From the NCBI GenBank assembly GCA_964521215.1, contig CAZFRD010000002.1, positions 10,798 through 74,797 of the forward strand: a stretch of DNA of 64,000 bases, written 5' to 3'. The position numbers and the translations under genes were made by a program. Below are positions 1 through 64,000 of this stretch, piece after piece. The notes below the pieces were generated by a model, which worked only from the letters and a program-made list of their open reading frames with translations, was not told the DNA's origin and did no database searches. The number at the start of each line of letters is the position of its first letter. Position 1 is the stretch's first letter. The stretch is from an uncultured Pseudomonadales bacterium. Lineage in GTDB: Bacteria > Patescibacteriota > Microgenomatia > UBA1400 > PJMF01.

Positions 1-971
1 ATCACCGGTTCCAAAATAGTCGTAAATTTGGCAAGACTTTTTGTGACTTCGTAGTCCATGTGGTCAGCGACCGATTGCATGGCGGTTTCTAGGGTGCCCG
101 TTTTTTCACCCACTTCCATTAGTTTGATCATCATTTCCGGTACAATCCGCTGTTTGCTCCGCAAGCCTTGAAAAAACGGGTAGCCAGAAACCGCCCGGTT
201 ACGTGCTTGCTTGATCAATGCCCTGACTTCAGACTTTCTCACAACTTCTTCTGCCAGTTCTAATGCCATGACGATCGGAATACCAGAAGACAAAAGTAAA
301 TATAAATTCCTGGTGAAGTGAGTCAAATCTGTTTTTCTGATTAATTGAGACACACCTGGCAAATCGTAAAGAAAATTGAATAACAACTCACGCTTGTAGC
401 GGTAAAACATCATCACTCCCACCACCACAGCCACTGAGACTCCAATGACAATAAACGGATGGTGAATCAAGGCATTGGAGAGCACTATCATCATTCGAGT
501 CGCAAAAGGTAAACTCACTTTCAACCGACTAAAAACTTGAGCAATTTTGGGGATCACCACCAGCAACATCACCACTAGAACAACCACAAATACTACCATG
601 ACTAAAGCTGGATACATCAAAGCAGATTTGACATTGTCTGCGAATTGCATTTCCTTCAACATGTTTTTTTCGATATCTTTGAGCGAAGTTTCCAAAGTAC
701 CTGACTCTTCAGCTGATTTGATGAGGTTGACTGTTACCTTATCAAAGGCACGAGGAAACTTAGAAAATGATTGATGCAAGTGATGACCCGAACTGATATC
801 TTCTTGAACAATTAGCAACACCTGCCTGGTATCTTTCTTCGATTCATCGAGCAGAGATTCTATCGTTTCCGCAATGGGAATACCGGCGGACAACATCGTT
901 GCCATATTGCTAAACAAGGATATTTTGTCGTCTGCAGACAAGCGGAGGTTTGCAGGATTGACCGTCTTCAT
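1..971 (-). CDS. pilC: Type IV pilus/T2SS platform protein PilC/GspF (5' part; C-terminus lies beyond window start)
   Basis: Reverse-strand translation from the ATG at 971-969 (MKTVNPANLRL...) gives a polytopic protein with the GspF/T2SS-F domain architecture. The start overlaps the pilB stop (TAATG). The ORF is absent from the track because it runs off the window. Confidence 0.75.
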   Translation of the reverse strand, partial: MKTVNPANLRLSADDKISLFSNMATMLSAGIPIAETIESLLDESKKDTRQVLLIVQEDISSGHHLHQSFSKFPRAFDKVTVNLIKSAEESGTLETSLKDIEKNMLKEMQFADNVKSALMYPALVMVVFVVVLVVMLLVVIPKIAQVFSRLKVSLPFATRMMIVLSNALIHHPFIVIGVSVAVVVGVMMFYRYKRELLFNFLYDLPGVSQLIRKTDLTHFTRNLYLLLSSGIPIVMALELAEEVVRKSEVRALIKQARNRAVSGYPFFQGLRSKQRIVPEMMIKLMEVGEKTGTLETAMQSVADHMDYEVTKSLAKFTTILEPV

Positions 972-2668
972 TATTTGATCTCTTCCGTGCGAGTCACACG
1001 TAGTATTTCTTCGATGGTGGTCATGCCCTGGATAATCTTCTGCAAGCCATCTTCAAACATGGTGGTCATACCTTCTTTGACAGCCTGAGCATGGATCACG
1101 TCAGAATCGGCTCGTTTGGTAACTAGGTCGCGAATTTCTTTAGAAATAGTCAGCACTTCGTAGATACCAATTCGACCTAGATAGCCAGTTTGGTGGCAAA
1201 ATCGACAACCTTTACCTTTATAAATGGAGATTTTGCCAGTTTTCACTCCCAAATTCTCTGGCAATTTTTCAATAAAAAGACGCTTGGTTAGTTCACTAGT
1301 CTCGATTTTTTCCTCTGCTTGGCAGTGAGCGCAAATTTTTCGCACCAATCTTTGGCCAATGATCACTCGCACTGTAGATGCTACCAAAAATGGTTCAACT
1401 TCCATATCAAATAATCTGGGAAGCGTGGTGGCTGCATTATTTGTGTGCAAGGTGGAGAGCACCAAGTGACCGGTCAGGGCAGCGTTGACAGCAATAGAAG
1501 CGGTTTCATTGTCACGGATTTCACCCACAAAGATCACGTCAGGATCTTGTCTGAGGAGCGAACGCAAACCAGCCGCAAAAGTTAAGTTGGTTTTAGGATT
1601 GACCTGCACCTGATTGGCTCCTGGCAATCGATACTCAATTGGATCTTCAATACTAGTAATGTTCCTCTCACGAGTGTTGACTAACTTCAAAATAGAATAC
1701 ATGGTAGTAGTTTTACCTGACCCAGTTGGACCAGTACTCAAGACCATGCCGTATGACTGGTTGTAGGCATTGGTAATCCGCTTGAGCGCCTCTTCGCTGA
1801 AACCCAAATCTTCGAGAGAGTAAGATCGAGCCTTAGAGGTGAGCAAACGCGCCACTACCTTTTCGCCTTCGGCAACTGGAATGATCGAAATGCGCAAGTC
1901 CAAGCGGTCGTCGTTGAGCATCATCGTCATTTTTCCGTCTTGAGCCGCTAAGTGCTGATCAGTCCGCAGTCGTGATAGGACCTTGATGCGGGTGACGACT
2001 CGGTCTAGTAAATACTTAGGCAAAGTAAAAATGTCATGCAACATACCATCAATCCGAAATCTGACTAAAAAGTCGTCTTCTCTCGGTTCAATATGAATAT
2101 CCGAAGCATTCTGCTCATGAGCGACCTCGATTAGTTGATCAACTAACTTCTTAACCGGCGGATCATGCACCGTGGTCCGAATAACAAAACTGTCATCATC
2201 ACGCAAAAATCGTTCAAAGTACTTTTGAAAATTGACTGTGTAATTTGTGAGTGCTTGATCAATAGAGGCGGAAGTAGTGTAGGCTAATTGAGCCGTTTTG
2301 CCATTTTTCTTTGCCAGCAATTGGACAAACAAGCGATTGGATTGCGGATCATCCGTAGCAATCCATAAACCTTCTTTGGGATCTTGACGATAACAGATGA
2401 CCCTGCGACGCTTGGCCACTTCTGGCGGAATCTGTTCTAGAGCCGACTGGTCTGTTTCTTTGTCGAGCAAATTAACAAATGGCACTTGAAAATACTTCGC
2501 CAAGATCTCGCCCAATGCCTCTGTAGTTAAAAGTTTCTCCTCCACCACTACACTGGCCAAGTCACGTTTGTTGCTTTTGGCTTCATCAACCCATTTGGTA
2601 AGTTCCTCAGCTTTAACCTTTCCTGATTGGACTAAGATCTGTTGGAGGGCGGCAGTGTCTAAACTCAT
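971..2668 (-). CDS. pilB: Type IV pilus assembly ATPase PilB/GspE family
   Basis: 565 aa with an N-terminal T2SSE_N-like domain, Walker A GPTGSGKTT, Asp/His boxes and a tetracysteine motif (CAHC...CRFC) typical of GspE/PilB. Confidence 0.9.
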   Translation of the reverse strand: MSLDTAALQQILVQSGKVKAEELTKWVDEAKSNKRDLASVVVEEKLLTTEALGEILAKYFQVPFVNLLDKETDQSALEQIPPEVAKRRRVICYRQDPKEGLWIATDDPQSNRLFVQLLAKKNGKTAQLAYTTSASIDQALTNYTVNFQKYFERFLRDDDSFVIRTTVHDPPVKKLVDQLIEVAHEQNASDIHIEPREDDFLVRFRIDGMLHDIFTLPKYLLDRVVTRIKVLSRLRTDQHLAAQDGKMTMMLNDDRLDLRISIIPVAEGEKVVARLLTSKARSYSLEDLGFSEEALKRITNAYNQSYGMVLSTGPTGSGKTTTMYSILKLVNTRERNITSIEDPIEYRLPGANQVQVNPKTNLTFAAGLRSLLRQDPDVIFVGEIRDNETASIAVNAALTGHLVLSTLHTNNAATTLPRLFDMEVEPFLVASTVRVIIGQRLVRKICAHCQAEEKIETSELTKRLFIEKLPENLGVKTGKISIYKGKGCRFCHQTGYLGRIGIYEVLTISKEIRDLVTKRADSDVIHAQAVKEGMTTMFEDGLQKIIQGMTTIEEILRVTRTEEIK

Positions 2669-2715
2669 GTTGTTCTATCATAGCCAGTCTGACCGCAGGT
2701 CACAACTGGCTCTTA

Positions 2716-5058
2716 CTACAGGTTGCTCCGTGATTGAATTTCACGCTCCACCTCATCTTTATCTCTTCCATATTTCAATCTGGATAGTTGTTTAATCATT
2801 TCTGCTTGCTTGGGGTTCATCCTGGCTTTGACTTTGTCCATATCTTTGGCCAATGACATGCTAAATGGCGGAACAGGTTCATTGCCAACAATCGTTTTCA
2901 TATAGACATGATATTTTTCAATGTTGGTGAGGTCGATTTCATTGAAAGTGGGAGCAAATTCATGTTGTAAAAAGTTAGCATCTGGCACACCTACCCGGAA
3001 GGAAACCATCGTACCAACGTTACCAAAGACGGCATTTTTTACATCTTCGTCAATCTGAGCCACAAACTGGTTGGCGACGATTAAATTCAGACGGTATTTT
3101 CTAGCTTCGGACAAAATGACGGCAAAATCTTCCGTGGCATAGTTCTGAAACTCATCAACATAAAGGTAAAAGTCATTACGTTTGTCCATCTCCATGTCTT
3201 GTCTACTCATCGCCGCTGTCAGTACTTTTGGTACTAAAATTAGGCCCAAAAATTTAGCGTCCTCTTCTCCCAAAATACCTTTGGACAAATTACATAAGAT
3301 GATTTTATTTTGATCCATCGCTTCACGGAAATTAAAGGCGCTGGTTGGTTGACCAATAATGTTACGCATAGTTTTGTTGGTCACAAATCGACCAAATTTT
3401 GACACAATATAGTCCAACACCTCAGATTTATGAAAGTCCGAAGTCTGAGCAATCTGATCTGTCCAGTACCGACGAACTACTGGATCTTTAACAATTGGTA
3501 ATAGTTCTTGCACGTATTTTTGATCGGTCAGCGCTCGGACTAATTCGATAAAAGTTGAGCCAGGCTTATACATAATCGTTAACATGGCGTTACGGATAGC
3601 ATGTTCAAAACGCGGACCAATGATGCCAGTTCGATGTGGATCATAAAGTTTGTACATCAAACCGATAATTGAACCAACCACAAAGTGACGTTGTTCTTCG
3701 GTGTCTGCTTCCATCATGTTCATGCCCATAGGCCGATCCAGATCGGACGGATTAAAATAGATCACATCATCGGCACGGTCGGGTGGCATGAGTTGCAAAA
3801 TATCTTCAACAAATTCACCGTGGGGATCAATGGCGCAGACTCCTTTGCCTGACTCAATATCCTGCAAGATCATTTCTTTGAGAAACTCAGATTTACCCGT
3901 ACCCGTCTTTCCCACGATGTACATGTGGCGTCGACGATCTTCATGACCGATATGCACTTTGCGAACTTCGCCCCGATAGTGCGATGCTCCCAGATACAAA
4001 CCAGTATTAGGAATTAAGTTGGGAGCTGGCGCATTTTTTGCATTGAGCCATTTAATATGATGTGTTTCCACAGTTTTATTTGGGAGGTGAAAGACAGTCG
4101 CAATTTCCTCAGTATTCAAAATGATTGAGTTGCGTCTGAGTAAAGGCATGTACCGATAAATAAAATCAATCATAAATAAATGTTTCAGAAAGACTCTACC
4201 CCGCTTAAAACTGTTGTAAGCAGATGAAAATTGAGAAAATGCGCCCACAATGTTATTGATATGCGATTCGGCGGTGGTTTCATTAGGCGAACTAACTACC
4301 ACCCGAATCGCCACTCTGAAACCAGGTTTTTCTATTTTGGAATTAATCGCTTCCATTTCTTTGGGATCGTGACCATAAGTGGCTTTTTCGGGATCGGCTT
4401 CGCGCTTTTTTTCTGACTGTACAAAACCTTTACCTTTTTTTTGCCAACCCTTGCCTTCTGGGGTGAGCAATATCTGGATCATTGCACCTTCGCCATCACC
4501 CATCTTTGACAGTGCCGAAGTGATCAGCGACAAACCGTCAGTTGGTAAATCTTTGTAAGTTTTGATCGGAAAATAGTTAGATTTTTCAAAACAAATTGCA
4601 GCGAAATCAACCTTACCTTTTTCACTAAAAATATTGACTTCTTCTACCTCTTTAATATCAGCGTTGGGATAAGCACCGTGGATTTGTTTTTCGACTAAGT
4701 CTCGTAACAAGGCTGGGCAACTGACGTAGATGGCGATATCTTCCTTCAAAGCCACAATTTCAAAAGCAAAAGAATGTTCTGGTTTTAACCAAGATAAAAA
4801 GCCCCGACGTTTGACAGAATATAATCCAGAAAACATTTGCTCTGCTGCGTCGATTTTGATTTCATTATCTTTTGGCAAACGGATCATGAGTGTCACAAAA
4901 TTGAGTGCGTAGGCTTCTCTTTTTCGGTGCTTCAACCATTGAAAAATCATGTAGGCAAAAACGGCCACGATGGCACCCACAAGCAACAACAGTGTCAGTT
5001 GGCTAAAAAATGTGACCAATATGTTGGTCAACTCAGAGATGTTAAATTTGGGATTCAT
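2716..5058 (-). CDS. VirD4/TraG/TrwB-like P-loop ATPase (FtsK/HerA superfamily) with one N-terminal TM helix
   Basis: 780 aa. An N-terminal hydrophobic helix is followed by HMYIVGKTGTGKSEFL...AIDPHGEF (TrwB/TraD-type Walker A) and Walker B YLYVDEFQNY...ANQ. Whether this is a VirD4-type or VirB4-type ATPase cannot be settled without a profile search. Confidence 0.5.
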   Translation of the reverse strand: MNPKFNISELTNILVTFFSQLTLLLLVGAIVAVFAYMIFQWLKHRKREAYALNFVTLMIRLPKDNEIKIDAAEQMFSGLYSVKRRGFLSWLKPEHSFAFEIVALKEDIAIYVSCPALLRDLVEKQIHGAYPNADIKEVEEVNIFSEKGKVDFAAICFEKSNYFPIKTYKDLPTDGLSLITSALSKMGDGEGAMIQILLTPEGKGWQKKGKGFVQSEKKREADPEKATYGHDPKEMEAINSKIEKPGFRVAIRVVVSSPNETTAESHINNIVGAFSQFSSAYNSFKRGRVFLKHLFMIDFIYRYMPLLRRNSIILNTEEIATVFHLPNKTVETHHIKWLNAKNAPAPNLIPNTGLYLGASHYRGEVRKVHIGHEDRRRHMYIVGKTGTGKSEFLKEMILQDIESGKGVCAIDPHGEFVEDILQLMPPDRADDVIYFNPSDLDRPMGMNMMEADTEEQRHFVVGSIIGLMYKLYDPHRTGIIGPRFEHAIRNAMLTIMYKPGSTFIELVRALTDQKYVQELLPIVKDPVVRRYWTDQIAQTSDFHKSEVLDYIVSKFGRFVTNKTMRNIIGQPTSAFNFREAMDQNKIILCNLSKGILGEEDAKFLGLILVPKVLTAAMSRQDMEMDKRNDFYLYVDEFQNYATEDFAVILSEARKYRLNLIVANQFVAQIDEDVKNAVFGNVGTMVSFRVGVPDANFLQHEFAPTFNEIDLTNIEKYHVYMKTIVGNEPVPPFSMSLAKDMDKVKARMNPKQAEMIKQLSRLKYGRDKDEVEREIQSRSNL

Positions 5059-5890
5059 GACGGTAGACTACTTTTCCTACAAATTTTTTAATAATTTTGT
5101 GACTCCATTCTAGCAACCAAGTGAAGCTGAGCTTTACATCTTTGACTGGATGCTGTTCATCTTCGGCAGTAATTGGCAAGACAATCACCGTTTGGGTGGG
5201 ATGCGATTGGGGCAAAGCCTGAACATTACCATCGGCTACGACCAGTTCCTGGGGTAGCTTATCGGCATGATCCTCTACTCGTTCCAAAAATCCTTCCACC
5301 TCAACGGGTAGCTCTGAAGCTGGCTCAAGTTCCACTTGGCCAATCAGCCCAGCTTCTGGTACGGCGCTATTGGAAGCGACCGTTTCCGGTTTGCGTGCGC
5401 CGGAGGGGTTTATCCCCTGAGGATTGAGGGGGTCATTGGCGATGATGGCGGCTGGCATAACCTGGTCAAAAACGCTGGAAGCTTGCTCGGCTTCGGTTAA
5501 CACTTGATCAAAAAGTGCCAGCCGCTCATCTTCAGTTAAATCAAAGTCTTGCGCTTGATCTTCATCAACCGCTAGCATTTGGGTAGCTGGCGTACCTGTT
5601 GCTGGCGTTGGAGTATAGGAATTGGTCGATGTTTGATTTTGACCACCGTCGTCTGATAGTTGAGATGAACTCACTAGATGAGGTTGATCGGTCAATTGGT
5701 CTAGTTGATCCGAAGGGGTTGCATTAATATGATCTGCTGAGTCTACAGAACTTTGATCAATTGTTGGATCATTTGCTGGATTAATAGCTGGATCAATTAC
5801 CGCAGGTTCAGTTACCATCGGCTGAGGAGGCATAGTTGTTGGCGGTGCAAAAGGATCAAATACCGCCTGTCCTGTCGGGGCAGTTATCAT
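5042..5890 (-). CDS. Pro/Gln/Asp-rich low-complexity protein of unknown function, first gene of the pilB operon
   Basis: 282-aa ORF, strongly acidic and Pro/Thr/Gln-rich with no TM segment. It overlaps the downstream ATPase gene by 17 nt, which suggests translational coupling. Confidence 0.4.
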   Translation of the reverse strand: MITAPTGQAVFDPFAPPTTMPPQPMVTEPAVIDPAINPANDPTIDQSSVDSADHINATPSDQLDQLTDQPHLVSSSQLSDDGGQNQTSTNSYTPTPATGTPATQMLAVDEDQAQDFDLTEDERLALFDQVLTEAEQASSVFDQVMPAAIIANDPLNPQGINPSGARKPETVASNSAVPEAGLIGQVELEPASELPVEVEGFLERVEDHADKLPQELVVADGNVQALPQSHPTQTVIVLPITAEDEQHPVKDVKLSFTWLLEWSHKIIKKFVGKVVYRHESQI

Positions 5891-5962
5891 TGTTTCATCA
5901 TAGCATCTTGAGGGTTGGAAAAGAAGATAGCGAATTTTGTGAGGTGTGATAGTCAGAATAAA

Positions 5963-6511
5963 TCAAAGCGTTGTTATCTCCAGTTTGTCTCCAACTTGCA
6001 GGTTGAAGTGCTGGGCTTGACCGGCTGGTATTTCCAGCACCAGAGTAACTGGCTGGGTAGGACTGTAGACTGGCAGGTCGGATAATGGCGTTTTTGGATC
6101 CGGCGCCGGTACATCAGTTGTAATATCAACTATTGTTGAACCGTCGATCCAAACAATATCCAAATCAAACAGCATCTCTTTCATCCAAAAACGCGGCACT
6201 GATCGCTCAGGCATCACAAAAAGCAAGCCGTCTTCTGACATTACCGATCGACCACTTAATCCTTGCTCAATCGCCCAATCGGAAACTACTACTTCGACGG
6301 TCAGTTCCCCCACTGGTTGCGCTTGACCATCCCGATTGACCGCCAACTGAACTAATTGGTAATCCTCTAGCTTCGCAGGTTGAGATGGTTTTCTAGATTG
6401 AAATGGTTTGGACCAAATAAAGATCAGTCCCAAACCAAACACAAACAATAATAGTAAAAACCACTTATTTTTCACTTTCTCATGATATACTGCTTTTTTG
6501 TGGTTGCCCAT
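5963..6511 (-). CDS. DUF192-family protein with N-terminal signal anchor
   Basis: 182 aa with an N-terminal hydrophobic segment. The motifs DIVWIDGSTIVDITTDVPAP and C-terminal VLEIPAG...GDKLEI match the DUF192/COG1430 pattern. Confidence 0.65.
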   Translation of the reverse strand: MGNHKKAVYHEKVKNKWFLLLLFVFGLGLIFIWSKPFQSRKPSQPAKLEDYQLVQLAVNRDGQAQPVGELTVEVVVSDWAIEQGLSGRSVMSEDGLLFVMPERSVPRFWMKEMLFDLDIVWIDGSTIVDITTDVPAPDPKTPLSDLPVYSPTQPVTLVLEIPAGQAQHFNLQVGDKLEITTL

Positions 6512-7475
6512 TTCTGCTATGCGAAAGTTCTCTATTTTTTACTATCTAGGCCTTGTGAGTTTAGTGACAATCTTTGGTGTAACTTTTATTAGCTTCTTTG
6601 GGTCAAGCCACTATTTTTTTGATCTGTTCGCTCACTTTCACCTGCAATATGCGATCGGTTGTCTGGTGTTGATGGGGTTTTTTCTGGTCCAGAAAAAACC
6701 CCTACTCGTCTTCACTGCCACCGTTGGTTTTATGATGCAATTTATCTTTCTACTGCCGTATTATTTTCAACCAACCGCCTCAGCTAACGATCAAGCCAAT
6801 GCTGAAACTATTCGCGTTTACTTTAATAATATCAATTACGGCACCACAGATTTTACTGCTTTAACCAAATCTATTGCTTACAATCATCCTCAAGTGGTTG
6901 GCATTGCCGAACTTTCAAGCGAAAAATTTGAACAGTTAGAAACTCAATTGCCGGATTATCCCTACAGCTTTCACGTTCCAGGCAGAAGTAAACTAGGGTT
7001 AGCAATTTTTTCTCAAATGCCCTTCGTCGACCAACCAAGTGTTCATTTCTTTTCTGACAGTCGCTTCCCCTCAATTGTTGCAGCCATCCAAGACTTTCAA
7101 ACAACCAAAAAACTTACAATTGTCGTTATTCACCCGCCTCCGCCTCTGCTCGCTGAATATACTCAGATCCGCAATGAGCTGTTTAATAATTTAGCTCAGT
7201 TTGCTCAAGACCAAACAGGTCCTCTTCTCGTCATGGGAGATTTTAATAGCACTAGCTGGTCACCAGCCTTTCAAACTTTGCTGGCCAACTCCACGCTGAT
7301 TGACTCTCGTAATAATCAGGGTATCCAACCATCTTGGCCTAGTCAGTTACCCAAGTTTCTAAGAATCCCGATTGATCACATGCTGACGAACGAGCTCTTA
7401 CCAGTCACCTACCGAGAAACGCTACCCTCAGTTGGTTCCGATCATCTGCCAATTTTAGCTGACTTTGCTTGGTAA
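6498..7475 (+). CDS. Membrane-anchored endonuclease/exonuclease/phosphatase (EEP) family protein
   Basis: 325 aa. The N-terminal ~100 aa contain several TM helices. The C-terminal domain has an EEP-like layout ending in GSDHLPILADF, the SDHxP catalytic His motif. Confidence 0.6.
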   Translation: MWLPISAMRKFSIFYYLGLVSLVTIFGVTFISFFGSSHYFFDLFAHFHLQYAIGCLVLMGFFLVQKKPLLVFTATVGFMMQFIFLLPYYFQPTASANDQANAETIRVYFNNINYGTTDFTALTKSIAYNHPQVVGIAELSSEKFEQLETQLPDYPYSFHVPGRSKLGLAIFSQMPFVDQPSVHFFSDSRFPSIVAAIQDFQTTKKLTIVVIHPPPPLLAEYTQIRNELFNNLAQFAQDQTGPLLVMGDFNSTSWSPAFQTLLANSTLIDSRNNQGIQPSWPSQLPKFLRIPIDHMLTNELLPVTYRETLPSVGSDHLPILADFAW

Positions 7476-8224
7476 TGTTTTCTTCCCAGTAGCGCCAGAC
7501 CAATAATTATTAATATGAGTAGCACATATTGGTTGAGACTCAAACCAATCCAGACGTTTTTTCCCCGATCAATGCGTAGAAAATCAAGTAGCAAGCGACC
7601 GAAGCCATAGAGCACTAAATACAATCCAGTTGATCCACCGGTTCCAAGCTGCCATTTGCTTCGCCAAATCCACAGCGTAATGACCAGATTAAGTAGCATT
7701 TCATACAAAAAAAGTGGATGAAAATGACTCTGAGATGCAACATTTCTCAATCGATGTTCAACATCGATGTAGATTCCCCAGGGTAGCTGTGTTGGCAATC
7801 CATACAGTTCTTGATTAACAAAATTACCTAACCGACCAATGATCTGACTAATTGGTAATGCGTGAACCACTAAGTCTGTGAGTAACAAAAAAGATAATTT
7901 GCCTTCGCTAGGCTTGGGTCTGCTTTGGAGCAATCTTAGTCCAATAGCAACCAGGCAGCCACCAATTATTCCACCAATAATACTCATCCCTCCCTGCCAA
8001 ACGTATAACAAGGCGATCGGATTTGGGGCATACAGATACCAGTCTGTCACCCCATGCCATAATCGGGCAAAAATAAACCCACCAACTAAAACTATCACAA
8101 TGTTGTTTTTGATTCTGTCAAAACTAATCTGGTATTTTTTACACGCAAGTCGTAAAAACTCCCACCCAGCTACTAAAGCAACGCCAATTATCAAACCATA
8201 GGGATGAAAAGTCAGACCAAACAT
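7442..8224 (-). CDS. lgt: Prolipoprotein diacylglyceryl transferase
   Basis: 260-aa polytopic protein carrying the Lgt signature GRLGNFVNQELYG. Confidence 0.85.
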   Translation of the reverse strand: MFGLTFHPYGLIIGVALVAGWEFLRLACKKYQISFDRIKNNIVIVLVGGFIFARLWHGVTDWYLYAPNPIALLYVWQGGMSIIGGIIGGCLVAIGLRLLQSRPKPSEGKLSFLLLTDLVVHALPISQIIGRLGNFVNQELYGLPTQLPWGIYIDVEHRLRNVASQSHFHPLFLYEMLLNLVITLWIWRSKWQLGTGGSTGLYLVLYGFGRLLLDFLRIDRGKNVWIGLSLNQYVLLILIIIGLALLGRKHYQAKSAKIGR

Positions 8225-8237
8225 GTCGCTGATTGTA

Positions 8238-8738
8238 TTATATTAGCGCCAGCAACCAAATTGAAACATTCCAAAACAAAACTAGCGCTGAGAGCAGTTG
8301 AATTTCAGTTCCGGTGAGCGATCGCTGGAGTTGGTAAAAATAAGTTTTTTCTAACAAAGCTTTATCAGAGCGCAAGCCAAAAAACGTGGCAGTGATCTCG
8401 GCTAAAAAGCCGACTATTAAACCGCCTCCCAAAATACTGCCGGTTGAAGTGACGACAAAAAACGACAGTGGCACAAAAAGTCCCAGGAAAAGTAAAGACT
8501 GGGTAACCAAGCCATCGGTTTCATTCGATCGATACAAGTGGTGAAGGTATAACCTGTCAACTTTAACCAACATCAGGCCAAAAACAAGCCCGATAATCAA
8601 TAATGGTATTTGGTACCAAAGTGATCCCAGTTTATCGAAAGATAGTATGAGCGACAAGAAAAAGTAAATACCACCGATTGCCAGGGCAATTGGACTCGGT
8701 AGTAAATCTTTAATAAACTTCATTAGATTAGTGTACAC
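8238..8738 (-). CDS. Hypothetical polytopic membrane protein
   Basis: 166 aa with 4-5 predicted TM helices and no recognisable motif. Confidence 0.4.
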   Translation of the reverse strand: MYTNLMKFIKDLLPSPIALAIGGIYFFLSLILSFDKLGSLWYQIPLLIIGLVFGLMLVKVDRLYLHHLYRSNETDGLVTQSLLFLGLFVPLSFFVVTSTGSILGGGLIVGFLAEITATFFGLRSDKALLEKTYFYQLQRSLTGTEIQLLSALVLFWNVSIWLLALI

Positions 8739-8749
8739 TAAAAATCTTT

Positions 8750-9943
8750 TTATTTAAAAATCTGGAACTCTTTGGCATCAAGAACTCGCTCTACAGCCAT
8801 ATCGACTTTTTCAGCAAAAGTGGAATCAGCCATGTACTGAGCCGTAAGAGCCGACTTGACGAGTTGTAACTCCGCCGGAGTGGTTTCGGGACCAAACACT
8901 AGTAATTGGTTGCCAGCATAGACTGCTGAAAGTGCCACCGACTCGAGCGTTCTGGTGTAAGTCTTTGCCTCGCTATCATAAGCAACTGCCTTCATCGTCA
9001 AAGCGTCACTAATCACCAAAGTTTGGGGATTGGTGTTCTTTAATTGATCAATACAATCCGCACTCATGGAGCAAGGTAAACCTGGGATTTGATTGACTAT
9101 TCCCATGTGACCGACCATCACTCCTATCTGGGGAGAAGTTTCCAATATTGATTTAAAAGGCGTTACGTCTTTGGCTAAAACAGTTTGTTGGTCAAAACTT
9201 TTGTGCAGATCCTTAGTAGCTGATCCAATTCCAGGATAGTGTTTCAAGACGGGCAAAATTCCTCGGTTGAAAAAGGCAGTCACAAATTGCTCTCCATACT
9301 GACTAACTAACAATGGATCACCGCTACAAACTCGATTTTTTAGTACCACGCTGCTGCTGGCAACATCGATTGTCGGACCAAAAATCAGATGAATGCCCGC
9401 GAGGGCTAGCTCTTGAGCTGACTGATCAAGTATCGCTACTCTAGTTTCTTCTGTCTGGTTACAGAGCTCGCGGGCACTCGGTAAAACCGAAAAGCCATTT
9501 CCCGCCAATCGTTGGACGTCGCCGCCTTCGTGGTCCACGGCAATTATTATCGGCAACTTGTCAGTTGCCGTCGATTGTTTCACCAAAGTCGTCAACTCTT
9601 TTGCTTCTAGAGCACTAATCTGACTGCCAAAGATAGCAATGCTTCCAGGTTCCAAAGTTAAGAGTTGGTTCAGCTGGGCTTCATCGGAAGCAGAGTTATC
9701 CCCCAGCTGATAAGGTACCATCAACATCTGGCCCACTTTTTGCTCTGGAGTTAGATTGGTCAATTGCCACCGACGAGAAGGTTGAACGGCAGTTAACTCA
9801 CCTGCGGTAGTGGCTTGATCCTCCTGACTCTCAGTGGCGATCATTGATCCAGCAAATGGTCGCCACACATAGTTGTATCCAAGCGCCACACAAAAAAATA
9901 ACAACAGCAGTATCAGCAACAAAGTAGTTTTTGGGAACTTCAT
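8750..9943 (-). CDS. nagZ: Glycoside hydrolase family 3 N-terminal domain protein (NagZ-like beta-N-acetylhexosaminidase), membrane-anchored
   Basis: GH3 catalytic-region motif KHYPGIGSATKDLH (compare KHFPGHG..DSH). The likely start is the ATG at 9943 (MKFPKTTLLL, signal anchor) rather than the track start at 10039. Confidence 0.75.
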   Translation of the reverse strand: MKFPKTTLLLILLLLFFCVALGYNYVWRPFAGSMIATESQEDQATTAGELTAVQPSRRWQLTNLTPEQKVGQMLMVPYQLGDNSASDEAQLNQLLTLEPGSIAIFGSQISALEAKELTTLVKQSTATDKLPIIIAVDHEGGDVQRLAGNGFSVLPSARELCNQTEETRVAILDQSAQELALAGIHLIFGPTIDVASSSVVLKNRVCSGDPLLVSQYGEQFVTAFFNRGILPVLKHYPGIGSATKDLHKSFDQQTVLAKDVTPFKSILETSPQIGVMVGHMGIVNQIPGLPCSMSADCIDQLKNTNPQTLVISDALTMKAVAYDSEAKTYTRTLESVALSAVYAGNQLLVFGPETTPAELQLVKSALTAQYMADSTFAEKVDMAVERVLDAKEFQIFK

Positions 9944-9980
9944 GATTATAGTGTAACAGCAGAACTCTTTGTTTAGCTGA

Positions 9981-11885
9981 TTAAATTGGCAGATCCCAAG
10001 CTGAGTTCCAATTCTCCGATCCACAAGGATTGATTCCACTAAGAGTTTGCCTAGCTAATTCACCGGCTATCACGTCAATGTTGTCCTGAGGGTCGGCCAG
10101 GTTCTTAAGTCGATATTTTTCCTTCTCTGTTAAACCTTGAGCTATTGCCAATGCATAGAATGCCTGCTCCATGTTTAGACTAACACCATTTTCTCTAGCA
10201 ATTTTAATAATTTGTATTGTTTTATGAATGTTTTGACGCATTAACTCTGCAACTTGTTTTTCGACCTCTTCTGTTTGAAAAGTAACCTTCAATATATCTT
10301 GTACCCATTCTAACCATGAAACAAATACCCCACCAGCGTTACTCAAAATTCCTGGAATTCTGAGGACTTCAAGATCATCTAACTTTTCTGCAGCCAATGG
10401 TGTAGTTGCACCATTGGCCAACTCCAATATGACTACTCCTCTTGGTACGAATTCAGCTGTTTTTTCATTGAGCGTCGACTGTGTTGCAGCCTCAACTATA
10501 ATGTCTGGTAGATTGTCTTGCCAATATCGACATACAGAATCCGCAAGCTCGGTTACTCGTTCTTTTTGATCATGAGATTTGGGTTCAGCATACACTCTGA
10601 TGTTTCTTCCTTTAGCTTGTTGGTCTCTTGCCCAATCAGCGATGTTCCCTCGCTGATTGACACTTACCTCGAACATTTCTTGGGCATCAGTCTCGGTAAA
10701 TCCCTCTGGACAATGCAAGATTGAATGAATGTCTGCAATCCCAGTCACTATCATTCCCGCTCTACAAGCTTCTTCTATTGTTCTTTTTGAAGCACTCCCG
10801 CATCCACGAAAGAATACTTTCTTGCCAACTAAAACAAAACTCATTATCATTGCCAATGCCTTGAGACTCTCCCATCCACCCAGCCCCGTTGCATCTTTTC
10901 GTGCTTCCAAACCACCATCTTGTTTTCCCGTCACTGTGGCTCTGGATTTTATGATCTCATCATTAGAAGCCCCACTTTCGCGTAGGGCTCTTTGAATGCC
11001 ATTAACCAAGTATTCAATTACTGGTTTACCATTTAGACTACCAGTGGTGTTTTTATCTCCCGCCATTCTATCCAGCAATGGACCAATCGCGCCTGCCTTC
11101 ATCCATTCATAGCCACATGCTTCTAGTGCCAAAGCTATAAGTTTCATTTCATCAAGTGGATTTAATTGATCAGGTACTCCAATAATAATATCGGCTTTGG
11201 CACCTCCCGCAATTTCAAAACTGTCAAGCTGAGGTAATAAGTCTGGTCGACCCTGATATTTCAATAATTCACCCAGGTGTGCTTTTAGATTAAGACCAAG
11301 ATTTTTTGGTACCATTGCAGCTGCTAAAGCTCTTGCCTCATCAAGTAGGTCAGCTAATATTTTTATCAATAGAATAAATTCTGTACCATTATTCATATTT
11401 GGGGGAATGACATCATCTACGATGAGTTCTCCTCCCCCACCTAGAAAGCCAGATTGAACCATATTTGCAAATGAATTTGCATGTCCCTCGGGAGTGTCTT
11501 GCTCTTCGCGTAAAAACCTTCCCTTCACTAGACTTACCCTTACACCTCCACCAACCAGGTAAGCAACATCTTCACTCACAGCACCTCTTGAAACAACATT
11601 GTCCTGAACTCTTCTACCCAAGACTTTATATCTAATACCGTTTAAGTAAACCTTAGCTTCAACTTCAAATTCTCCTGTGGATTTTATCCAATCTTCTTGA
11701 AAATTAAAGTCTTTAGGTATTGATGATATGCCAAATAATTCAGAAAGTTTCGGGTCATGAAGCTTTAATAATTTCTTTAATATTTCAAAACCCATAAATT
11801 GTCTATACGTTTCTGCAGAAGCAAAACCAAACTCCATCATGCTTAATTTAGTAATTACAAAATTTTCTTGATTTTCCACAAACAT
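9981..11885 (-). CDS. Glu/Leu/Phe/Val dehydrogenase superfamily protein (divergent, 634 aa)
   Basis: The C-terminal region ANGATTPLAAEKL...IPGILSNAGGVFVSWLEWVQ matches the ELFV_dehydrog NAD-binding domain. The N-terminal domain aligns loosely to the GDH dimerisation/catalytic domain, but the GGxKGG lysine motif appears as GGGGEL. Confidence 0.55.
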   Translation of the reverse strand: MFVENQENFVITKLSMMEFGFASAETYRQFMGFEILKKLLKLHDPKLSELFGISSIPKDFNFQEDWIKSTGEFEVEAKVYLNGIRYKVLGRRVQDNVVSRGAVSEDVAYLVGGGVRVSLVKGRFLREEQDTPEGHANSFANMVQSGFLGGGGELIVDDVIPPNMNNGTEFILLIKILADLLDEARALAAAMVPKNLGLNLKAHLGELLKYQGRPDLLPQLDSFEIAGGAKADIIIGVPDQLNPLDEMKLIALALEACGYEWMKAGAIGPLLDRMAGDKNTTGSLNGKPVIEYLVNGIQRALRESGASNDEIIKSRATVTGKQDGGLEARKDATGLGGWESLKALAMIMSFVLVGKKVFFRGCGSASKRTIEEACRAGMIVTGIADIHSILHCPEGFTETDAQEMFEVSVNQRGNIADWARDQQAKGRNIRVYAEPKSHDQKERVTELADSVCRYWQDNLPDIIVEAATQSTLNEKTAEFVPRGVVILELANGATTPLAAEKLDDLEVLRIPGILSNAGGVFVSWLEWVQDILKVTFQTEEVEKQVAELMRQNIHKTIQIIKIARENGVSLNMEQAFYALAIAQGLTEKEKYRLKNLADPQDNIDVIAGELARQTLSGINPCGSENWNSAWDLPI

Positions 11886-11918
11886 AACTATTATTATAGT
11901 ACTATGCTAGATACACAG

Positions 11919-12224
11919 TCAATATGTATTTTTTTTCAGTTGTTTTAACTTCCACATAAATAATTTTGCCTTACTTTTCGCAGTGGTGGCATCGAGCACA
12001 AAGGTGCGTGCTTTTTCTAATAAATGACGGGGTAATGTCTTTGCCATTTTAATATACAAACTTTTATGTTTTTCGTCATTTAACTCACAGGCTAAACGAT
12101 AGCCAAAATCCTGAAATTCCTGAGTAATATATCCGCCCTTATCCTCAACTTGGTAATTATCAAACAACGACCCAACCGTCGCAAATGAAGATTTTTGTTT
12201 GGTTATTTTTCTAGTGTCAGTCAC
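11919..12224 (-). CDS. Hypothetical protein
   Basis: 101-aa basic ORF in an operon position upstream of the dehydrogenase. No recognisable motif. Confidence 0.3.
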   Translation of the reverse strand: MTDTRKITKQKSSFATVGSLFDNYQVEDKGGYITQEFQDFGYRLACELNDEKHKSLYIKMAKTLPRHLLEKARTFVLDATTAKSKAKLFMWKLKQLKKNTY

Positions 12225-13434
12225 TCAGCTTCTCCCTGAGCAATAAAGTTGCCATTGCTCCAATGGCTGCCATGATAAACAGCAATTTCCAACTGCCACT
12301 TGTGAGTAACACAACCAACACCAGAAGCCAAAAAACAGACATGGCCAAAGCTTGAAGTAATTCATGGTAAACAAAAAAGGAGTGAGCTTGCGAGCCTTTA
12401 CCACGTTTGTACCAAATCGTATCAAAAAACAGCCAATGATAATTTCCACTGACTCTGTCGAGCGTATCTGCCAAGGCCACACCCCAAAATGAAAATATTT
12501 GGGTTCGTAATAACCAAGTTAAAGCAATGGTCACACCAGTAATTTTAAAAGGCGTACGACTGGTGAGCGAATCTAGTTTGAAGGTAGAAACCACAGTAAT
12601 GATCAGAGCTAGAAATAAGGCGATAGTAGCGAGAAACCCCACTCTTTCAACTGTACCAAAAAGAGTGAATAAGTAAAATGGCCAGATAAAAAGCATAATG
12701 TCATAAAAGTATCTACCGATGATAGCTAAGCTGAATCGCTCATAGCTTTTTTCGCTCAACCAATTTTTGAATTCTTGAAAGCTGACCGTATCCAAATCAC
12801 AACTATCAGAGATAAGTAGCACGACACAGAGACTTAAAGTCACACCCACTAGTCCCAGAAAAAACACAAACTGAAAACCAACTTGGGTATTCAGCAATCC
12901 TGAGATGGCTGGAGTAATTGCTCCAATCAACAATAGTAAAATTTGCAGAGTACCAAGATTGGACCCCAACTCTTTTTTGGGTGAGTTATTTGCCAACAAT
13001 GTGTGGTAGGCAGGCCAGTAAAGAGTGACCTGCAATGCTTCCATTACGATACTGACAAAGATAGCCATGGGAAATATGACCGACAAAAATAAACTTAAAA
13101 ATGATAACAATCTAAAAATATAGGAGTAAACTAACGAACGCTGGTAGCCAATCTGGCTTGTAATTTTCCCCACTGGTATTACTAAGCAGACAATCAGAAG
13201 TTTACTGAAAATAAAATAACCAGCCAAAGTGAGGATGCCTGCCTGCCATTGGGTGAGCATCAGAGAACTAGGGAGTAATCTGGTTCCCAATTGAAATAAG
13301 TAAATTGGGAAAAAAAAGAATACTAACTTATTGACTAAATCTCGAATGACTCTTTCGTAGTAGAGGAGCTGAAGATCTCTTGAAGAAAAAAAGTACCTTT
13401 TCGGAAGATTTAATAAATGTACCAGACTTCTCAT
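12217..13434 (-). CDS. Polytopic membrane protein (about 10-12 TM), possible transporter
   Basis: 405 aa and highly hydrophobic throughout. No diagnostic motif recognised. Confidence 0.4.
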   Translation of the reverse strand: MRSLVHLLNLPKRYFFSSRDLQLLYYERVIRDLVNKLVFFFFPIYLFQLGTRLLPSSLMLTQWQAGILTLAGYFIFSKLLIVCLVIPVGKITSQIGYQRSLVYSYIFRLLSFLSLFLSVIFPMAIFVSIVMEALQVTLYWPAYHTLLANNSPKKELGSNLGTLQILLLLIGAITPAISGLLNTQVGFQFVFFLGLVGVTLSLCVVLLISDSCDLDTVSFQEFKNWLSEKSYERFSLAIIGRYFYDIMLFIWPFYLFTLFGTVERVGFLATIALFLALIITVVSTFKLDSLTSRTPFKITGVTIALTWLLRTQIFSFWGVALADTLDRVSGNYHWLFFDTIWYKRGKGSQAHSFFVYHELLQALAMSVFWLLVLVVLLTSGSWKLLFIMAAIGAMATLLLREKLSD

Positions 13435-13961
13435 AGCGTATTTAGTTTCAACTTCAGTTGCGGAATTAATGTGAGCAAGACCTGCTCCAGCCTAACCACT
13501 TCATCACCAATAAATGGCTGGAGCACATATTGTTGGCCAGGAATCTCTCTTGCGCCGTTGCGACCATCGATGCCAATTCTGATATGCCAAAATGAAGCGG
13601 AGCCCCAGGTTTGATATAACGAGAGCAAACCATTGTGCTCATGTGGCCCTTTGCCAAACTGAATTTTATATTCTCCAAGCGGAATGTCCAAATCGTCATG
13701 AGCAACAAACAAGTCTTCATTTTGAATTTTGGGATGTTTTTTTTTGATATATGCCAAAGATTCTCCTGAGCGATTCATGTAAGTCGTTGGTAAAACATAT
13801 AAAGTTGATTTGTCTGAGCTTTCTGCCAGTTTGGCTTGAGCGGTTTTGTTGGACTTCCAAACCAGCTTATCAGCCAGTTGAGAGACTAAATTTGCACCAA
13901 CATTATGTCTGGTAAACTGATAAGTTTTTCCTGGGTTACCTAGCCCGATTACGACTTGCAT
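13431..13961 (-). CDS. pth: Peptidyl-tRNA hydrolase
   Basis: N-terminus MQVVIGLGNPGKTYQFTRHNVG is the canonical Pth signature. The 176-aa length fits. Confidence 0.9.
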   Translation of the reverse strand: MQVVIGLGNPGKTYQFTRHNVGANLVSQLADKLVWKSNKTAQAKLAESSDKSTLYVLPTTYMNRSGESLAYIKKKHPKIQNEDLFVAHDDLDIPLGEYKIQFGKGPHEHNGLLSLYQTWGSASFWHIRIGIDGRNGAREIPGQQYVLQPFIGDEVVRLEQVLLTLIPQLKLKLNTL

Positions 13962-14001
13962 ATGGTCAAAATCATAACATGATCAATCACCATATATAAT
14001 A

Positions 14002-14883
14002 GTGTCCGTGAAAACAAAAACTCCTGCTATTGATTTTTCGATTATCATTCCCACTCTCAATGAGGAAAAATATTTACCCCATTTGCTTAAGGACTTGGCT
14101 GAGCAATCTTTTCCCAAAGATCGCTTCGAGGTGATTGTGGTTGATGGTAACTCCAAAGATAACACGATCAATGAGGCACAAAAACTTTCTAGCGCTTTGC
14201 AATTGGTGACGATTTCAGCTAAAACCGCCAACGTCTCAACTCAAAGAAACCTCGGGGTCAAAAAAGCCACTGCCAAGTGGGTGATTTTTATGGATGCAGA
14301 CAACCGCATTCCTCCGGCTTTTCTGGATGGCATTAAATATCAGTTAGCGACAAAACAGCATACCGACTGTTTCACCTGTTGGGTAGAAGAATCGGGTTAC
14401 AAAACTGCAGATAAACCCTTAATTACCATGCTCAATCTATTAACCGAAGTACTTGCTATGTTTAAACCTGGAGCCATGGGCGCATTAATTGGTGCAAAAC
14501 ACACATTGGCAAGCAAATATCCTTTTAACCACAAACTGGCAATCTCTGAAGATTACGAATTTATCGGCAAATTAGTCAGGTCAGGGCATCGATTTACAGT
14601 ATTTCGCTTTCCTCGTTACCACTACAGCTTACGTAGATTTGAACGCGAAGGCGTGCTTAAACTTGCTCGAGTTTACACCAAAGCACAACTCTATGTGCTC
14701 ATGGGTCGTCAGATCAAAAACGGTGAAATTGATTACCAAATGGGTGGTGATGCTCATGTGCCAAAATCAGCGTGGCATCAAACCAACCTCAAACAACTGC
14801 AGAGCAATATCACCGATTTGTTAAAGAATCACAAAAAAACTGCCCAAAAAATTCTCAACTGGCTAAACCAAGACCAAATTTAG
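14002..14883 (+). CDS. Glycosyltransferase family 2
   Basis: FSIIIPTLNEEKYL...EVIVVDGNSKDNT and a DAD/DXD motif (FMDADN) are typical of GT2 enzymes. Confidence 0.8.
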   Translation: MSVKTKTPAIDFSIIIPTLNEEKYLPHLLKDLAEQSFPKDRFEVIVVDGNSKDNTINEAQKLSSALQLVTISAKTANVSTQRNLGVKKATAKWVIFMDADNRIPPAFLDGIKYQLATKQHTDCFTCWVEESGYKTADKPLITMLNLLTEVLAMFKPGAMGALIGAKHTLASKYPFNHKLAISEDYEFIGKLVRSGHRFTVFRFPRYHYSLRRFEREGVLKLARVYTKAQLYVLMGRQIKNGEIDYQMGGDAHVPKSAWHQTNLKQLQSNITDLLKNHKKTAQKILNWLNQDQI

Positions 14884-15192
14884 CTACTTTTTTTCAATCG
14901 TTACATGTAACGAGCGTAACCAATAAAAACTGGCGGCAATAATAATTCCATAGATCACGAGCGAAGCCAGTGACTCCCAAACACTACTTTTCATTTGAGG
15001 AAACAACACTTGTAAATCAAAAACCGCCACGATGCCGATGGGGGTCAGACTGCGGTTAATCACAACCTGAATCAGCAAAGTAATAATGTGTAAAATCGCC
15101 GAAATCTGATACAAAATTGCCACTGCCACTAAGAAATGTTGCCATGGCCGATTTACTACCGTTTTTTTCATCATGCAAAGTATACAATACAA
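14884..15192 (-). CDS. Small hydrophobic membrane protein (hypothetical)
   Basis: 102 aa with 2-3 TM helices. Its stop codon directly abuts the stop of the convergent GT2 gene. Confidence 0.3.
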   Translation of the reverse strand: MYCILCMMKKTVVNRPWQHFLVAVAILYQISAILHIITLLIQVVINRSLTPIGIVAVFDLQVLFPQMKSSVWESLASLVIYGIIIAASFYWLRSLHVTIEKK

Positions 15193-16321
15193 TCACATGC
15201 CAGTAGCTAGATCGACACCTATTTTGCTTGTCTCCTCCAGCGAAGGTCATTTAAGTTTGGCTAATGCCATCAAAGCTGGGCTGAGAGACCGAGGATTCAC
15301 TTCGATTAGTTTATTTGTTGAAAATTCGGCCGTGCTACCTTATCGACTTTACTATCGCTACGCACCGTGGTTGCATAGCTTAGTCAGTCTGATACTTGGT
15401 TCAAAATTTTTTCTAGGTTTACTGAGGCTTTTATTAACGATTAATTACGCCAACTTAACTAAAAAGATTATTAAAAAACATCAACCAAAGATTGTCATTT
15501 CTACCAACTATGCATTTAATCCTACTTTTGAATCGCTCCATCGCAAGAGAATTTTAAAATATTTCTCGGTCATCTGTGACCCACGCAGTTATAACTTAAT
15601 TAATGTGGCTCAAGCTGGTTGTTTTAACTTAGTGTTTGATGATAAACAAAAAACAATCATTGACCATGATTTTCCTCATACTCAAAATTTGGTCACCGGC
15701 TGGTTTGTGCGACCTGAATTTCAACCTCCAACTACGGTGGCTGGAGCTAAAAAAGCAGTGGGAATAGATCCCAATAAATTTTGCGCCTTATTTGTGGCTG
15801 GCTCAGAAGGTATGCAACGCATCCAAAAAACAGTTAAGGCGTTGGCCGAAACCGAAACTGCCATGACAATTTTGGTGGCCTGCGGTAGAAATAAACTGCT
15901 TTATCAGACTATTGAGCGATTGGGTCAGCAACTTGCCCACTCCCCCCTCAGCCTTAAGCCTCTGGGATTTACTTTGGATATAGCACCATATTTTCAAGCT
16001 GCCGATGTGGTAGTGGGCAAGGCTGGTCCCAATATGATTTTTGAAGCCATCGCTTGCCACAAACCATTTATTGCCACCACTTCGTTGGCTGGTCAGGAGG
16101 CAGGTAACTTGGATTTGATCAAGGAGTTGGGAATTGGGTTTGTGGAAACTGATGCCGATAAGGCGGCAGAATTAATTGTTAGTCTAATTAATAGTCCAGA
16201 AAAAATTACCAGACTCCAACCTAATATAAACAAGTTGGCCGAATTTAACCAAAAATCAGTTGATCGGCTGGTAGAAATAATTGATGCTAACCCCCCACAA
16301 GTGACGCCTTCAGTGCGTTAG
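15173..16321 (+). CDS. MurG/UgtP-like glycosyltransferase (GT28/GT-B fold)
   Basis: 382 aa. The N-terminal Gly-His region (SSEGHLSLANAIKAGL) and the C-terminal donor-binding region (VVGKAGPNMIFEAIACHKPFIA...QEAGN) resemble MurG/MGDG-synthase-type GT-B enzymes. Confidence 0.5.
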   Translation: MQSIQYNHMPVARSTPILLVSSSEGHLSLANAIKAGLRDRGFTSISLFVENSAVLPYRLYYRYAPWLHSLVSLILGSKFFLGLLRLLLTINYANLTKKIIKKHQPKIVISTNYAFNPTFESLHRKRILKYFSVICDPRSYNLINVAQAGCFNLVFDDKQKTIIDHDFPHTQNLVTGWFVRPEFQPPTTVAGAKKAVGIDPNKFCALFVAGSEGMQRIQKTVKALAETETAMTILVACGRNKLLYQTIERLGQQLAHSPLSLKPLGFTLDIAPYFQAADVVVGKAGPNMIFEAIACHKPFIATTSLAGQEAGNLDLIKELGIGFVETDADKAAELIVSLINSPEKITRLQPNINKLAEFNQKSVDRLVEIIDANPPQVTPSVR

Positions 16322-17774
16322 TTAATCCCTCGATATTCCACATTGCATCGTAATGATTCCCTCCTTGAATAAGGGTAACGATGGTCTTCAAACCAGGAAA
16401 TAAACTAGCAGCTCTCCTTTCAAAAAATGATTGCGTGCGTTCAGAAATATGTTTAGTCCGAGAATCAGTTGGGTCTACAGTAGTAGCACCCACAACATAG
16501 ACCAAGCTAATTGGAACTTGGAAGTCTGTTAGTTTCTTTCTGACTTCTTTAGTAGTATCTTCTTTCAAAGCTGATGTGTTAGGAATCGCAAGAGACGTAT
16601 CGCCTTCAAGTCCAGACCTCCGCGCTTCGTTGACCATCCAAGCAGGATTTATTTTTAGGTAACCCATTGCCAATTGTGAAGGTAGTTTTAAGCCTGCTGG
16701 TCCCTCTGGTGTATCCCAAGAGTTCAACATTGCTCGAATCATATAGGCAAGAGATTGCGCACGAGAGATTTGCATATTCTCTGGTAATAAATTTCTTGCG
16801 TAGTTGTAAGGATCAGTAATTCCTTTTTGAGCTACTCGAAGATCAATATTAGGATTGCTACCAATTGCCGGTTCTAACAATATTAACTTAGGTTTGAAAC
16901 CCTTATCCAAAAAACGATCAGCCATCATGATTGCCTGATTAGCTCCAGCAGAAAAACCTGTCAAACAAATATTACTGGAGAGTTTCACACCTGCTTGCTC
17001 GAGTGCAGTCATCATAATATCAGCTGCGGGACCTAAGTCATTAGTCATCGCAGGATTGACTGGGTATCCGGTTTTCGTCGTACCTGACAAATGAGGCATC
17101 ACTATTACCCGTCGCACTTTTCCTTTTAATGCTTCGTTTTTGGCGAGAATATCACTGATTTGTGCCGCAAAACCTATATTGCTCAATGCATCGGTGGCGC
17201 CGCCACCAAATAAAATTAAGTCAATTCCTTCTCCAGCTTTTTCTTTCGATTGGTCAACGTCACCGCTATCTTTCAAACATGGAACTTCATGAATATAAAA
17301 TTTAACCACTGATGCTGCCGTTGGAGGTAAAAGATCAACATCTCTGTCCAACTTCTCTGCTAATTTTCCAGGGCGTTGGTTTGCTAACAAATCACTCACC
17401 TTAATAGTCGAAAAAACCACTTCAGTATGCTCTATACAAGAAAAAAACCGATCTTCGAATTTGAATCCCACCGAATCATTCAACTCGTTCCACGCCTTTT
17501 TTTTATTTGCAGCCAGTTGTTTTGATTCTTCCGACCGAAGCCGATCCAGTTTACCTGCTAATAAATTAAGAGGAATTGATAGTAGTCGCCTAATTCCGTT
17601 TTTTCGCTCTGGTGATTTTGAATCTACCTTGGACCTATCGGTCTCATACCTATCTAGGGGAACTTGCAATCCTCTGGGTTGCTGATGAATTGGTTCTGGT
17701 GGATCGGTCTCTTTTTTTAATCGTCTTTGCTCAAGATTACTTGCGTAGTCAATTTGAAGAGCCAATTCATTCAT
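16287..17774 (-). CDS. Alpha/beta-hydrolase fold protein with N-terminal extension
   Basis: GFSAG nucleophile elbow (GxSxG) and a C-terminal GGNHYD His region. The N-terminal ~170 aa are charged with no recognisable motif. Confidence 0.5.
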   Translation of the reverse strand: MNELALQIDYASNLEQRRLKKETDPPEPIHQQPRGLQVPLDRYETDRSKVDSKSPERKNGIRRLLSIPLNLLAGKLDRLRSEESKQLAANKKKAWNELNDSVGFKFEDRFFSCIEHTEVVFSTIKVSDLLANQRPGKLAEKLDRDVDLLPPTAASVVKFYIHEVPCLKDSGDVDQSKEKAGEGIDLILFGGGATDALSNIGFAAQISDILAKNEALKGKVRRVIVMPHLSGTTKTGYPVNPAMTNDLGPAADIMMTALEQAGVKLSSNICLTGFSAGANQAIMMADRFLDKGFKPKLILLEPAIGSNPNIDLRVAQKGITDPYNYARNLLPENMQISRAQSLAYMIRAMLNSWDTPEGPAGLKLPSQLAMGYLKINPAWMVNEARRSGLEGDTSLAIPNTSALKEDTTKEVRKKLTDFQVPISLVYVVGATTVDPTDSRTKHISERTQSFFERRAASLFPGLKTIVTLIQGGNHYDAMWNIEGLTNALKASLVGG

Positions 17775-19615
17775 GTTGTTTTTTTCCTTATTTGTTGGAT
17801 TTCAACCAAAGATGTGGCCTGATCCCAAGTTTTATCATCACGAATTTTGAGCAAGCGAGGAAAGCGCATAGCAAGACCTGCGCTGTGAACAGGAGATTCG
17901 GTCAGTTCGTCGGCGGCGACCTCGATGACTACGGCGGGCTCCAGCCAGACATCTGGCTGGAGCGACTTATCAACTTTGCCATACTCTGCTGGTTGAGTCG
18001 CCGCCTGATGATTATCTCCCAATTGTTTTAGTTCGCTCAGCTGATCTTCGCTCATCCCCGTTCCAATCTTACCAATCGTCACCACTTTGCCTGAGTCATC
18101 CAACACTCCAGTCAAAATCGCACCCAACCCAAATTGAGTCCGCTTACCCTTACCCTTGTAATAACCCATCATCACCACATCCAAAGTATCAGCCAATTTC
18201 CCGCGTGACCCTTCAGTCTCCTTAATCTTGACCCAACGCCAACCTTTGCGCCCTGATTGATACTGACTTTCAGTTTGTTTAATCACCGCTCCTTCAAGCC
18301 CATCCGCCAAAGCAGTTTCGTGAAACTGATGCACCACTGTTGGATCATTAGTTACCACAAACGGTGTGATAAAAAAACTGCCTCTACTATTTAACTGATT
18401 AGTTGGGCCAAAAATTGAAAATAAGTCGCTCAATATTTTTTTTCTTTCGTTGAGCGGTTGTGCAAGTAAGCTTGTTCCGTTCAATTCAATCACGTCAAAA
18501 ACATAAAATCTGATGGGCACAGCTTGGGCTTGATTTTCCACCTCGTGTTTACGTTTGCGGGTGATGGTTTCTTGAAAAACTTTTAATTTGCCAGTTTGCG
18601 GATCAAAACCAATTGCCTCACAATCCAAAATGCAGGATCGACAATTTATCTGCTCGCTTAAAGTCAACAATTCCGGGAACATGTGGGTACAATCTTCCAG
18701 ACTTCTGGTAAAAGCTCTGACTACCTTTGGTTGTGTTTCATTAGTTTGGTAAAGATGGATTTGTAACCTAAGACCATCATATTTTGGTTCAACAATCACC
18801 TCTCCCAACTTCTCAATTATTTCCTGAGCGGAATTTAGACGTTGGCATAAAGCTGGCATCACCGGAGTGCCAACTTTAACCGAATAGGAGTCGAGCACAT
18901 TGTGATAATTCGGCTTTGGTTGGCGACTTTCGGTAATCCAGACTGTGGCCAAATAACCCAAATCAGCACGCTTTTCCCAGGCTTTTTCCAGCTCACTGGT
19001 CCAATTTTTATCACCACTGACCAACCAGCTTAACGAATCTAAGATCGTCATGGTGGCAAAACCGAGGCGAAGTTTACCGATGACGATGCGCGCGATGTAT
19101 CGCGCGCTCAAACCATCATTCGATTTAAATAACTCAGCCAACCGATCAAGTTTTCGCTCCTGCGATCCTTCACCTCCCTCTTGAGCAATCAAGACCAAAG
19201 AGTTAAAAATAGAAATCAACTCAGATTCTGCTAGCGAATTAGCTCGACCTCCATTTTTCATTCGATCTTCAGTCACTTTTTCAGCCACCAAACCAACATC
19301 GCCCAACTCCTGGTACAACTGCTCAACTTTCCCTAACTCGCCAACATCCGACCGTTCGCCAAACAAATTAGTCGTTCCAGTATCTTGAGCATCCTCGTTA
19401 ATCCGACTGAGGGCTCGGAGCACCATTTTGCTACTCAAATTAAACTCCAAAGACTCGTACTGAGGCACTAATCTACCTTGCAACAAATAACAGGCTGGTT
19501 GAATTTCGGCTATTTCTAACTTTTTCAGTATCTCAACCAGTTGCTCGGTCATCGCCAAGCGGGAAGGAGTTGCTTCCAGTACTTTCAGATGCTGTGCAAA
19601 GTCAACAAATTTCAT
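17771..19615 (-). CDS. lig: ATP-dependent DNA ligase
   Basis: Motif I EPKYDGLRLQIH (KxDGxR adenylation lysine). The 614-aa length fits a ligase with its DNA-binding, adenylation and OB domains. Confidence 0.85.
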   Translation of the reverse strand: MKFVDFAQHLKVLEATPSRLAMTEQLVEILKKLEIAEIQPACYLLQGRLVPQYESLEFNLSSKMVLRALSRINEDAQDTGTTNLFGERSDVGELGKVEQLYQELGDVGLVAEKVTEDRMKNGGRANSLAESELISIFNSLVLIAQEGGEGSQERKLDRLAELFKSNDGLSARYIARIVIGKLRLGFATMTILDSLSWLVSGDKNWTSELEKAWEKRADLGYLATVWITESRQPKPNYHNVLDSYSVKVGTPVMPALCQRLNSAQEIIEKLGEVIVEPKYDGLRLQIHLYQTNETQPKVVRAFTRSLEDCTHMFPELLTLSEQINCRSCILDCEAIGFDPQTGKLKVFQETITRKRKHEVENQAQAVPIRFYVFDVIELNGTSLLAQPLNERKKILSDLFSIFGPTNQLNSRGSFFITPFVVTNDPTVVHQFHETALADGLEGAVIKQTESQYQSGRKGWRWVKIKETEGSRGKLADTLDVVMMGYYKGKGKRTQFGLGAILTGVLDDSGKVVTIGKIGTGMSEDQLSELKQLGDNHQAATQPAEYGKVDKSLQPDVWLEPAVVIEVAADELTESPVHSAGLAMRFPRLLKIRDDKTWDQATSLVEIQQIRKKTT

Positions 19616-19636
19616 AATAGTATCTTCTCATCAATA

Positions 19637-20029
19637 TTATTGTAGACTAGCTAATGAAGTTGCTAAAGTATTCAACTTTTTATCAAAGGTAACCAACTTA
19701 GCGTTTCTTCCCAAACTAGTCTTCGCTAAGAGGTAGGAGTCAACAACTGAAATTGGTTTTGCTTCAAATATTGCCAACGTTTCTCTAAGTAGCGGTCGAT
19801 CACAACTAATTGACTCCAAATCAATTAGTAATGCTAACGCTTCCACAAGTTTTTTCTTTTCCATTTGATAGTTGCTGATTAGCACAAAAGCAATTTCGAC
19901 AAATATCACGTCAGTCAATTCCAAACTGCCCGCAACTGATTGACCCAACAAACTCCCAGCTTGACTCGCCAACTTGGGTTCGTCATTGGTGAGAAATCTC
20001 ACTATGATATTAGTATCAATTAAGTGCAT
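19637..20029 (-). CDS. vapC: PIN-domain toxin VapC (pair 1)
   Basis: 130 aa with N-terminus MHLIDTNIIVRFL (the PIN Asp), located immediately downstream of an AbrB-type antitoxin gene. Confidence 0.8.
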   Translation of the reverse strand: MHLIDTNIIVRFLTNDEPKLASQAGSLLGQSVAGSLELTDVIFVEIAFVLISNYQMEKKKLVEALALLIDLESISCDRPLLRETLAIFEAKPISVVDSYLLAKTSLGRNAKLVTFDKKLNTLATSLASLQ

Positions 20030-20046
20030 GCTGCAATCTGGACGAA

Positions 20047-20283
20047 CTAACTCTGTTTTTTATACCAATTTAATATTTGATTATCCCAATCTTGATCAGC
20101 TGATTTTTGTTTTGTTTTAATGCTTCCCTTCAAGTTTATAAATGTTTTTTTTGCAACAACTCGAACTTGATCTCCGACAAATGAAAAGACTACCTTATCC
20201 CCCTTTTCTAAGCCAAGGTAACGACGAATATCGAGAGGAATAGTAGCTTGACCTTTACTAGTGATAGAAGATGAATAAAACAT
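20047..20283 (-). CDS. vapB: AbrB/SpoVT-type antitoxin VapB (pair 1)
   Basis: 78 aa with the SpoVT/AbrB swapped-hairpin motif KGQATIPLDIRRYLGLEKGDKVVF. Confidence 0.75.
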   Translation of the reverse strand: MFYSSSITSKGQATIPLDIRRYLGLEKGDKVVFSFVGDQVRVVAKKTFINLKGSIKTKQKSADQDWDNQILNWYKKQS

Positions 20284-20304
20284 ATTGGAATAATGATATA
20301 CCTA

Positions 20305-20353
20305 AGTAATACCTAATGTCAACAAGTAATGATTTGTATATATAGGTATTACT
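20305..20353 (-). promoter_or_regulatory. Perfect 10-bp inverted repeat (AGTAATACCT / AGGTATTACT) bracketing a TTGACA -35 hexamer upstream of vapB; putative autoregulatory operator
   Basis: The repeat arms are at about 20305-20314 and 20344-20353. A minus-strand TTGACA lies at 20322-20317, and the vapB ATG at 20283 is about 10 nt beyond an AT-rich -10-like element. Confidence 0.35.
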
Positions 20354-21563
20354 CTCTCAGTCGGTAAGTGACACCCTTGGTCACACCTTCTTTTTCGATC
20401 ACCCCTTTTTCGATTAGGTCTTTTAAATCGCGCAAAATAGTATCGACTGAAACATTGGGTAAGGTATTTTGCGCATCGTAGGATGAAATTTGATCCTGTT
20501 GCTGAAAAAGCTCGAGCAAAATAATTTGCCGCTCGGACAACGCCACTTGTTTACCCAGTTGTTTTTTCATCCGCAAATCTTTGGACAGTCGCTCAACTTG
20601 GCGTTGAATTTTGTCAATTTCTAGAGCGACACCGTAACAAAAATACTCTAACCAGTAGGTTAGATCCTGTTTGCCAGTTTGCTGAACGGAAAGTAAGGCA
20701 TTGTAATAGGCTTCCACATCAGTATCAAAATATTGCTCGAGTGAAAAAAAACGTTTGAAGTCATAACCTAGCGAGTAAAGTAGTAGCGTGGCCATGGCGC
20801 GCGCCGTCCTGCCATTACCCTCAATAAAAGGATGGATATACACGATTTGGTAATGAGTGATGGCGGCGCGCAAAACTGCATGTACCTGTTGTGCGGCTTG
20901 GCTCTTGCCCCACACAAAGAAATCATCAATCAGATAGGGCACTTCTACTGCCACTGGTGGACGAAAGATGACCCCACCACTTGTGGCACTTTGAACAATC
21001 ACTTGTTTTTTCCGAAATTGCCCCACTCCTTCGTTGTCTATTAAACCCTGCACTGTCAACCGATGGAGGGTGTTCAGAGTGTCAAGCGAAAAAACTTGAG
21101 TGGTACTTACTTGGGTTTGTCTGTCAGTCCAAGTTAACACATTGCGATAATTAATGACTTCTTGGACATCTCGTTCTCTCGCAGTAATACCAGTTTGGCG
21201 TAGTGCTTCTTTACTATCATTAACAAACTGGAGTTTGAGTAATTGATCCGCCTGCTCTTCCGTTAGTTCATTGCCTTCAATTTTTGTACCGTAATGAACC
21301 GTCCGGTTGAGTGCTTCACTGCGAAAACGAGCTTCCCAGGCTGGGATTAGAGGCGAGTGGTCAATAATAGCTTTGGCAGCCTCAATTCTAGTGATATAGG
21401 TCAACAAGTTGTTGGTAATAGAAAAAACTGGATCGAACACGATGTAAGTATACTGCAATTCATGCAATTTTTGCAGGGAATTTTTGACTTTTTGCTTGCA
21501 AAAGTCGCCAAAATGATTTGGGGACTTCCGCCACCAGATCGCCCGCAGAAAAATTGGGTCCAA
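20349..21563 (-). CDS. Fic/DOC family protein (AMPylase-type) with C-terminal winged-helix
   Basis: Canonical Fic motif HPFIEGNGRTARA. An N-terminal Fic_N-like helix is present (YGTKIEGNELT). The track ORF overlaps the upstream YjeF gene by ~100 nt, so the true start is probably downstream and non-ATG. Confidence 0.8.
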   Translation of the reverse strand: MDPIFLRAIWWRKSPNHFGDFCKQKVKNSLQKLHELQYTYIVFDPVFSITNNLLTYITRIEAAKAIIDHSPLIPAWEARFRSEALNRTVHYGTKIEGNELTEEQADQLLKLQFVNDSKEALRQTGITARERDVQEVINYRNVLTWTDRQTQVSTTQVFSLDTLNTLHRLTVQGLIDNEGVGQFRKKQVIVQSATSGGVIFRPPVAVEVPYLIDDFFVWGKSQAAQQVHAVLRAAITHYQIVYIHPFIEGNGRTARAMATLLLYSLGYDFKRFFSLEQYFDTDVEAYYNALLSVQQTGKQDLTYWLEYFCYGVALEIDKIQRQVERLSKDLRMKKQLGKQVALSERQIILLELFQQQDQISSYDAQNTLPNVSVDTILRDLKDLIEKGVIEKEGVTKGVTYRLRE

Positions 21564-22347
21564 CTGTCTTCCACAATGTATCTGCCGAATGTTTATTCAA
21601 ATAACTGCCAACAATAGCTGCGGTGAGCGCATCATGCTGACAATACAACGCAGCTACTAAACCAGCTAAGACGTCGCCTGTGCCACCCTTGGTCATACCA
21701 GCGTTGCCACCTGGTATTTTGACAGTTGTTGAACCTTGGGTCACTTCGTCGGTGGGACCTTTAGCCAGCAGGGTGACTCCTGTTTCGAGTAGTTTTGACA
21801 TGGCTAAGTTTTTATTTGTTTGATCAATTTTACCCAAGACTAATTCTAGTTCTTTATGGTGTGGCGTAATTATTTGACTGGTAGCAAAATACTGCGGACC
21901 GACCATTTGCAGCGCGCCGCCATCGATCACCCATTTTTTAGTTGGATATTTTGCCAGCAACTGATTGATTATGACTTGGGTTTGTTCTGAACGGTCCATG
22001 CCTGGACCAATTAAGACAGTGTCGTCTTCTTCAAGATAATAGTCAATTTCCGACCAATCAACGACGATGCCAGACCAAAATCCAGCTTTGATTTTTTGCC
22101 GGACCAACTGATTATTTTCATTAGCTGGGCTCGCAAAATGAACCATATCTACAATTTTGCTCGCCACATCCGCCGCCCAAAAAATACTGCTGTGAAATAG
22201 CTCAGAACCACCAATCACCAAAAGTTTGCCATTTTGACCTTTGTGAGATTCAGGCTTCGGTAAATTAATCTGGTCAAGGTATTGTTCAATATCTTGACTT
22301 ACTTGTTTCGACCTAGATTTAATTGTCATTTTTGCATTATCCCACAC
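21460..22347 (-). CDS. nnrD: ADP-dependent NAD(P)H-hydrate dehydratase (YjeF C-terminal / Nnr2 domain)
   Basis: GGTGDVLAGLVAAL motif and the carbohydrate-kinase-like fold pattern of YjeF_C. Confidence 0.8.
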   Translation of the reverse strand: MWDNAKMTIKSRSKQVSQDIEQYLDQINLPKPESHKGQNGKLLVIGGSELFHSSIFWAADVASKIVDMVHFASPANENNQLVRQKIKAGFWSGIVVDWSEIDYYLEEDDTVLIGPGMDRSEQTQVIINQLLAKYPTKKWVIDGGALQMVGPQYFATSQIITPHHKELELVLGKIDQTNKNLAMSKLLETGVTLLAKGPTDEVTQGSTTVKIPGGNAGMTKGGTGDVLAGLVAALYCQHDALTAAIVGSYLNKHSADTLWKTVGPNFSAGDLVAEVPKSFWRLLQAKSQKFPAKIA

Positions 22348-22379
22348 ATCCTATAGTTGACAAAGGAGAATTGATATCA

Positions 22380-22775
22380 TCAGATAGCTTGAATCACCCG
22401 CAATAGTTTCTTATCAAACGTTTTAACTTTTTGCACTGGCCCAGTTTTGTACTGCGCCACAATGTACGAATCAACCAGCGAAATTGTGTGGTTAGCAAAT
22501 ACGTCGAGTGTGGTGCTGAGAAGTGGATAATCCAATACAAACTTGGTTGAGCGGATGAGTAGGCCCAGTATTTTTACTACTTCCACTTTGGGAACTCTAT
22601 AATAACTGAGCAAAACAAAACTGAGTTCCAAAAAAACTGCATCGGGTAGAAAAATACTTCTCTGAGGAGACTGTCGGATGAATCGCTCTGCTTGAGCAAA
22701 CTGTTCAGGCTGATCCTTCAACAAGTACCGGGCCAACACATTGGTGTCAGCGAGAACGAGAGATTTTGGCTGCAT
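22380..22775 (-). CDS. vapC: PIN-domain toxin VapC (pair 2)
   Basis: 131 aa (LVLADTNVLARYLL), paralogous to the VapC at 19637-20029. Confidence 0.8.
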   Translation of the reverse strand: MQPKSLVLADTNVLARYLLKDQPEQFAQAERFIRQSPQRSIFLPDAVFLELSFVLLSYYRVPKVEVVKILGLLIRSTKFVLDYPLLSTTLDVFANHTISLVDSYIVAQYKTGPVQKVKTFDKKLLRVIQAI

Positions 22776-23013
22776 AATTCTTTTTTACATAATCTAATAC
22801 CGCCACATCCATTTCTGAATCGGTAGGTACTGGCTGACTGGCATATTTGTGCAGGCATCCAGATAACTCAGAGATATCTGGGGCTTTTTGTAACAATATC
22901 TGCTGATTTTTGAGTTTTAACTCTAGTCTCTCGCCTGCTTTTGTACCAATTTCATCAAGCAATGCTTTTGGTAGGGTTATCTGACGCTGAGAAGAAATAG
23001 TGGCAATATGCAT
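22747..23013 (-). CDS. vapB: AbrB/SpoVT-type antitoxin VapB (pair 2)
   Basis: 88 aa with MHIATISSQRQITLPKALLDEIG. It overlaps the vapC start, as is typical of TA modules. Confidence 0.75.
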   Translation of the reverse strand: MHIATISSQRQITLPKALLDEIGTKAGERLELKLKNQQILLQKAPDISELSGCLHKYASQPVPTDSEMDVAVLDYVKKNYAAKISRSR

Positions 23014-23111
23014 ATTAGCTGAATAATATCACTTCGCTTTACTTTTGTCTAGCACTTTAATTTTAATATTTACTTTAATACTGACTTTCACTTTATTAAA
23101 AAGTTAAGAGA

Positions 23112-24215
23112 TTATTTACCCAGCTCAATCACGGCTGTATTTTTTGGTAAAAAAGTTACCACTTCTGGGTCGGCTGAGGTGACAATAGCTTGGTGATTAT
23201 TGATAAGTTTCACGACTACTTGCTGGTTTTCTTCGTCTAGTTCAGAAAAAATATCATCCAAGAGCAAAAGTGGTCTTTGACCAGTTTGAGTTTCAATATA
23301 ACTTAATTGGCAAGCTTTGAGCCACAAGATGGCAAGTCGTTGCTGACCACGAGAACCATACAACGCCGCATCGTGAAATTGGCCAAGTTGTCCTCGCCAC
23401 AAATCCTGAACATCACAACTAACGTTAAAATCATCTTTGTGCGGTCCAACCAAGCAATAGCCTGAGGCAATGGCTCGGTCTTGATAGTGATCCATCCGTT
23501 CCTGAGTAATAATCGATGGTAGATAAGTGACAGAAAAACGCACGGCAAAGGGTACTTTGATGGTTGCTTGTAAAAACTGTTCACGTTGACGTTGTAAATA
23601 TTCTCCATGTTTGACCATCGATCGCTGCCAATACTCCAAAATACTAGTTGGTTGACGGTGGTCACGCACCATTTCGAGCAGTTTGTTGTACCGTTTTAAA
23701 CTTTGCTCATAAGTTTTAACAGAACGTAAATATTCGGCGTCAAAACTGCCAATCACTTCGTCCAAAAATCGGCGGCGGCGACTAGGAGAACCTTCAATAA
23801 TCCGCATGTCTTCGGGGCGAAAGACTGCTGTTTGCAGTTGGCCCAACATTTTGTGAAGCTGGCGATTGATACCATTGACGGAAAAATGTTTGTGGTGGGT
23901 TTTTTTGCCTTGAAGCATGCCGCGGGTGAGGAGCACAGATAGCTCTGTCTGTTCTAGTTCTTGTTCGGCTTCAGCTTGTTCGCTCATTGACTGGCTGAGG
24001 TTACCCGTAATTCTCGCCCACTCAGCAAAAAAACCCACCATTTCCTCCACCTTACCAGCGCGAAAACTTTGGCCAGTGGCTAATAAATGAATGGCTTCAA
24101 TAATTGCAGTCTTGCCACTGGCGTTGGGACCAACAATTAACGTAGCACGATCAGAAAAATTAAGCTTCAAATTTTCATGCGAGCGGAAGTGTTGTAAATG
24201 CAACGATTGCAACAT
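23112..24215 (-). CDS. recF: DNA replication/repair protein RecF
   Basis: N-terminus LHLQHFRSHENLKLNFSDRATLIVGPNASGKTAIIEAI (RecF-type Walker A) with a C-terminal SMC-like signature region. 367 aa. Confidence 0.85.
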   Translation of the reverse strand: MLQSLHLQHFRSHENLKLNFSDRATLIVGPNASGKTAIIEAIHLLATGQSFRAGKVEEMVGFFAEWARITGNLSQSMSEQAEAEQELEQTELSVLLTRGMLQGKKTHHKHFSVNGINRQLHKMLGQLQTAVFRPEDMRIIEGSPSRRRRFLDEVIGSFDAEYLRSVKTYEQSLKRYNKLLEMVRDHRQPTSILEYWQRSMVKHGEYLQRQREQFLQATIKVPFAVRFSVTYLPSIITQERMDHYQDRAIASGYCLVGPHKDDFNVSCDVQDLWRGQLGQFHDAALYGSRGQQRLAILWLKACQLSYIETQTGQRPLLLLDDIFSELDEENQQVVVKLINNHQAIVTSADPEVVTFLPKNTAVIELGK

Positions 24216-24240
24216 AATTTACTGCTTGTTTATAACAACT

Positions 24241-25212
24241 CTATTCTTTAATCATTTTTCCATGATCAAAAAAATATTTACGAGTAGCATATAAATCAGG
24301 AAAAATACTCTCTGGCAATATTTTTCTATACGTGCGCATTCTATTTTCTCTTTGATCCGGATTGTCGAGATAGAAACGAATACCAGCCCAATGAACCGGA
24401 GGATAAATTAGCATGATGTCACTAATCTTTCTCATTAATGACAGCTCGGTTAGTTTATGTGCAATTAGTACGTACCGAATATCATCCTCAAGTCTTCCAA
24501 AGGAAAATTCTGCTCCCAATAGTGGAACTTCTAATGCCTCCATTAATGGGAAAAATGTAGCAAGCGTTCCAACAGCAGCGATGGCTCTTGCGCTCGATAA
24601 TAAAAAATCTCTTCGTGAAATTTGTACTGGATGATTAACCGGATTTTCTCGCACTGATTCTTCTCTTGAGGCCTGTAGGCCATTGGTTACAGCAGACAAA
24701 GTATAGTAGCCCCCAACGAGATTCGGACTCGAGAGCAAGGCTGAAGCAGTAACAAACTGGTTGCTCCAAGCTGGATCTAATACTAATACGCTTTTTCCTT
24801 CTCGCTTAACTATGGTAGTGAAATAATCAAACAAACTATTAGAGGATTTAAAAATTTTCGCTATAGCTCTTGTAATTATGTTTCCATTATCATTATATTC
24901 TGGTGGAAAGTATTCTGGCACTAGAATTCCTTTGAAGGGAGTTACGTACTCATCAAGATAAGAATTATTTGCCGAAGACACATTGTGTTCTATTGCTAGA
25001 ACCTGAATCATGCATCCGTTTAACTCATAGTCTGACTTGTGTTCACTGGCCCTCATAGGCACATCTCTGTCTGGACTATCAACGGCCTTGGCCACTCCGA
25101 TTTGAATTCCAACTAGAGCAAGAGTTCCAAAAATAATTTTCTTAAGCGCCTCTCCTCTTGAAACGTTTCTTGTTATTTCACTAAATTCTCCTGAGGCTAG
25201 ATTTTCACTCAT
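24241..25212 (-). CDS. Hypothetical protein with N-terminal signal anchor
   Basis: 323 aa with an internal RRDFLLSSARAIAAVG Tat-like motif mid-protein. No catalytic motif recognised. Confidence 0.3.
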   Translation of the reverse strand: MSENLASGEFSEITRNVSRGEALKKIIFGTLALVGIQIGVAKAVDSPDRDVPMRASEHKSDYELNGCMIQVLAIEHNVSSANNSYLDEYVTPFKGILVPEYFPPEYNDNGNIITRAIAKIFKSSNSLFDYFTTIVKREGKSVLVLDPAWSNQFVTASALLSSPNLVGGYYTLSAVTNGLQASREESVRENPVNHPVQISRRDFLLSSARAIAAVGTLATFFPLMEALEVPLLGAEFSFGRLEDDIRYVLIAHKLTELSLMRKISDIMLIYPPVHWAGIRFYLDNPDQRENRMRTYRKILPESIFPDLYATRKYFFDHGKMIKE

Positions 25213-25220
25213 ATTGATTT

Positions 25221-26981
25221 TTACTGTTTGAACTCAATATTGAAAAAACCAAAACTACTCTGGGGGATTCTTAAATAACCCGGGGCTCTTAGATTAAAAG
25301 TGGACTTAAACTCGCTACCAGGAATATCAAGATTGCCCCGGTTGGTGCTCAGGTGCACCGATGTGGTTTGACCATTATTACTGTGACTGACGCTGACTGC
25401 CGAAATATTAGTCACCGCTCCACCTGAATTATTAGCTCGGTCGCGCAGTTCGCTCATGGAATAGGGATTGCCGCCGCCGCCGATTTGACATTGATTAATA
25501 GTCGGCGGCTGAATTCGACTGGTATCGGCACCGTTAGGATTGTTGCGCACGATCCAAGCGTTGATGATGTCGGCAAATTCTTCCTGCGAAAGCCAGGGAT
25601 GCGAGCGGCCACAGCTGTCGCCGCTCGCAAAGTAACCATTGCGATACCAAGCTTTATAAAACCAGGGGCTACTGGCTTTATTTTCCCACGCTCTGGTGGA
25701 CCAAGATCCATCGGCGGACTTATCAGTTGTATCCCAACCAGATGTATTGCTATATCCCCCATGGGTGGATGCATACTGAGTGGAAACCGGATTCCCACCA
25801 CCATCCACCAACACCCAACCTCGCGTATCATTGACTGCCCGCTCCCAATCACCACCTTTTTTTTGATTTTTAAAAACTTGACAAGCTTCGGTGGTACAAA
25901 TTGATTTGGCACCATTGCCAGTGTATTTAATGGCAAAAGTCCGTGCCGCTATCGCTTGCGCTTTGAGGGCTTCCATATGCCAACTGCCTGGCATTTCATA
26001 AATTCCTTGCAGGTATTGATCTTCAAAAGATATTGTGCCTACTCCTTGGACGCTGATCGAACCCATGGCAGAGAAATCACGTTTGAGCGTAGCATTGGGA
26101 TAATAGGCTTTGAGAATCTCTTCCGCTGACTGACCCGAATCAGCCCTGGCTTTGGCGCCATACTGACTCATACCATTACGATGAGTGTAGCCACCAAAGC
26201 TGAAGACGGCAAAAGAATTACCAGGGGCTTGGGCCTTATAGGCAATGGAGGCATTGAAATCATCTGCTAGTGGCACCTCGCCGACGGAAGTGATGAACGA
26301 CCCAGACCGAGCATTGATAATTGATTGTTGTCGTGCTGAAAGATCGGCAATTTTACTTGACAAGGTTTGTTGGTAATCTTTGGCTTTGGCAATTTCAGTC
26401 TTGAAAAAATCGGCTTGGCTATCTAGTTGTTTTTCTAAATTGGCTAAAACAACTTGGCGCTCTTCGAGCGCCTGACGATCGCTTTCTAACGCAGAGATGT
26501 CTTTGGTGATGCTACTAATTAAGCGTTGGTCTTGAGCTTGCACCGACTCACGGTAAGCTAAATCTTTGGTTAAACTGCCGACAGTGCTTTGTGACAACAT
26601 GATTAGGGGCGAAGAGACCAAACGCAGACGAATGTATTGGTCATGAACTCGTTTGGAAAGAATTTGGTATTGTAAGGCTAAATCGACTTCGCGTTTTTCG
26701 ATATCGTTGCCCACTCGGATCACTTCTTGTTTAGCTTTTTCGATGCCTGATCTGGCTGAGTTGATCCGGGATTGCAAGTTGGCCACTTCTTTTTCTAACG
26801 GCGTGGTGGCCGCGACCGAAAGATTTTTCAGCTTTTCCAACTCGTTGATCTGGTTTTGCAAGTCATCAACTGGGTCAAGGGCTCGAGCCAGATTGTTTGG
26901 CACCAATACTCCGCCTAAGACGAAAAATAACAAAAATCCGATCATTCCCATTTTTTGCAAAAACTGGCTGTATCTTTTCAT
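25221..26981 (-). CDS. SpoIID/LytB-domain protein with N-terminal signal anchor and coiled-coil region
   Basis: 586 aa. A TM segment is followed by a heptad-rich ~200 aa region, then the SpoIID/LytB signature GYTHRNGMSQYGAKARA...ILKAYYP and a C-terminal Trp/Gly-rich domain. Confidence 0.7.
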   Translation of the reverse strand: MKRYSQFLQKMGMIGFLLFFVLGGVLVPNNLARALDPVDDLQNQINELEKLKNLSVAATTPLEKEVANLQSRINSARSGIEKAKQEVIRVGNDIEKREVDLALQYQILSKRVHDQYIRLRLVSSPLIMLSQSTVGSLTKDLAYRESVQAQDQRLISSITKDISALESDRQALEERQVVLANLEKQLDSQADFFKTEIAKAKDYQQTLSSKIADLSARQQSIINARSGSFITSVGEVPLADDFNASIAYKAQAPGNSFAVFSFGGYTHRNGMSQYGAKARADSGQSAEEILKAYYPNATLKRDFSAMGSISVQGVGTISFEDQYLQGIYEMPGSWHMEALKAQAIAARTFAIKYTGNGAKSICTTEACQVFKNQKKGGDWERAVNDTRGWVLVDGGGNPVSTQYASTHGGYSNTSGWDTTDKSADGSWSTRAWENKASSPWFYKAWYRNGYFASGDSCGRSHPWLSQEEFADIINAWIVRNNPNGADTSRIQPPTINQCQIGGGGNPYSMSELRDRANNSGGAVTNISAVSVSHSNNGQTTSVHLSTNRGNLDIPGSEFKSTFNLRAPGYLRIPQSSFGFFNIEFKQ

Positions 26982-27057
26982 ACTGGTTTGATCATGGTTG
27001 AGTTAATAATTACCCCTCTTAAAACTCAGACTGTATTAAGGTACAATAGCATGAGTC

Positions 27058-28290
27058 ATGCTCAAAAGTAAAAAGTGGGTCATCACTTCCCGACTTGTTT
27101 TTATTCTTTTACTTGCTTTGGTAATCTTTTTCAACCCAAAAACAGCTATGGCTTCGAGCTGCAGCAGTTACGCTCTAACCCACTCAAAATCAAGCAACTT
27201 TCCTTATGATGTTAGTTGCGCATCGATACCAACGAATGCAACTGTTACTGTTAATGCGGGTGGACCAAATAAATTTATCCCCAATGAAACCTACACCCTT
27301 TGGAGAGCAAAAAAGGCACAATCGTCTCAAGGTCAAAGTGTTCAGGTAGCATCTTCTCAAGCAACAAATGAAAATTCCATCACTTTTACACTATCTGATC
27401 CCGTTGCGTTTGAACCAGGGACATGGTTTTTGTCCATTTTTGGCCCTTCACTTGGCGATATTGGTGTAGGTTGCGGACTTTCTGGTTTTAGTCCAACTTA
27501 CAAAGTTGGTTTAAGAAGTTGGTCAGCAGAAATTTTTGCCTCCCAAACACGTGGTGGCAAAATGTGTTACGGTTTTCCCACCGGATGTCTAGAAGCCGGT
27601 ACACCAATCACACTGACTGTTGAAAACGTAAAACTCTGTGGCAAACCCTATGCAAATAAAAGAATTGACTTTTCTTCAGAAGGAAACAATGTGTCGAGAA
27701 ACACCGATACAAACGGTAATTTAACTGGTCAACCAATCGTGTTCACTTTTCAAAATGCCGGAAATTATGGATTTGTGGTTGGCCCATTTGAGTATAAATT
27801 CGACACTATACTTAGATCAAAATTTACTATTCGATCGTCTGGTCAGTGTGATACTTGTCTAACCACCAAACCTAAACCAATTGACCCCAACCAGCCTTAT
27901 CAATACAAAATTTGTGACCAGATTAATGGAGATTTGATGAGTCCAGAAGGAGGCAGTGCAAAAGATGCTTGTTTGCAGTGTGTTGGAGGTAATGAGTTGG
28001 GTCGGGAAGGCATTTGGACTGCTATTGGCTGTATCCCTCGTGATCCAGAGAAAATCGTCAAAAGCTTATTGCGACTGGGTTTGGGTATGGGAGGTGGTTT
28101 CGCCCTCATCATCATTTTGGCCTCGGGTTTTGTCCTAAGTGTTTCCCAGGGTGAACCTAATCGCATTAACGAAGCCAAGCAGTGGCTCACTTCTGCTCTA
28201 GTTGGTATGTTGTTTATTATTTTCTCGGTGACCCTACTTCACTTTATTGGCTATACTATTTTTAGAATACCTGGCTTTGGAGGACCTTAA
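27058..28290 (+). CDS. Pilin-like protein 1: about 330-aa Cys-containing secreted ectodomain fused to a C-terminal VirB2/TrbC-like two-helix pilin module
   Basis: The signal peptide is followed by the C-terminal module GFALIIILASGFVLSVSQGEPNRINEAKQWLTSALVGMLFIIF (helix, charged loop, helix), which is shared with the nine downstream paralogs. Confidence 0.55.
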   Translation: MLKSKKWVITSRLVFILLLALVIFFNPKTAMASSCSSYALTHSKSSNFPYDVSCASIPTNATVTVNAGGPNKFIPNETYTLWRAKKAQSSQGQSVQVASSQATNENSITFTLSDPVAFEPGTWFLSIFGPSLGDIGVGCGLSGFSPTYKVGLRSWSAEIFASQTRGGKMCYGFPTGCLEAGTPITLTVENVKLCGKPYANKRIDFSSEGNNVSRNTDTNGNLTGQPIVFTFQNAGNYGFVVGPFEYKFDTILRSKFTIRSSGQCDTCLTTKPKPIDPNQPYQYKICDQINGDLMSPEGGSAKDACLQCVGGNELGREGIWTAIGCIPRDPEKIVKSLLRLGLGMGGGFALIIILASGFVLSVSQGEPNRINEAKQWLTSALVGMLFIIFSVTLLHFIGYTIFRIPGFGGP

Positions 28291-28976
28291 TGATAATTGT
28301 TGGTAGAATTATTACTGCATTACTCGCCTGTTTCTTCTTATTTGTTGTCATTTCTCCCCAAGCTGCTTTCGCATCCTGTGGCAACATAAAAAACGACCCC
28401 CCAAACTGGGGTACAATTAAGTTTTGTGATTTCAATAACAATAATCAGGGAGAGGATCCAGTTGAGTTTTCTTTTGTAAGTTGTACAACTGGACAAGCCA
28501 ATGATGGACCGCTAGGAACCCGTTGTTGCGCTGACACTCCAGAATGTGGAGTCATCCCTAGCGTCACACCTACTCCTAGACCCCCAACACCCACAGGCGC
28601 TCCCACCCCCACCGGGCACGTGATCGATCCCATCAATCCGCCAACCGATGAATTTTTTGACCTGGTTGACCCGCTACAACATGGCGGGGGAAAAACGATT
28701 CTTGACGACGTAGCCTCACCTTTTGCCACTCAACTTAAAACACCAGGTGGCATCATTAGCCGGTTACTCTTCTTTGCTTTTCCCCTAGCTGGCTTGATCT
28801 TATTTGTCATGCTAGTCTGGGCCGGCTTTGAAATACTGATTGGCGCTCCAACCAAGAAATCAATCGATGCCGGCAAGCAAAGAGCCACCGCTGCCTTAGT
28901 GGGATTTTTTCTCTTATTTGCCAGTTACTGGATTTTCCAGATTATAGAAGTAGTATTCGGTGTTAAAATTTTATAA
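28290..28976 (+). CDS. VirB2/TrbC-like pilin paralog 2 (Cys-rich ectodomain, Pro/Thr linker)
   Basis: A signal peptide, a 6-Cys segment and a PTPRPPTPTGAPTPTG linker precede the module LVWAGFEILIGAPTKKSIDAGKQRATAALVGFFLLF. Confidence 0.55.
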   Translation: MIIVGRIITALLACFFLFVVISPQAAFASCGNIKNDPPNWGTIKFCDFNNNNQGEDPVEFSFVSCTTGQANDGPLGTRCCADTPECGVIPSVTPTPRPPTPTGAPTPTGHVIDPINPPTDEFFDLVDPLQHGGGKTILDDVASPFATQLKTPGGIISRLLFFAFPLAGLILFVMLVWAGFEILIGAPTKKSIDAGKQRATAALVGFFLLFASYWIFQIIEVVFGVKIL

Positions 28977-28982
28977 ACAAGT

Positions 28983-29546
28983 GTGCAAAAAATAATTAAG
29001 ATTATCATCAACTCCAGCTTACTCACCCTACTCTGTATTATTACAAGTTTATATTTTGTCAGTTCTGCTCAAGCTGCTTGTTCTGTCATTAGAGACACTG
29101 GAGCCGTATACTACTGTGACTACAACCATAATTTCCAGCCAGATCTAGGAGAAGGCTCTCATGTAGTTTGTACCAACAGCCCACCCAAATGTTGTAGTAC
29201 GCAAACAGAGTGCAACTTGCTCCCCAGTGGTTGTGCTCCCGGCTCTGGTTTCATTTCTCTGGGGGATTGTCTCAAACTATCTGATGATACAAAGATTAGT
29301 GACACCTACACCACTCCTGCTTTTCTGGTCAATCTGATTGTCCGCAACTTATTTGTAGTAGCCGGTGTAGTATTATTTTTCATGATTCTACTGGCTGGCT
29401 TAAAATTTATCACTGGTGGCAAAAAGGGCCTAGATGAAGCCAAGCAAATCATGACGGCTGCTTTAGTTGGCTTTTTACTGATGTTCTCGGCTTACTGGAT
29501 TGTCCAAATTGTTAAAATAGTGACCAAAACCGATCTGATTATATGA
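28983..29546 (+). CDS. VirB2/TrbC-like pilin paralog 3 (Cys-rich ectodomain)
   Basis: Signal peptide and 8 Cys, then the module LLAGLKFITGGKKGLDEAKQIMTAALVGFLLMF. Confidence 0.55.
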   Translation: MQKIIKIIINSSLLTLLCIITSLYFVSSAQAACSVIRDTGAVYYCDYNHNFQPDLGEGSHVVCTNSPPKCCSTQTECNLLPSGCAPGSGFISLGDCLKLSDDTKISDTYTTPAFLVNLIVRNLFVVAGVVLFFMILLAGLKFITGGKKGLDEAKQIMTAALVGFLLMFSAYWIVQIVKIVTKTDLII

Positions 29547-29968
29547 CCAAATTTTTTATTTCTATTGTTTTCGTCCTCGCACTGGCAATTATTTTCACTA
29601 GTAACGTCGGCGCGGTTGATAATCTTGATGCAACCATCGGTAAAATTGGTACCCCGCCTGGAGTAACAGAACAAATTGCAAATTCCGGTGTTGATCCAGA
29701 TGAAGTTGCCATTTTGTTTTTCCTCAGTTCCCTGATCAAGTTTGCCAATGTCATTGCTGGCATTTGGGTCGCTTTTAATGTAGTATTTGCCGCTTTTGAT
29801 TATTTGGGCGGACAAGGATCAGCCGAGGCTCACAAAAAAGTTCGCGAGAGAATCACCATGAGCGTGGTTGGACTATTATTACTAGTAGTGGCCTACGTGG
29901 CGACAGCCATGATCAGCTTACTTTTATTTGGCGATGCTAGTTATGTGCTCCAACCCAAGTTGGAATAA
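29543..29968 (+). CDS. VirB2/TrbC-like pilin paralog 4 (short, Cys-free)
   Basis: 141 aa. Signal peptide, then FAAFDYLGGQGSAEAHKKVRERITMSVVGLLLLVVAY. Confidence 0.55.
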   Translation: MTKFFISIVFVLALAIIFTSNVGAVDNLDATIGKIGTPPGVTEQIANSGVDPDEVAILFFLSSLIKFANVIAGIWVAFNVVFAAFDYLGGQGSAEAHKKVRERITMSVVGLLLLVVAYVATAMISLLLFGDASYVLQPKLE

Positions 29969-29977
29969 GACCAAACT

Positions 29978-30556
29978 ATGAAATTTACACATAAAATAGC
30001 TCTAGCCTTACTATTTACTTCTATGATTCATATCATAACTTTGGCTCAGATTTTTTTTGTACCAACAGCGCAAGCCTGGGATGGATCAAAATGCAGTTAT
30101 GTAGACCAATGTGTGGAGAATTACCGGTGTAAATGCCTCGGCGCTTGTACTGGAACTATAATCTGGACAAAAGGAGATCCGTGTGGCTCTGCTGTCATCG
30201 GAGGCATCAGACCACCTAACGGCGTAAGTGATTACAACCTCATTGCTATGCTTGGTGGGAGTGGTGACAACATTGGCATCTTTGCCTTTATTTCCGTCGG
30301 TTTGCGCTTATTCACAATTCTTTGTGGGCTGTTTATGTTTTTCAACTTTTTGTGGGCGGGCTATTCACTAATCACCAGAGCGGGAGACAGTAAAGCCTAT
30401 GCCGATATTCGAGAACGCTTACAATACGCCATGATTGGTTTAGTAGTGGTAGTGGCTGCCTATATGCTGGCTGCCATGATTGGACTCATCTTCTTTGGTG
30501 ACGCCACCTTTATTTTAAATCCAGACATCACTCAATACGGAGCAATTGCTCCTTAG
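29978..30556 (+). CDS. VirB2/TrbC-like pilin paralog 5 (Cys-rich ectodomain)
   Basis: Signal peptide and a CxC-rich segment, then LWAGYSLITRAGDSKAYADIRERLQYAMIGLVVVVAAY. Confidence 0.55.
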   Translation: MKFTHKIALALLFTSMIHIITLAQIFFVPTAQAWDGSKCSYVDQCVENYRCKCLGACTGTIIWTKGDPCGSAVIGGIRPPNGVSDYNLIAMLGGSGDNIGIFAFISVGLRLFTILCGLFMFFNFLWAGYSLITRAGDSKAYADIRERLQYAMIGLVVVVAAYMLAAMIGLIFFGDATFILNPDITQYGAIAP

Positions 30557-31037
30557 GTTAATCAAGAAAATTATGTATAATAGTCAAAAGAAAATGAAAA
30601 AAAGATTTGCTTTAAGTTTTGTTGTCGGTTTTCTAGTCTTGTCTTTTTTTATCCCCTCAAGCGTTTTGGCCCAATTTGGCGAAGGCATTGTGCCACCATT
30701 TGCTGAAGATAATAAATACATAAAAAGCATTACCAATGATCCGCTCAATGCCGAAGACGCTTTCACCACTTTTGAATTAATTGTGTCCAACGTGCTTGCC
30801 TTACTCACTGTCTTGGGCTCGCTGGTCTTTATCACCTATTTTATGCTCGGCGCAATCACCTGGATTACTTCGGGCGGTGATACCGCCAAGGTGGGTAAAG
30901 CCAGAGACCAAATGCTTCAAGGAGTGCTTGGTCTGATTGTTTTAACATTAATGTATGCCTTAATTGGCCTAGTGGGGAGTATTGTTGGCATTGATATTCT
31001 CAACCCGGCCAAAGTATTAGAAACTTTAGTACCATGA
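30546..31037 (+). CDS. VirB2/TrbC-like pilin paralog 6
   Basis: 163 aa. Signal peptide, then MLGAITWITSGGDTAKVGKARDQMLQGVLGLIVL. Confidence 0.55.
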   Translation: MLLRLIKKIMYNSQKKMKKRFALSFVVGFLVLSFFIPSSVLAQFGEGIVPPFAEDNKYIKSITNDPLNAEDAFTTFELIVSNVLALLTVLGSLVFITYFMLGAITWITSGGDTAKVGKARDQMLQGVLGLIVLTLMYALIGLVGSIVGIDILNPAKVLETLVP

Positions 31038-31393
31038 AAATCATTGAGTCCGCTCAAGCCGCTATTACTAACCCAGCCGTCGGCAATCTAGGTAACGATG
31101 CGGAAAAAGCTGCTGATGGTTCCTTGTTTCTTTCTCAACTTGTGCGCTATTGGAATAACATTATTAGTGTTGGCGCCCTGCTCTTATTACTTTACTTTAT
31201 TTGGGGCGCCCTAGTCTGGATCACCGCCAGTGGCGACAAAACCAAATTGGAAACGGCTCGCAACCGAATGTTGCAAGCCGCCATCGGCATGCTGATCCTC
31301 GTATCGTCATTTGTTATTATTGGCTTTGCGGGCAATTTGCTCTTTGGCGATGAATTTCAACTGCTTAATTTTAAGTTTTATACACCAGAATAA
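31034..31393 (+). CDS. VirB2/TrbC-like pilin paralog 7 (minimal, 119 aa)
   Basis: Core module IWGALVWITASGDKTKLETARNRMLQAAIGMLILV. Confidence 0.55.
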   Translation: MKIIESAQAAITNPAVGNLGNDAEKAADGSLFLSQLVRYWNNIISVGALLLLLYFIWGALVWITASGDKTKLETARNRMLQAAIGMLILVSSFVIIGFAGNLLFGDEFQLLNFKFYTPE

Positions 31394-31400
31394 CTTAATC

Positions 31401-31889
31401 ATGAAAATTTTTAAATTAAATCTAAGTAAGATGCTACAAATTATACTTTTTGTGTTTCTAATGCTTGTTATCAGCAATCAAGTAAGTTTTGCAGCCACAC
31501 CTCAACCCACAAACAGTAGCATCCAATTTAATATTGCGAAAGAAGCATATGATCAACAACTACCCACGGCCAATAGCTTTAATCCCAGCTCCAATGCTTT
31601 TAAGCAATTATTTGCGAATCTAATTGGCTCGATTTTATCTGTTGTGATTACTATCGGTGTCCTGATGTTGTTGCTCTACCTAGTCTGGGGCGCTTTTTCC
31701 TGGATCACGTCCGGAGGTGATAAAGGTAAAGTCGAGGAAGCCCGCAACCGCATGACCACCGCCGTGATTGGCATTATTGTACTCAGTTCCAGTATTGCCA
31801 TCTTTATGCTCGTGCAACAAATACTAGGTATCTGCGTGCTAGACTTTTGGGGCACAGCCTGCAGGACTCCAGCTGTTCCGGGTCCTTAA
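31401..31889 (+). CDS. VirB2/TrbC-like pilin paralog 8
   Basis: The start was moved to the internal ATG at 31401 (MKIFKLNL..., signal peptide) because the track ORF at 31311 overlaps the previous gene. Module VWGAFSWITSGGDKGKVEEARNRMTTAVIGIIVL. Confidence 0.55.
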   Translation: MKIFKLNLSKMLQIILFVFLMLVISNQVSFAATPQPTNSSIQFNIAKEAYDQQLPTANSFNPSSNAFKQLFANLIGSILSVVITIGVLMLLLYLVWGAFSWITSGGDKGKVEEARNRMTTAVIGIIVLSSSIAIFMLVQQILGICVLDFWGTACRTPAVPGP

Positions 31890-31899
31890 AAAGTCATTA

Positions 31900-31912
31900 T
31901 CTGGTATAATAC
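31900..31912 (+). promoter_or_regulatory. Extended -10 promoter element (TGGTATAAT) upstream of pilin paralog 9
   Basis: ctgGTATAATacc lies about 70 nt upstream of the ATG at 31982. An AAGGGA SD-like element lies 8 nt before the start codon. Confidence 0.4.
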
Positions 31913-31981
31913 CACTAGCATCTTTACAAATAAGTAAATATCGCGTTATAGTAGTAAAAGTACTTAACCAAAGGGATATAT

Positions 31982-32389
31982 ATGAAAAACACCTTGACCA
32001 AGATTGTTGCCGGCGCTGGCTCAGCGGGCACCGCTTTATTTTTGATGGCTTCCAATGCTATGGCTGCCGTATCAATTGGCACCGTTAACACTCCAGAAGG
32101 TGGCTATGCTTCAAACCTTGGTGGCGTTATTAATAGCTTGCTCACCATCGTTATGGCATTAGCTGCTCTAGCTGTGTTTATTTATCTCATCTGGGGTGCT
32201 TTTGAATGGATTACTTCCGGAGGTGATAAAGGTAAAACCGAATCAGCTCGCAATAAGATTACGGCAGCTGTAATTGGCTTAATTGTGCTCGCCGCTTCCT
32301 ATGCCATCTTAATGTTGCTCCTGCAGATTTTAGGATTCACTAGTTTAGAGGGTGCTTTTACTCAAATCAAACCTCTTAACTCCAAATAA
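31982..32389 (+). CDS. VirB2/TrbC-like pilin paralog 9
   Basis: 135 aa. Signal peptide, then IWGAFEWITSGGDKGKTESARNKITAAVIGLIVL. Confidence 0.55.
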   Translation: MKNTLTKIVAGAGSAGTALFLMASNAMAAVSIGTVNTPEGGYASNLGGVINSLLTIVMALAALAVFIYLIWGAFEWITSGGDKGKTESARNKITAAVIGLIVLAASYAILMLLLQILGFTSLEGAFTQIKPLNSK

Positions 32390-32412
32390 ATACTATCAAG
32401 ATAGTAATTTTA

Positions 32413-32439
32413 ACAGCCCGGCGGATGCCGGGCTGTTTT
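32413..32439 (+). terminator. Rho-independent terminator after pilin paralog 9
   Basis: A 9-bp GC-rich stem (CAGCCCGGC), GGAT loop and complementary arm (GCCGGGCTG), followed by TTTTG. Confidence 0.7.
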
Positions 32440-32441
32440 GT

Positions 32442-32489
32442 AGTAGTACCAATGTCTGCTTCGACAAGCTCAGCCTGACATTGGTACTA
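32442..32489. repeat. Long hairpin (14-bp perfect stem, 20-nt loop)
   Basis: GTAGTACCAATGTC ... GACATTGGTACTAC, located immediately after the terminator. Confidence 0.6.
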
Positions 32490-32495
32490 CACTAG

Positions 32496-32645
32496 TGTCA
32501 CCCCGAGCCTGTCGAGGGGTGTCATACTGAGCCCGTCGAAGCATGTCACACTGAGCCCGTCGAAGTGTGAGCCCGTCGAAGCATGTCACTCTGAGCCTGA
32601 CGAAGAGTGTCACTCTGAGGGGTGTCACTCTGAGCCTGTCGAAGA
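32496..32645. repeat. Imperfect tandem direct repeats, about 24-nt unit (TGTCACNCTGAGCCYGTCGAAGNN), about 6 copies
   Basis: Visible as gtcaccccgagcctgtcgagggg / tgtcatactgagcccgtcgaagca / tgtcacactgagcccgtcgaagtg / (tgagcccgtcgaagca) / tgtcactctgagcctgacgaagag / (tgtcactctgagggg) / tgtcactctgagcctgtcgaagag. The array sits between pilin paralogs 9 and 10 and runs into the start of paralog 10. Confidence 0.7.
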
Positions 32646-33107
32646 GTGACCCCACCATGTAGTATACTTACCAGTATCATGAATTCGCTCAGGCATCGTT
32701 TCGTCATCCCGCCGTTACTCATCACGTTTTTGATTTTCAGCTTAATTCTTCCCCCTCAGGCCCAAGCCCAAACCGTCGAATGGTCTGGCGTTTGCATGGC
32801 TGGCTCGTCTGGCGGGGTCCCCACTATTCAGGGTCTTGAGTGCTTAATCGCCAATGTCTTTACCGTTATTATTACCCTTATCGGTCTGGGTGGGTTTGTG
32901 ATGTTTATCATCGGTGCATTCTTATGGATGACCGCCGGTTCTAACCCCAAAAACATCGATTCAGCCAAAAAAACTTTCACCTACGCCGTGCTCGGTATGG
33001 TCTTAGCTCTCAGCGCCTTTATTATCATTAACTTGATTGCCGATTTTACCGGCGTGAGTGTAATTAAGACTTTTAGAATTCCAACTTCTTCAACAGACTG
33101 GAATTAA
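32646..33107 (+). CDS. VirB2/TrbC-like pilin paralog 10 (GTG start)
   Basis: Signal peptide ...PPQAQAQ and 2 Cys, then IGAFLWMTAGSNPKNIDSAKKTFTYAVLGMVLAL. Confidence 0.5.
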   Translation: MTPPCSILTSIMNSLRHRFVIPPLLITFLIFSLILPPQAQAQTVEWSGVCMAGSSGGVPTIQGLECLIANVFTVIITLIGLGGFVMFIIGAFLWMTAGSNPKNIDSAKKTFTYAVLGMVLALSAFIIINLIADFTGVSVIKTFRIPTSSTDWN

Positions 33108-33142
33108 TCAGGAAAACCCCAACCAAGCTGAGTAAAAGGCTA

Positions 33143-33148
33143 TATAAT
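33143..33148 (+). promoter_or_regulatory. -10 hexamer TATAAT 7 nt upstream of the ATG at 33156 (predicted leaderless or very short leader)
   Basis: ggcTATATAATagaaccaATG. There is no SD between the -10 element and the start codon. Confidence 0.4.
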
Positions 33149-33155
33149 AGAACCA

Positions 33156-36100
33156 ATGTCTCGCCTACGCTCGATTAGCTTGGTTATGTTGGTGCTGTTA
33201 AATTTTTTCATTTTTTTTCTTAACCCTCAGTCCGCTAAAGCAGCTGAAAATAAATGTGGCGTCAATGTCGGACCATACTACAATCAAGTTTCTCAAGTTA
33301 AGTCGCTGACAAAAAATGGTGGCTGGATCGTAGTACTTGGATCACTAGGTCAGTGTGCAGATTATAGTTCTGTTTTTGGGCAGGGCTTAAACGTGGTACT
33401 TCGTGCCTATAACGAAGGTAAGCTGTTTGATGAACCTCAGGCAGATGCTTGGGTTGCTACCCTCCATCAACTCGATACCAAGGGACAAAAAGTGTATTTT
33501 ATGCCTTGGAATGAACCAAATCATGACAATGAAGGTGGTAACAGCACTGCCGGTGCAACGGTAAAAAGATATACCGATTACTTAACAGCACAACTTCGAG
33601 CAGCAGGTCTGCTTGGGACTAAAGTAGAAATACTTTCACCCATGGTTGATAAATTAAATCCCTCATTTGGTGGTCAATTTTTTACTAACCCCGGAGGTAT
33701 CTCAGGTTTTTATAATGGATTTATTGGCAGTTCAATCAATGAATACGACCATGCAAATGGAGATACTTCATACAGCAGTGCTTGCACTGCCGCACCACCA
33801 GCAAATAACTGTATGTATGATACCTTGGGCATTCCTCCACCATTCTATGCACTAGAAGCAGGTGTTGCTGGAACTGGGGAACCTCCTTTATACAGAGACA
33901 ATCAAATTGCTCTAATGTTAAACACCTCATGGTCACGCAAATGGCAAACCGATACTAATTTTGAAATGTTTGCAGTATTTTCCTACGATCCACATAGATC
34001 AGGTGATTGGGATATATACACTGCCCCTCAAACCAAAACTTTTTATTCTAATTCTTGCACTGTGGGCTCTGTGCAGAGCAGCACTTCGGTTGATGAAAAT
34101 AAGTTTACAAATTGGTATAACCCAAAGCAGAGTCAGTTAGTTGCTTGCGCCAGTGGTTGCGGTTTTGCTCCCAGTTCTCACCCGGAGCTCTGTAATGCAG
34201 CAGGAAAAAATGAGAACAATTTCGAGGGCTATGATACATCTCTTTACGACGACTACGACACTGTGCAAGATCAATTTTATATTCACCCCATCAAAGGACT
34301 CAATCGAGCTCAAGATGGAAGTCAGGGTGCGTTTGACGCCAATCTCAAAACTATCCGTGACGATTTGATCACTCAGGGATATGAGTCACGTTGCGCCACT
34401 CCGGGTTTCAACATAGAACTAACCCAAGATGGTAAAGACTGGATGGCAGATTACGTGGAACAAAACCCTCCGGGCGCTGTCTTTGGTGGACATGAAAATT
34501 ACATAATTCGTACCAGAGTGGCCGGCGATCCACCGGGAATCGGTGATTACGTTCGTTCCTGGTTGGCAGTGGATTATCGTGAGGTACAAACACCAGTTTT
34601 TCGGGATGTTTCGGACAAGCGCTTTTTGATGACTTCGCTGGAAGAATTTTTTGGCTTCAAAGACACAGTCGTCCAAGAACAATCACCAGCCGAACTCAAC
34701 TCCGCCGCAATCAACTCTCTGCTGACTAACCAACAGCGTTGCGAAGCCTCGGTCAGAATTTTGCTCAGACAAGAAGAAATGTGTAATAAGTTGGCCGACC
34801 CCAATGCTTGTGCTCTCTACTCTCGGCCCGTTCCGCAAACCAATTTCACCATCAAAACCATGTTGGAAGCTTATAAAGCTTTGGTAGCTGCGCCTCCCTC
34901 CACCATCAAACCCAATCCTTTGCCCCCCTACACCGATCCTGCCACCATTAAAGCCATTTGCTCTGAACTAGTTGGGTCAGATTGGAACGAAACAGCTAGA
35001 GAAGGCTTGCTTTACACCCCGCTCACTATTGATCGTGCCTACCGACTAGCTTTCTTAGTGACCACCATCGAGGTGTTCCATGCGACTTATAAAAGTATGT
35101 TTAATCTTTACATCCATCCCAATGAGGGACCAGCAGAAGATGGTCCAAGTAAACCAGACGATGCCGTGTTAGTAAATGCTTTTAAAGTTCCTGATATTCT
35201 CACTACCACGCAGTTGGAAAGTGCTGGCTCGGGTGGAAGTGGCAACACAGCCTGGACGGATTCGAGTAAGCTGACGCGTAACTCGCTGCTAACCAAGAAA
35301 AACCAGGATGTGCTGACAAAGACTGTTAATGCAAAAGTTGCCGAACTAAAAAAAGCAGCCGAACATTATGATACGAACAAGCAAGAGTCTGGAGCAGACG
35401 AAATTTACTGTTTGGAGGGTGTTTCTAATCGAGGCATTGGCCCCCCCGAATGCAAGGATGAATTAGGCAAAGCTGTAATTGACATTATCAATGCTCAAGC
35501 AAGCAATCGCGTTACCACCAAGTATGATAATCAAATCGATGCTGAGTGTCCTGAACTAATCAAGGAGCCAGCCAGTAGTATTCTGGATTTCGGTTCATTC
35601 GGGACGGTTGAGACAATCAAAAACCCACCAGCCGAACTACTTTATACTCAAGAATTTGGTGCCAAACTTTTGCATAATATCTTCGAGGTTCCCGAAAAAA
35701 ATCAGGATCCTGCGGGATTACTTGACAGCTCTCATCAAATAGAGCCCAAGGGCGACAGTCACCCTTCTTTTGCCGAAACCTGGAAACCGGGAGATCCGCG
35801 TGCAGAGACTAATGATATAGCCCCAGGTGAACCAAATAGCGAGTGGGGACTCAAATCGCTGTTCCATGTCACAGATAGAACATATCCCAAATTTCCCTAC
35901 AACGCCTGTTGTGACGTGAGCGAAGTGAAACACTTTTTGGTCTATCCCATGGGCTATGACATGCAAAAAGTTCAGGAGGTTTTGGCTGGTACATTTTTTA
36001 CTACCGAACAAATCGCCAGTTTAACCACAGCAGCAGAAGAGTTTGACCGGATTCAACTAAGTGGGGATCAAATAGATTTCACTGGGGGAACTAGAGAGCA

Positions 36101-36980
36101 CACTTTTGCCGATATCGTGAAAGGTGAACCAATTAGTGGCAATAAACTCAACTGGCCTGATGGTGTTGATTTTATCTCGGTCAATGATCCAGTCAAAGAT
36201 TCGGTATTTGAAATTGATCGTTGTCAAAAAGTCTATGAAACTATTTGTGATGACATCGACCCTATCACTGGAGTGAGAACAAATTGTCATATCGAACACG
36301 TGGGGTGGGAACTACCCTGTGACAGAACTTTTGGTTGGGCTATCAAACAAAAAGGCTCGGCTCTGACAGCCGGATTACTTGGGGGACGATTTGGCTTTTG
36401 GTTACGCGAAATTCAAAAGGGGCTCAATACCAAAGCTGGCACCGCTCGCGAATATCTTGATACCTGCAAAACAGTGGAACAATTCCTCACTGGCCATTGT
36501 GGGCAACCAGTTGACCCCGTCCCCACGCCCGACCCACCCGATCCCAACTGTACAGAACTGAGTTGTACCCCACCCACGCCAGTGCCACCCACAGCTACGC
36601 CAATCCCTCCAATGCCGACTGGTAGTGGAGGTTGCACCGATCCGACTCAAGATGCACTTATTTTTGAAACATATGTAAATGAAAACCGAGAATGGAAAGT
36701 AAAATTAACTTGCCCAAGTTGTACTGGAGGTTGGGGAGATATTGCAACTAATATCACTCTACCAACTGGAGAATCTTGGAATTGGGCGGGAAATTATCTT
36801 CCAGTAGGTGGCTATCTAGAGCTACCATGCGGAGGTGACCCCCCCTGTGTTGGACACGGTAGCAAAGTACCAGATGACTTTCATGGCCAATGGTGTGTTA
36901 GTGCAGTTGTTACCAGCAGACCAGCGGGCAATCAGTGTCAAGGCACCCTTTACTTCTATGCATGCACAACAGTGCCGTAG
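33156..36980 (+). CDS. Large secreted Cys-rich protein (1274 aa) with possible GH-A-clan-like N-terminal domain and C-terminal Pro/Thr-rich region; candidate adhesin or enzyme
   Basis: N-terminal signal peptide (LNPQSAKA|AE). YFMPWNEPNHDNEGG resembles the GH5/GH-A 'NEP' acid/base motif, which is weak evidence. The protein has more than 40 Cys. The linker PVDPVPTPDPPDPNC..PPTPVPPTATPIPPMP lies near the C-terminus. There is no LPXTG motif and no TM segment after the signal peptide. Confidence 0.45.
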   Translation: MSRLRSISLVMLVLLNFFIFFLNPQSAKAAENKCGVNVGPYYNQVSQVKSLTKNGGWIVVLGSLGQCADYSSVFGQGLNVVLRAYNEGKLFDEPQADAWVATLHQLDTKGQKVYFMPWNEPNHDNEGGNSTAGATVKRYTDYLTAQLRAAGLLGTKVEILSPMVDKLNPSFGGQFFTNPGGISGFYNGFIGSSINEYDHANGDTSYSSACTAAPPANNCMYDTLGIPPPFYALEAGVAGTGEPPLYRDNQIALMLNTSWSRKWQTDTNFEMFAVFSYDPHRSGDWDIYTAPQTKTFYSNSCTVGSVQSSTSVDENKFTNWYNPKQSQLVACASGCGFAPSSHPELCNAAGKNENNFEGYDTSLYDDYDTVQDQFYIHPIKGLNRAQDGSQGAFDANLKTIRDDLITQGYESRCATPGFNIELTQDGKDWMADYVEQNPPGAVFGGHENYIIRTRVAGDPPGIGDYVRSWLAVDYREVQTPVFRDVSDKRFLMTSLEEFFGFKDTVVQEQSPAELNSAAINSLLTNQQRCEASVRILLRQEEMCNKLADPNACALYSRPVPQTNFTIKTMLEAYKALVAAPPSTIKPNPLPPYTDPATIKAICSELVGSDWNETAREGLLYTPLTIDRAYRLAFLVTTIEVFHATYKSMFNLYIHPNEGPAEDGPSKPDDAVLVNAFKVPDILTTTQLESAGSGGSGNTAWTDSSKLTRNSLLTKKNQDVLTKTVNAKVAELKKAAEHYDTNKQESGADEIYCLEGVSNRGIGPPECKDELGKAVIDIINAQASNRVTTKYDNQIDAECPELIKEPASSILDFGSFGTVETIKNPPAELLYTQEFGAKLLHNIFEVPEKNQDPAGLLDSSHQIEPKGDSHPSFAETWKPGDPRAETNDIAPGEPNSEWGLKSLFHVTDRTYPKFPYNACCDVSEVKHFLVYPMGYDMQKVQEVLAGTFFTTEQIASLTTAAEEFDRIQLSGDQIDFTGGTREHTFADIVKGEPISGNKLNWPDGVDFISVNDPVKDSVFEIDRCQKVYETICDDIDPITGVRTNCHIEHVGWELPCDRTFGWAIKQKGSALTAGLLGGRFGFWLREIQKGLNTKAGTAREYLDTCKTVEQFLTGHCGQPVDPVPTPDPPDPNCTELSCTPPTPVPPTATPIPPMPTGSGGCTDPTQDALIFETYVNENREWKVKLTCPSCTGGWGDIATNITLPTGESWNWAGNYLPVGGYLELPCGGDPPCVGHGSKVPDDFHGQWCVSAVVTSRPAGNQCQGTLYFYACTTVP

Positions 36981-37013
36981 TTGACTTTGGCATCTCAACC
37001 TTTTTAAAAATCG

Positions 37014-37874
37014 CTATTTCCTCGAAACCGACACCGTCATTTCCTCCGGTCTTTTTGCTTTTTTGGGTTTCTCCGCTTCAACTTCTTTGATTTTGGCAAT
37101 CTTTCTCACCTCAGTCTTGACCGGATTGGACATAACTTCGCGCACTGGCACCCAAGTACGCTCGCCTCCGGCTCGCATCAGCTCTGCCACCACGCCAAAA
37201 GTCTCCGCCGTCAAGGTGCCATAATGCAAGCCTCTAGTTTTATCCTCAAGACCCAACAACAGATTGGTGGCCACTGGGGCAGAAACCGCCAGTTGCGCTT
37301 GCTTCAGCAATTCTGCCACCAGTTCGGACAAAGAACTCAGCCCCATGCTCGTCAACTGCAAAGTGCCAAAACTAGTTTCATACTCGTGCAAACTAATTAC
37401 TGAACTATTGGTATAAATATCCTCATAGCCCAAATAGATACTGCCCAAGCTTTCCAGATCTGATACTCCCACGGTGATAATCAAGTCGGGCTCTGCCCCA
37501 CTGTAGGAAAACTCAACTAACTTAGAATCTAATGGTTCGGCCCCTTTTTTGGGTTTAATCGTTAAATAAAACTTCCCCGTTTCCTCTCCAATGTGGTAAC
37601 TAATTTTATCCACTTTTTCTTCGCTGTAATCAAAACTGACCAACAAATTTTGGTGACCAAAAGTAGTGGCAACTTGATCTATCCCAACAAGATGAGGGTT
37701 AGACTTAGGCAGTTCGGGAGAAAACAAACGCACCGATTTGCCCGCTTCTTGGAGGGCCACAAACAAACTAGTGGCTGCAGCCACAATATCCAGGTCTGTT
37801 GAATTTTCAAAAACCACCGCTATGTCCTGAGCTTGCTGAACTATCTCGGAAAATTTTGTGGCGTTTTCCACCAT
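37014..37874 (-). CDS. Hypothetical cytoplasmic protein (possibly degenerate DHH/DHHA1-like fold)
   Basis: 286 aa, the only reverse-strand gene between the secreted giant and the VirB6-like gene. It shows loose resemblance to NrnA-type phosphoesterases, but the DHH motif is absent. Confidence 0.3.
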   Translation of the reverse strand: MVENATKFSEIVQQAQDIAVVFENSTDLDIVAAATSLFVALQEAGKSVRLFSPELPKSNPHLVGIDQVATTFGHQNLLVSFDYSEEKVDKISYHIGEETGKFYLTIKPKKGAEPLDSKLVEFSYSGAEPDLIITVGVSDLESLGSIYLGYEDIYTNSSVISLHEYETSFGTLQLTSMGLSSLSELVAELLKQAQLAVSAPVATNLLLGLEDKTRGLHYGTLTAETFGVVAELMRAGGERTWVPVREVMSNPVKTEVRKIAKIKEVEAEKPKKAKRPEEMTVSVSRK

Positions 37875-37995
37875 ATCACTCCTTTTTCAAATGAACATTA
37901 ATATGCTAGGGCAGGGAAACAACCTCATCATATCACCATCTCTGACTATCAAACAAGCACAAATTCACTCGATTGCTCATCCGAAGATTAATCTA

Positions 37996-38001
37996 TATAA
38001 T
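37996..38001 (+). promoter_or_regulatory. -10 hexamer TATAAT 10 nt upstream of the ATG at 38012
   Basis: atcTATATAATagacaccgctATG. Confidence 0.4.
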
Positions 38002-38011
38002 AGACACCGCT

Positions 38012-39760
38012 ATGAAATTAACCGCTCAGGTGGTCAAGTTGTGTTTGGTTGTTTTAGTGAGCGGTTTGCTTTTTACTTCTACCCTTGCTTTTGCCGGAGT
38101 AATTAGCGCACAAGATTCCAGTTCCAGTACCCCCAGTGAAGTCGACATCACTGCAGATGAATTAGCCGACTACCGTCTAGCCACAGCCGATTGTTCCACG
38201 CCATCGCTAGAATGTTTGGTCCGTAACGTTTCACGTTTTACTGCTATTGAGTGGGTGCAGGATATTATTGGCAAAGATAATAAGATCTGTATCGAGGAAG
38301 AAGGATGCACGGATCTAAGCAGTAATAATTCCGGCACCAATGTGGCAGATACTGGAGCCATCGGCAGTTTGTCTAACTTAATTACTGCCATGTATACCCA
38401 CCCCGTGGCAGACACCCAGACGTATGTGGCGTACGTGCTCAAATCTGCTCATATTACCGCTCCCGCCTACGCCCAGGGACTTGGGTTCTCTTCGCTTGAT
38501 CCAGTGCTCAATTTATGGACCACCTTTCGCAATATTGCCTACATGTTTTTTGTGCTGATTTTTGTAGTGGTGGGCTTCCTAATTATGTTCCGCCAAAAAG
38601 TCGGCCAGACGGCCATTACTGCCCAACAAGCGATTCCGCAAATCATTATTTCTCTAATTCTGGTTACTTTTTCCTACGCCATTGCTGGTTTGTTGATTGA
38701 TTTGATGTATGTGTTGATGGCACTAATCATTGGTGTTTTCTCTTCATTTTTTAGCGATGATGTTTTTGGCTATAACATTTTTCAGTTGGGAGGCAAGTTG
38801 TTCGAGGGTGCTGCAGATTTTTATCGCAACAAGGATTTTATTTCTGGCTTTTTAACAGGTCTTGATATCAATGGGGCTGCCAACCAAGTAGTCAGTTTAA
38901 TAAGCAGTTTGACGCTGATGATTATTCTAACGATAGCGATGTTGATTGGAATTGTGAGGTTGTTTTTCGAGCTACTAAAGTCATATGCCACTATTGTCAT
39001 CTCCGTAGTAGTAGCACCACTATTGCTGATGATGGGAGCTATTCCTGGTAGAAGCAATGCTTTTGGTTCATGGATCAAAACCCTAGTTGGCCACCTCTCA
39101 CCGTTCCCCGTAATCTTGATGGTGTTGGTGATGTTTTATGCTTTTACAGAAGGCGCAGTTAATGCTAGTAGTGGCGGTTTTATGCCACCATTTTTGCTCA
39201 ATGCCGGTAATGGTATTGGTGAAAGTATTATTGCGCTCATGAGTTTGGCCATTATTTTGGCTCTACCAGATATTGTGATAAAAATCAGAGATGGCATAGC
39301 GCCAAAGGATGCTTTTGGAGAACTGATAACTAACAAGGGCTGGAGTAACTTCAAAGATGGTTGGACGGGCAAGACCCCTTGGGGTAAAATGCCATTGGGA
39401 ATGAGTGGAAGGAATATTTCTAAGTTGGGTGTGGGTGCCACTACGGCTGGGGTAGGCGCAATTGGTGGTGCAGGAATTGGATTTGTTAAAGGAGGGGGAA
39501 CCATGAAAGAACGTCTCGGAAGAGCTGGTCAGTATGCTGGAGCTGGTGCGATTGGTGGCGCCATAGCACCTATCGCAATTCCCAAAGTGCCGAGATTGGT
39601 AAAAGGAATTGTAAAAGAAACTATGGGTAGTGCAGTTAGCTACACCGTTGGAGATGTTGTTGAAGAAAAGTTAGATCAGTTCAAAGCATACAGAGAAGAC
39701 AAAAAAGCTCAAAAGGGTGGAAATCGGAAGAGCGACGCTGCAGGTCTAGACAGAAACTAA
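38012..39760 (+). CDS. VirB6/TrbL-like polytopic membrane protein (T4SS channel component candidate)
   Basis: The start was moved to the ATG at 38012 (MKLTAQVV..., signal peptide). A ~170-aa Cys-containing extracytoplasmic domain is followed by at least 6 TM helices and a Gly-rich charged C-terminal tail. The topology and size are typical of VirB6/TrbL/PrgH-like proteins, but there is no sequence-motif proof. Confidence 0.45.
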   Translation: MKLTAQVVKLCLVVLVSGLLFTSTLAFAGVISAQDSSSSTPSEVDITADELADYRLATADCSTPSLECLVRNVSRFTAIEWVQDIIGKDNKICIEEEGCTDLSSNNSGTNVADTGAIGSLSNLITAMYTHPVADTQTYVAYVLKSAHITAPAYAQGLGFSSLDPVLNLWTTFRNIAYMFFVLIFVVVGFLIMFRQKVGQTAITAQQAIPQIIISLILVTFSYAIAGLLIDLMYVLMALIIGVFSSFFSDDVFGYNIFQLGGKLFEGAADFYRNKDFISGFLTGLDINGAANQVVSLISSLTLMIILTIAMLIGIVRLFFELLKSYATIVISVVVAPLLLMMGAIPGRSNAFGSWIKTLVGHLSPFPVILMVLVMFYAFTEGAVNASSGGFMPPFLLNAGNGIGESIIALMSLAIILALPDIVIKIRDGIAPKDAFGELITNKGWSNFKDGWTGKTPWGKMPLGMSGRNISKLGVGATTAGVGAIGGAGIGFVKGGGTMKERLGRAGQYAGAGAIGGAIAPIAIPKVPRLVKGIVKETMGSAVSYTVGDVVEEKLDQFKAYREDKKAQKGGNRKSDAAGLDRN

Positions 39761-39880
39761 TACTATAATTCTTGCACAATCCGCACAAGTTTTCTATTTT
39801 CTAATAACTTAACTACCAAGTAAGAAATTAACGCTTTCCAATCGTTCGAACCATCAACGTGAGTAATCTCAAATTTACTC

Positions 39881-42800
39881 TTATATATCAAACAGCTCTT
39901 TTCTTGATCTTTCAGACGCATTTAGAAGCGACTCTTCGATGAGTCTCTGCATCTTATCAATTTCCTTATTGATCTTCTTAGAATGTTCGCCTGTAATGAA
40001 TCCCGCTTTCACTGCAACTCGTAAAATATCCCTTACCTGACTTCTTTTCAATGCAACAGAAAGCTCTGCTACCTGAAAGTTGTGATGAATTAAGCCAAGA
40101 AGGTACATATATTGAAAATCAAACTGTATTTCTTTGGCCTTTAAGTTTGCCTCTTTCGCTAATTTACTTAAGTCGTCTGCCAACTTAGCGTTCCCACTCG
40201 CCCTAGCACTCTTTGCGCGTTCTCCCAATACAACCGCTTCATTCATTTGGTCCCTCAAACCATAAATAAACGGGTGCAAATAGGTAAGTGTATTGGTCAA
40301 TCTTTGATATGTCGACACCTGACTATATTCGCTTGAATTGAGTCCCGTTTTGATTAGTTCTCCCTTGATAAAATGAGCGGTGTTTTTCATTTGCCTGTAC
40401 CACGTTGCCAACGCATCTTCTTCAATATTGTCCCATGGCATATTCTCTACCATAAGCTCTCCCTGCGCATTCCTATATGACATAAAGTCAATAATGTTGC
40501 CTTTTGCATCCAAGTTAGTCGTCATCTTTCTTTTGTACTCAACCCCATCTTTGTTGACGGTGTATACCGTACCTTCATAACAATGATGAAAGAATCCAGG
40601 AAACAAATCCCACCTCGTATCTAATCGATCTCTTTTGCCAGGAGGTAAAACATAAATTACCGGCTTCGCGTGACCAGCAACTCCCCGCTGATCATTGTAA
40701 TCAAAATATCCTGTCAGAGTAATTTGTGGACCTGATTCAGCATCTTTGCCTTTGTATTTCCTTCTAAATTCAGAAAAGTGGATCACCTCTCGAACCTGAT
40801 CCTTAATTACCGCTGCATTTAAGATATCTAACTCACTTGCGCGAAAAAGCGATCTATACAGCCTATAGGCAATCATTGCGGAGGCGGGGTCGGTTTGACT
40901 TGTAACAAACTTTATCACCCTGTCTCTATCTGCTGTAAGCGTAGAACTATCAACATCTGGCAGCGCTGGTTCTTGACCGGTCATAATTCTATCCATAATT
41001 CTCCACGCTGCACCAACTTTCTTGTGACGAAATAAGTGACCGAGTTGCGAACTTCTAAGATCAACCTCGTTTTGCCGAATTGTTTCAATCATTATGTCCT
41101 GGGTACTTTCAACCATTCTATAAACATCATTAAGTTCTTTTCGGGCGCTGATCATCGTTGAAATATAGTCAACTTCTGCCTGAGCAATTTTGCCTTGAGC
41201 AACCAAACTAGATAACTTGTCCCTCATTGCAATCATTGCGTTGTATTCACCTACGTTAATTGTGTCTTTAAAGCCGGCATAAGTTTCCTCTATCTTTAGA
41301 ATTTTTGCTTCAAACCACTCTCTGCTCACAACCTCTGGCTGCTCTTTACTTCTTCTAATGCACTGATCCAAGTGGCGAGTGGCCTCACCATAGTTGGTGT
41401 TTAGACCTGAAATAGCTGATCCAACTGATTTACTTTGTGGAAATTTTTTTGAATTATCCAATAAATTCTGACTTATTACAAGATTGTGTGCATCTGTTAG
41501 TCTTAATTTAAACCCAGGATTTGCTAGGGTGCCACTTTCTAACATTGCGGTGTCATAACAGGTAGCCCCAGTTGTTCCACAGTGTGGTGCAATATTTTTC
41601 GCTATATCGATTGCCCTTACTTCCCTAATTATTTTTGTTAAAGCAATTATTTCTGGCTGCTTTTCCCACTCTTCTTTACCAGCGGTATCAATTCTTTCCT
41701 TTAATAATGCGTCAGCTTTTTGTTTTCGCTTTAGCAATTCTAATCTCGCCTTCTCAATCTGAGGATTTGGCGATGGATTTTCAATCAAATGTGCAATAGA
41801 ACTACTTCGAGCTTCTAAGCCCTGTGATAGAATTACGGCATTGGCATAAGATTTCGTTGTCACCAATGAGTTACCACCCGTATCTATAATACTATCAATG
41901 AACACAGCTAGTTGATTCACATCAGTTTTCCACTTGGTAAATTCAAGTACTTGACCGGTCTCCAACTTTATTTGTTTCAGCTCATCAAGACACTTTTGTG
42001 CTGGAATCCAATACTTCTGAGACAAATAGTCCTCGTAAATTTTTCCAGAAACTTTACTTGCCAATAGTGTTTTATTACTATCAAGCTGTGTCTCAATTTG
42101 CGAGATATGTAAGAAATTAGGAGAACCTAAGGAAATTGCCTGTCTGGCTTGCTCGGTGATTACTCTAAGCATTTGAAGGCTTGGGGTTGTTTTTTCCAAA
42201 TTTGACTTCCACTGCTCGAAAACTCTAGTTACTAAACCAAGCTCTAACTTATCTAGTCGACTACCGACATGATCTTTAAGTTCTTCGGCACTCAATCTTT
42301 CTTCATTTATGGTACTTCCAGATAATACGCGAATGGCTCTCTCAAATGAAACTCTTGTATTACGAATAACTTCGAGAGCATTGTTACCAGTATATTCAGG
42401 CAGCGGTATGGTTGGATCAAAATTGGTGTCTACTAGTTTTTTTTCTAGATCATCGATTGATCGCTGGACCCCAGAAATAATCGTATCTAACCCATTCTCT
42501 TTCGCACTGGGAATAACTAGTTCTTGTAATCGACCTATGGCCTTTTGAATTCGCTTAAGTCTAGATCCAGCAATATCTGACCAAGAGTTCTTGAGTCGAG
42601 TAGCCTCAAGATGCGCGTCTTTGTCTGAAAATGCTTGGGCTACCAACAACTCTAATGCTGATTCGATTTGTTCAGCTTCTTCAACTAGGATTTCTAGTTC
42701 ATTTTGTGTACTCGGCAAAGTCATCGAATCCTGGATCCACTTTCTTACTAACATGTCTGCTGCTATTATTTTCTCTTCAATTAGATTGGGGGCTAATTCC

Positions 42801-43093
42801 AGCGCAACCCGGTCATTAACTTGAACGACTTCTTCAGGTTCAATTTCATCTTGAGTTGCGTGACTTTTTTGGTAATCAGATTGAGTAATACCAAATTTTT
42901 CAAGCAGCACTATTTTAAAAGATTCTGGAATATTTTTCGATTTATCGAGCCCACGAAGCATCTCGATAAGTTCATTTCTGAGCTTTTCCACTGGCTCAGT
43001 ATCTAATGATTTTGTTGCACGCACTAAGGCTTGCGAAAATTCTGCCAGCGAATACACACTACCACCTGATATCTCTCCTCTTGGTTCAGTCAT
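39881..43093 (-). CDS. Large soluble protein of unknown function (1070 aa)
   Basis: Long alpha-helical, charged sequence with no TM segment, Walker motif or HUH/relaxase motif recognised. It is transcribed opposite to the surrounding T4SS genes. Confidence 0.4.
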   Translation of the reverse strand: MTEPRGEISGGSVYSLAEFSQALVRATKSLDTEPVEKLRNELIEMLRGLDKSKNIPESFKIVLLEKFGITQSDYQKSHATQDEIEPEEVVQVNDRVALELAPNLIEEKIIAADMLVRKWIQDSMTLPSTQNELEILVEEAEQIESALELLVAQAFSDKDAHLEATRLKNSWSDIAGSRLKRIQKAIGRLQELVIPSAKENGLDTIISGVQRSIDDLEKKLVDTNFDPTIPLPEYTGNNALEVIRNTRVSFERAIRVLSGSTINEERLSAEELKDHVGSRLDKLELGLVTRVFEQWKSNLEKTTPSLQMLRVITEQARQAISLGSPNFLHISQIETQLDSNKTLLASKVSGKIYEDYLSQKYWIPAQKCLDELKQIKLETGQVLEFTKWKTDVNQLAVFIDSIIDTGGNSLVTTKSYANAVILSQGLEARSSSIAHLIENPSPNPQIEKARLELLKRKQKADALLKERIDTAGKEEWEKQPEIIALTKIIREVRAIDIAKNIAPHCGTTGATCYDTAMLESGTLANPGFKLRLTDAHNLVISQNLLDNSKKFPQSKSVGSAISGLNTNYGEATRHLDQCIRRSKEQPEVVSREWFEAKILKIEETYAGFKDTINVGEYNAMIAMRDKLSSLVAQGKIAQAEVDYISTMISARKELNDVYRMVESTQDIMIETIRQNEVDLRSSQLGHLFRHKKVGAAWRIMDRIMTGQEPALPDVDSSTLTADRDRVIKFVTSQTDPASAMIAYRLYRSLFRASELDILNAAVIKDQVREVIHFSEFRRKYKGKDAESGPQITLTGYFDYNDQRGVAGHAKPVIYVLPPGKRDRLDTRWDLFPGFFHHCYEGTVYTVNKDGVEYKRKMTTNLDAKGNIIDFMSYRNAQGELMVENMPWDNIEEDALATWYRQMKNTAHFIKGELIKTGLNSSEYSQVSTYQRLTNTLTYLHPFIYGLRDQMNEAVVLGERAKSARASGNAKLADDLSKLAKEANLKAKEIQFDFQYMYLLGLIHHNFQVAELSVALKRSQVRDILRVAVKAGFITGEHSKKINKEIDKMQRLIEESLLNASERSRKELFDI

Positions 43094-43172
43094 TTACAAT
43101 ATTATATCAAGAAATGGCAAGAGCTAACAGACCTCACTTGTTGAATTGATTGTTATGATGTAGTCTGAATAC

Positions 43173-44228
43173 ATGAGTGAAAATGAGTACAACCCCGAAA
43201 ACGATGCTAGTGCTGGTTTCACCTCAGCGATGGAGGCTGGCAATGGAGCTGCAACAAAAACGGTGCCCGAAGTTGGTGATGGTCAAGCACAATTGAACGC
43301 AACGAACTCAGGCACGATTCAAGAAGATTCGACCCAAGAGTCAATAAGCATTAACGCCACACTTACAGAACAAATGCCAGCTTACCTCAATGCCCTAGAG
43401 GAACAGCTCGAAATTGGCGAAGATGTCTGGAACTATGAAAAAGCAGATGAATTAATTAAGCACATTGCCCCTAATAACGAAGTTCGTGAAGAAATACGAC
43501 GAAACCACCCCTCACTAGAAGAGAAATTGCTTGTTCTAGAGGAACAAAACGAAAAGGCTAGGCTTAAGAGACAAAATACATTACTATCCGAGCTAGCTAT
43601 GGAGGAGGAATTATCCCAAGCGGTTCAAGGCATAGACCTTGAAAGCAGTGGAGTAGATCAAGTACTGGTTGATGATTTGAAACCTGTTGAAAACGAAAAA
43701 ATATTTATCGATCTGGATGAAGATGGGAACGAAGGGGATGCGACCGGTACAATTAGGACGGAGCGAGAGGAGCATTCAATTGGTTCAAAAGCATTATTTG
43801 TGTTGTTGGTTCTGTATGATATTACCCAAGGTGGTCAGAGCTTGCGTGTAGCAGCAAGAACGGGTCAAGAACCTTTATTAGAGTTGATAGGGATCAATCC
43901 AGATAGGGCTAAAAGAATTATAGAAAAATCAAGAGCTCAAGAAAAACTCTTGTTCTCGCTATCTCCTGTTCGGCTTAAGGATTTCTTTGAAACAAAAATA
44001 AAAAGAGGTTACCGACAAGAAATCGTAACCTTTTTAGCTGGAATTTCTAGGGAGACTCGCGTCGATTTACTTAGTGGACGAGAGGTTCTTCCGAGAGGAC
44101 TAGGGCGATACTCTCATCTTCTTGATCAGGCTCAAATTCAACAGATCCTTGGTGCTTTAAAACCAGAAGATATTGACAGACTAGATCTGAATGACGTAGT
44201 CGCCCAACGACAACCAAATACAACATAG
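43173..44228 (+). CDS. Acidic hypothetical protein (351 aa)
   Basis: Glu/Asp-rich ORF transcribed divergently from the 1070-aa gene. No recognisable motif. Confidence 0.35.
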   Translation: MSENEYNPENDASAGFTSAMEAGNGAATKTVPEVGDGQAQLNATNSGTIQEDSTQESISINATLTEQMPAYLNALEEQLEIGEDVWNYEKADELIKHIAPNNEVREEIRRNHPSLEEKLLVLEEQNEKARLKRQNTLLSELAMEEELSQAVQGIDLESSGVDQVLVDDLKPVENEKIFIDLDEDGNEGDATGTIRTEREEHSIGSKALFVLLVLYDITQGGQSLRVAARTGQEPLLELIGINPDRAKRIIEKSRAQEKLLFSLSPVRLKDFFETKIKRGYRQEIVTFLAGISRETRVDLLSGREVLPRGLGRYSHLLDQAQIQQILGALKPEDIDRLDLNDVVAQRQPNTT

Positions 44229-44329
44229 TTTTTGTAGAAATTGCTCGTCCCAATTTAATATTGAATAGTGCAATTATTATCTGACTCGCTATACTAGAAA
44301 CTAGTATTAATCCAAATTAGGTTCTGTCT

Positions 44330-44824
44330 ATGGGAGATATCTTAACACCAACGCCAGATGATGTACTCAGAGAGGGACCCAAGTTCAGAAACGACAGAGT
44401 TACTTCTGTAGCCTATAAGCTAAATCGAGGTGCTGAAGTCACACTAAGTGAGCTCACCACCTTTTTAGAATCTCTTGCGCCTCCAAGCAACGAAGGTTTG
44501 CCATATTATGTCAAGAAAGTTGCAGATGGTGTTGCGAAAGAGAGAAAGATTAAGTTATTCCCCATATTATGGGGTGACTCATCAAAAATCATGGTTGGCT
44601 ATATACCAAATTCAGAACAACCCAACCAAGACAGCTTCTTTGACTTAAATAGCGTTAAGTTGGTTTGTGAGTTCGAACTTGGGAATGCTGGAGACTTCAA
44701 CCAAAAATCGCCATCTACTGAAGAGATTAGGCAAAAAATTGAGGCGTTTTTTGAAAAGCAAGATATGCATCGATCAATTAGAGACACCATTGATGCAATT
44801 CAAAAACAATTTACTGGTTTGTAG
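44330..44824 (+). CDS. Hypothetical protein (164 aa)
   Basis: ORF with an AGGT-type spacing before the ATG. No motif recognised. Confidence 0.35.
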   Translation: MGDILTPTPDDVLREGPKFRNDRVTSVAYKLNRGAEVTLSELTTFLESLAPPSNEGLPYYVKKVADGVAKERKIKLFPILWGDSSKIMVGYIPNSEQPNQDSFFDLNSVKLVCEFELGNAGDFNQKSPSTEEIRQKIEAFFEKQDMHRSIRDTIDAIQKQFTGL

Positions 44825-44915
44825 CTTTTTTCCTGAGTAATAAAAACCACCTCGAATTTATTCCTTCGTTTTCTCCCTCCCGCAGCAACAACAGAACCCG
44901 CTATAATTACAAGGT

Positions 44916-47900
44916 ATGGCGGATGATTCCTCTGAAAAAACTATTAGCCAACCAAAGAGGTTGGTCTCCGGCTTTGCCCTTAATAACCTTGCTCACAGAC
45001 AGTGGCTGGCGGTTTTTTTGGCTGGACTGCAAGAGGCGCTATTTAAAGAAAACAAACTAGTAGAAAACCTCAAAATACCAGTTTGGTTTGGTTCTAAACC
45101 CTCGTGGGTCATCTTAACCACCACCGACGCAAAGAGAGATCTCGACGATCCCGCTCGAGACGAGAAGTCTTTATTTCCCACCGACATCGTTTACCTAATA
45201 GTCGATCTGGCCATAAGACTTGATGTTCCCCGCAAAGAGATTGAATATTATCTATCGAACGCCACTAGAGATGGGGACCTGTTCATAGAATCCACTGTTT
45301 TAGACACTCAAACTATCACTGAACTGAAAACACTTGTTGACGAAATCGGTAAGAAATTAGAGTTGGTAACAAAACAAGAGGACAAACAGAAAGAAGAGGA
45401 GGCTCCACCGACATTGGAAAAAGGTCCAGCTGAAGCTGTCAAACCTGTTGCCCCACCCCAAAAGGGGGTTACAACCGCAGGGGTTAAACCCACCCCAACC
45501 GAAGGTGGAGATCAAGCTGAAACACAAGTTGAACTACCCGGAGCAGTCGCGGCCTCGACAGTCATAAGCGCTCAAGCCGCCGCCCGAACCAAGAGATATG
45601 AGTTTGCCTGGATCTACAACCATTTTTTGTTCGACCTGACAGGCAAATATGGCATTGAGCCAAGTGATGAGTTGAGGGCACAACTCCAAGGAATTGTTTC
45701 AGAGCATCTGGGCACTATTTCTCCAGATGAAATGGCTAGTTTTTTTGCCAATCCCACTGCGCGTTTAAGAGCGATTCAAGCTATTTACCAAAAACTTAAC
45801 CTTCAAGATGACTTTAAGCAAAAGCTCAGTAATCAATATGACACTTACCTGCTAACTGCCACTGATTCACAAAAACAACAATTCCTACAAAGCAACAACT
45901 TCGCAAATGGCGGGTTGAAGATAATCGAAAACTTACAGAATTTTCAATTAGAAAATAATCAGTCGGGAGTGATCAAACAAGCCGAGACAACGCTGGCTGG
46001 TCTCACTGGTACGGCCATTGACGGCCCAACGGCTTTAAACTTTGAACGAGCCATCGAGGCATTAGCTCTCACTATGGGTTCCAAAACCGTGGCAACAGAC
46101 TTGGGACTGAGTTACCCAGAAAATAAGGCAGACCTGGAGACCTTCATTAAGAAGCTCAGCGCCAAACAGATAGCCCAGATCTTTTTCCCCAACCCCAATA
46201 AGCCAGATGAAGTAGATGACAAGATACTGTTAGCTATTGAGCAAAATCTTAGCTCAATTCAAAATCTACTTACCGCTACTCTGCTGGCAACTTCGCTGGA
46301 AAAACTAGCCACCGCACCGAATGAGTTAAAAAAACTTGTCGGCATAGCAGTCTTTACTGACGATGATCTTAAAGGCGACCAGACCGCAATCGAATCTGCA
46401 ATCGTCAGTGTGCGAACGCTTACCGGCGCGATGCCGGTTACTGGCAAAGACGACGACGTAACTCCTGCAATTACCACCAGCCACACCCAGCAGCTAATGG
46501 AACAATACCAAAAGCGGGTGCAAAAAATTTGGGCGTCTTTGGAAGAAGAGTCTCAACTGCGGGCTTACTACGCCCTATTTGGACTAACTGAGGATCCTGC
46601 CAACCACCAAGTTTTGTTGGATAAAGTCCAGCACCTTAGAATACCGGGTAGCAACAAATTACCCTGGAATCCTAATTTGATCAACTTGATCAATTGGGAA
46701 GATTTCTTAAGAAAAGATTACAAAGAAAACCAAAGGGTCGCGGCTCTTCGCGCCAAAGCCGCCGAGGGCTTTACCAAAAACCTCAGTCAGCTCCAACTTG
46801 AACAACTGCAAATCAGCCACTTACTTAACGAACTAGAAAACGGCGTGGTCTATGCCGAGGGCGTTGCTCACAAAATCAACCAAAACGAAGATATTGTTGA
46901 TCTTGAATTCCGCTCGGTACTAAACACACTAGACTTAGTCACCACTCGTTTGGACTTACTTAAAAGTCGAAAATTGGCTGAAGATGATGAAAAATTCAAT
47001 GTTGCATTAAACGAAAGAGTTGACAACCTTTCCGGTCGCTGTACGACAGTTTTATCCACCCTAGCTGGCTATAACCGCTTGGCGGGCCTACTGCAGAATT
47101 ATCAAAATCTCACCTTGGTTGAAACCTATCAACTATCGCTTGAGTACGAAATTCCCGAAATTTTACTCTACCAAGTTGGGGATATTACTCAACCGGGTTT
47201 TAATCAGCAAGCTGAGTTGTCCGACAGAGTCACAGCCGATAACTTACTTGATGACCCTTCCTCAATGTCGCTCGGCCAACTCAATGCTGCTGCGAGAAAG
47301 AGCAACGAGCTACATCCTAGTCGACTCGATCAAATTAACCTTGCCAACCAAAACAATCAGGCGCTTAATGATCTAAAAAACATAGTTGGTGGAGTGGGAG
47401 AAATAGCTGCTCAGTCAAAAGGCAACTGGGTAGCTGCGGCCGGTCTGGGTATTAAGAAATACCTCACCGACAAGGAATTTCGCCAAAGCATCAACCGGAC
47501 AGCTAAAAGATACGCAAAAAAAATAGCCTTGTTAGGTGGAATTGTTGTTGGAGGTGGAGTAGCAATCGGATTGCTTCTTAGACATTTGCTAGGAATGGCT
47601 GGACAGTGGGGCGGGATGCTTGGAGGAGCGTTGGCTGGCGGCACCGTTGGAGCGGCACTTGGACCACTTGGAGTAATATTGGGAGCGGGAATTGGGGGAT
47701 ATTTAGGATATAACGTTGGAGCCAAAGCCGCCGCCCTCAATGCTTCATCTGGGGCGGAATTGCTATCACCCAGTAGTTCAGCCGCCCAACCGATTTTCCA
47801 AGAAGAAGTCCTTTCGTCCTCACCCGCCACTTTTCAATCTGCCACTAGTGGCACTGGCATGGAAGCTACCACCCCAGCTGCCGCCACAGCTTCCCCCGTT

Positions 47901-49046
47901 GCTTCTTCTGCCGCCACCTCCGTTGCCACCCAAGCTCCTTTTCTTGGCAGTCTGGCTGGCATCCCAGTCTTAGCCTTAATCCCCGCCCTATCAATGCTGT
48001 CGCTGGCTGGGATCACGCTTTACACTTTGTTTGTAATTTTTTCCGCTTTCCTCGCCCCTCTACCCGTGGGCAACCTCGGTGGTGTCAACACCACTAAATC
48101 TGAATATGCGGTGCTGACAAAACTGGCATCACCGGGGTCACTATCAAACAACACGACCGCCAACGTCAACTACAAAATTATCTTGCAACCTAGAAGGAAT
48201 TATTCGCTCAAAGTAACCGCTGTGACCGATAGCGCCAACACTGGCTTCAACTTTCAATCTAATCGCTCAGGCAAAATTAATCCCCAAGTTTCACCACCCG
48301 CCAGCTTGCTCAATCCTCGTATTTCTTTGGCAGACTTTTCTCCCGATTTTTTTGGTCAGACCCAACTAAAAGAATATAGTGTCACCTTCTCTGGGGGCAA
48401 GGACGTGCTGGTTAGTAACGTGATAAAAATTACCTACGATGTCCAGGATGCTCAAGGCAATTCCATTGCCACTAACCAAACGATTGACGCCATCGCCAAT
48501 GTGTCCATTGGCGACCATGGCGTATTTTGCTGGCCCACAACGGGAGAAATAATCCAGTTGCCAGGGGGCAGTTTTTCACACAATAACTCTGACGCATTTG
48601 ATATTTCAGCTCCAAAAACCAACAAGGTCTACACCCCATTTGCTGGCTGGGCTCAAAAGGGCGATATGGGTAATAGTGATTATGGCAAATACGTAGTAGT
48701 TGACTCATATGTGCAAGGAAGGTGGATCAGAATTATTTACGCTCACTTAAGTAGCGCTGCGGTGGGTACTCCCACAGCCCACACGTGGCTTAATATAGCC
48801 TACAACCATGACGACAACCAAGCGAACAACATTGGTCAACAAGTTGGCGCTGGTCAACTAATTGGCGCAGTCGGCTCCACTGGCAACTCTACAGGACCAC
48901 ACCTTCATTATGAGCTCATATATATTAACGGCAGAAGACATACTTTCGGAAGTGGATTCAGCCTTATTAACTTAGTGCCTCCAAGACCTGCGGGGGGCAA
49001 ATACAGAGTAGGAGATTATGTTAAAACCTGTTATCCATTTAATTAA
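44916..49046 (+). CDS. Giant bitopic protein with C-terminal peptidase M23 (LytM) domain; PrgK/VirB1-like peptidoglycan hydrolase candidate
   Basis: 1376 aa. The first ~870 aa are helical and soluble. Two Gly-rich hydrophobic segments follow (IALLGGIVVGGGVAIGLLL...GALAGGTVGAALGPLGVILGAGIGGYLGY), then an Ala/Ser/Thr-rich linker. The C-terminus carries the M23 motifs (GDHGVF..., AVGSTGNSTGPHLHYELI). A TATAAT lies 7 nt before the ATG. Confidence 0.75.
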   Translation: MADDSSEKTISQPKRLVSGFALNNLAHRQWLAVFLAGLQEALFKENKLVENLKIPVWFGSKPSWVILTTTDAKRDLDDPARDEKSLFPTDIVYLIVDLAIRLDVPRKEIEYYLSNATRDGDLFIESTVLDTQTITELKTLVDEIGKKLELVTKQEDKQKEEEAPPTLEKGPAEAVKPVAPPQKGVTTAGVKPTPTEGGDQAETQVELPGAVAASTVISAQAAARTKRYEFAWIYNHFLFDLTGKYGIEPSDELRAQLQGIVSEHLGTISPDEMASFFANPTARLRAIQAIYQKLNLQDDFKQKLSNQYDTYLLTATDSQKQQFLQSNNFANGGLKIIENLQNFQLENNQSGVIKQAETTLAGLTGTAIDGPTALNFERAIEALALTMGSKTVATDLGLSYPENKADLETFIKKLSAKQIAQIFFPNPNKPDEVDDKILLAIEQNLSSIQNLLTATLLATSLEKLATAPNELKKLVGIAVFTDDDLKGDQTAIESAIVSVRTLTGAMPVTGKDDDVTPAITTSHTQQLMEQYQKRVQKIWASLEEESQLRAYYALFGLTEDPANHQVLLDKVQHLRIPGSNKLPWNPNLINLINWEDFLRKDYKENQRVAALRAKAAEGFTKNLSQLQLEQLQISHLLNELENGVVYAEGVAHKINQNEDIVDLEFRSVLNTLDLVTTRLDLLKSRKLAEDDEKFNVALNERVDNLSGRCTTVLSTLAGYNRLAGLLQNYQNLTLVETYQLSLEYEIPEILLYQVGDITQPGFNQQAELSDRVTADNLLDDPSSMSLGQLNAAARKSNELHPSRLDQINLANQNNQALNDLKNIVGGVGEIAAQSKGNWVAAAGLGIKKYLTDKEFRQSINRTAKRYAKKIALLGGIVVGGGVAIGLLLRHLLGMAGQWGGMLGGALAGGTVGAALGPLGVILGAGIGGYLGYNVGAKAAALNASSGAELLSPSSSAAQPIFQEEVLSSSPATFQSATSGTGMEATTPAAATASPVASSAATSVATQAPFLGSLAGIPVLALIPALSMLSLAGITLYTLFVIFSAFLAPLPVGNLGGVNTTKSEYAVLTKLASPGSLSNNTTANVNYKIILQPRRNYSLKVTAVTDSANTGFNFQSNRSGKINPQVSPPASLLNPRISLADFSPDFFGQTQLKEYSVTFSGGKDVLVSNVIKITYDVQDAQGNSIATNQTIDAIANVSIGDHGVFCWPTTGEIIQLPGGSFSHNNSDAFDISAPKTNKVYTPFAGWAQKGDMGNSDYGKYVVVDSYVQGRWIRIIYAHLSSAAVGTPTAHTWLNIAYNHDDNQANNIGQQVGAGQLIGAVGSTGNSTGPHLHYELIYINGRRHTFGSGFSLINLVPPRPAGGKYRVGDYVKTCYPFN

Positions 49047-49998
49047 CCAGCGCTCAAAAAAATCTTGGGTATTCTCTATCCTGCTTTTACTCGTGATGAT
49101 GGGCGTGGTGTTTACCCTCCTCACACCCAGCCAACAACCAACATCTGACCAAAATAAAAATTACGATGACACCTACTCAAGCTTTTCCAATGTCGGCTAC
49201 GTTGGGGGCACTTTGGTCATACCCGAAAATCTACCAGTGTACCAACAAGCAACTTGGGAAGATCCATTGCTACTCAAAAACCAATTTGTTGCCCAGTTCA
49301 ACCTGGCGGGTGATCCCGAAGATCCCACGCTTTGGCAAAACGAAAATTTGACGATCACGCAAATAGATGAGCCAACTCGCTATGTTTTGGAATATCTGCC
49401 AGACGAAGAGGAAGCAAGCAACCCAGCTCAAGTTCAACCCGCTAGTTACCCCGATCCCACCCAAATTGCCAACAGTTGGATTAATCAACATTTCACCACT
49501 TATTCACTCACGGCCGTAAGTTCGGAAGTTGAGTATCTAACCGGCGAGTATGAACTGGTAAAAACATCTAAATCGCTCACCACTTTGGTCAAAATTCCCT
49601 ACGCCCAAACTGCGGGCAACTACCCAGTCCAAACCGAATTAACCGATAGTTACCCGCTAATTCTTTGGGTCGACACACAGAAAAACTTGGTTAAAAAAGT
49701 AGTTTTTTACCCCACCTTGGTAACTTTCAAATCAGGAGAGGAACTGCCCACTATTAGTGTGGATGAGGCGGTAAAAAACATTAACTCGGAAAAGGAAGCG
49801 CGCATCATCAAATCTGATTTTACGCCCATTGAACCATATTCACTCGAACAAATTAAAAGTGGCAACCTAACCAGTGGCAAAATCGTTTACCGAGTGGCTT
49901 CCAACCAGTTGTTAAAACCCTTTTACTTCTTTAAAGGCAATTTAACCGACAGCAACAACATCGGATTTGAAGCTGAGATTGTGGTTCCCGCTATCTAA
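49018..49998 (+). CDS. Bitopic membrane protein (N-terminal signal anchor plus about 280-aa extracytoplasmic domain); VirB8/TcpC-like candidate by position
   Basis: RSKKSWVFSILLLLVMMGVVFTLLT anchor followed by a soluble domain. It sits between the hydrolase and the PrgI-like gene, as ConB/TcpC-type genes do in monoderm T4SS loci. This is a positional inference only. Confidence 0.35.
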   Translation: MLKPVIHLINQRSKKSWVFSILLLLVMMGVVFTLLTPSQQPTSDQNKNYDDTYSSFSNVGYVGGTLVIPENLPVYQQATWEDPLLLKNQFVAQFNLAGDPEDPTLWQNENLTITQIDEPTRYVLEYLPDEEEASNPAQVQPASYPDPTQIANSWINQHFTTYSLTAVSSEVEYLTGEYELVKTSKSLTTLVKIPYAQTAGNYPVQTELTDSYPLILWVDTQKNLVKKVVFYPTLVTFKSGEELPTISVDEAVKNINSEKEARIIKSDFTPIEPYSLEQIKSGNLTSGKIVYRVASNQLLKPFYFFKGNLTDSNNIGFEAEIVVPAI

Positions 49999-50052
49999 GC
50001 CTTCTCTGCTTGGGGTGTCTGCTGTTACAATCACATAGACCCACTGCCCACT

Positions 50053-51255
50053 ATGAAAGAACATCCGATTCCCCAAGATATTACTAACTACCGATTTCAC
50101 ATCGTGGGCAGTATGACCCTAAAGCAGTTTTTGGAAATTGGGGCGGGCATTGTGTTCGCCGCCATCTTGTACAAAACTGGTCTCCCCGTTTTCATTAAGT
50201 GGCCCGCCATCGTCATTTCGGCTCTCACGGGTGCGGCCGCCGCTTTCTTACCCATCGAGGAGCGGCCGCTAGACCACTGGATCACCACCTACATCCGAGT
50301 TTTGTACAAACCCACCCAATTTTTCTGGAAACGGGAACCAAAGATACCCGCGCTCTTTACCTTCACCGCCAACACCGCCAACAACAACGCCGAATCGGAA
50401 TTTGACCTCTCTCCAATTAAACGTGAAAGAATCAAAGAATATATGGCTTCGCTTCACCAACCAAGCTCTAAGGACAACCAATATGACACCGCCCAACAAG
50501 TAAAAATTGGCGAAATCATCGCCTCTTTTGCCGAAGTTGAACCCACTCACAAACCTACCATCAAAATCAATGTAGAAAAACCCGACCTCCAACCAAGGGT
50601 GAGGGCGCTAAGAAAGCCAGAAGATCACCCTGCGCCCAAACCCACTAGCGTTGCCCCAGAAGTGATTGTGCCGTTTTTATATCCCGAACCAGAAGCTCAG
50701 CCCGCCCCAATAACTCAAGAGATTTTACCCCAATCCGAATCTCGAGTTGGGGTGGCTACTCAACTTAAACCAGATCAGGTGGCCTACTCTATTCGCGTTC
50801 AAGACACACCCCTGGTTCAATTTGCGGAAGAAAAGGAAGAAGAGGAAATGCGAGAGAAATCACCCATCAAACTCCTCACTAACGAAGAACTCCAACAACA
50901 ACTCCAACCCACCCCCTCAACTAAAAAAGACGTTGTGGCCGCTAGTAGCTCCGCTACTTTCAACACCAACCTACCATTTCCCAATGTCCCCAGCGAACCG
51001 AACAAACTGGTTGGTATGGTGCTAACCCAAAATGGAGAATTAATTCCCGGCGCAGTTGTGGAGGTGCATAATGCTCATGGATCAATTGAACGAGCGGTCA
51101 AGTCCAATGCTTTGGGTCAATTTTTTATTACTACCCCACTAACCGCTGGTAAATACGTAATAAAAGTCGAGGCAGATGGCTATCAATTCCCCACCGCCGA
51201 ACTAGTGGTCAACAACTCGGTTTTGCAACCTCTCGAGTTGAGAGCCACCACCTAA
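50053..51255 (+). CDS. PrgI/TcpE-family (VirB3-like) membrane protein with long C-terminal extension ending in a carboxypeptidase-regulatory-like beta-sandwich domain
   Basis: The N-terminus IPQDITNYRFHIVGSMTLKQFLEIGAGIVFAAILY...FLPIEERPLDHWI matches the PrgI-family pattern, with two TM helices. A Pro/Glu-rich linker follows. The C-terminal segment GMVLTQNGELIPGAVVEVHN...LGQFFITTPLTAGKYVIKVEADGYQ resembles a CarboxypepD_reg domain. Confidence 0.55.
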   Translation: MKEHPIPQDITNYRFHIVGSMTLKQFLEIGAGIVFAAILYKTGLPVFIKWPAIVISALTGAAAAFLPIEERPLDHWITTYIRVLYKPTQFFWKREPKIPALFTFTANTANNNAESEFDLSPIKRERIKEYMASLHQPSSKDNQYDTAQQVKIGEIIASFAEVEPTHKPTIKINVEKPDLQPRVRALRKPEDHPAPKPTSVAPEVIVPFLYPEPEAQPAPITQEILPQSESRVGVATQLKPDQVAYSIRVQDTPLVQFAEEKEEEEMREKSPIKLLTNEELQQQLQPTPSTKKDVVAASSSATFNTNLPFPNVPSEPNKLVGMVLTQNGELIPGAVVEVHNAHGSIERAVKSNALGQFFITTPLTAGKYVIKVEADGYQFPTAELVVNNSVLQPLELRATT

Positions 51256-51306
51256 ACTCTACCCATTTTCTAAGTACCCTTGGTTATAGTATGCTAGCAT
51301 AGCCAA

Positions 51307-52179
51307 ATGCCCACCACCCAATCTACGACTACCACCCAACAATTTTTGGATATTTTCGACATTACCAACGATGTGTTAATTCTAAAAAATGGCACCTCAG
51401 CCATCATTCTCACAGTCGATGCCATGAACTTTGGTTTGCTGGCGGAAGAAGAACAAGACGCCATTATGTATGCCTATGCAGGGTTGCTCAATTCCCTCAA
51501 CTATCCCATTCAAATCGTGGTGCAGTCAAAAACCAAAGATGTCACTGGTTACCTCCGAAAGCTTTCGGAACAAGAAGAGAAAACCCAAGATGAAACCATG
51601 CGCAAACGCATTGCTCAATACCGCCTGTTTGTGACCAACCTCATTCATGAGCGCAACGTTTTAGACAAAAGATTTTACGTAGTCATTCCCGCCACCTCAA
51701 TAGAGATGGGTTTTTTGGGCGCCCAAACTTTTATTCCCGGCAAAGATGATTTTAATATTAGCGACGTCGAGCGCAGCGTGATTATCGAAAAAGCCACCAA
51801 CCTGCTCGAGCCCAAGCGCGACCACCTAATTAGTCAATTTGCGAGAATTGGGCTTTTTTCTCGACAACTCAACACCCAAGAAATTATTCAGTTGTTCTAC
51901 GTGAACTACAACCCCGAATCGACCGAGGGTCAAGAAATAGCCGAAAGCTCATCCTATACTAGCGGTCTCGTCCACGCAGACATGGGCACTGCTTACGGTG
52001 GTTCCGAGCCCATTCAAACTGAAACTACCGCGCCCCCAGTCCCAGACAGCTTACCAAACACAACTACTCAAGTTCCTTCACCTCAGCTAAACATACTCAA
52101 CCAACCAGTGGTTAAAACAGCCGGCGTCACCGCAGAACAAACCGTCTGGCCCCAACCAACTAACGAAAGTTATCAATAA
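51307..52179 (+). CDS. VirB4 N-terminal-domain-like protein (possible 5' fragment of a split virB4)
   Basis: ILKNGTSAIILTVDAMNFGLLAEEEQDAIMYAYAGLLNSLNYPIQIVVQSK resembles the extreme N-terminal region of monoderm VirB4/TrsE/ConE ATPases. The ORF stops 1 nt before the virB4 ATG in a different frame. Confidence 0.45.
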   Translation: MPTTQSTTTTQQFLDIFDITNDVLILKNGTSAIILTVDAMNFGLLAEEEQDAIMYAYAGLLNSLNYPIQIVVQSKTKDVTGYLRKLSEQEEKTQDETMRKRIAQYRLFVTNLIHERNVLDKRFYVVIPATSIEMGFLGAQTFIPGKDDFNISDVERSVIIEKATNLLEPKRDHLISQFARIGLFSRQLNTQEIIQLFYVNYNPESTEGQEIAESSSYTSGLVHADMGTAYGGSEPIQTETTAPPVPDSLPNTTTQVPSPQLNILNQPVVKTAGVTAEQTVWPQPTNESYQ

Positions 52180-52180
52180 T

Positions 52181-54079
52181 ATGCCCAAGCTTTCATCCCT
52201 CCTACCATTTGGCAAGAAAAAAACTCCCTCCGAGCAACCGCTGACCAAAGAACAACAGGAGTTAGAAAAAATCAAAAATTTTAGCCGAGGCTTAGTCACT
52301 ATCCAAGACATTATTGCCCCAGAAGCAATAGAAATCGATTTTACTTTTCAAAAAATCAACTCAACCTATACCCGCACGCTGTTTGTCGCTGGCTATCCCC
52401 GAAGCGTCCCCGCTAATTGGCTATCACCCCTGATTAACTACCCCCATCGCATCAGTACATCAATGTTTATCTACCCCGTAGATTCTTCAGAAATTCTCGA
52501 TAACTTAAAACGAAAAATTACAGAAATGGAAGCGGAAATTCAATCAGACTTAAGAGCGGGAAAAATCAGCAACATTAATACCGAGGTGAAGCTGGAAGAC
52601 GCCCGCTACCTAAGAGAGGATTTGGCCAAAGGCTCAGAACGCTTTTTCCAATTTGGTTTATATGTCACCATTACCGCAATTTCCAAAGAGGAATTAGACA
52701 GAGTCACCAAGGCAATCCAGTCATCGCTTGGGTCACTACTTATTGTGTCCAAAAAAGCCACCCTCCAGATGGATGAAGGCTTTAAAACCACCCTCCCCAT
52801 GGGCGTAGACAAACTATTGGTGACGAGAAACATGGACACCACTTCTCTGGCCACCACCTTTCCCTTCACCTCCAGCGAGTTGACTCAAGAAAACGGCATT
52901 ATGTATGGTATCAACGAACACAATGATTCATTAGTCATTTTTGACCGATTTTCAATGGAAAATGCCAATATGTTAATTTTCGCTAAATCTGGTGCTGGTA
53001 AATCATTTACCGTCAAACTTGAGGTGTTACGCCAACTGATGTTTGGCACCGAGGCTATTATTCTTGATCCCGAACATGAATATGAGGAAATGTGTCGGGC
53101 AGTCAATGGCGAATACATCAACTTCACCTTCGGTTCTCAGGCTAAAATTAATCCGTTTGACCTATCCTCTCTCTATGAAGAGGGTGAAAACGAGTTGGGC
53201 CAAAAAATTATTTCGCTCCACGGCCTGCTCAAAGTGATGTTGGGCGCCATGACCCCCCAACAAGATGCGTTGTTGGACAGAGCCTTGGTAGCCGCTTATA
53301 AAGCCAAAGGCATTACTCCAGATCCTTCAACCCAGACCAATGAACCACCACTAATGGAGGACTTATATAAAGCCCTCATTGGTATGGAAAACAAAGAGGC
53401 AGACGATATTAGCGCTCGCCTGGAGAAATTTATCACTGGTTCATTTAGAGGCATTTTTGACCAAGGCTCAAACATTGATATCACTAACCCTCTCACAGTT
53501 TTTTCGGTCAAGGAAATGGAGGAAGGACTTCGTCCGATAGCGATGTATATTATCCTCGACTTTATTTGGACGAGAGTGAAAAAAAATCTCAAAAAAAGGA
53601 TCCTAATAATTGATGAGGCCTGGTACTTCATGAAGCACCCGGACTCCGCTTCTTTTATTCATTCAATGGTCAAAAGAGCTCGTAAGTACTTCTTGGGCAT
53701 TACCACTATTACTCAAGACGTTGAGGATTTTTTACACAACGACTTTGGCAAAGCCATTGTGTCTAATGCTTCAATTCAATTTTTGATGAAACAATCAACC
53801 GCCTCTATTCCCGTTTTGGCGGAAACATTCTACTTATCCCAAGGCGAGCGCCAGCTCTTAGTGACCGCCGATATTGGAGAGGGCATCTTCTTTGCTGGCC
53901 AAAACCACGTAGCTCTGAGGGTGGTGGCTAGCCCAGAGGAACACTCCCTAATTACCACCAACCCGGAGGAGCTATTACAAAAACGAGAGCAGCAAGTCGC
54001 CAGCGTGGTCAACAACGCTGTGTTTACGGGCTCTACCATTGCTGATTACGCTCCTCCCCCTCAAAATACTCAGGGATGA
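52181..54079 (+). CDS. virB4: VirB4/TrsE/PrgJ-family T4SS ATPase
   Basis: The N-terminal region IAPEAIEIDFTFQKINSTYTRTLFVAGYPRSVPANWLSPL is a monoderm VirB4 hallmark. Walker A FAKSGAGKSF, Walker B ILIIDEAWYFM, and C-terminal motifs. 632 aa. Confidence 0.8.
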   Translation: MPKLSSLLPFGKKKTPSEQPLTKEQQELEKIKNFSRGLVTIQDIIAPEAIEIDFTFQKINSTYTRTLFVAGYPRSVPANWLSPLINYPHRISTSMFIYPVDSSEILDNLKRKITEMEAEIQSDLRAGKISNINTEVKLEDARYLREDLAKGSERFFQFGLYVTITAISKEELDRVTKAIQSSLGSLLIVSKKATLQMDEGFKTTLPMGVDKLLVTRNMDTTSLATTFPFTSSELTQENGIMYGINEHNDSLVIFDRFSMENANMLIFAKSGAGKSFTVKLEVLRQLMFGTEAIILDPEHEYEEMCRAVNGEYINFTFGSQAKINPFDLSSLYEEGENELGQKIISLHGLLKVMLGAMTPQQDALLDRALVAAYKAKGITPDPSTQTNEPPLMEDLYKALIGMENKEADDISARLEKFITGSFRGIFDQGSNIDITNPLTVFSVKEMEEGLRPIAMYIILDFIWTRVKKNLKKRILIIDEAWYFMKHPDSASFIHSMVKRARKYFLGITTITQDVEDFLHNDFGKAIVSNASIQFLMKQSTASIPVLAETFYLSQGERQLLVTADIGEGIFFAGQNHVALRVVASPEEHSLITTNPEELLQKREQQVASVVNNAVFTGSTIADYAPPPQNTQG

Positions 54080-54160
54080 GGCTATTTATCAGTGTATTTT
54101 TCCCCTTGCAGAGTGTGGGAAACTTTGTGTATAACTTCCAAGTATATTTGGGGTGGAAAT

Positions 54161-55627
54161 ATGTCCTTACAATCTTTTTCCAAAGACGAGGTGTCTTTAG
54201 TTTGGAACAAAACCTGTTCCAAACTTGAGGGGCAACTCTCGCCGGCGGTGTATAACACCTGGATTTTAGCCAATCCCCTCACCCAAGTGGTGGATCAAAA
54301 TTCCACCCTCATTGCTACCATCACTAGTCCGACCGCTTTTCACGCCACCAACTTAAAAAGAAATCTCAACCAACAACTCACTACCGCTCTTTCCCAAGTC
54401 GTTGGCAAAGAAGTGATTGTCCAGTACGAGGTGGGTAGCGCTCAAGAAAGCCAGGGGGCTGAGCGCAACTCTTGGTCGACAATAAAAACCAACGTGGGAG
54501 GTAACTCATTCAACCCGGGGGACACCAAGTCTCCGTTGGTGGCCGATTTGTTCTCTGATACCACCATTAAACAGTCGGAGGTAGATCGATCGCAGTTTAG
54601 AGCCAAACAAATCGGCCTCAACCCCGACTTTATTTTTGCTTCATTCGCCGTTTCTTCGAGTAACGAAATGGCTCATGCGGCCGCCATCGCTGTCTCCAAA
54701 AACCCCGGCGGCTCATATAACCCACTTTTCCTCTATGGGTCGGTGGGTGTGGGCAAAACCCACCTCATGCACGCCATCGGCAACAATCTCGTGGCCCAAA
54801 ATCCCAACGTCAATTTGCTTTACTGTACGGGCGAAGAGTTTACCAATGAAATCGTCCACGCTATTCAAACCAAGCAGGCGGCTAATTTTAAAAAACGTTT
54901 TCGCACCGCCCAAGTTTTACTCATCGACGACATTCAGTTTATTGCGGGCAAAAACACGGTTCAAGAAGAGTTTTTTCACACTTTTAACGCTCTAATTCAA
55001 CAACGTAGTCAAGTGATTCTCGCCTCCGATAGACCACCACAGAATATTTCTCTCCTCGAAGACAGATTGCGCTCTCGCTTTGAAGCCGGACTAATGATAG
55101 ACATTGGTCAACCCACCTTCGAACTAAGAACTGCCATCTTACTGCTCAAGGCAGAACAAGCTCACCTCAACTTTCCCATCGAGTTAGCCAAACAAGTTGC
55201 TGAAGTGATTACTAGCGCCCGAAAAATTGAGGGTTTCATCACCAATATTCGCTCAGAGATCGAGTTAAAACACAGAGAATTAAATGAGGAATTAATTCTC
55301 TCCCTCATTAATCAAGGTGGTGGTGACAAAACCCCCAAATTACTCATCAATCCGTCCGACGTAATCAAGGAGGTAGCTCATTTTTATCAACTCAAACAGT
55401 CTGAGATAAAGGGCAAGCAAAGAATTAAACATCTGGTGGATGCCCGCCATTTAGCCATGTACATTATGAAGGAGGACCTTCAACTTTCTTTGGTGGAAAT
55501 TGGTCGCTGGTTCGCTGGTAGAGATCATACAAGTGTGATCCATGCGGTGCGCAAGGTGACTAAAGACTTGGCGTTTAATTCCAGGCTTCAGCAAGAATTG
55601 CAACAGATAAAAAGTAGGTTGATTTAA
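54161..55627 (+). CDS. dnaA: Chromosomal replication initiator protein DnaA
   Basis: Walker A GSVGVGKTHLMHAIGN, Walker B LLIDDIQFIAGK, sensor and box VII regions, and the C-terminal DNA-binding signature DHTSVIHAVRKV. Start chosen at the ATG at 54161 (GGTGGAAAT-ATG) rather than the GTG at 54092. Confidence 0.9.
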   Translation: MSLQSFSKDEVSLVWNKTCSKLEGQLSPAVYNTWILANPLTQVVDQNSTLIATITSPTAFHATNLKRNLNQQLTTALSQVVGKEVIVQYEVGSAQESQGAERNSWSTIKTNVGGNSFNPGDTKSPLVADLFSDTTIKQSEVDRSQFRAKQIGLNPDFIFASFAVSSSNEMAHAAAIAVSKNPGGSYNPLFLYGSVGVGKTHLMHAIGNNLVAQNPNVNLLYCTGEEFTNEIVHAIQTKQAANFKKRFRTAQVLLIDDIQFIAGKNTVQEEFFHTFNALIQQRSQVILASDRPPQNISLLEDRLRSRFEAGLMIDIGQPTFELRTAILLLKAEQAHLNFPIELAKQVAEVITSARKIEGFITNIRSEIELKHRELNEELILSLINQGGGDKTPKLLINPSDVIKEVAHFYQLKQSEIKGKQRIKHLVDARHLAMYIMKEDLQLSLVEIGRWFAGRDHTSVIHAVRKVTKDLAFNSRLQQELQQIKSRLI

Positions 55628-55849
55628 GTTGTGAAAAAGTGGTTGAAAAATCCGACAGTCGCTCTGAATAAATTTAACGCTTTGTGAACTGGTGGTAAAT
55701 TAAAGAAAAAATGTTAGTATGTGAGATAAGTTATTCACAAAGCTTACAAGAGAAAATACTCACTTATTATCCACATGCTCCCACATGATGAAAAATAACC
55801 AGTTTTACACAATTATCACCCTGCCTACTAGAACAACTATTATTTCTCT
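55628..55849. other. Putative oriC: AT-rich dnaA-dnaN intergenic region with DnaA boxes
   Basis: A perfect TTATCCACA lies at about 55767-55775 and a 1-mismatch TTATTCACA at about 55731-55739. The spacer between dnaA and dnaN is AT-rich. Confidence 0.6.
55767..55775 (+). promoter_or_regulatory. Consensus DnaA box TTATCCACA
   Basis: Exact 9-mer match in the dnaA-dnaN spacer. Confidence 0.65.
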
Positions 55850-56956
55850 ATGAAACTATCAGTTAAACAGACTTCGCTTCAAAAAGTTTTAAGAGTTGTG
55901 CAAAAAAGTGTTTCCACTAAACCACAACTCCCCATCCTTTCCAGCATTTTACTCAAAGCGGAAGGCAAATCACTCTTTCTTTATTCCACCGATCTTTACA
56001 CTGGAGTTGCGGTGGAAGTAGAGGCTGAGGTAGAACGGGAAGGCATTTTTGCCGTACCCGGTAAGTATTTCACTCAGGTGGTTAACTCACTTTCCGCACC
56101 AACCATTAGTCTTGAAGTTAAAGACAACAACTTACTAGTGCAAGCAAAAGATTCCCTTACTAAGCTTGTTGGTCTCAATGCGGAAGATTTTCCAGCCTTT
56201 CCAGTAATTGATGCGACCAAAAAAGTCATCCCCGTCAAGGAGCTTCAAGAGTCATTAATGAGCGTCGCTTTTAGTGCCTCATCAGACCAGACTAGGCCAA
56301 CTTTAACCGGCATTTTATTTTCATTTGAAACCTCCAAGACTCATCTCATCGCCACCGACGGATTTAGGCTTTCTGTTCGCACTATTGACGTTCCCATCGA
56401 AAAAGAAGGCTCAATTTTAGTCCCCGCCAAAGCCCTGGTGGACATTTTTAAAACCTCGGAAGAGGAAAAAGTTACTTCGGTCTCATTTGCTTTATCTACC
56501 GAATTAAAACAGGTGAAATTCGAAGTTGGGTCGTTTGCGTTTTATATTAGGCTTCTTGATGGAGAGTATCCTCCATATAAAAAAATTATCCCCTCGCAAA
56601 TTACAACGACCGTCAGTTGTAACAAAAATGATTTGGAAGAAAAACTGCATCAAGCGCTAATTTTTAATCAGGACAATTCTTTTATCACTCAGTTTAGAAT
56701 TAAAACCGCCGGCGTGACTCTCTTTTCTACCTCTCCCAGCGCCGGCGAAAACACCTCGGAACTAGCCGGAGCTACCGTGAAAGGAGAGGAAGTTACTATT
56801 GCATTTAATACCCGCTATTTACTAGATTTCATTAAGGTGGTGGAGGATGATTGGATTGAGATTGAGATCGCCGAAAGCCTCAAGCCGGCGAGACTAAAAG
56901 TTCAGTCATTACCAGACTTCCAATATGTAGTGATGCCCTTCAGGGTAACCTCATAA
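55850..56956 (+). CDS. dnaN: DNA polymerase III beta subunit (sliding clamp)
   Basis: 368-aa three-domain beta-clamp-like sequence located directly after dnaA and the oriC spacer. Confidence 0.85.
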   Translation: MKLSVKQTSLQKVLRVVQKSVSTKPQLPILSSILLKAEGKSLFLYSTDLYTGVAVEVEAEVEREGIFAVPGKYFTQVVNSLSAPTISLEVKDNNLLVQAKDSLTKLVGLNAEDFPAFPVIDATKKVIPVKELQESLMSVAFSASSDQTRPTLTGILFSFETSKTHLIATDGFRLSVRTIDVPIEKEGSILVPAKALVDIFKTSEEEKVTSVSFALSTELKQVKFEVGSFAFYIRLLDGEYPPYKKIIPSQITTTVSCNKNDLEEKLHQALIFNQDNSFITQFRIKTAGVTLFSTSPSAGENTSELAGATVKGEEVTIAFNTRYLLDFIKVVEDDWIEIEIAESLKPARLKVQSLPDFQYVVMPFRVTS

Positions 56957-56964
56957 TTTATAGT

Positions 56965-56970
56965 GTATAA
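56965..56970 (+). promoter_or_regulatory. -10 hexamer TATAAT 9 nt upstream of the rpmH ATG
   Basis: agtgTATAATgcccccttATG. Confidence 0.4.
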
Positions 56971-56979
56971 TGCCCCCTT

Positions 56980-57117
56980 ATGGCAAAACGAACTTGGCAA
57001 CCAAAAAAGAAAAAAAGACAAAAAAAACACGGGTTTTTATCTAGGATGAGAACTCTAACGGGTAGAAGTCTGCTCAAGCGCAGACGATCCAAGGGGAGAA
57101 AATCCTTAACCGTGTAA
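56980..57117 (+). CDS. rpmH: 50S ribosomal protein L34
   Basis: 45-aa translation [45 protein letters not shown], the classic L34 sequence. It is below the 60-aa track cut-off. Confidence 0.85.
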
Positions 57118-57135
57118 TTGGCTTTTTTGACGTTC

Positions 57136-57333
57136 ATGAAAAACAAAATCCTGCTACATTTACAAGTTTTTACTAAAACACTAAGAGTTAGTCTTTTACA
57201 AAACACATTTGGTTTTACTTCTCAGTGCAAACACTCCCCCACTTGTGGCGATTATTGTTTCGAGATGATGCGAAAACACGGTGTATATAAGGGGCTACTA
57301 TTAGGATTTGGGCGTCTAAAATCCTGTCGGTAG
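57136..57333 (+). CDS. yidD: Membrane protein insertion efficiency factor YidD
   Basis: CKHSPTCGDYCFEMMRKHGVYKGLLLGFGRLKSC matches the YidD motif (C.f.PTCS.Y...G...G..L...Ri.rC). The ATG at 57136 was preferred over the TTG at 57118. Confidence 0.7.
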   Translation: MKNKILLHLQVFTKTLRVSLLQNTFGFTSQCKHSPTCGDYCFEMMRKHGVYKGLLLGFGRLKSCR

Positions 57334-57348
57334 TAAAGAAAGAAGAGT

Positions 57349-58110
57349 ATGGAAAACCTAAGTCTATTTATGGCAACATTTAATTACTACTTTTCTTTAC
57401 TACTGGCTTTTTTAAGCCAACTAACTGGCAACCTGGGCTTGGGAATTACCTTGTTTACCATTGTTTTACGTATGGTTTTATTCCCCCTCACTCTTAGCTC
57501 GCTCAAGGCAGCGAGGAAAATGAGGTTGCTCCAACCAGAACTAACCAAACTCCAAAAACTTCACAAAGGAGATGCGTCTGGGTTGCAAAAGGCCCAACTC
57601 AAGCTCTATCAAGACAATAAAATTAATCCTCTCGCCGGCTGTCTACCTCAAATTTTACAACTAGTTTTATTAATTGTGTTGTACCAAGGTTTAATCCACT
57701 TTTTCTCACTCGAACAAGTGGGTGGGTATGTCATCAATCCGTCTTTTTTGTGGATGAATTTGGGTAAGCCGGATCAGTTTTATATTTTGCCAATTTTGGC
57801 TGGAGTCTCGCAATTTGGATTATCACTCCTAATGATGGGGCCCATTGGTAAGGCAGAAAAAAATAAGAAGGCAGAAAACAGTAAGAAAGTAGAGAAAAAT
57901 AAGAAAGATGAGGCAGAAGGGCCAGATATGGCCTCCATGATGCAAAAACAAATGCTCTACGTAATGCCTATTTTTAGCGCCTTTATTGCCCTAAAATTAC
58001 CAGCTGGTCTGGTGTTGTATTGGGTGGTTTCTACGGTTGTTAGCACCATTCAACAACTGTATGCCAATCGGGCAGCCGATAAAGACTCAGGCGCACTGAT
58101 TAAGAGATAA
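57349..58110 (+). CDS. yidC: Membrane protein insertase YidC/Oxa1 (short form)
   Basis: 253 aa with about 5 TM helices, in the conserved position after rpmH and yidD and before jag. It has the YidC core motifs (LFPLTLSS...QPEL..LQKLHKGD...NPLAGCLPQILQ). Confidence 0.8.
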   Translation: MENLSLFMATFNYYFSLLLAFLSQLTGNLGLGITLFTIVLRMVLFPLTLSSLKAARKMRLLQPELTKLQKLHKGDASGLQKAQLKLYQDNKINPLAGCLPQILQLVLLIVLYQGLIHFFSLEQVGGYVINPSFLWMNLGKPDQFYILPILAGVSQFGLSLLMMGPIGKAEKNKKAENSKKVEKNKKDEAEGPDMASMMQKQMLYVMPIFSAFIALKLPAGLVLYWVVSTVVSTIQQLYANRAADKDSGALIKR

Positions 58111-58130
58111 AAATAATTAGAGGAGAGTTT

Positions 58131-58595
58131 ATGGACATTCAACAATTCATTGAAAAAATACTAGAACACGCTGGCGTAGCTCAGGCCGAAGTCGCTGTGA
58201 CTGATTTGGAAAAAGAAATAGTTGTCAGCATTAAAGTTTCTGAGGAAGAGGCTGGACTACTCGTTGGTAGACATGGGGAAACACTCACGGCGCTCCAAAG
58301 ACTCGCAAGAGTTTTGTACGGACAAAACAACGCCGAAAAACGGCTTGTGGTTGACATTAACGACTACCGTGCGAAACGACTAGACAACATCCGTTCTTTG
58401 CTTATCACAGCGGCCGACAAAGTATTAGAAACTGGACAACCAACCACCCTAAACACTTACCTTTCGCCGTCAGAAAGATATTTTGTTCACTCAACCCTGG
58501 GCGAAGACCCCAAATATACGGGACTCGAAAGTTTCTCGATTGGAGAAGATCGGGGTAGAAGAATAATTATTCAACCAAAGGAAAATCACGCATGA
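58131..58595 (+). CDS. jag: Jag/KhpB-like RNA-binding protein (KH plus R3H domains)
   Basis: 154 aa in the conserved position downstream of yidC. R3H-like C-terminal segment (YLSPSERYFVHSTLGEDPKYTG). Confidence 0.65.
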   Translation: MDIQQFIEKILEHAGVAQAEVAVTDLEKEIVVSIKVSEEEAGLLVGRHGETLTALQRLARVLYGQNNAEKRLVVDINDYRAKRLDNIRSLLITAADKVLETGQPTTLNTYLSPSERYFVHSTLGEDPKYTGLESFSIGEDRGRRIIIQPKENHA

Positions 58596-59029
58596 TGAGT
58601 GCGGGTGCTTCTCAGTCGGTGCTTTCAATTTATACCGACGGAGGATCTAGGGGCAACCCAGGTGCGGCTGCCACGGGCGTCGTTTTTTATATCGATGGGG
58701 CTGAGGTGCTAAGACAGGGAAAATACCTGGGCAGCCAAACAAACAATTTTGCAGAATACCAAGCCTTTTTAGATTCGCTTTTGGAATATCTGGCTCAAAA
58801 AGAAACGTGGAGAGTTACTGAAATTCGCTGGTTTCTTGATTCAAAACTTGTGGTTGAACAACTCAATGGTGCTTGGAGGGTAAAAGAATTGGCGCTCAGA
58901 GGGTTGTGGCAAGAATGTAATAACTTACTCGCTAAGTTGAAAATTCCCTACTCCATTTCCCATATTCCTCGAGAAAACAACGTGGTTGCAGACTCAATCG
59001 TCAATCAAACACTTGATGAAGTGGCTTAG
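58592..59029 (+). CDS. rnhA: Ribonuclease HI
   Basis: SIYTDGGSRGNPGAAATGVV carries the RNase H DEDD first Asp, with downstream E/D residues. 145 aa. Confidence 0.85.
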   Translation: MMSAGASQSVLSIYTDGGSRGNPGAAATGVVFYIDGAEVLRQGKYLGSQTNNFAEYQAFLDSLLEYLAQKETWRVTEIRWFLDSKLVVEQLNGAWRVKELALRGLWQECNNLLAKLKIPYSISHIPRENNVVADSIVNQTLDEVA

Positions 59030-59050
59030 AAGACGATAGGATGCAAGTAC

Positions 59051-61990
59051 ATGAAAACTGCCCTTATTCAAGAAGAGCCAGTGGTGGCGGTGTTTTGTCA
59101 GAATCAAATCCTGACGAATTATTTTGTGAGTTTTTTAACCAGCGGAGGATTTGCTAGCTGGGTCTTTTCACCAAGTAATCCCATTCTAAAAGAGATAAAA
59201 GTCTACAAATGTTTAGTATTACTCACGGGCTTGGAAACCAAGGTTGAAGCCGAAAAACTATTGCTTGCGGCGTCACAACTGGGTGTTAATACCTTGGTTT
59301 GTCTCCCCACTCTGCCCCAACTAAGTGGGGCGGTGCCAGAACTCCAAGCGTTTTGGCAGACCTGGTTTTCACACACCAATGAGTTATTAACTCAATCGGT
59401 GGCCCAACTTACTACGGCTCAATTCATTTTGGTTGACGGCTGGGTAGATGAGCTTGGGGCGGAGCTTGTTTCTCCACTTAGCCTGCTTTTATCTAGTGTT
59501 TCTGAGGGCTTTTATTGGCAGTGCCGGTCGCCACTCTCCCTAGTTACCACCAAGCAACTGACTCAGGTAGTGTTGGGCAACTTAGGGCGACCGGCGGTGA
59601 TGCCCTCAATTTTACTTCGGGGTGAAAGCTGTGATTACTTTGCTGTATCAAACCAAATTGTGAGTTTGTATGAGACATATTTTCACACTCAAGTCCGACC
59701 AGTTGCTACTCAGGTTGCGCTTGAACTAAAACCGCTGTTTTTGGTTCAAGCGCAACAAACACCTTCACCTCAACAAAATATTGTCACAGCAATCGCCCAG
59801 CATCTACCGCCCCCAGGCAAAAAGAGTTGGGTGCTAGTGCCACCAGCAACATCGGCGCCACTGTCAATTTTAACGCCATCAAAGCCTGTTCAAACTACCC
59901 AGATCACCGAGGTTAGAAATCGGGTTAATTTGATTGCTAATCCTCAATTAGTCAGTCAGCCCACAAGTCAATCCACCACTAAGTCAAGCATCCAGATCAC
60001 TAATGTTGATACTCCAGTTGAGGTGACCACAAGTTTGTCTGCTCCCCCAGTTAAACCCTTAATTTTGGGTGATCAGCTAGAAAAAATTTTCTCTCAAACT
60101 CGGGTTAAAGAGAAAGAAAAACATCTTTTAAAGTTACAAAAGACCGAAAAAAAAGCACAAAAAAAACTCAAGCACAACAAGCTACTGTTTATTCTAGGCT
60201 CAATTAGCTCGGGTATTTCTCTGGCAATCCTATTATTGGTTGTGGCGTTTGTCACCACAACCACTTTGGCAAGAAAACAGTTATTTGCCGCTACTCCACA
60301 GTCGTTAGCCACCTTTTCTGAGTCTGGTGATCCTTCTCCTTCGCTAGGTATCACCATGGGTGTGTTGCAACCACAACTCCGCCTTATTGGTCAATTTGTG
60401 GATCACCCCTTAGTTGATGAGTCTCAGTCGTTGGTTGACGCTTTTCAACGACTAAGCACCATTCAGACACTAGAGAAAGAGCGACAAACCCTTGAATTAG
60501 CCATCGCTGGCCATATTATGGGTCAGCAAACCACTTCTCTAGAGGGGGTACTTGAAGATTTTACTCGCCTCACCCAGACTTCATACACCAATATGGCCCA
60601 ACTCCAATCGCTGTTCATCCCCACAGATTTGAGCGAAGACATTAATAAAGAATGGTTTGGTAGTTTGAACAATCTTATTAGCCAGAAAAAAAACATGGCG
60701 GGATATTTACAAACTCTGTCTCCCCTACTTCCGTCGCTTCTGGGTTTGGAGGATAAACCGAGGATTTATGCAATTTTGTTTTTAAACTCATCAGAGCTTC
60801 GACCAACTGGTGGATTTGTGCAAGCTGTGGCGCTCATCACTGTCGAAAAGGGACAAATTACCGCCACCCAAACCCTGAGTAGTTACGAAATCGATCGGCG
60901 TATTGGCGGGGTAATTGAGCCACCTCAAGACCTAGAAGACATCTTGAAGGAAAAGTCGTGGTACTTTAGAGACAGCAATTGGGATCCGCACCATCCAGAA
61001 AGCGCTAAGCGAGCGGCTTGGTTTATCGAAAAAGCTATGGGCGTTAGTGTCGACGGCGTGGTCTCGATGCCCACCACCGCTTTTGCCAAGCTACTAGATA
61101 CCACTGGGCCCCTCACGCTCCCCCAATATAACGAAAGTTTGACGAGTAAAAATATTCAAGAACGCCTAAATTTTCACGCCGAAGTCGAGTTGAGTGATCA
61201 GTTAAAAAACTACCCCAGCGCGGTGTTGGATGTTTTTTTTCAACACATTTTAAAAAAATCCAGTCAAGAATTTTTAGCGATTGTTTCAACCCTGCCCGAG
61301 CTATTTACGTCTGGAGATTTGCAGGTTAGCTTGTTGGAAGAAGCCGAACAAGAAATAATGCAACCCCTGCGTTGGTCTGGATCGTTGGTGTTGCCCATCT
61401 GCCCCAGTCAGTTTTCTCAGGTTCCCTGCGTTGTAGATTCGGTGTATCAGGTGGAAACTAATGTGGGTGTCAACCGAGTCAACTCTAGCATTAAGCGAAA
61501 AATTGAGGAGAATATTCAATTACTACCCGATTCAGTTAAACATCAGCGGAAGACTCAGCTTTCCAATACTGCTACCACCACGGCTTGGCCTAGTGGTCAG
61601 TACTCAGTTTATATTCGTTGGTTTTTGCCGCTGAAAAACGTTCTAGACGAAGTGGTGATCAATGGAATAAAAATTGACCAAAACAAACTAAGAATATCTC
61701 AAGAACACGGGATGTTAGTGGTGGGCGTGTTAGCCGAAGTCCCAATCCAGACGTCGGTGAATATTGAGTTGAATTATCACCAACCAACCACCCAGGCTCT
61801 CCCCTACTCTTACTTTTTCTTTGATCAAAAACAACCAGGAACCGAACTGGAAACCTACCAAGTCATTGTTGAACAGCCGACTGGTTCTTCAGTAGTGCGC
61901 TTGGCCCCCAACGCTTTAATTGAGTCCCCCACTCTCACTTTTGAGCCAGATAAAACTGGTCACCGGTTGACCGCAGTTCAGTTTAAATAA
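59051..61990 (+). CDS. Large bitopic membrane protein of unknown function (979 aa)
   Basis: About 370 aa of cytoplasmic N-terminal region, a single TM helix (LLFILGSISSGISLAILLLVVAFV) and a ~580-aa extracytoplasmic domain. No motif recognised. Confidence 0.4.
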   Translation: MKTALIQEEPVVAVFCQNQILTNYFVSFLTSGGFASWVFSPSNPILKEIKVYKCLVLLTGLETKVEAEKLLLAASQLGVNTLVCLPTLPQLSGAVPELQAFWQTWFSHTNELLTQSVAQLTTAQFILVDGWVDELGAELVSPLSLLLSSVSEGFYWQCRSPLSLVTTKQLTQVVLGNLGRPAVMPSILLRGESCDYFAVSNQIVSLYETYFHTQVRPVATQVALELKPLFLVQAQQTPSPQQNIVTAIAQHLPPPGKKSWVLVPPATSAPLSILTPSKPVQTTQITEVRNRVNLIANPQLVSQPTSQSTTKSSIQITNVDTPVEVTTSLSAPPVKPLILGDQLEKIFSQTRVKEKEKHLLKLQKTEKKAQKKLKHNKLLFILGSISSGISLAILLLVVAFVTTTTLARKQLFAATPQSLATFSESGDPSPSLGITMGVLQPQLRLIGQFVDHPLVDESQSLVDAFQRLSTIQTLEKERQTLELAIAGHIMGQQTTSLEGVLEDFTRLTQTSYTNMAQLQSLFIPTDLSEDINKEWFGSLNNLISQKKNMAGYLQTLSPLLPSLLGLEDKPRIYAILFLNSSELRPTGGFVQAVALITVEKGQITATQTLSSYEIDRRIGGVIEPPQDLEDILKEKSWYFRDSNWDPHHPESAKRAAWFIEKAMGVSVDGVVSMPTTAFAKLLDTTGPLTLPQYNESLTSKNIQERLNFHAEVELSDQLKNYPSAVLDVFFQHILKKSSQEFLAIVSTLPELFTSGDLQVSLLEEAEQEIMQPLRWSGSLVLPICPSQFSQVPCVVDSVYQVETNVGVNRVNSSIKRKIEENIQLLPDSVKHQRKTQLSNTATTTAWPSGQYSVYIRWFLPLKNVLDEVVINGIKIDQNKLRISQEHGMLVVGVLAEVPIQTSVNIELNYHQPTTQALPYSYFFFDQKQPGTELETYQVIVEQPTGSSVVRLAPNALIESPTLTFEPDKTGHRLTAVQFK

Positions 61991-62026
61991 GTTGATTAAT
62001 TTTGCCACCGTCAGATGAAAATAATT

Positions 62027-62035
62027 TGATATAAT
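62027..62035 (+). promoter_or_regulatory. Extended -10 element TGATATAAT upstream of rplY/ctc
   Basis: tttGATATAATac, with the SD AAAGGAG 5 nt before the ATG at 62059. Confidence 0.45.
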
Positions 62036-62058
62036 ACTTGCCTAATTAAAGGAGTGTT

Positions 62059-62760
62059 ATGACCGATAATAAAATTACTTTTCACGTGCTCGAGAGAAAG
62101 TTGTTTGGCAAGGCTGTAAAAAAGCTAAAACGAGAGGGATATGTTCCCGCCAACGTCTATGGTTTAAATCAAGAATCACTTTCACTGGTACTAGAAAAAA
62201 AAGCGGTTGAAAAACAACTCAAACATTCCGAATCTGGTTTGGTTTACTTAGATTTAAGTGACCAGAATAAAACCATCCCTGCTCTGATTGATGTGGTTGA
62301 TCGTCATGTGATGACTAACGAATTACAGCATGTTTCGTTCAAAAGAGTCAACTTGACCGATAAAGTCGTGACCGATATCGAGTTGATTTTGGAGGGTGAA
62401 AACACGGTGCCCAACACCACAATCCTTCAGGTGCTCAACTCGGTTGAAGTTGAGTCTCTACCCACCGCTATTCCCGACCCAATCGTCATTGATGTCACTA
62501 AGTTGACTGAGGTGGGACAGGTAATTACAATAAAAGATCTGATTGATCAAACAAGACTTGCGATTGTTTGTGACGAAGATCAATTAGAAAATCCCGTCGT
62601 ATTACTCCAAGAAGTCAAAGAAGAGGTGGAGGAGGAAACCACCGAACCTCAAGAAACAATCATTACGGGCAAGGGTGGAGCGGCAGTCGACGAGGAGGCT
62701 GAGGACGCTGGCGCCCAGGGTGGAGAGAAAAAAGAGACTGTGGTTGACGAAGCCGAGTAG
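62059..62760 (+). CDS. rplY: 50S ribosomal protein L25 / general stress protein Ctc with acidic C-terminal extension
   Basis: The N-terminus LERKLFGKAVKKLKREGYVPANVYG is the L25/Ctc signature. The C-terminal 60 aa are Glu/Asp-rich. Confidence 0.85.
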   Translation: MTDNKITFHVLERKLFGKAVKKLKREGYVPANVYGLNQESLSLVLEKKAVEKQLKHSESGLVYLDLSDQNKTIPALIDVVDRHVMTNELQHVSFKRVNLTDKVVTDIELILEGENTVPNTTILQVLNSVEVESLPTAIPDPIVIDVTKLTEVGQVITIKDLIDQTRLAIVCDEDQLENPVVLLQEVKEEVEEETTEPQETIITGKGGAAVDEEAEDAGAQGGEKKETVVDEAE

Positions 62761-62763
62761 ACC

Positions 62764-63099
62764 TTACTTCTTATTATTTAGCGCCTCTTCAAGAATTTTT
62801 ACTTGTTGTTGTACCAGTACGGATCGTGGCTGGATTTCCTCGAGTGTTTTCCATTGATGATAAAGTTGTTGGATTTGTGATTGAGAATAGTAGCCAGAAG
62901 TTGGCTCGTCGTATGTTTGGGGTAGGGGAGAGGAATTTAAAAGCGGCAAAAGTGACTCGAGTAGTAGGGAAAAAACCACGATTAAGAAGATTGAAAGACT
63001 GAGAAAAAAAGGCTGATATCTTTTAGTAAATGCCAACAACAGTTGAGTGAGTGTTTCAACCAAAAGATAGGCGAGTCGTAGAGAAAATATTAGTCCCAC
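62764..63099 (-). CDS. Small hydrophobic protein (hypothetical)
   Basis: 111-aa ORF with 2 predicted TM helices. Confidence 0.3.
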   Translation of the reverse strand: MGLIFSLRLAYLLVETLTQLLLAFTKRYQPFFLSLSIFLIVVFSLLLESLLPLLNSSPLPQTYDEPTSGYYSQSQIQQLYHQWKTLEEIQPRSVLVQQQVKILEEALNNKK

Positions 63100-63129
63100 T
63101 CCCTTAGTATATCGCTTTTTCTCAGAAAA

Positions 63130-64000
63130 TCAGTTGGGGAGTGGTTCACTAGCGCTTGGCCAAGAGCTAGTGGCAAGTAGATCACCGGTGACAAGCTTGG
63201 CCTGAACCAACTCATGCCAAATTACCTCGGTGACGAAGGGTATAAAAGGGTGAAGTTGCTTAACAAAAACTAGTAATCCAGCTATCAAATCATCGGTTTT
63301 CAACAAACCATGTTTGTGTCGTTCAATTTCTATATCACAATACCAATGCCAAAACTCGTTATAAAGCGTGTCGGCGGCTAAACCGGGTTTCAGCGAGCTG
63401 AGTTGTTGAGTGACGTCATGACTTACCTGAATAAGTTTTTGGTTAAAATCAGTGTTGTCAGCTGGGGCTGAATCAGCCATGGACTCATTTTTTACGGTTA
63501 ATACGTAGCGGGCCGCATTCCATAATTTATTGGTAAAATTGCGGGCGGCCCGAAAATCGGCATCGGCCACTACCTTGTCTTGCCCAGGTGTAGACCGAAT
63601 AATGAGGGCGAGGCGCAGAGCGTCGGCGCCGTATTTTTCCACGATCTCTAGAGGATTAATGACGTTGCCCTTGCTTTTACTCATTTTTTGACCCCTGGTG
63701 TCACGAATTAGTCCGTGCAAATACACGTGAGCAAAGGGCGTTTCTCCGGTGAGATAGGTGCAGAGTAACAGCATGCGCATCACCCAGAACAGTAAAATAT
63801 CGTAGGCTGTTTCCATAACTGTGGTGGGGTAGTAGTGATCAAAATCCGTGGGGTTGGCTTGCGTTTTGAGTGTCACTACGGGCCATTGTCCAGACGAAAA
63901 CCAAGTATCAAAAGTATCAGTTTCAGGTAAATACTGATGTTCGTCATTTGGTTGTTGGGCGCCAACTTGGTAGGGCACGGCGGTGGAGGCACTGAGAGTT
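63130..64000 (-). CDS. valS: Class I aminoacyl-tRNA synthetase, ValRS-like (3' part; N-terminus beyond window end)
   Basis: KMSKSKGNVINP motif and DTWFSSGQWP, typical of the Val/Ile/Leu-RS editing-class enzymes, followed by an anticodon-binding-like region. The gene continues past position 64000. Confidence 0.75.
   Translation of the reverse strand, partial: TLSASTAVPYQVGAQQPNDEHQYLPETDTFDTWFSSGQWPVVTLKTQANPTDFDHYYPTTVMETAYDILLFWVMRMLLLCTYLTGETPFAHVYLHGLIRDTRGQKMSKSKGNVINPLEIVEKYGADALRLALIIRSTPGQDKVVADADFRAARNFTNKLWNAARYVLTVKNESMADSAPADNTDFNQKLIQVSHDVTQQLSSLKPGLAADTLYNEFWHWYCDIEIERHKHGLLKTDDLIAGLLVFVKQLHPFIPFVTEVIWHELVQAKLVTGDLLATSSWPSASEPLPN

Follow-up and report, generated by a model that had tools for sequence, protein, structure and literature searches.

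A DUF8128-type, coupling-protein-like ATPase of Patescibacteria and its adjacency to type IV pilus genes

At one end of the 64,000-nt stretch of DNA analysed here (the window), the gene of a VirD4/TrwB-like ATPase is directly followed by type IV pilus (T4P) genes. Does this layout point to a joint machine, and if not, to which system does the ATPase belong? The cluster comprises the genes of P282 (a 282-aa protein), the 780-aa ATPase, PilB and PilC, all on the minus strand (Table 1). P282 and the ATPase gene overlap by 17 nt, a 47-nt spacer separates the ATPase gene from pilB, and the pilC ATG shares 1 nt with the pilB stop codon (TAATG); pilC is truncated by the left end of the window. Order and junctions are as the initial annotation had given them. 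Its layout holds for the four genes it named but omits the DUF192 gene, which lies upstream on the same strand and is part of the conserved unit. PilB was identified by its profile scores (T2SSE 2e-126, MshEN 7.5e-9, TIGR02538 8e-156). On orthologues in the related loci L087 and L088, PF00482 (T2SSF) is annotated for pilC, PF01790 for lgt and PF03372 for the Exo_endo_phos (EEP) gene.

Table 1. Positions of the features discussed, counted from the first letter of the window
Feature	Position	Strand	Basis or remark
pilC (T4P platform protein), 5′ part	1..971	-	second gene of the putatively inserted T4P cassette
pilB (T4P assembly ATPase), 565 aa	971..2668	-	opens the eight-gene T4P cassette
Stable hairpin in the ATPase-pilB spacer	2682..2711	-	RNA fold
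ATPase, 780 aa, membrane-anchored DUF8128 + T4CP-like	2716..5058	-	Pfam/NCBIfam/PDB profiles, AF2 model, Foldseek
T4CP-type motor domain, residues ~366-735	2854..3963	-	HMM alignment, Foldseek
Walker B DEFQNY, residues 635-640	3139..3156	-	family alignment
Walker A GKTGTGKS, residues 383-390	3889..3912	-	family alignment
DUF8128 N-terminal domain, residues ~53-350, alpha/beta repeats	4009..4902	-	domain model, Foldseek
Single N-terminal TM helix, residues ~17-42, then KHRKRE	4933..5010	-	Kyte-Doolittle, AF2 model
P282, 282 aa	5042..5890	-	homologue directly upstream of ATPase in 77/80 loci
P282 conserved C-terminal module, ~100-130 aa	about 5045-5443	-	basic amphipathic helix at its end
DUF192 (COG1430) protein, N-terminal hydrophobic anchor	5963..6511	-	PF02643 4e-21
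EEP gene (Exo_endo_phos)	6498..7475	opposite to lgt/DUF192	between DUF192 and lgt
lgt (prolipoprotein diacylglyceryl transferase)	7442..8224	-	conserved outer neighbour of cassette
Separate T4SS locus	44916..54079	+	profile matches; candidate partner machine
1376-aa protein, C-terminal M23 peptidase	within 44916..54079	+	T4SS locus
PrgI-family (VirB3-like) protein	50053..51255	+	PrgI 1e-6
VirB4-like ATPase	52181..54079	+	P-loop_TraG 4e-25, AAA_10 1e-14

A conserved ATPase unit and its pilus neighbours

Across the 80 related genomes compared, the order lgt-DUF192-P282-ATPase forms the conserved unit; a small gene of convergent orientation and MacB/ABC genes come after it. A P282 homologue lay directly upstream of the ATPase in 77 of the 80 loci. 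The P282-ATPase gap had a median of about 6 nt and lay between −29 and +127 nt in nearly all of them, the outliers being two that arose from ORF calling and one at +194. A DUF192 gene was found upstream on the same strand in 67 loci and Lgt in 45 (tblastn synteny), and the EEP gene occurred in only two (L001 and L003). Downstream of the ATPase, we found the convergent gene (~124 aa) in 56 loci, MacB/FtsX in 50 and an ABC ATPase in 46. The ATPase itself was 67–96% identical over these loci, compared with 29–66% (mostly 30–55%) for Lgt, DUF192 and P282. Of the genes identified in the 8-kb flanks of the 80 loci, and near six distant relatives, none encoded a relaxase or T4SS component; the neighbourhoods of the distant relatives held housekeeping and envelope genes (YkuD, SpoIID, SmpB, gyrase and tRNA synthetases). 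We propose that the real genetic unit of the ATPase is DUF192-P282-ATPase, adjoining lgt.

P282 contains 29 proline, 44 acidic and 12 basic residues, and the charges are unevenly distributed: the first 242 residues hold 38 acidic and 5 basic ones, the last 40 hold 6 and 7. Its N-terminus is variable, Pro-rich, very acidic and disordered, and the conserved module lies at the C-terminal end. We detected no TM segment in P282 and no Pfam or NCBIfam match. The spacing of the two genes suggests that P282 may be translationally coupled to the ATPase, to which it would most likely bind as adaptor, regulator or substrate.

The pilus genes, in turn, were rarely found at this position. The next gene after the ATPase was pilB in 1 of the 80 loci and in none of the 59 whose downstream sequence exceeds 3 kb; of the 14 more distant pilB loci whose upstream flank spans 5 kb or more, none had the ATPase there. 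The adjacency was confined to a narrow clade whose ATPases are at least 89% identical to that of the window. Within it, L087 and L088 carry an eight-gene T4P cassette exactly between the ATPase and the usual convergent genes. The cassette also occurs without the ATPase in L092, adjoining genes that, from inspection of their translations, are rpoD-like and YbeY-like, and it is self-contained, being complete and autonomous there. These comparisons suggest that a single narrow lineage acquired the cassette by insertion directly after the ATPase gene. The pilus genes appear to be a recent insertion beside a secretion-type ATPase cassette that is widely conserved in ultrasmall (CPR) bacteria. Because of this, the gene arrangement is no indication of a hybrid pilus/secretion machine. 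The initial annotation had described the ATPase as embedded in a T4P operon and raised a hybrid T4P/T4SS machine; neither survives the comparison, as the ATPase does not co-occur with pil operons across lineages and the linkage is limited to one narrow clade. Our verdict is that the adjacency is a fortuitous juxtaposition produced by local rearrangement.

At most, the adjacency would lead to read-through co-transcription from the ATPase gene into pilB, which is possible in this lineage. Indeed, the two genes may well be co-transcribed in the clade, since the gap is only 8 nt in L087. An imperfect palindrome reported between the ATPase stop codon and the pilB start was found exactly where described, and as RNA it folds into a stable hairpin (−18.5 kcal/mol, z = −4.1 compared to shuffled sequences). 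It is not a canonical terminator because it has no U-tract. The hairpin sits where the putative T4P insertion joins the ATPase gene. A hairpin is retained in L001 and L088, with differing inner stems, and absent from L087. No equivalent was present among the 45 listed and inspected of 78 folded spacers following the ATPase stop codon. The hairpin might modulate any read-through into pilB.

Architecture and family of the ATPase

The 780-aa ATPase (AF2 model, pLDDT 87.5) consists of an N-terminal TM anchor, a DUF8128 domain of ~300 aa and a T4CP-like motor. A Kyte-Doolittle scan detected one hydrophobic segment (peak at residues 21–39) and no other, in line with a long helix at residues 7–52 of the model. 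By the positive-inside rule, the topology is predicted to be N-out/C-in, with the remainder of the protein in the cytoplasm. In an alignment of 30 family members, both Walker motifs occupy invariant columns, and G383, G386, G388, K389, D635, E636, R653, K654, Q664 and Q668 are invariant; the HMM alignment with TrwB includes the block around Walker A as well as the DE...ARK...Q...Q block. The motor is predicted to be catalytically intact. Between the strands at residues 432–435 and 586–590, the model places a helical insertion of eight helices (residues ~454–582), which we infer to be equivalent to the all-alpha domain (AAD) that T4CPs carry inserted in the nucleotide-binding domain.

The TM helix and Walker A lie some 340 residues apart. 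Modelled alone (pLDDT 87.7), the DUF8128 domain retrieved TrwK/VirB4 as the top 14 Foldseek matches in the PDB (E 8e-7 to 9e-5; TMq 0.39–0.50, best 0.50), and the matches next in rank were unrelated (E > 1e-3). Its predicted fold therefore matches that of the VirB4 N-terminal domain (NTD) alone. Hence the long region before Walker A, which had been noted as atypical for VirD4, is real and corresponds to a folded, VirB4-NTD-like DUF8128 domain; the Walker motifs and the single TM helix recognised at the outset were likewise borne out by the alignment and the hydropathy scan.

The profile searches proposed initially placed the ATPase above the Pfam thresholds of TrwB_AAD_bind (32 bits, threshold 20.5) and DUF87 (33 bits, threshold 23.2; match confined to residues 375–439). 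Divergent family members match TrwB_AAD_bind at positions 8–318 of 387, as well as T4SS-DNA_transf and TraG-D_C. Among solved structures, the family profile found TrwB (1.2e-6) and DotL (8e-6) as best relatives, and the full model aligned with TrwB over ~415 columns (TMt 0.62, rmsd 5 Å), all of which agrees with the original assignment to TrwB/VirD4-like P-loop ATPases. The best Foldseek E-values overall were those to TrwK/VirB4 (E 4e-15, 830–869 columns). In L133, the identical 780-aa gene carries the annotation PF26449 (DUF8128); this annotation is precomputed and covers that gene and all 120 listed homologues, and PF26449 was not reported in our own Pfam scan. The architecture PF26449 + PF10412 + PF01935 is recorded on proteins 76–100% identical to the ATPase, which thus shows the order of a DUF8128-type ATPase, PF26449 followed by a TrwB_AAD_bind/DUF87 P-loop domain.

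With TrwB (R388), VirD4, DotL and Cagbeta, the ATPase shares the RecA-like motor fold, Walker A and B, the ARK...Q...Q block, the helical insertion (in the model) and the N-terminal anchor. It differs from them in having one TM helix instead of a two-TM membrane domain directly before the nucleotide-binding domain, the extra VirB4-NTD-like domain of ~300 aa lying in between, and in the lack of relaxase/T4SS linkage. Furthermore, it scored far below the cut-off of every full-length T4CP model of NCBIfam (best SXT_TraD, 41.8 bits versus 366; CD1115 35 versus 250, TOL_TraD 25.8 versus 648, F-type TraD 14.9 versus 521).

FtsK/SpoIIIE was rejected (PF01580 17.7 bits with a threshold of 24, over 22 P-loop residues only; one TM helix), and no FtsK chain was among the PDB sequence matches of the family profile. 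So was HerA (helicase_HerA 15.9 with a cut-off of 970), given the short DUF87 match and the VirB4-like N-domain. Neither the ATPase nor P282 matched T2SSE or any other pil profile in Pfam or NCBIfam, so that a T4P component was also discarded. In PADLOC, mad8 of the MADS system matched residues 374–675 of the ATPase (2.7e-16), HerA matches were weak and P282 and DUF192 had none. The neighbourhood is a conserved housekeeping one, and a defence role seems unlikely.

The ATPase is an ordinary member of a known, uncharacterised DUF8128 T4CP-like family of Patescibacteria. More than 6,600 homologues came up in a word-index search (the 120 listed being 76–95% identical), and at E < 1e-30 there were matches to 5,714 clusters at 50% identity. 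The orphan VirD4-like T4CP homologues surveyed in Patescibacteria (PMC12102498) belong to the same family and are likewise chromosomal, far from virB4 and with no relaxase nearby. Nothing essential distinguishes the ATPase of the window from them, its sole peculiarity being the downstream T4P cassette in its clade.

Candidate roles of the ATPase

A candidate partner machine is encoded in the window itself, where a VirB4/PrgI locus lies 47 kb from the ATPase gene. The VirB4 of this locus shares only P-loop similarity with the ATPase, of which tblastn found no second copy in the 64 kb. More distant relatives are proteins of Bacillaceae plasmids, which share both domains with the ATPase family (hhalign probability 100, E 2.7e-51, 662 columns) and are collinear with it in N-domain and motor, the N-domains being 26–30% identical (tblastn). 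An 886-aa protein of the same architecture in NZ_CP032854.1 occupies the coupling-protein position, at the head of a conjugation module that also encodes a replication-relaxation protein, TcpE, conjugal transfer proteins and a separate, VirB4-sized ATP-binding protein of 848 aa; a second example is the 913-aa protein of CP120602.1. The CPR gene, at ~26% identity, differs in its housekeeping neighbourhood with P282 and DUF192.

We consider it probable that the ATPase is a vertically inherited DUF8128 T4CP-like protein with P282 as partner and a role in type IV secretion, next to which the T4P cassette was merely inserted. It would be a chromosomal VirD4/TrwB-type translocase of Patescibacteria that, by analogy with TrwB and VirB4, may form a membrane-docked oligomeric ring, and most likely acts as substrate receptor and energiser of the monoderm-type T4SS encoded 47 kb away.

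For a conjugation protein, however, it is unusual that the ATPase is so extremely conserved and its chromosomal synteny so stable, and a housekeeping function fits both at least as well. Exaptation could have given the ATPase a core function independent of the T4SS, as a membrane-anchored translocase working only with P282 and perhaps with DUF192 and envelope genes; candidates are membrane DNA handling in division or uptake, or export of cell-surface components. Consistent with this are the identity of the ATPase across 80 species compared with that of its neighbours, the fixed synteny with lgt, DUF192 and MacB/ABC, and the housekeeping and envelope genes around distant relatives. Moreover, of 5,713 VirD4-like T4CP homologues in 2,918 patescibacterial genomes, only 148 are near virB4, and exaptation was raised in the same study, which notes that the Southlakia T4CP homologue is non-essential for epibiotic growth, whereas the T4SS genes are essential (PMC12102498). 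Yet T4CP genes are often far from virB4, so that linkage is not obligatory (PMC12102498), the Bacillus proteins of the same architecture sit in conjugation modules, the genome encodes a VirB4/PrgI T4SS, and no result indicates a specific alternative substrate. We regard exaptation as rather unlikely.

It is improbable that the ATPase is a divergent second VirB4, whose NTD and C-terminal ATPase would dock on the T4SS inner-membrane complex. The shared two-domain fold, collinear with TrwK (R388) over about 850 columns, the N-domain that alone matches only VirB4 and an N-terminal TM helix that could replace VirB3 would suit this idea. The motor sequence, however, is closer to T4CPs, and in the PDB the family profile picks up TrwB and DotL but not VirB4. 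VirB4 profiles fell short (AAA_10 E 0.041, 13 bits versus 27.5; VirB4_plasma 23.5 bits versus 590), with no match to CagE_TrbE_VirB, P-loop_TraG or any other VirB4 model of NCBIfam; a separate, typical VirB4 is already present in the genome, and the Bacillus plasmid modules have both proteins. Least probable is a cooperation with the pilus, for example as a Ced-like DNA-import motor to which T4P would provide contact or uptake: shared strand and tight junctions, together with archaeal CedD of Sulfolobales, a DNA importer of the same architecture (TM, VirB4-NTD-like domain, HerA/VirB4-type ATPase) from cells that also need Ups type IV pili for DNA exchange (PMC11868833), speak for it, but the linkage is clade-restricted, the cassette is autonomous in L092, the CedD match is weak and at P-loop level only (1.6e-7; 30.4 bits versus a cut-off of 600), no CedA or CedB equivalent was identified in the neighbourhood, and papers on Saccharibacteria T4P loci list no such ATPase.

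Beyond the T4SS-linked role that we favour, there is a small chance that DUF8128 ATPases are, together with P282, a core, vertically inherited and conjugation-independent translocase of CPR bacteria, for instance in Ced-like import of DNA or nucleotides with the help of T4P. If so, the family would have originated from a coupling protein of monoderm conjugation that kept or gained a VirB4-type NTD, the operon fusion with T4P genes seen here would truly reflect this cooperation and not be an accident, and the imported cargo could be, for example, host DNA or nucleotides.

Gene order around the ATPase and the pilus genes

The left end of the window carries four collinear minus-strand genes, for a proline-rich acidic protein (P282), the 780-aa ATPase, PilB and PilC, an order on which the ORF listing and the initial annotation agree. 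The tight spacing described there was also borne out by measurement: P282 overlaps the ATPase gene by 17 nt, 47 nt separate the latter from pilB, and pilB and pilC share 1 nt (TAATG). Profile matches (Pfam, NCBIfam) mark PilB as a T4P/T2SS assembly ATPase of the usual type. G+C content is flat over the region (0.43-0.445), and a promoter scan returned 20 sites versus 17 expected from shuffles, i.e. not above expectation.

Features of the window discussed in the text (window positions)
Feature	Position	Strand	Remarks
PilC	1-971	minus	continues past the window's left edge
PilB	971-2668	minus	T2SSE 2e-126; MshEN; TIGR02538 8e-156
Hairpin	2682-2711		between ATPase stop and pilB start
ATPase	2716-5058	minus	780 aa
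P282	5042-5890	minus	282 aa
DUF192 gene	5963-6511	minus	PF02643 4e-21; upstream of P282, same strand
Exo_endo_phos (EEP) gene	6498-7475	plus	between lgt and DUF192
ATP-dependent DNA ligase	17771-19615	minus	DNA_ligase_A N, M and C domains
Very large ORF	33156-36980	plus	1274 aa; no Pfam match at E <= 1e-5
Very large ORF	39881-43093	minus	1070 aa; no Pfam match at E <= 1e-5
T4SS locus, monoderm-type	44916-54079	plus	adjoins dnaA
dnaA	54092-55627		

To place this arrangement, we fetched 80 genome loci with ATPases 67-96% identical and located the window proteins in them by tblastn. Of the genes upstream of the ATPase, that for DUF192 recurred in 67 of these 80 loci and lgt in 45. A pilB gene was found in a single locus, L001, whose ATPase is 96% identical to that of the window, and in none of the 59 loci with >3 kb of downstream sequence did pilB follow the ATPase; these had a convergent gene of ∼124 aa (56 loci), MacB/FtsX (50), an ABC ATPase (46) and an HlyD-like gene (45) at this position. 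At its left edge the window breaks off inside pilC, and the contigs returned with the identical P282 measured 5.4 and 1.6 kb. Because no longer contig with it was returned, we read the genes beyond pilC from two relatives, L087 and L088 (ATPase 89% and 94% identical to the window's, respectively). In both, the order is lgt, DUF192, P282, ATPase, pilB, pilC, six further genes (four with pilin-type N-termini), the convergent small gene and MacB/ABC, so that the T4P genes form a block of ∼8 kb in a spot that is intergenic everywhere else.

Viewed from the pilus side, the ATPase lay upstream of pilB only where PilB had 82% or higher identity to the window's, and in none of 14 loci in which PilB was 40-55% identical and the upstream flank measured 5 kb or more. 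Locus L092 has the identical eight-gene cassette order and no ATPase; judging from their translations, the cassette's neighbours there appear to be divergent YbeY-like and RpoD-like genes. Six distant ATPase relatives (36-47% identity) had no pil or virB4 genes nearby and sit amid housekeeping genes, with small ORFs without assignment beside them. Furthermore, profile searches found no T4P homology of the ATPase, and papers on Saccharibacteria T4P mention no VirD4-like or DUF87 gene for pil loci. The parsimonious reading of these gene orders would be that an autonomous T4P cassette was inserted or relocated once in one narrow clade, and that the ATPase adjoins pilus genes because of this local insertion. 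The proposal that the ATPase is embedded in a T4P operon thus finds no conserved linkage behind it, and the hybrid T4P/T4SS machine built on that proposal is unsupported.

Within the pilus block itself, L090 has an ATPase 96% and a PilB 92% identical to those of the window, but from pilC on its identity is 97% with L087 and only 77% with the window. This mosaic (L090 and L091 versus L087, L089 and the window) suggests recombination within the block between related strains. On the other flank, the EEP gene, whose start overlaps the start region of DUF192, occurred among the 80 loci only in L001 and L003, and also in the close relative L088; it marks another insertion, likewise lineage-specific, in the conserved lgt-DUF192-P282-ATPase neighbourhood. 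The wider neighbourhood is syntenic in close relatives, since L087 has the same DNA ligase gene, ∼8 kb upstream of its cassette.

The palindrome noticed between the ATPase stop and the pilB start is present and folds stably as RNA (-18.5 kcal/mol, z = -4.1), at the junction created by the T4P insertion. Hairpins of similar stability with other inner stems occupy this spacer in L001 and L088 (-19.7 and -16.8 kcal/mol; z about -4), and the hairpin is absent from L087, where the gap is 8 nt. When we folded the 80 nt past the ATPase stop in 78 loci, the median MFE was -11.2 kcal/mol, and no comparable conserved hairpin appeared in the 45 spacers listed. The element is therefore not an old terminator of the ATPase operon, as it also has no U-tract and was not picked up by the terminator scan; nor is it a known RNA family, Rfam giving no match anywhere in the window. 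The hairpin is real and semi-conserved, and may serve in transcript processing or stability, in partial termination, or as an operator.

Family and fold of the ATPase

The motor was assigned correctly from the outset as a TrwB-like P-loop ATPase. Walker A (GKTGTGKS, residues 383-390) and DEFQNY (635-640) are present as described and invariant in a 30-sequence family alignment, predicting a catalytically intact T4CP-type P-loop, and the single N-terminal TM helix corresponds to the one hydrophobic segment (peak at residues 21-39), which is followed by KHRKRE. Among the profiles that the initial annotation had named, TrwB_AAD_bind (32 bits, threshold 20.5) and DUF87 (33 bits, threshold 23.2) scored above threshold around the P-loop, and TraG-D_C slightly under it. 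The NCBIfam models for TraD, the CD1115 VirD4-like family, TrbC and CedD all stayed far under their cut-offs. Divergent family members match TrwB_AAD_bind over positions 8-318 of 387, plus T4SS-DNA_transf and TraG-D_C. Against solved structures, the family profile matched TrwB (1.2e-6) and DotL (8e-6) best and HerA weakly; VirB4 and FtsK were missing from these matches.

The family is large, with >6,600 homologues in the protein collection. All 120 listed are full-length, 76-95% identical and carry precomputed PF26449, PF10412 and PF01935; database look-ups identify PF26449 as DUF8128, recorded also on a gene identical to the window's. Named sources among the 120 are mostly Woesebacteria, Pacebacteria or Patescibacteria, and a few MAG labels, 'Pseudomonadales' among them, appear to be misnomers for Patescibacteria bins. 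In an exhaustive HMMER search over clusters at 50% identity, 22,317 matched at E < 1e-3, among them 5,714 at E < 1e-30. Over the 80 loci the ATPase is 67-96% identical, versus 29-66% (mostly 30-55%) for Lgt, DUF192 and P282, an unusually slow divergence for a relative of conjugation ATPases.

The long, atypical stretch between the TM helix and Walker A (∼340 residues precede the latter) was rightly singled out. The AlphaFold2 model of the full-length protein (pLDDT 87.5) aligned by Foldseek with TrwB at TM 0.62 (rmsd ∼5 Å, ∼415 columns), and the lowest E-values went to TrwK/VirB4 (4e-15), with alignments of ∼850 columns. When residues 45-365 were modelled separately (pLDDT 87.7), the top 14 matches were exclusively TrwK/VirB4 chains (E 8e-7 to 9e-5; TMq 0.39-0.50), followed by unrelated folds at E > 1e-3. 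Target coordinates were unreported, and we infer an NTD-to-NTD match from the collinear full-length alignment. On these models, the ∼350-aa region is predicted to be a folded domain of VirB4-NTD type, and the motor that follows it resembles T4CPs in sequence.

P282, the T4SS locus and plasmid relatives

P282 is Pro-rich and acidic as claimed (29 Pro, 44 acidic and 12 basic residues) and has no TM segment. Its sole conserved part is a C-terminal module of ∼100 aa, which follows a very acidic disordered region and ends in a basic amphipathic helix (...VLPIT...FSIRWLVEWS.KI.KMF.GKVIYR). A homologue lies directly upstream of the ATPase in 77 of 80 loci, with a median gap of ∼6 nt (nearly all -29 to +127 nt), and P282 is predicted to be translationally coupled to the ATPase. 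It matched nothing in Pfam, NCBIfam or PADLOC, and 59 of 59 homologues are annotated 'hypothetical'. Searching around the six distant ATPase relatives with an HMM built from the module gave no match (best E 0.13); P282 thus seems specific to the window's ATPase subgroup.

The T4SS locus of the window encodes a 1376-aa protein with a C-terminal Peptidase_M23 domain, three ORFs (326 aa; 400 aa, with PrgI and CarboxypepD_reg domains; 290 aa) and a VirB4-like ATPase of 632 aa (P-loop_TraG 4e-25), with which the 780-aa ATPase has only P-loop similarity. No coupling protein is encoded in this locus, and tblastn with the ATPase revealed no second copy in the window. Elsewhere, L081, with a 47% identical relative, has a T4SS_pilin (PF18895) gene at 576-986, 7 kb upstream, and the N-terminal TM region of the ATPase (P0123 N-terminus) gives a faint T4SS_pilin match; this may hint that some lineages have a connection with T4SS pilin-like proteins.

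Both ATPase domains are shared by Bacillaceae plasmid proteins (hhalign E 2.7e-51, 662 columns), and tblastn with the N-domain reached E-values down to 6e-18 on plasmids, haloarchaeal ones included. In NZ_CP032854.1, the relative heads a compact module that further encodes a replication-relaxation protein, TcpE, an ATP-binding protein of 848 aa distinct from the relative, and proteins for conjugal transfer. These plasmid relatives, along with the window's own T4SS locus, lend comparative support to the idea that the ATPase acts as a coupling protein. The Bacillus plasmids matching the ATPase carry such Tcp-like modules, unlike pLS20, which we rejected as the closest plasmid system, since the T4CP encoded there by gene 48 (786 aa, with two TM helices) is not the same protein. 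An origin-spanning ORF of CP120602.1 was read as putatively VirB4-like from a Walker A at about residue 510; BLASTP against the window's VirB4 was negative. MOB-suite typed 309 of 362 plasmids with ATPase relatives, and all 41 of the N-domain set, as 'non-mobilizable'. Yet Tcp-like conjugation modules that include a replication-relaxation protein are found on some of these plasmids, and their mobility may be under-called.

Comparison with known systems and possible roles

By its domain composition, the ATPase belongs to the DUF8128/T4CP-like family. It has the motor features of T4CPs but differs from classical ones in having one TM helix instead of two, in scoring below the cut-offs of full-length models, and in lacking relaxase or T4SS linkage. 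With VirB4 it has the two-domain fold in common, while VirB4 sequence profiles are unmatched; to T4P machinery it shows neither homology nor conserved linkage. PADLOC mad8 matched at 2.7e-16; the similarity is one of ATPase domains, and no partner genes are present. A functional analogy, though by score no relative, is archaeal CedD: its ATPase likewise follows a TM helix and a VirB4-NTD-like domain, and, working alongside Ups pili, it powers the import of DNA (PMC11868833). The literature searched gave no description of the VirB4-like nature of DUF8128 or of the P282 partner, which is no proof of novelty.

The family is present in most of the Patescibacteria genomes that PMC12102498 surveyed. 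It is already catalogued, and the window gene is another orphan VirD4-like ATPase of Patescibacteria. The protein would form a membrane-docked ring, to which P282 may bind as adaptor, regulator or substrate, and this ring could serve the distant T4SS of the window. In Southlakia, the T4SS is essential for epibiotic growth (PMC12102498). Since the same study reports the Southlakia T4CP homologue to be non-essential and raises exaptation, we consider coupling to the T4SS and a T4SS-independent role about equally probable.

As posed, the juxtaposition of ATPase and pilus genes reveals no new machine. It is the family that deserves attention, with its VirB4-like N-domain and VirD4-like motor, a conservation far above that of its neighbours and a small acidic partner with which it is paired throughout this group. 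Whether it feeds the CPR T4SS or has been exapted is a question whose answer would help explain how these symbionts with reduced genomes exchange material with their hosts.

Follow-up and report, generated by a model that had tools for sequence, protein, structure and literature searches.

Arrays of VirB2-like pilin genes beside type IV secretion systems (T4SSs) have already been published for Patescibacteria. The available excerpts of one catalog, which covers 383 assemblies of the phylum, describe arrays of 2 to 11 such genes, with a mean identity of ~25% and a maximum of 54%, that lie near virB4 and dnaA and are abundant in Microgenomatia (Quinonero-Coronel et al. 2025, PMC12102498). In Southlakia epibionticum ML1, a six-gene array (SEML1_0014 to SEML1_0019) is reported to be essential (Wang et al. 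2023, PMC10633639; PMC12857230); the pilin genes shown in the excerpted tables measure 312 to 417 nt, and the PF18895 match of the longest of the six is given as ending close to residue 180 (PMC10633639). Metatranscriptomes of Patescibacteria place T4SS pilins among the top-expressed genes of unknown function (PMC10936435), and a 2025 review treats a filament of such pilins as still a possibility (PMC12857230).

The locus described here, ten consecutive genes on the + strand at positions 27058 to 33107 of the window (the whole stretch of DNA analyzed, 64 kb), is one more example of these arrays. As in the cases excerpted from the two studies (PMC12102498, PMC10633639), the genes fall in the Pfam family PF18895, form a tandem, same-strand set of divergent paralogs (mean identity, ~23 to 25%), and lie near a PrgI/VirB3-like gene, a TrsD-like gene, virB4, and dnaA. 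An array of ten comes close to the published maximum (range, 2 to 11), and relatives reach 12. The novelty that the initial annotation ascribed to the array is thus not borne out, given the 383 assemblies and the essential array of S. epibionticum; its remark that such an expansion is unusual beside a monoderm T4SS applies to Firmicutes and Actinobacteria but not to Patescibacteria, where arrays are common (PMC12102498). Less ordinary are the conserved counterpart that each of the ten genes has in related genomes and the surface domains fused to four of them. Unlike the tabulated S. epibionticum genes, the first members of the array carry large fused ectodomains; in paralog 1 (p1), Ig-like folds in tandem make up ~300 aa. 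Neither fused ectodomains, orthology by position, nor a member transcribed on its own is mentioned in the available excerpts of the two studies.

All ten proteins share a C-terminal module composed of a hydrophobic helix, a short polar loop, and a second hydrophobic helix. Exactly ten open reading frames (ORFs) in the window match a hidden Markov model (HMM) of this module, and no further ORF does. When each copy was compared with the profile of the other nine, it scored 27 to 86 bits, against at most 12 bits for the top of 200 composition-matched shuffles. Profile searching, which the initial annotation had proposed, returned the T4SS_pilin family (PF18895) as the top Pfam match for all ten; p5, p7, p8, p9, and p10 exceed its gathering score of 26.6, and p1, p2, p3, p4, and p6 lie under it, at 16 to 23.5 bits. 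The ten genes belong to the T4SS pilins as Pfam and published work define this family, VirB2-like in topology. A search of 50%-cluster representatives with the module gave 88,510 matches at E ≤ 1e-3. Identity between the paralogs is 14 to 48% (mean, 23%), and the loop consensus originally given for all of them, W-I/M-T-S/A-G-G-D-K, describes p6 to p10 but not the other five.

The paralogs differ mainly ahead of this core. After its signal peptide, p1 (27058..28290, 410 aa) has two predicted Ig-like beta-sandwich domains (residues ~40 to 260), a conserved Cys-rich membrane-proximal module (263 to 329), and the two-helix core (330 to 400), with a mature ectodomain of ~297 aa and 12 Cys. The predicted sandwiches resemble invasin/intimin and complement MG domains, which fits the adhesive, displayed domain suggested in the initial annotation; the ectodomain evolves fast (23 to 37% identity between genomes). 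Between signal peptide and core, p2 (28290..28976, 228 aa; PF18895, 23.5 bits; leave-one-out, 57 bits) carries ~123 aa with 6 Cys and a Pro/Thr linker; p3 (28983..29546, 187 aa; PF18895 and leave-one-out matches) carries ~80 aa with 8 Cys, akin to the p2 ectodomain; and p5 (29978..30556, 192 aa; 28.4 bits, above the gathering score) carries ~67 aa with 6 Cys. Insertion at this position thus holds for four members. The fifth Cys-rich ectodomain originally claimed, that of p10, comes to ~22 aa with one Cys and a second Cys where the first helix starts. Nor are the ectodomains mutually unrelated, as p2 and p3 share the Cys framework C..CD[FY]N.N..C..CC..EC; Pro/Thr linkers, also attributed to the whole group, are clear only in p2.

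The remaining members are minimal or nearly so. The core of p4 (29543..29968, 141 aa; PF18895, 16 bits; leave-one-out, 39.5 bits) is nearest that of p5, with 79 bits. The array continues with p6 (30546..31037, 163 aa as listed; PF18895 and leave-one-out matches) and p7 (31034..31393, 119 aa; 27.5 bits), which lacks a hydrophobic signal peptide in this genome although its ortholog in relative L005 has one. Paralog 8 (31311..31889, ~162 aa from its probable start; 31.4 bits) has a minimal N terminus and a C-terminal tail with a conserved Cys pair, GICVLDFWGTAC, kept in L001 and L005. The last two are p9 (31982..32389, 135 aa; 33.9 bits) and the essentially minimal p10 (32646..33107, 153 aa as listed; 34.7 bits). 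Mechanical ORF starts of p6, p8, and p10 were checked against orthologs and are probably too far upstream; the true starts are probably 30573 or 30594 for p6, ATG 31401 for p8, and ATG 32679 for p10 (142 aa). Only p5 and p10 have a Cys in the helical core, one each; the number of Cys per mature protein is even (12, 6, 8, 2, and 2) except in p5, with six in the ectodomain and one in the core. This near-absence of Cys from the core, together with the even totals, points to a topology in which both termini are outside and the loop is cytoplasmic.

Three apparent transcription units can be distinguished: one for p1 to p8, whose ORFs overlap or are closely spaced; one for p9; and one that joins p10 to the genes downstream. 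A promoter-like site, TTTACA-N18-TATAGT (31923..31952, +), matching 10 of 12 positions and the best match in the region, lies upstream of p9, and the same element precedes its ortholog in L001, L002, L005, and L013. Directly 3' of p9 is an intrinsic-terminator-like hairpin (32412..32443, +; minimum free energy, −25.2 kcal/mol; z, −5.6) with an 11-bp GC-rich stem followed by UUUUG, kept in L001, L005, and L013, where the loop varies and one stem position changes from C to U. The p9 core is the most conserved of the ten (87 to 94% identical to orthologs) and its mature N terminus the shortest; it has more than 1041 homologs, 52 to 92% identical among the matches listed. AlphaFold2 predicts a hairpin (residues 46 to 78 and 83 to 116) at pLDDT above 90, and the ortholog alignment has 24 invariant columns, including W76, I77, G80, G81, K83, T86, E87, A89, and R90. 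Its own conserved transcription signals, along with this conservation, make p9 a candidate major subunit.

The array lies 5 to 19 kb upstream of VirB6-like, PrgI/VirB3-like, and VirB4 genes and dnaA, and the T4SS neighborhood expected from the initial annotation is present. A 1274-aa secreted protein without a Pfam match (33156..36980, +) is encoded after the array here and in L001, L005, and L004, and it therefore probably belongs to the same system. A 595-aa polytopic membrane protein (37973..39760, +; ~6 to 7 transmembrane segments predicted by hydropathy scan), for which a Pfam search gave no match, occupies the same position in L004 and is a candidate VirB6/PrgH-like channel subunit; likewise, a 1376-aa protein with a C-terminal M23 peptidase domain (44916..49046, +; PF01551, E = 5e-15) is a candidate cell wall hydrolase with a VirB1-like role. 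Farther on are a PrgI-family (VirB3-like) protein (50053..51255, +; PF12666, 29.5 bits, above the gathering score) and a VirB4-type ATPase (52181..54079, +; PF19044, E = 4e-25; PF12846, E = 1e-14). The gene dnaA (54092-55627) begins 13 nt past the end of the VirB4 gene; dnaN was also identified in the window. Among the window ORFs scanned, there was no relaxase or coupling protein, in keeping with the published Patescibacteria arrays, and no VirB7, VirB9, or VirB10; no VirB5 tip protein was detected.

With canonical VirB2/TrbC (PF04956; the Agrobacterium tumefaciens T-pilus and RP4 TrbC) and F-type TraA, the ten proteins share a long signal peptide with an Ala-rich cut site, two hydrophobic helices around a short Lys/Arg-containing loop, genes near virB3 and virB4, and an expected topology with both termini outside. 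They differ in the monoderm host, in being ten rather than one, in their fused ectodomains, and in the lack of significant sequence or profile similarity. None of the ten matches PF04956 at E ≤ 1; sub-threshold TrbC matches occur in 44 of 78 p9 orthologs, in which unrelated membrane families match equally often. Direct similarity to canonical VirB2 is thus not demonstrable by sequence. Fold searches return generic helical hairpins: the predicted hairpin matches histidine kinase DHp and designed hairpins as well as it does archaeal conjugative pilins, and the Ced/Ted pilins (PDB 8dfu and 8dft; 13% identity) score the same as unrelated hairpins, providing no evidence of common descent. A pilin-like conjugal transfer protein of the Mycoplasma ICE Mbov_0395 family (NF045849) likewise has two helices and belongs to a monoderm T4SS; p1, p7, p8, p9, and p10 match it weakly (E, 2.6e-7 to 0.028), at 14 to 30 bits, all under the 40-bit cut-off. 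The minor pilins and pseudopilins of type IV pili and type II secretion offer a functional analogy only: they too are divergent paralogs encoded together, each with its own orthologous group, in systems with one abundant subunit and several low-copy ones, some bearing extra adhesion domains, but fold and machinery differ, and neither a class III signal peptide nor a G|FxxxE motif occurs in the ten translations.

We favor, with somewhat better than even confidence, a reading in which the ten genes are the pilin set of a Patescibacteria T4SS and encode a heteromeric fiber or conduit with p9 as bulk subunit. Going by the names of homologs and loci, the source is probably a Woesebacteria-like member of the Microgenomatia. 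That the ORFs are unrelated small membrane proteins alike only in their hydrophobic stretches is barely credible: the ten proteins and the p9 orthologs do match unrelated transmembrane families weakly, but chance or compositional resemblance is rejected by the leave-one-out scores, the independent Pfam matches of all ten, and the orthologous arrays kept in other genomes. A different objection is that a single pilin exists here in alternative versions that serve surface variation, whether for evasion, as decoys, or for switching between host strains. The VirB2 paralogs of Bartonella and Anaplasma have been proposed to play such a role. It has also been floated for Patescibacteria arrays in the available excerpts of PMC12102498, and it would accommodate the low paralog identity, the unlike length and content of the N-terminal regions, the rapid divergence of the p1 ectodomain, and an array gene number that varies by lineage (2 to 12 within 10 kb). 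The ten-gene order is nevertheless kept one-to-one, with gene length, in three Woesebacteria-like relatives (L001, L005, and L013), where the cores, even that of p1, are 67 to 94% identical between orthologs versus 14 to 48% between paralogs. Positional orthologs score 152 to 371 bits and every other pair at most 94 bits; over their full length, orthologs of p2, p7, p9, and p10 are 66 to 87% identical (69 to 75% for p2). In addition, the close spacing of p1 to p8 is consistent with cotranscription rather than alternate expression, no recent duplicates or silent cassettes were seen, and redundancy is a poor fit to the individual essentiality reported for the six S. epibionticum pilins. The diversification or decoy family suggested in the initial annotation is therefore improbable, and conserved order and core identity argue for ten non-redundant subunits.

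A harder question is whether the proteins polymerize at all. The two-helix module could instead be a membrane anchor or a fixed T4SS channel subunit, the ectodomain members then being tethered adhesins or enzymes. No filament of these proteins is reported in the literature examined (2025 review, PMC12857230), and comparison of the ten proteins with solved conjugative pilins gave no significant similarity. When seven bona fide VirB2 proteins were aligned by hhalign, the probabilities were 20% and 1.4%. Large ectodomains pack poorly into a VirB2-type helix; a ~300-aa domain may be incompatible with tight helical packing, so that p1 may stay in the membrane. Conversely, loop and helix residues are conserved far beyond what a passive anchor needs (the invariant p9 columns); core identity between orthologs is high even in p1; in six of the ten paralogs there is hardly any ectodomain that would need an anchor; throughout the phylum, the family is linked to VirB4 loci (PMC12102498); and some Saccharimonadia members reach PF04956 at ~1e-6 in the authors' own table, as excerpted (PMC10633639). 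On balance, an assembly without a filament is rather unlikely.

Under the favored pilin-array reading, each protein, with the exception of p7, would be a Sec substrate cleaved at an A-x-A site. Once in the membrane, the subunits would have both termini on the outer side, and the short Lys/Arg-containing loop would face the cytoplasm. The VirB4/VirB3/VirB6-like machinery would extract the subunits into a heteromeric surface fiber or conduit, consisting largely of p9, with the other nine as low-copy, non-redundant subunits comparable to minor pilins in other filament systems. Disulfide-stabilized domains of p1, p2, p3, and p5 would be displayed outside, and the fast-evolving Ig-like pair of p1 may be an adhesin for host contact. 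Such a surface structure would serve an epibiotic lifestyle (contact with the host, uptake, or delivery) and not conjugation.

Ten consecutive open reading frames (ORFs) on the plus strand, at 27058-33107 (paralogs p1 to p10, numbered 5' to 3', with listed lengths of 410, 228, 187, 141, 192, 163, 119, 192, 135, and 153 aa), all end in a hydrophobic helix, a short polar loop, and a second hydrophobic helix, as seen in hydropathy plots and alignment. Later starts are pointed to by orthologues for p6 (30573 or 30594), p8 (31401), and p10 (32679). A profile built from nine of the C-terminal modules scored the remaining protein at 27 to 86 bits, whereas the best of 200 shuffled controls reached no more than 12 bits; therefore, the resemblance among the ten is not compositional, and chance hydrophobic similarity was rejected. 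Searched against the six-frame translation of the window, the ten-module profile retrieved exactly these ten ORFs, the next match having an E value not below 0.09. Thus, the run of ten same-strand genes with a common C-terminal two-helix module described in the initial annotation is real, as judged by the leave-one-out and window-wide searches. Over the aligned C-terminal 100 residues, pairs of paralogs are 14 to 48% identical (mean, 23%), and the most similar copies are mostly neighbors, forming the groups p2/p3, p4/p5, and p6 to p9.

The profile search bears out a T4SS-pilin assignment, with the Pfam family T4SS_pilin (PF18895) being the top family for all ten paralogs. The gathering score of this family, 26.6 bits, is reached by five of them (p5, p7, p8, p9, and p10, at 27.5 to 34.7 bits); the other five (p1, p2, p3, p4, and p6) score 16 to 23.5 bits and are tied to the former by leave-one-out profiles at 27 to 65 bits. 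All 78 p9 orthologues match PF18895, and the architecture of the family (a signal peptide, then a pair of hydrophobic helices with a short polar loop between them) is found in every paralog except p7, which has no signal peptide. The AlphaFold2 (AF2) model of p9 is a confident hairpin (helices 46-78 and 83-116; pLDDT above 90). Membership of the array in PF18895 is, accordingly, established. In NCBIfam, the only matches are below threshold, to a "pilin-like conjugal transfer protein" of Mycoplasma ICEs. The module is abundant in public data: at E ≤ 1e-3 it matches 88,510 cluster representatives (50% identity), of which 19,161 still match at E ≤ 1e-10. The top library matches are long proteins with 3 to 17 copies of the module (P0214 to P0226; P0214 has 17 stretches in 1775 aa), which represent either genuine concatenations of several pilins in one chain or gene models that run through the stop codons of a tandem array.

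The relationship to canonical VirB2/TrbC is a different matter. The topology is alike, in that a signal peptide precedes two helices connected by a Lys/Arg-containing loop, but none of the ten paralogs matches TrbC/VirB2 (PF04956) at E ≤ 1 in the Pfam search. Among the 78 p9 orthologues, 44 have subthreshold PF04956 matches (the best at 5.3e-5), and membrane families unrelated to pilins match as often, namely, WLS-like_TM in 67 and TctB in 61. Comparison by hhalign with a shallow alignment of seven annotated VirB2/TrbC proteins gathered from plasmids yielded a probability of 20% (E = 0.0011) for the p9 orthologues and 1.4% for the ten modules against these same 7 sequences. The module-profile search of PDB chain sequences found no pilin (best E, 0.12), and Foldseek with the predicted hairpin returned no match below E = 1. 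Given the PF18895 scores on the one hand and the PF04956, hhalign, PDB, and Foldseek results on the other, the ten proteins belong to PF18895, whereas membership in TrbC/VirB2 proper is not established and the direct evidence for homology to canonical VirB2 is weak. The initial label, VirB2/TrbC-like pilins, accordingly stands for the topology and for PF18895 and is not established for the TrbC/VirB2 family itself.

Two other kinds of pili were considered and set aside. Type IV pilus or type II secretion pilins are contradicted by the ten translations, in which no class III signal peptide or G|F/M-x-x-x-E motif was found; their signal peptides have A-x-A at the end, and the conserved hydrophobic pair of helices lies at the C terminus, unlike the single N-terminal helix of PilA-type proteins. 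Sortase-assembled Gram-positive pili were rejected as well, with no LPXTG motif in any of the ten. The word "pilin" is applied here to a presumed function, and the available portion of the literature on Patescibacteria T4SS pilins describes no filament. The main rival reading sees the module as an anchor or channel subunit that stays in the membrane and builds no filament at all; it is judged the less likely of the two.

The pilin-type array has the surroundings of a T4SS. Upstream lies a SpoIID-domain protein gene on the minus strand, and the downstream genes described next are on the plus strand. The gene directly after the array (33156-36980) encodes a secreted protein of 1274 aa that has no match in Pfam; it is syntenic in three related loci, L001 (1210 aa), L005 (1214 aa), and L004 (873 aa), and has a Pro/Thr/Cys-rich C terminus. 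An NEPN motif in its N-terminal part is reminiscent of clan-A glycoside hydrolases, and the protein may belong to the same system as the array and act on the host wall. Farther downstream are a polytopic membrane protein with about 6 to 7 transmembrane segments (37973-39760), a 1376-aa protein with an M23 peptidase domain (44916-49046), a PrgI-family (VirB3-like) protein (50053-51255), and a VirB4-type ATPase (52181-54079), with a 290-aa protein between the latter two and dnaA and then dnaN directly after the VirB4 gene. Pfam searches at lenient thresholds yielded nothing useful for the large neighboring proteins. Two PIN-domain proteins and a Fic/DOC protein are encoded among the housekeeping genes upstream (19637-22775), and this arrangement is syntenic with L001 and L005. 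Association with a Patescibacteria-type T4SS (VirB4, PrgI/VirB3, and VirB6-like), often near dnaA, is a trait of the pilin arrays of PMC12102498, and the present array shows it, the polytopic membrane protein being the VirB6-like candidate.

The paralogs differ most in the segment between the signal peptide and the core. Counted approximately, up to the first core helix, the mature N-terminal segment is 297 aa with 12 Cys in p1, 123 aa with 6 Cys in p2, 80 aa with 8 Cys in p3, and 67 aa with 6 Cys in p5. The remaining segments are short and free of Cys in p8 (38 aa), p6 (33 aa), p4 (32 aa), p7 (23 aa), and p9 (17 aa, the shortest of the ten); in p10, 22 aa hold 1 Cys, with a second at the start of the helix. 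Real ectodomains are therefore present in four paralogs rather than in the five counted initially, the segment of p10 being just 22 aa. A conserved Cys pair is found in the C-terminal tail of p8. The helical core is devoid of Cys except for one in p5 and one in p10, and the number per mature protein is even (12, 6, 8, 2, and 2), p5 being the exception with 6 in the ectodomain and one in the core. Because the Cys residues are mostly outside the helical core and even in number, the pattern fits a topology with both termini, and disulfide bonding, outside the cell. Paralog p7 (31034-31393) begins with MKIIESAQAAITNP both here and in L001 and has no hydrophobic signal peptide; its stop-to-stop frame has room for just 13 more upstream codons. 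A normal signal peptide is present in the orthologue from L005. The p7 N-terminal tail of about 32 residues would need Sec-independent (YidC-type) translocation, or else p7 has a different topology.

Paralog p9 stands out in its transcription signals. The p1 to p8 ORFs overlap or are closely spaced, and p9 is set apart, with an upstream promoter-like site (TTTACA-N18-TATAGT; 31923-31952) that is the best in the region and an 11-bp GC-rich hairpin followed by UUUUG (32412-32443; -25.2 kcal/mol; z = -5.6) directly after its stop codon. Both recur around the p9 orthologues in four related loci (L001, L002, L005, and L013), where the hairpin loops vary and one stem position has changed from C to U with pairing kept. 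Moreover, no other member is as conserved as p9, for which there are more than 1041 homologues, those listed being 52 to 92% identical. Because of its own promoter-like site, its terminator hairpin, its high conservation, and the shortest N terminus, p9 is proposed as the putative major subunit. The spacer between the p9 terminator and p10 (32440-32653) contains a tandem repeat with periods of 24 and 40 nt and the core CTGAGCCYGTCGAAG, present in 7 copies, of which the one at 32459-32473 is inverted; the rest of the window lacks this core (chance expectation, 0.08), and the repeat gives rise to a spurious minus-strand ORF (32470-32658). The orthologous spacers in L001 and L005 are only 76 to 102 nt and lack the repeat, which suggests that a REP-like element was inserted specifically in this lineage. 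Conserved here and in these two loci is GTAGTATACT (32655-32667), 12 to 14 nt 5' of the probable p10 ATG, which could serve as the -10 element of a nearly leaderless transcript of p10 and the genes downstream or else be some other conserved signal.

The same ten genes, in the same order and with nearly the same lengths, are found in L001 (a 1.27-Mb JGI contig), L005, and L013 (a Woesebacteria MAG), bounded in all three by a SpoIID gene and an orthologue of about 1210 aa of the downstream protein. Positional orthologues in L001 and L005 score 152 to 371 bits, and all other pairs score at most 94 bits. The two-helix core of a paralog is 67 to 94% identical to that of its own orthologue. In p1, a family with 91 homologues of about 400 aa, the core is 89 to 90% identical between orthologues and the Ig-like region just 23 to 37%. 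Owing to this one-to-one orthology and the conserved cores, the comparison favors ancient, fixed, and individually conserved paralogs, that is, ten non-redundant subunits. A "diversification or decoy" family, as suggested initially, is disfavored for the same reason, and a system of recent duplication or cassette-type variation is contradicted by the orthologue identities when set against those among paralogs.

Across 84 related loci, a second pilin (about 90 to 550 aa as stop-to-stop ORF length) immediately follows the p1-like gene wherever the contig continues. A further block of 6 to 10 small pilins is either contiguous, yielding arrays of 10 to 12 genes, or located 2 to 5 kb downstream; in 51 of the 84, the first pilin pair is alone within 10 kb. 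Contiguous arrays of 10 to 12 genes occur in nine of the loci L013 to L092. Woesebacteria, Pacebacteria, Microgenomates, or "Patescibacteria group" MAGs account for the homologues that have a name and for nearly all of 80 related loci drawn from species-representative genomes; a few of the 80 carry other taxon labels. The DNA of the window accordingly most likely belongs to a Woesebacteria-like member of the Microgenomatia. Many related MAG records (L015, L017, L018, L026, and others) are titled "uncultured Pseudomonadales bacterium," including the isolates HK-STAS-PATE-15 and HK-STAS-PATE-17; on MAGs with a Patescibacteria-type pilin locus, such titles look like taxonomic mislabels.

A system of this kind is already published, and the locus adds no new one. 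According to the accessible text of Quinonero-Coronel et al. (2025), 3,035 Patescibacteria genomes were searched with PF18895, PF04956, and other profiles; the T4SS often adjoins dnaA and lacks a relaxase; and an array is defined as at least two pilin genes, in tandem or one gene apart, with a mean identity of about 25% and a maximum of 54% (PMC12102498). The present ten contiguous genes, at 14 to 48% identity (mean, 23%), are such an array. The initial view that an expansion of this size is unusual does not hold in Patescibacteria, where the same text reports arrays of up to 11 genes; three of the related loci (L016, L017, and L063) slightly exceed this maximum, with 12. In the available part of Wang et al. 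(2023), the pilin series of the T4SS cluster of the ultrasmall epibiont Southlakia epibionticum is essential by Tn-seq, with SEML1_0014-0019 tabulated as PF18895 proteins and all scored essential; it is in S. epibionticum only that a requirement for epibiotic growth is demonstrated there (PMC10633639). In Patescibacteria metatranscriptomes, T4SS pilins rank with the genes of unknown function that have the highest expression (PMC10936435). The portions of the literature on Patescibacteria pilin arrays available to us mention neither the strict positional orthology, nor the separate transcription of p9, nor the conserved fusion by which the first gene of Microgenomatia arrays joins a tandem Ig-like domain pair with a pilin-type core. 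Orthology, separate p9 transcription, and the Ig-like fusion are modest additions, not a new system.

In the mechanism that we propose, the proteins would be exported by Sec, cleaved at A-x-A, and inserted into the membrane such that the two termini face the exterior and the basic loop faces the cytoplasm. VirB4/VirB3/VirB6-like machinery would then extract the subunits and assemble a heteromeric fiber or conduit made mainly of p9, in which each of the remaining nine paralogs would fill a specific position at low copy number. Four of these subunits (p1, p2, p3, and p5) would have their ectodomains facing outward, and host contact would be made by the Ig-like pair of p1. The analysis demonstrates homology, topology signals, genomic context, orthology, and transcription signals, whereas polymerization, stoichiometry, and the adhesin role are inferred. 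The fullest form of this model is tentative, and we hold it to be possible rather than probable: the array would encode an obligate heteromeric T4SS fiber in which adhesins are built as pilin fusions (the Ig-like pair of p1 and disulfide knots of p2, p3, and p5), replacing a separate VirB5- or PrgB-type adhesin, with p9 as the major subunit, the nine others at fixed positions, and the fast-evolving ectodomain of p1 setting host specificity in Microgenomatia.

Few machineries have been shown to be essential to Patescibacteria living as epibionts, and the T4SS with its pilin series is one of them. The comparison indicates that the ten paralogs act as distinct conserved parts rather than as interchangeable variants. 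Within the array, p9 looks like the bulk subunit, and the first gene joins, as a conserved fusion, a pilin-type core and a fast-evolving Ig-like pair. The comparison thereby yields concrete targets for proteomics, antibody labeling, cryo-ET, and multimer modeling, and the Ig-like fusion of p1 is a candidate determinant of host specificity in Microgenomatia.

Follow-up and report, generated by a model that had tools for sequence, protein, structure and literature searches.

Two studies, Wang et al. 2023 (PMC10633639) and Quinonero-Coronel et al. 2025 (PMC12102498), have described the T4SS of Patescibacteria (CPR), with its pilin arrays, lack of a relaxase, proximity to dnaA and role in host interaction. 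A homologous cluster in Southlakia epibionticum, which carries no relaxase, was found by Tn-seq to be essential for epibiotic growth (PMC10633639); the T4CP homologue of Southlakia is not essential (PMC12102498). A phylum-wide survey reported the same repertoire and the same proximity to dnaA, pilin arrays of 2-11 genes with paralogues that are approximately 25% identical, and a VirB6 that is 'scarce' in Microgenomatia (PMC12102498).

The block at 27058-54079 of the window (i.e. the whole stretch of 64,000 nucleotides that was analysed; Table 1) is a real T4SS of an ultra-small CPR/Patescibacteria bacterium, fixed in the chromosome beside the replication origin. With a probability of roughly 85%, we regard it as a chromosomal, vertically inherited T4SS of the Patescibacteria type, derived from MPF_FATA systems, which has lost the DNA-processing module and for which a use in host contact is proposed. 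The gene content, the family and fold assignments, the absent mobility genes, the synteny and the conservation on which this reading is based were computed here, and the assembly order, pilus formation, substrate and direction of transport are parts of the explanation that we infer. System type, pilin array, absent relaxase and position beside dnaA all appeared in print between 2023 and 2025 and are hence not new; similarly, the reading given by an initial annotation of this DNA is correct, yet nearly every point of it was already published in PMC12102498. The present analysis makes small additions: a predicted VirB6 fold is detected in this lineage, the pilin paralogues of different genomes correspond one to one as orthologues, cytoplasmic proteins within the locus evolve fast, and the block is transcribed toward oriC.

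Table 1. Positions, strand and principal evidence for the features of the locus and its surroundings
Feature	Position	Strand	Evidence or remark
VirD4-like (T4CP-like) P-loop ATPase	2716..5058	-	adjoins PilB (971-2668); 22 kb upstream of block
Pilin-like 1, 410 aa	27058..28290	+	PF18895 E = 1.3e-3, below gathering score
Pilin-like 2, 228 aa, 7 Cys	28290..28976	+	PF18895 E = 5.7e-5; L084 orthologue 74% identity
Pilin-like 3, 187 aa, 9 Cys	28983..29546	+	PF18895 E = 3.8e-3
Pilin-like 4, 141 aa	29543..29968	+	PF18895 only E = 0.013; topology of the array
Pilin 5, 192 aa, 7 Cys	29978..30556	+	PF18895 28.4 bits, above gathering score
Pilin-like 6	30546..31037	+	PF18895 E = 9e-5; real start probably a few codons downstream
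Pilin 7, 119 aa	31034..31393	+	PF18895 27.5 bits, above gathering score; L084 orthologue 87% identity
Pilin 8	31401..31889	+	PF18895 31.4 bits; likely ATG within listed ORF 31311-31889
Pilin 9, 135 aa	31982..32389	+	PF18895 33.9 bits
Structured spacer	32390..32645		terminator-like hairpin, then about six tandem REP-like hairpins (repeat family D2)
Pilin 10	32646..33107	+	PF18895 34.7 bits; likely start ATG 32679
Giant secreted Cys-rich protein, 1274 aa, 34 Cys	33156..36980	+	signal-like N-terminus
DHH-like conserved cytoplasmic protein, 286 aa	37014..37874	-	DHH E = 2.8e-3, weak, below gathering score
VirB6-like polytopic membrane protein, 582 aa	38012..39760	+	predicted fold TrwI/VirB6
Fast-evolving cytoplasmic protein, 1070 aa	39881..43093	-	no family match
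Fast-evolving cytoplasmic protein, 351 aa	43173..44228	+	no family match (Pfam, NCBIfam)
Fast-evolving cytoplasmic protein, 164 aa	44330..44824	+	no family match (Pfam, NCBIfam); L084 34% identity
Membrane-anchored M23 peptidoglycan endopeptidase, 1376 aa	44916..49046	+	Peptidase_M23 E = 5e-15
Bitopic protein, 326 aa	49018..49998	+	one N-terminal TM segment; slot of VirB8-like protein in monoderm T4SSs
PrgI/VirB3-like protein	50053..51255	+	PF12666 PrgI 29.5 bits, above gathering score
TrsD-like protein, 290 aa	51307..52179	+	free-standing VirB4 N-terminal-domain homologue; 1 nt before virB4 start
VirB4 ATPase	52181..54079	+	NCBIfam conju_CD1110 E = 3e-116, 389.5 bits, cut-off 325
virB4-dnaA spacer	54080..54160		one-mismatch DnaA box 54126-54134; probably left part of bipartite oriC
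dnaA	54161..55627	+	Bac_DnaA E = 3e-64
dnaA-dnaN spacer	55628..55849		perfect TTATCCACA at 55767; one-mismatch box at 55731; 67% AT; probably right part of oriC

Gene content of the block

All genes listed by the initial annotation were found where it had placed them, and its assignment to a monoderm type holds, as VirB4 belongs to the CD1110 (CTn2, MPF_FATA) family and its sole match by sequence in PDB is the VirB4 of a Firmicute. Among the points that required correction, the block is not singly co-oriented, with two minus-strand genes intervening (the 286-aa and 1070-aa genes, Table 1), and the TrsD-like gene had been overlooked.

The VirB2-like pilins comprise ten paralogues at 27058-33107 with matches to the Pfam family PF18895 (T4SS_pilin), which reached E <= 0.004 in nine of the ten small ORFs and exceeded the gathering score in five. 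The weakest, pilin-like 4, aligns with pilin 5 at 34% identity (E = 1e-21), and all ten display a common topology of an N-terminal hydrophobic segment and two C-terminal hydrophobic helices. Pilin-like 1 consists of a signal-like N-terminus, an extracellular domain with 12 Cys and a C-terminal two-helix VirB2-like hairpin, and its orthologue is located at the left end of the related locus L084 (65% identity). Orthologues of pilin-like 3 (L083, 58% identity; L084, 65%) and of pilin 10 (62-75% in L082, L083 and L084) were also identified; overall, pilin orthologues are colinear and one-to-one between genomes at 33-87% identity, as against approximately 31% among paralogues, and one orthologous pilin of L085 additionally matches the classical TrbC/VirB2 family PF04956. 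This one-to-one orthology is more readily reconciled with fixed structural roles than with the variation in host range or antigenicity that the survey suggested (PMC12102498). A 116-nt repeat (family D1) is common to pilins 7, 8 and 9. Of the promoter-like sites in the block, the best (31923-31952, 10/12 matches) lies immediately 5' of pilin 9, a candidate major pilin, and a strong hairpin with a T-run lies directly 3' of it. The structured spacer that follows folds with an MFE of -108.7 kcal/mol (z = -4.76) and matched no Rfam family.

Searches of Pfam, NCBIfam and PDB with the giant secreted protein returned nothing. Its conserved part spans residues ~340-1115, and in six other genomes the pilin array is likewise followed by a gene encoding 934-1766 aa. 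As leads only, a WNEPN motif was noted in its N-terminal part and a 'faint' Glyco_hydro_cc match in the L082 orthologue. The DHH-like protein has orthologues in L082-L084 (45-80% identity), and each of the six compared genomes has a minus-strand gene of 282-352 aa in the same slot. The same six genomes carry a minus-strand gene of 878-1094 aa after the VirB6-like gene, in the position of the 1070-aa protein, a possible substrate or accessory factor. Its divergence is evident from the L084 identity of 29% over 169 aa, compared to 67% for VirB6, and from the finding of only 17 relatives among 1.84 billion representatives. Both this protein and a profile of its relatives drew a blank in Pfam, NCBIfam and PDB; no relaxase was recognised by Pfam among the 17 relatives, which lacked any Pfam match, or by PDB searches with the single sequence and the profile of relatives. 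In L084 the gene order is swapped, and the counterpart of the 351-aa protein there shows 32% identity; in the remaining loci this protein is absent or undetectable.

The VirB6 assignment stands at the level of predicted fold, which matches TrwI/VirB6 with a medium-confidence model and low Foldseek TM-scores (0.21-0.39), and found no echo in Pfam or NCBIfam profiles or in a PDB profile search, making the protein recognisable by fold only. A 582-aa protein of identical sequence is on record, which makes 38012 the most likely start of this ORF. The 1376-aa protein has NCBIfam matches of the ShyA/ShyC/MepM/DipM type, and its M23 zinc motifs are intact in the translation (HxxxD as SHNNSD, HxH as PHLHYE). 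Approximately 865 cytoplasmic residues are followed by a region with several hydrophobic segments (residues 868-1057) and then by the M23 domain; thus, of the earlier description as a PrgK-like bitopic M23 hydrolase, the M23 domain is retained and the bitopic topology is not. Judged by its sequence, this protein is a putative functional counterpart of VirB1/PrgK. The M23 gene precedes the 326-aa gene in 46 loci, its similarity being chiefly C-terminal. In 40 of the 80 loci, tblastn picked up a positional orthologue of the 326-aa protein (20-38% identity); neither this protein nor 30 orthologues showed a match to VirB8, TcpC or PrgL, and its AF2 model has a pLDDT of 43, too low for use.

The PrgI/VirB3-like protein, whose assignment is upheld by its Pfam match, was found in 71 of 80 loci and possesses two adjacent hydrophobic helices (residues 29-68) and a C-terminal CarboxypepD_reg beta-sandwich domain (PF13620, E = 6.5e-10). 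The TrsD-like protein has a median identity of 60% (74 loci) and matches VirB4_plasma (positions 104-239, E = 3.3e-9) and TrsD (E = 6.6e-4) in NCBIfam, both below cut-offs; a JGI orthologue is TraC-like by Pfam, and hhalign revealed no match to the window's own VirB4 family. The match of VirB4 to the CD1110 profile begins only at position 177. The identity of VirB4 is confirmed by this above-cut-off match and by PDB 4ag5 (E = 4.6e-55), with further Pfam matches to P-loop_TraG and AAA_10. The VirD4-like ATPase reported beside pilB is indeed present, albeit with weak similarity: TrwB_AAD_bind reached 32 bits, above the gathering score, in the Walker A region only, the TraD, CD1115 and CedD matches are far below cut-offs, and DotL and TrwB gave E = 4e-4 and E = 9e-3, respectively. 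It has one N-terminal TM segment and the Walker A motif GKTGTGKS.

Mobility genes, synteny and the dnaA junction

The Pfam scan covered 54 of the larger ORFs of the window (the main ones of the block and of both flanks), the NCBIfam scan covered ten proteins, T4SS-block and T4CP together, and a relaxed-threshold Pfam scan covered a subset of the T4SS-block ORFs. None of these scans turned up a relaxase, integrase or transposase family, in agreement with the initial annotation, which had reported neither relaxase nor integrase. Additionally, no att-like or direct repeats were found around the block, the window contains no tRNA genes, and GC content shows no sharp boundary.

For comparison, the best 80 species-level genomes by VirB4 similarity were taken from 294 related stretches in a genome collection. 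Across these best 80 of 294, the order M23, 326-aa gene, PrgI, TrsD, VirB4, dnaA, dnaN, yidC, jag, rnhA and DUF4012 is essentially invariant, and the left half (pilins, giant protein, minus-strand gene, VirB6-like gene, large minus-strand gene and M23) is also kept in six further genomes. In all 76 of 76 related loci dnaA lies on the same strand downstream of virB4, at a median gap of 115 nt, and this fixed position argues against a mobile element, in line with the initial annotation. Median identity within the same genomes is 82% for VirB4 (79 loci, i.e. the best 80 minus L001), 52% for DnaA, 47% for YidC and 37% for DnaN; the VirB4-based choice of loci inflates the VirB4 value somewhat, while the within-genome comparison with DnaA is still valid. 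The essentially invariant gene order and a VirB4 far more conserved than DnaA indicate vertically inherited core equipment rather than a mobile element.

The gap between the virB4 stop (54079) and the most plausible dnaA ATG (54161) measures 81 nt, where 80 nt had been given. DnaA boxes are approximately 20-fold enriched in both spacers flanking dnaA (69 related loci), occurring at 11 per kb in the virB4-dnaA spacer against a background of 0.49 per kb, and at least two boxes are present in the dnaA-dnaN spacer of 59 of the 69 loci.

Proposed function and alternative explanations

In the proposed mechanism, the cytoplasmic VirB4 ATPase and its split-off TrsD-like N-domain would dock on PrgI/VirB3 and the VirB6-like protein in a single membrane, while the membrane-anchored M23 endopeptidase would open the cell wall locally. 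Approximately ten distinct VirB2-like pilins, each conserved between genomes, would leave the membrane to form a filament or conduit outside the cell. Touching the host cell of the epibiont, this structure would allow macromolecules to be carried across, and it may be decorated with the long, Cys-rich pilins and with the giant secreted protein. The most likely substrates would be outward-moving proteins, and the obvious candidates for these are the three fast-evolving cytoplasmic proteins of the locus (1070, 351 and 164 aa); as possible effectors they are suggested by location, absent export signals and fast evolution only. The preference for host interaction over conjugation agrees with the Tn-seq essentiality of the homologous Southlakia epibionticum system (PMC10633639), although essentiality in the present lineage would be carried over from Saccharimonadia, a different class.

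It appears rather unlikely that the system works as an importer that, like the archaeal Ced/Ted DNA-import systems or ComB of H. pylori, brings host macromolecules such as DNA, or nucleotides, into the epibiont and so offsets missing biosynthesis. The lack of a relaxase, which speaks against a DNA exporter of the donor type, would suit such a role, as would the reports that in Southlakia comEC is dispensable and the T4SS essential and that Patescibacteria need another route of nucleotide acquisition (PMC12102498). VirB4 resembles CedB (E = 1.6e-15) and the T4CP-like ATPase resembles CedD (E = 1.6e-7), both weakly and far below cut-offs; however, this likeness is that of a generic P-loop, conjugative VirB4 (CD1110) is the best family by far, and no CedA-like or ComB-specific component was identified.

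A machine restricted to adhesion, in which VirB4 would drive assembly of a multi-pilin fibre for host attachment with no other secretion, is more doubtful still. The pilin array is unusually large with individually conserved members, several of which bear Cys-rich extracellular domains, a giant secreted protein follows it, and the locus itself lacks a T4CP, all of which would be compatible with this idea. Nevertheless, the type IV pilus assembly ATPase PilB is also encoded in the window, and Patescibacteria reportedly adhere to their hosts by type IV pili (PMC12102498), while a highly conserved VirB6-like channel component is retained and constraint on VirB4 exceeds that on DnaA, seemingly excessively for a redundant adhesin. 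Finally, an integrated conjugative element, or its decaying remnant, lying beside dnaA by chance is scarcely credible, for although the VirB4, PrgI and TrsD families are typical of monoderm conjugative elements and toxin-antitoxin and Fic genes lie 4-7 kb left of the block, no relaxase, integrase or transposase was found among the scanned ORFs, nor any att-like repeat or tRNA gene, position and orientation to dnaA are identical in 76/76 species-level relatives, the genes are intact under very strong purifying selection, and the pilin paralogues are orthologous across genomes.

Comparison with known systems

As a vertically inherited Patescibacteria-type T4SS, the locus differs only in details from that of Ca. 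Southlakia epibionticum ML1 (SEML1_0006-0019; PMC10633639, PMC12102498). Common to both are an MPF_FATA-affine VirB4 with an adjoining TrsD-like protein, PrgI/VirB3, VirB6, a peptidase as cell-wall hydrolase, tandem divergent VirB2-like pilins, the lack of a relaxase, a T4CP encoded elsewhere, the position beside dnaA/dnaN and the reading as a chromosomal, non-conjugative system. In contrast to the described Patescibacteria systems, the VirB6-like protein is invisible to profiles here, two conserved minus-strand genes lie within the cluster, the giant secreted Cys-rich protein follows the pilins, and the pilin paralogues, unlike in the picture given by the survey, have one-to-one orthologues.

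With the Gram-positive MPF_FATA systems (CTn2 CD1110 family, pCF10 Prg, pGO1 Trs) the locus shares a VirB4 above the CD1110 cut-off, PrgI and TrsD homologues, the lack of outer-membrane core components and a membrane-anchored peptidoglycan hydrolase. Unlike these, it occupies a fixed chromosomal position at oriC, its cluster contains no relaxase, oriT or T4CP, and a PrgL/TcpC-type VirB8 is not detectable; furthermore, its hydrolase is an M23 domain on a 1376-aa protein rather than of the SLT/CHAP or NlpC-P60 type, and it possesses VirB2-type pilins, which the Gram-positive systems lack (PMC12857230). VirB5, VirB7, VirB9, VirB10 and VirB11 of the VirB-type (MPF_T) systems of R388 and Agrobacterium were not found, whereas the predicted TrwI/VirB6-like fold of the 582-aa protein and the VirB2/TrbC-type two-helix pilin hairpin (PF18895 here, PF04956 on an orthologous pilin of L085) are held in common with them, set here in a monoderm envelope and with ten pilin paralogues in place of one.

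Gene content of the T4SS block

The block at 27058-54079 is a Patescibacteria-type T4SS that forms part of the core chromosomal equipment. The identity of its VirB4 is, as judged from sequence, unambiguous; the NCBIfam model conju_CD1110 was matched with 389.5 bits (cut-off 325, E = 3e-116), the sole PDB match of the VirB4 family profile was 4ag5 (E = 5e-55), a VirB4 from Thermoanaerobacter, which is a Firmicute, and these profile and PDB matches relate the protein to the monoderm MPF_FATA class. In a look-up, its exact sequence was not found on record. The genes that the initial annotation had listed for the block are present; missing from its list was the 290-aa protein encoded before VirB4. 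This protein matched N-domain positions 104-239 of VirB4_plasma (E = 3e-9) and TrsD (E = 7e-4), in both cases below the curated cut-off, and its JGI orthologue carries a Pfam TraC-like assignment. Because these matches fall on N-terminal positions and the alignment of VirB4 to the CD1110 model does not begin before position 177, the VirB4 N-domain is predicted to be encoded as a separate protein, as in TrsD-containing systems. The TrsD-like gene adjoins virB4 in 75 of 80 loci. Alignment of the 290-aa protein to the N-terminus of the window's own VirB4 by hhalign gave no signal, and the link to TrsD rests on NCBIfam. The PrgI/VirB3 protein was recognised by PF12666 (29.5 bits, gathering score 27) and carries an added CarboxypepD_reg domain.

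Coordinates of features in the window
Feature	Position	Strand	Remark
pilB	971-2668	-	
VirD4-like (T4CP-like) gene	2716-5058	-	one TM segment, Walker A motif
pilB/VirD4-like region	971-5890	-	includes a 282-aa ORF without family match, overlapping the start of the VirD4-like gene
634-aa protein	9981-11885	-	dehydrogenase domain
Toxin-antitoxin-type genes	19637-23013	-	two PIN-domain proteins, MazE-like antitoxin, Fic/DOC protein with HTH domain
Pilin array	27058-33107		ten small ORFs
Hairpin spacer	32390-32645		between pilins 9 and 10
N-terminal part of 1274-aa protein	33156-34200		WNEPN motif
DHH-like gene	37014-37874	-	286 aa
VirB6-like gene	38012-39760	+	582 aa
1070-aa gene	39881-43093	-	cytoplasmic
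351-aa ORF	43173-44228		cytoplasmic
164-aa ORF	44330-44824		cytoplasmic
M23 giant	44916-49046	+	1376 aa
326-aa protein	49018-49998	+	bitopic
TrsD-like gene	51307-52179	+	290 aa
virB4	52181-54079	+	last gene of the block
virB4 stop	54079		
dnaA start	54161		plausible ATG (MSLQSF...)

The polytopic VirB6-like protein was negative by Pfam, NCBIfam and PDB profile, as were 41 homologues by Pfam, and none of its homologues, of which there are at least 768, carries a Pfam domain. An AlphaFold2 model built with 41 homologues reached a mean pLDDT of 62.6, with values of 70-90 in the membrane core, and the VirB6 identity was detected by fold search only; on the strength of this predicted structure the protein is accepted as VirB6-like at the fold level. 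Its exact sequence is already on record (an NCBI contig and a Logan assembly). In the M23 giant, approximately 865 residues are cytoplasmic; hydrophobic segments follow at 868-1057, and the M23 peptidase, in which the zinc motifs HxxxD and HxH are intact, is C-terminal. The 326-aa protein has the position and topology of a VirB8-like component. Neither this protein nor any of 30 orthologues matched the VirB8/TcpC/PrgL family by Pfam, NCBIfam was negative for the protein itself, and so was a PDB profile of 31 orthologues. Its AlphaFold2 model was unusable (pLDDT 43) because two large-database searches gave only four usable homologues.

All ten small ORFs of the pilin array have an N-terminus that resembles a signal sequence and carry two hydrophobic helices towards the C-terminus. 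PF18895 (T4SS_pilin) was matched by nine of them at E <= 0.004, five of these above the gathering score, and by the tenth at E = 0.013; pilins 1, 2, 3 and 5 possess additional Cys-rich domains (7-12 Cys). Orthologues are one-to-one and colinear between genomes (in the related genome L083, pilins 3 to 10 occur in the same order with 34-65% identity, next to 47% for VirB6), whereas local alignments of the paralogues within the window gave approximately 31% identity. Because of this difference, the array is seen to be a set of distinct subunits that is old and fixed, not a variable family amplified recently. The spacer between pilins 9 and 10 contains a strong hairpin and T-run resembling a terminator, followed by about six tandem REP-like hairpins of the unit GTCAC-N-CTGAGCC(C/T)GTCGAAG-N-GTGAC. 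It folds with an MFE of -108.7 kcal/mol (z = -4.76) and matches no Rfam family, while its repeats give rise to a spurious minus-strand ORF (FDRLRVT / LRRAQ). These hairpins may determine how much pilin 9, from a promoter of its own, is expressed relative to the genes that follow. Promoter and terminator scans gave no enrichment over shuffles, and operon structure is therefore not established.

Directly after the pilins, a secreted protein of 1274 aa with 34 Cys is encoded, for which searches of Pfam, NCBIfam and the PDB gave no match. Its WNEPN motif is reminiscent of clan-A glycoside hydrolases, and the orthologue in the related genome L082 has one 'faint' precomputed Glyco_hydro_cc match; motif and match together provide a lead towards a putative glycoside hydrolase. 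The DHH-like gene invariably has the gene for the giant secreted protein on one side and the VirB6-like gene on the other, and its product is well conserved (45-80% identity), with no classical DHH catalytic motifs evident when the sequence was read by eye. For the 1070-, 351- and 164-aa cytoplasmic proteins no family matches were found. In the related genome L084 these three show 29-34% identity, as against 80% for the DHH-like protein and 67% for VirB6, and from such values they are judged to evolve very fast.

Conservation and position beside dnaA

When one genome per species was scanned, 294 stretches with a close VirB4 relative were identified, all of them in Patescibacteria-type MAGs, and the best 80 of the 294 were taken for comparison. 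The MAG titles name Pacebacteria, Woesebacteria, Paceibacterota or 'Patescibacteria group', and the NCBI phylum is Minisyncoccota, i.e. CPR/Patescibacteria. The titles of several related MAGs refer to unrelated taxa (TM6, Pseudomonadales, Limisphaerales), examples being L073 (CP011212.1), L003 ('Limisphaerales') and many loci named 'uncultured Pseudomonadales bacterium'. In these loci the order virB4-dnaA-dnaN-yidC is nonetheless preserved, and VirB4 shares 74-86% identity with that of the window; they look like mislabelled bins or records.

In tblastn comparisons, the right-half order of M23, 326-aa, PrgI, TrsD-like, VirB4, dnaA, dnaN, yidC, jag, rnhA and DUF4012 was the same in essentially all loci whose flanks were long enough. 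The block had been described as ending 80 nt before dnaA, which was confirmed with a spacing of 81 nt; dnaA lies downstream of virB4 on the same strand in 76/76 loci, and the gap (median 115 nt) is below 400 nt in 68 of 69. The position of the system beside dnaA is fixed in all related genomes examined. The left half, compared in six further genomes reached via homologues of the VirB6-like protein, is equally conserved. It opens with an array of 7-10 pilin genes, after which come the gene for a giant secreted protein (934-1766 aa) and one on the minus strand encoding 282-352 aa; the VirB6-like gene is next, then a second minus-strand gene (878-1094 aa), none to four variable genes and finally the M23 giant. 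The 1070-aa gene retains both its position and its opposite orientation in these six genomes.

Among the related loci L002-L080, which were picked by VirB4 similarity, median identities to the window's proteins were 82% for VirB4, 60% for the TrsD-like protein, 52% for DnaA, 47% for YidC, 46% for RnhA, 42% for PrgI, 37% for DnaN, 36% for Jag, 30% for the M23 protein and 26% for the fast-evolving 326-aa protein. Despite the VirB4-based choice of loci, the contrast with DnaA, YidC and DnaN within the same genomes shows VirB4 to be one of the proteins under strongest constraint in these organisms.

The dnaA-dnaN spacer of the window holds one perfect and one one-mismatch DnaA box, and the virB4-dnaA spacer one one-mismatch box. 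Across 69 related loci, such boxes occur at 9-11 per kb in both spacers versus a background of 0.49 per kb, an approximately 20-fold enrichment on both sides of dnaA, which suggests a bipartite oriC flanking this gene. A bipartite oriC also flanks dnaA in Bacillus. At third codon positions, genes of both orientations in the T4SS block show a plus-strand GC skew of -0.24; beyond approximately 57 kb the value becomes zero to positive, a pattern that fits an origin at dnaA/dnaN. Given this change of skew and the flanking DnaA boxes, the 27-kb block therefore appears, on the basis of 64 kb, to be transcribed toward the origin and head-on to the leftward fork. Head-on transcription toward oriC is not what is usually seen for genes under strong constraint.

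Search for mobility functions, and the flanking genes

The absence of a relaxase or integrase, noted in the initial annotation, was upheld: no relaxase, integrase or transposase was found by Pfam on 54 of the larger ORFs of the window, by NCBIfam on ten proteins of the T4SS block and T4CP, or by Pfam at relaxed thresholds on the unknown ORFs of the block. The 1070-aa protein had been named as a place where a relaxase might be found; it was negative by Pfam (strict and relaxed), NCBIfam and PDB phmmer. Just 17 relatives of it were retrieved by phmmer among 1.84 billion representatives; none of the 17 has a Pfam match, and a PDB profile of these relatives was likewise negative. A repeat search over 24-58 kb yielded only short, low-identity chance matches between the flanks, none of them att-like. 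The features of a conjugative MPF_FATA T4SS or ICE, namely a relaxase with oriT, an integrase or recombinase with att repeats, and a variable location, were not found for this locus. The interpretation offered at the outset, i.e. a monoderm, non-conjugative system at the origin, is supported by the VirB4 family, the absent relaxase and the dnaA synteny. The T4SS is a derivative of monoderm conjugation machinery which has lost the DNA-processing module and gained VirB2-type pilins.

The VirD4-like protein resembles TrwB, DotL, TraD, CD1115 and CedD weakly and in the Walker A region only. Its gene lies directly upstream of pilB and in the same orientation, which suggests a link in function with the type IV pilus, rather than, or besides, one with the T4SS.

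The window is chromosomal DNA of approximately 43% GC, in which no tRNA genes and no Rfam families were found. To the left of the block lie pilB, lgt, pth, an ATP-dependent DNA ligase, recF and SpoIID, and to the right dnaA, dnaN, yidC, jag/KhpB, rnhA, a DUF4012 protein and ribosomal protein L25. The toxin-antitoxin-type genes have the DNA ligase on one side and recF on the other. The latter is located approximately 30 kb from dnaA-dnaN on the opposite strand, and the T4SS block fills most of this gap. In the 634-aa protein the Glu/Leu/Phe/Val dehydrogenase domain is found only in the C-terminal half (residues 324-580), the first 320 residues having no family match.

Proposed function

VirB4 and the TrsD-like protein, on PrgI and the VirB6-like protein, would constitute the membrane translocon, while the M23 protein would breach the cell wall locally. 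The pilins would assemble into a filament or a conduit, on which the giant secreted protein might act as adhesin or tip, and macromolecules would pass across to or from the host cell. Protein export is the favoured reading, for which the fast-evolving 1070-, 351- and 164-aa proteins encoded in the locus are, speculatively, candidate substrates or effectors.

Import of host material through the same apparatus is unlikely. Components specific to Ced or ComB systems were not found, as similarity to CedB (56.7 bits, cut-off 700) and CedD (30.4 bits, cut-off 600) was sub-threshold and located in P-loop regions, and no other Ced or ComB family matched; this lowers the case for membership of these systems but leaves the likelihood of an import function unchanged. 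A more specific form of import, in which a hetero-oligomeric conduit made of the ten pilin paralogues, each conserved individually, and the giant Cys-rich protein takes up host DNA, nucleotides or proteins instead of releasing effectors, is decidedly improbable; if true, transcription of an operon that ends inside the bipartite oriC, head-on, would couple assembly of the feeding apparatus with replication initiation. A purely adhesive role of the T4SS is very improbable.

Relation to known systems

The homologous cluster of Southlakia epibionticum is nearest to Gram-positive conjugative T4SSs, has essential pilin subunits and lacks a recognisable coupling protein or relaxase; this T4SS was essential in Tn-seq, and protein export or some other capacity was proposed for it (Wang et al. 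2023, PMC10633639). That VirB4 is so extremely conserved in the present comparison would be consistent, indirectly, with a requirement for epibiotic growth on a host. In a phylum survey the relaxase was absent, the T4CP lay elsewhere and the system was close to dnaA/dnaN, for which a gene-dosage effect was proposed (Quinonero-Coronel et al. 2025, PMC12102498), and a 2025 review makes the same points (PMC12857230). The system is therefore already known, and the title of the initial annotation nearly paraphrases a published abstract.

CPR/Patescibacteria make up a large share of uncultivated bacterial diversity, and this T4SS is among the few molecular handles on their life off other cells. The present analysis refines the picture with a VirB6 candidate that has fold support, in a lineage for which VirB6 was scarce according to HMM surveys, evidence that the pilins are an ancient set that is fixed and not variable, a few fast-evolving cytoplasmic proteins of the locus as possible substrates, and a VirB4 that is more constrained than DnaA. 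The locus shares with Patescibacteria-type T4SSs the monoderm VirB4, the TrsD-like protein, PrgI, VirB6, divergent pilins, proximity to dnaA/dnaN, and a virB4 with no relaxase nearby and the T4CP outside the cluster; it is not a new kind of system, but a clean example of one already described.
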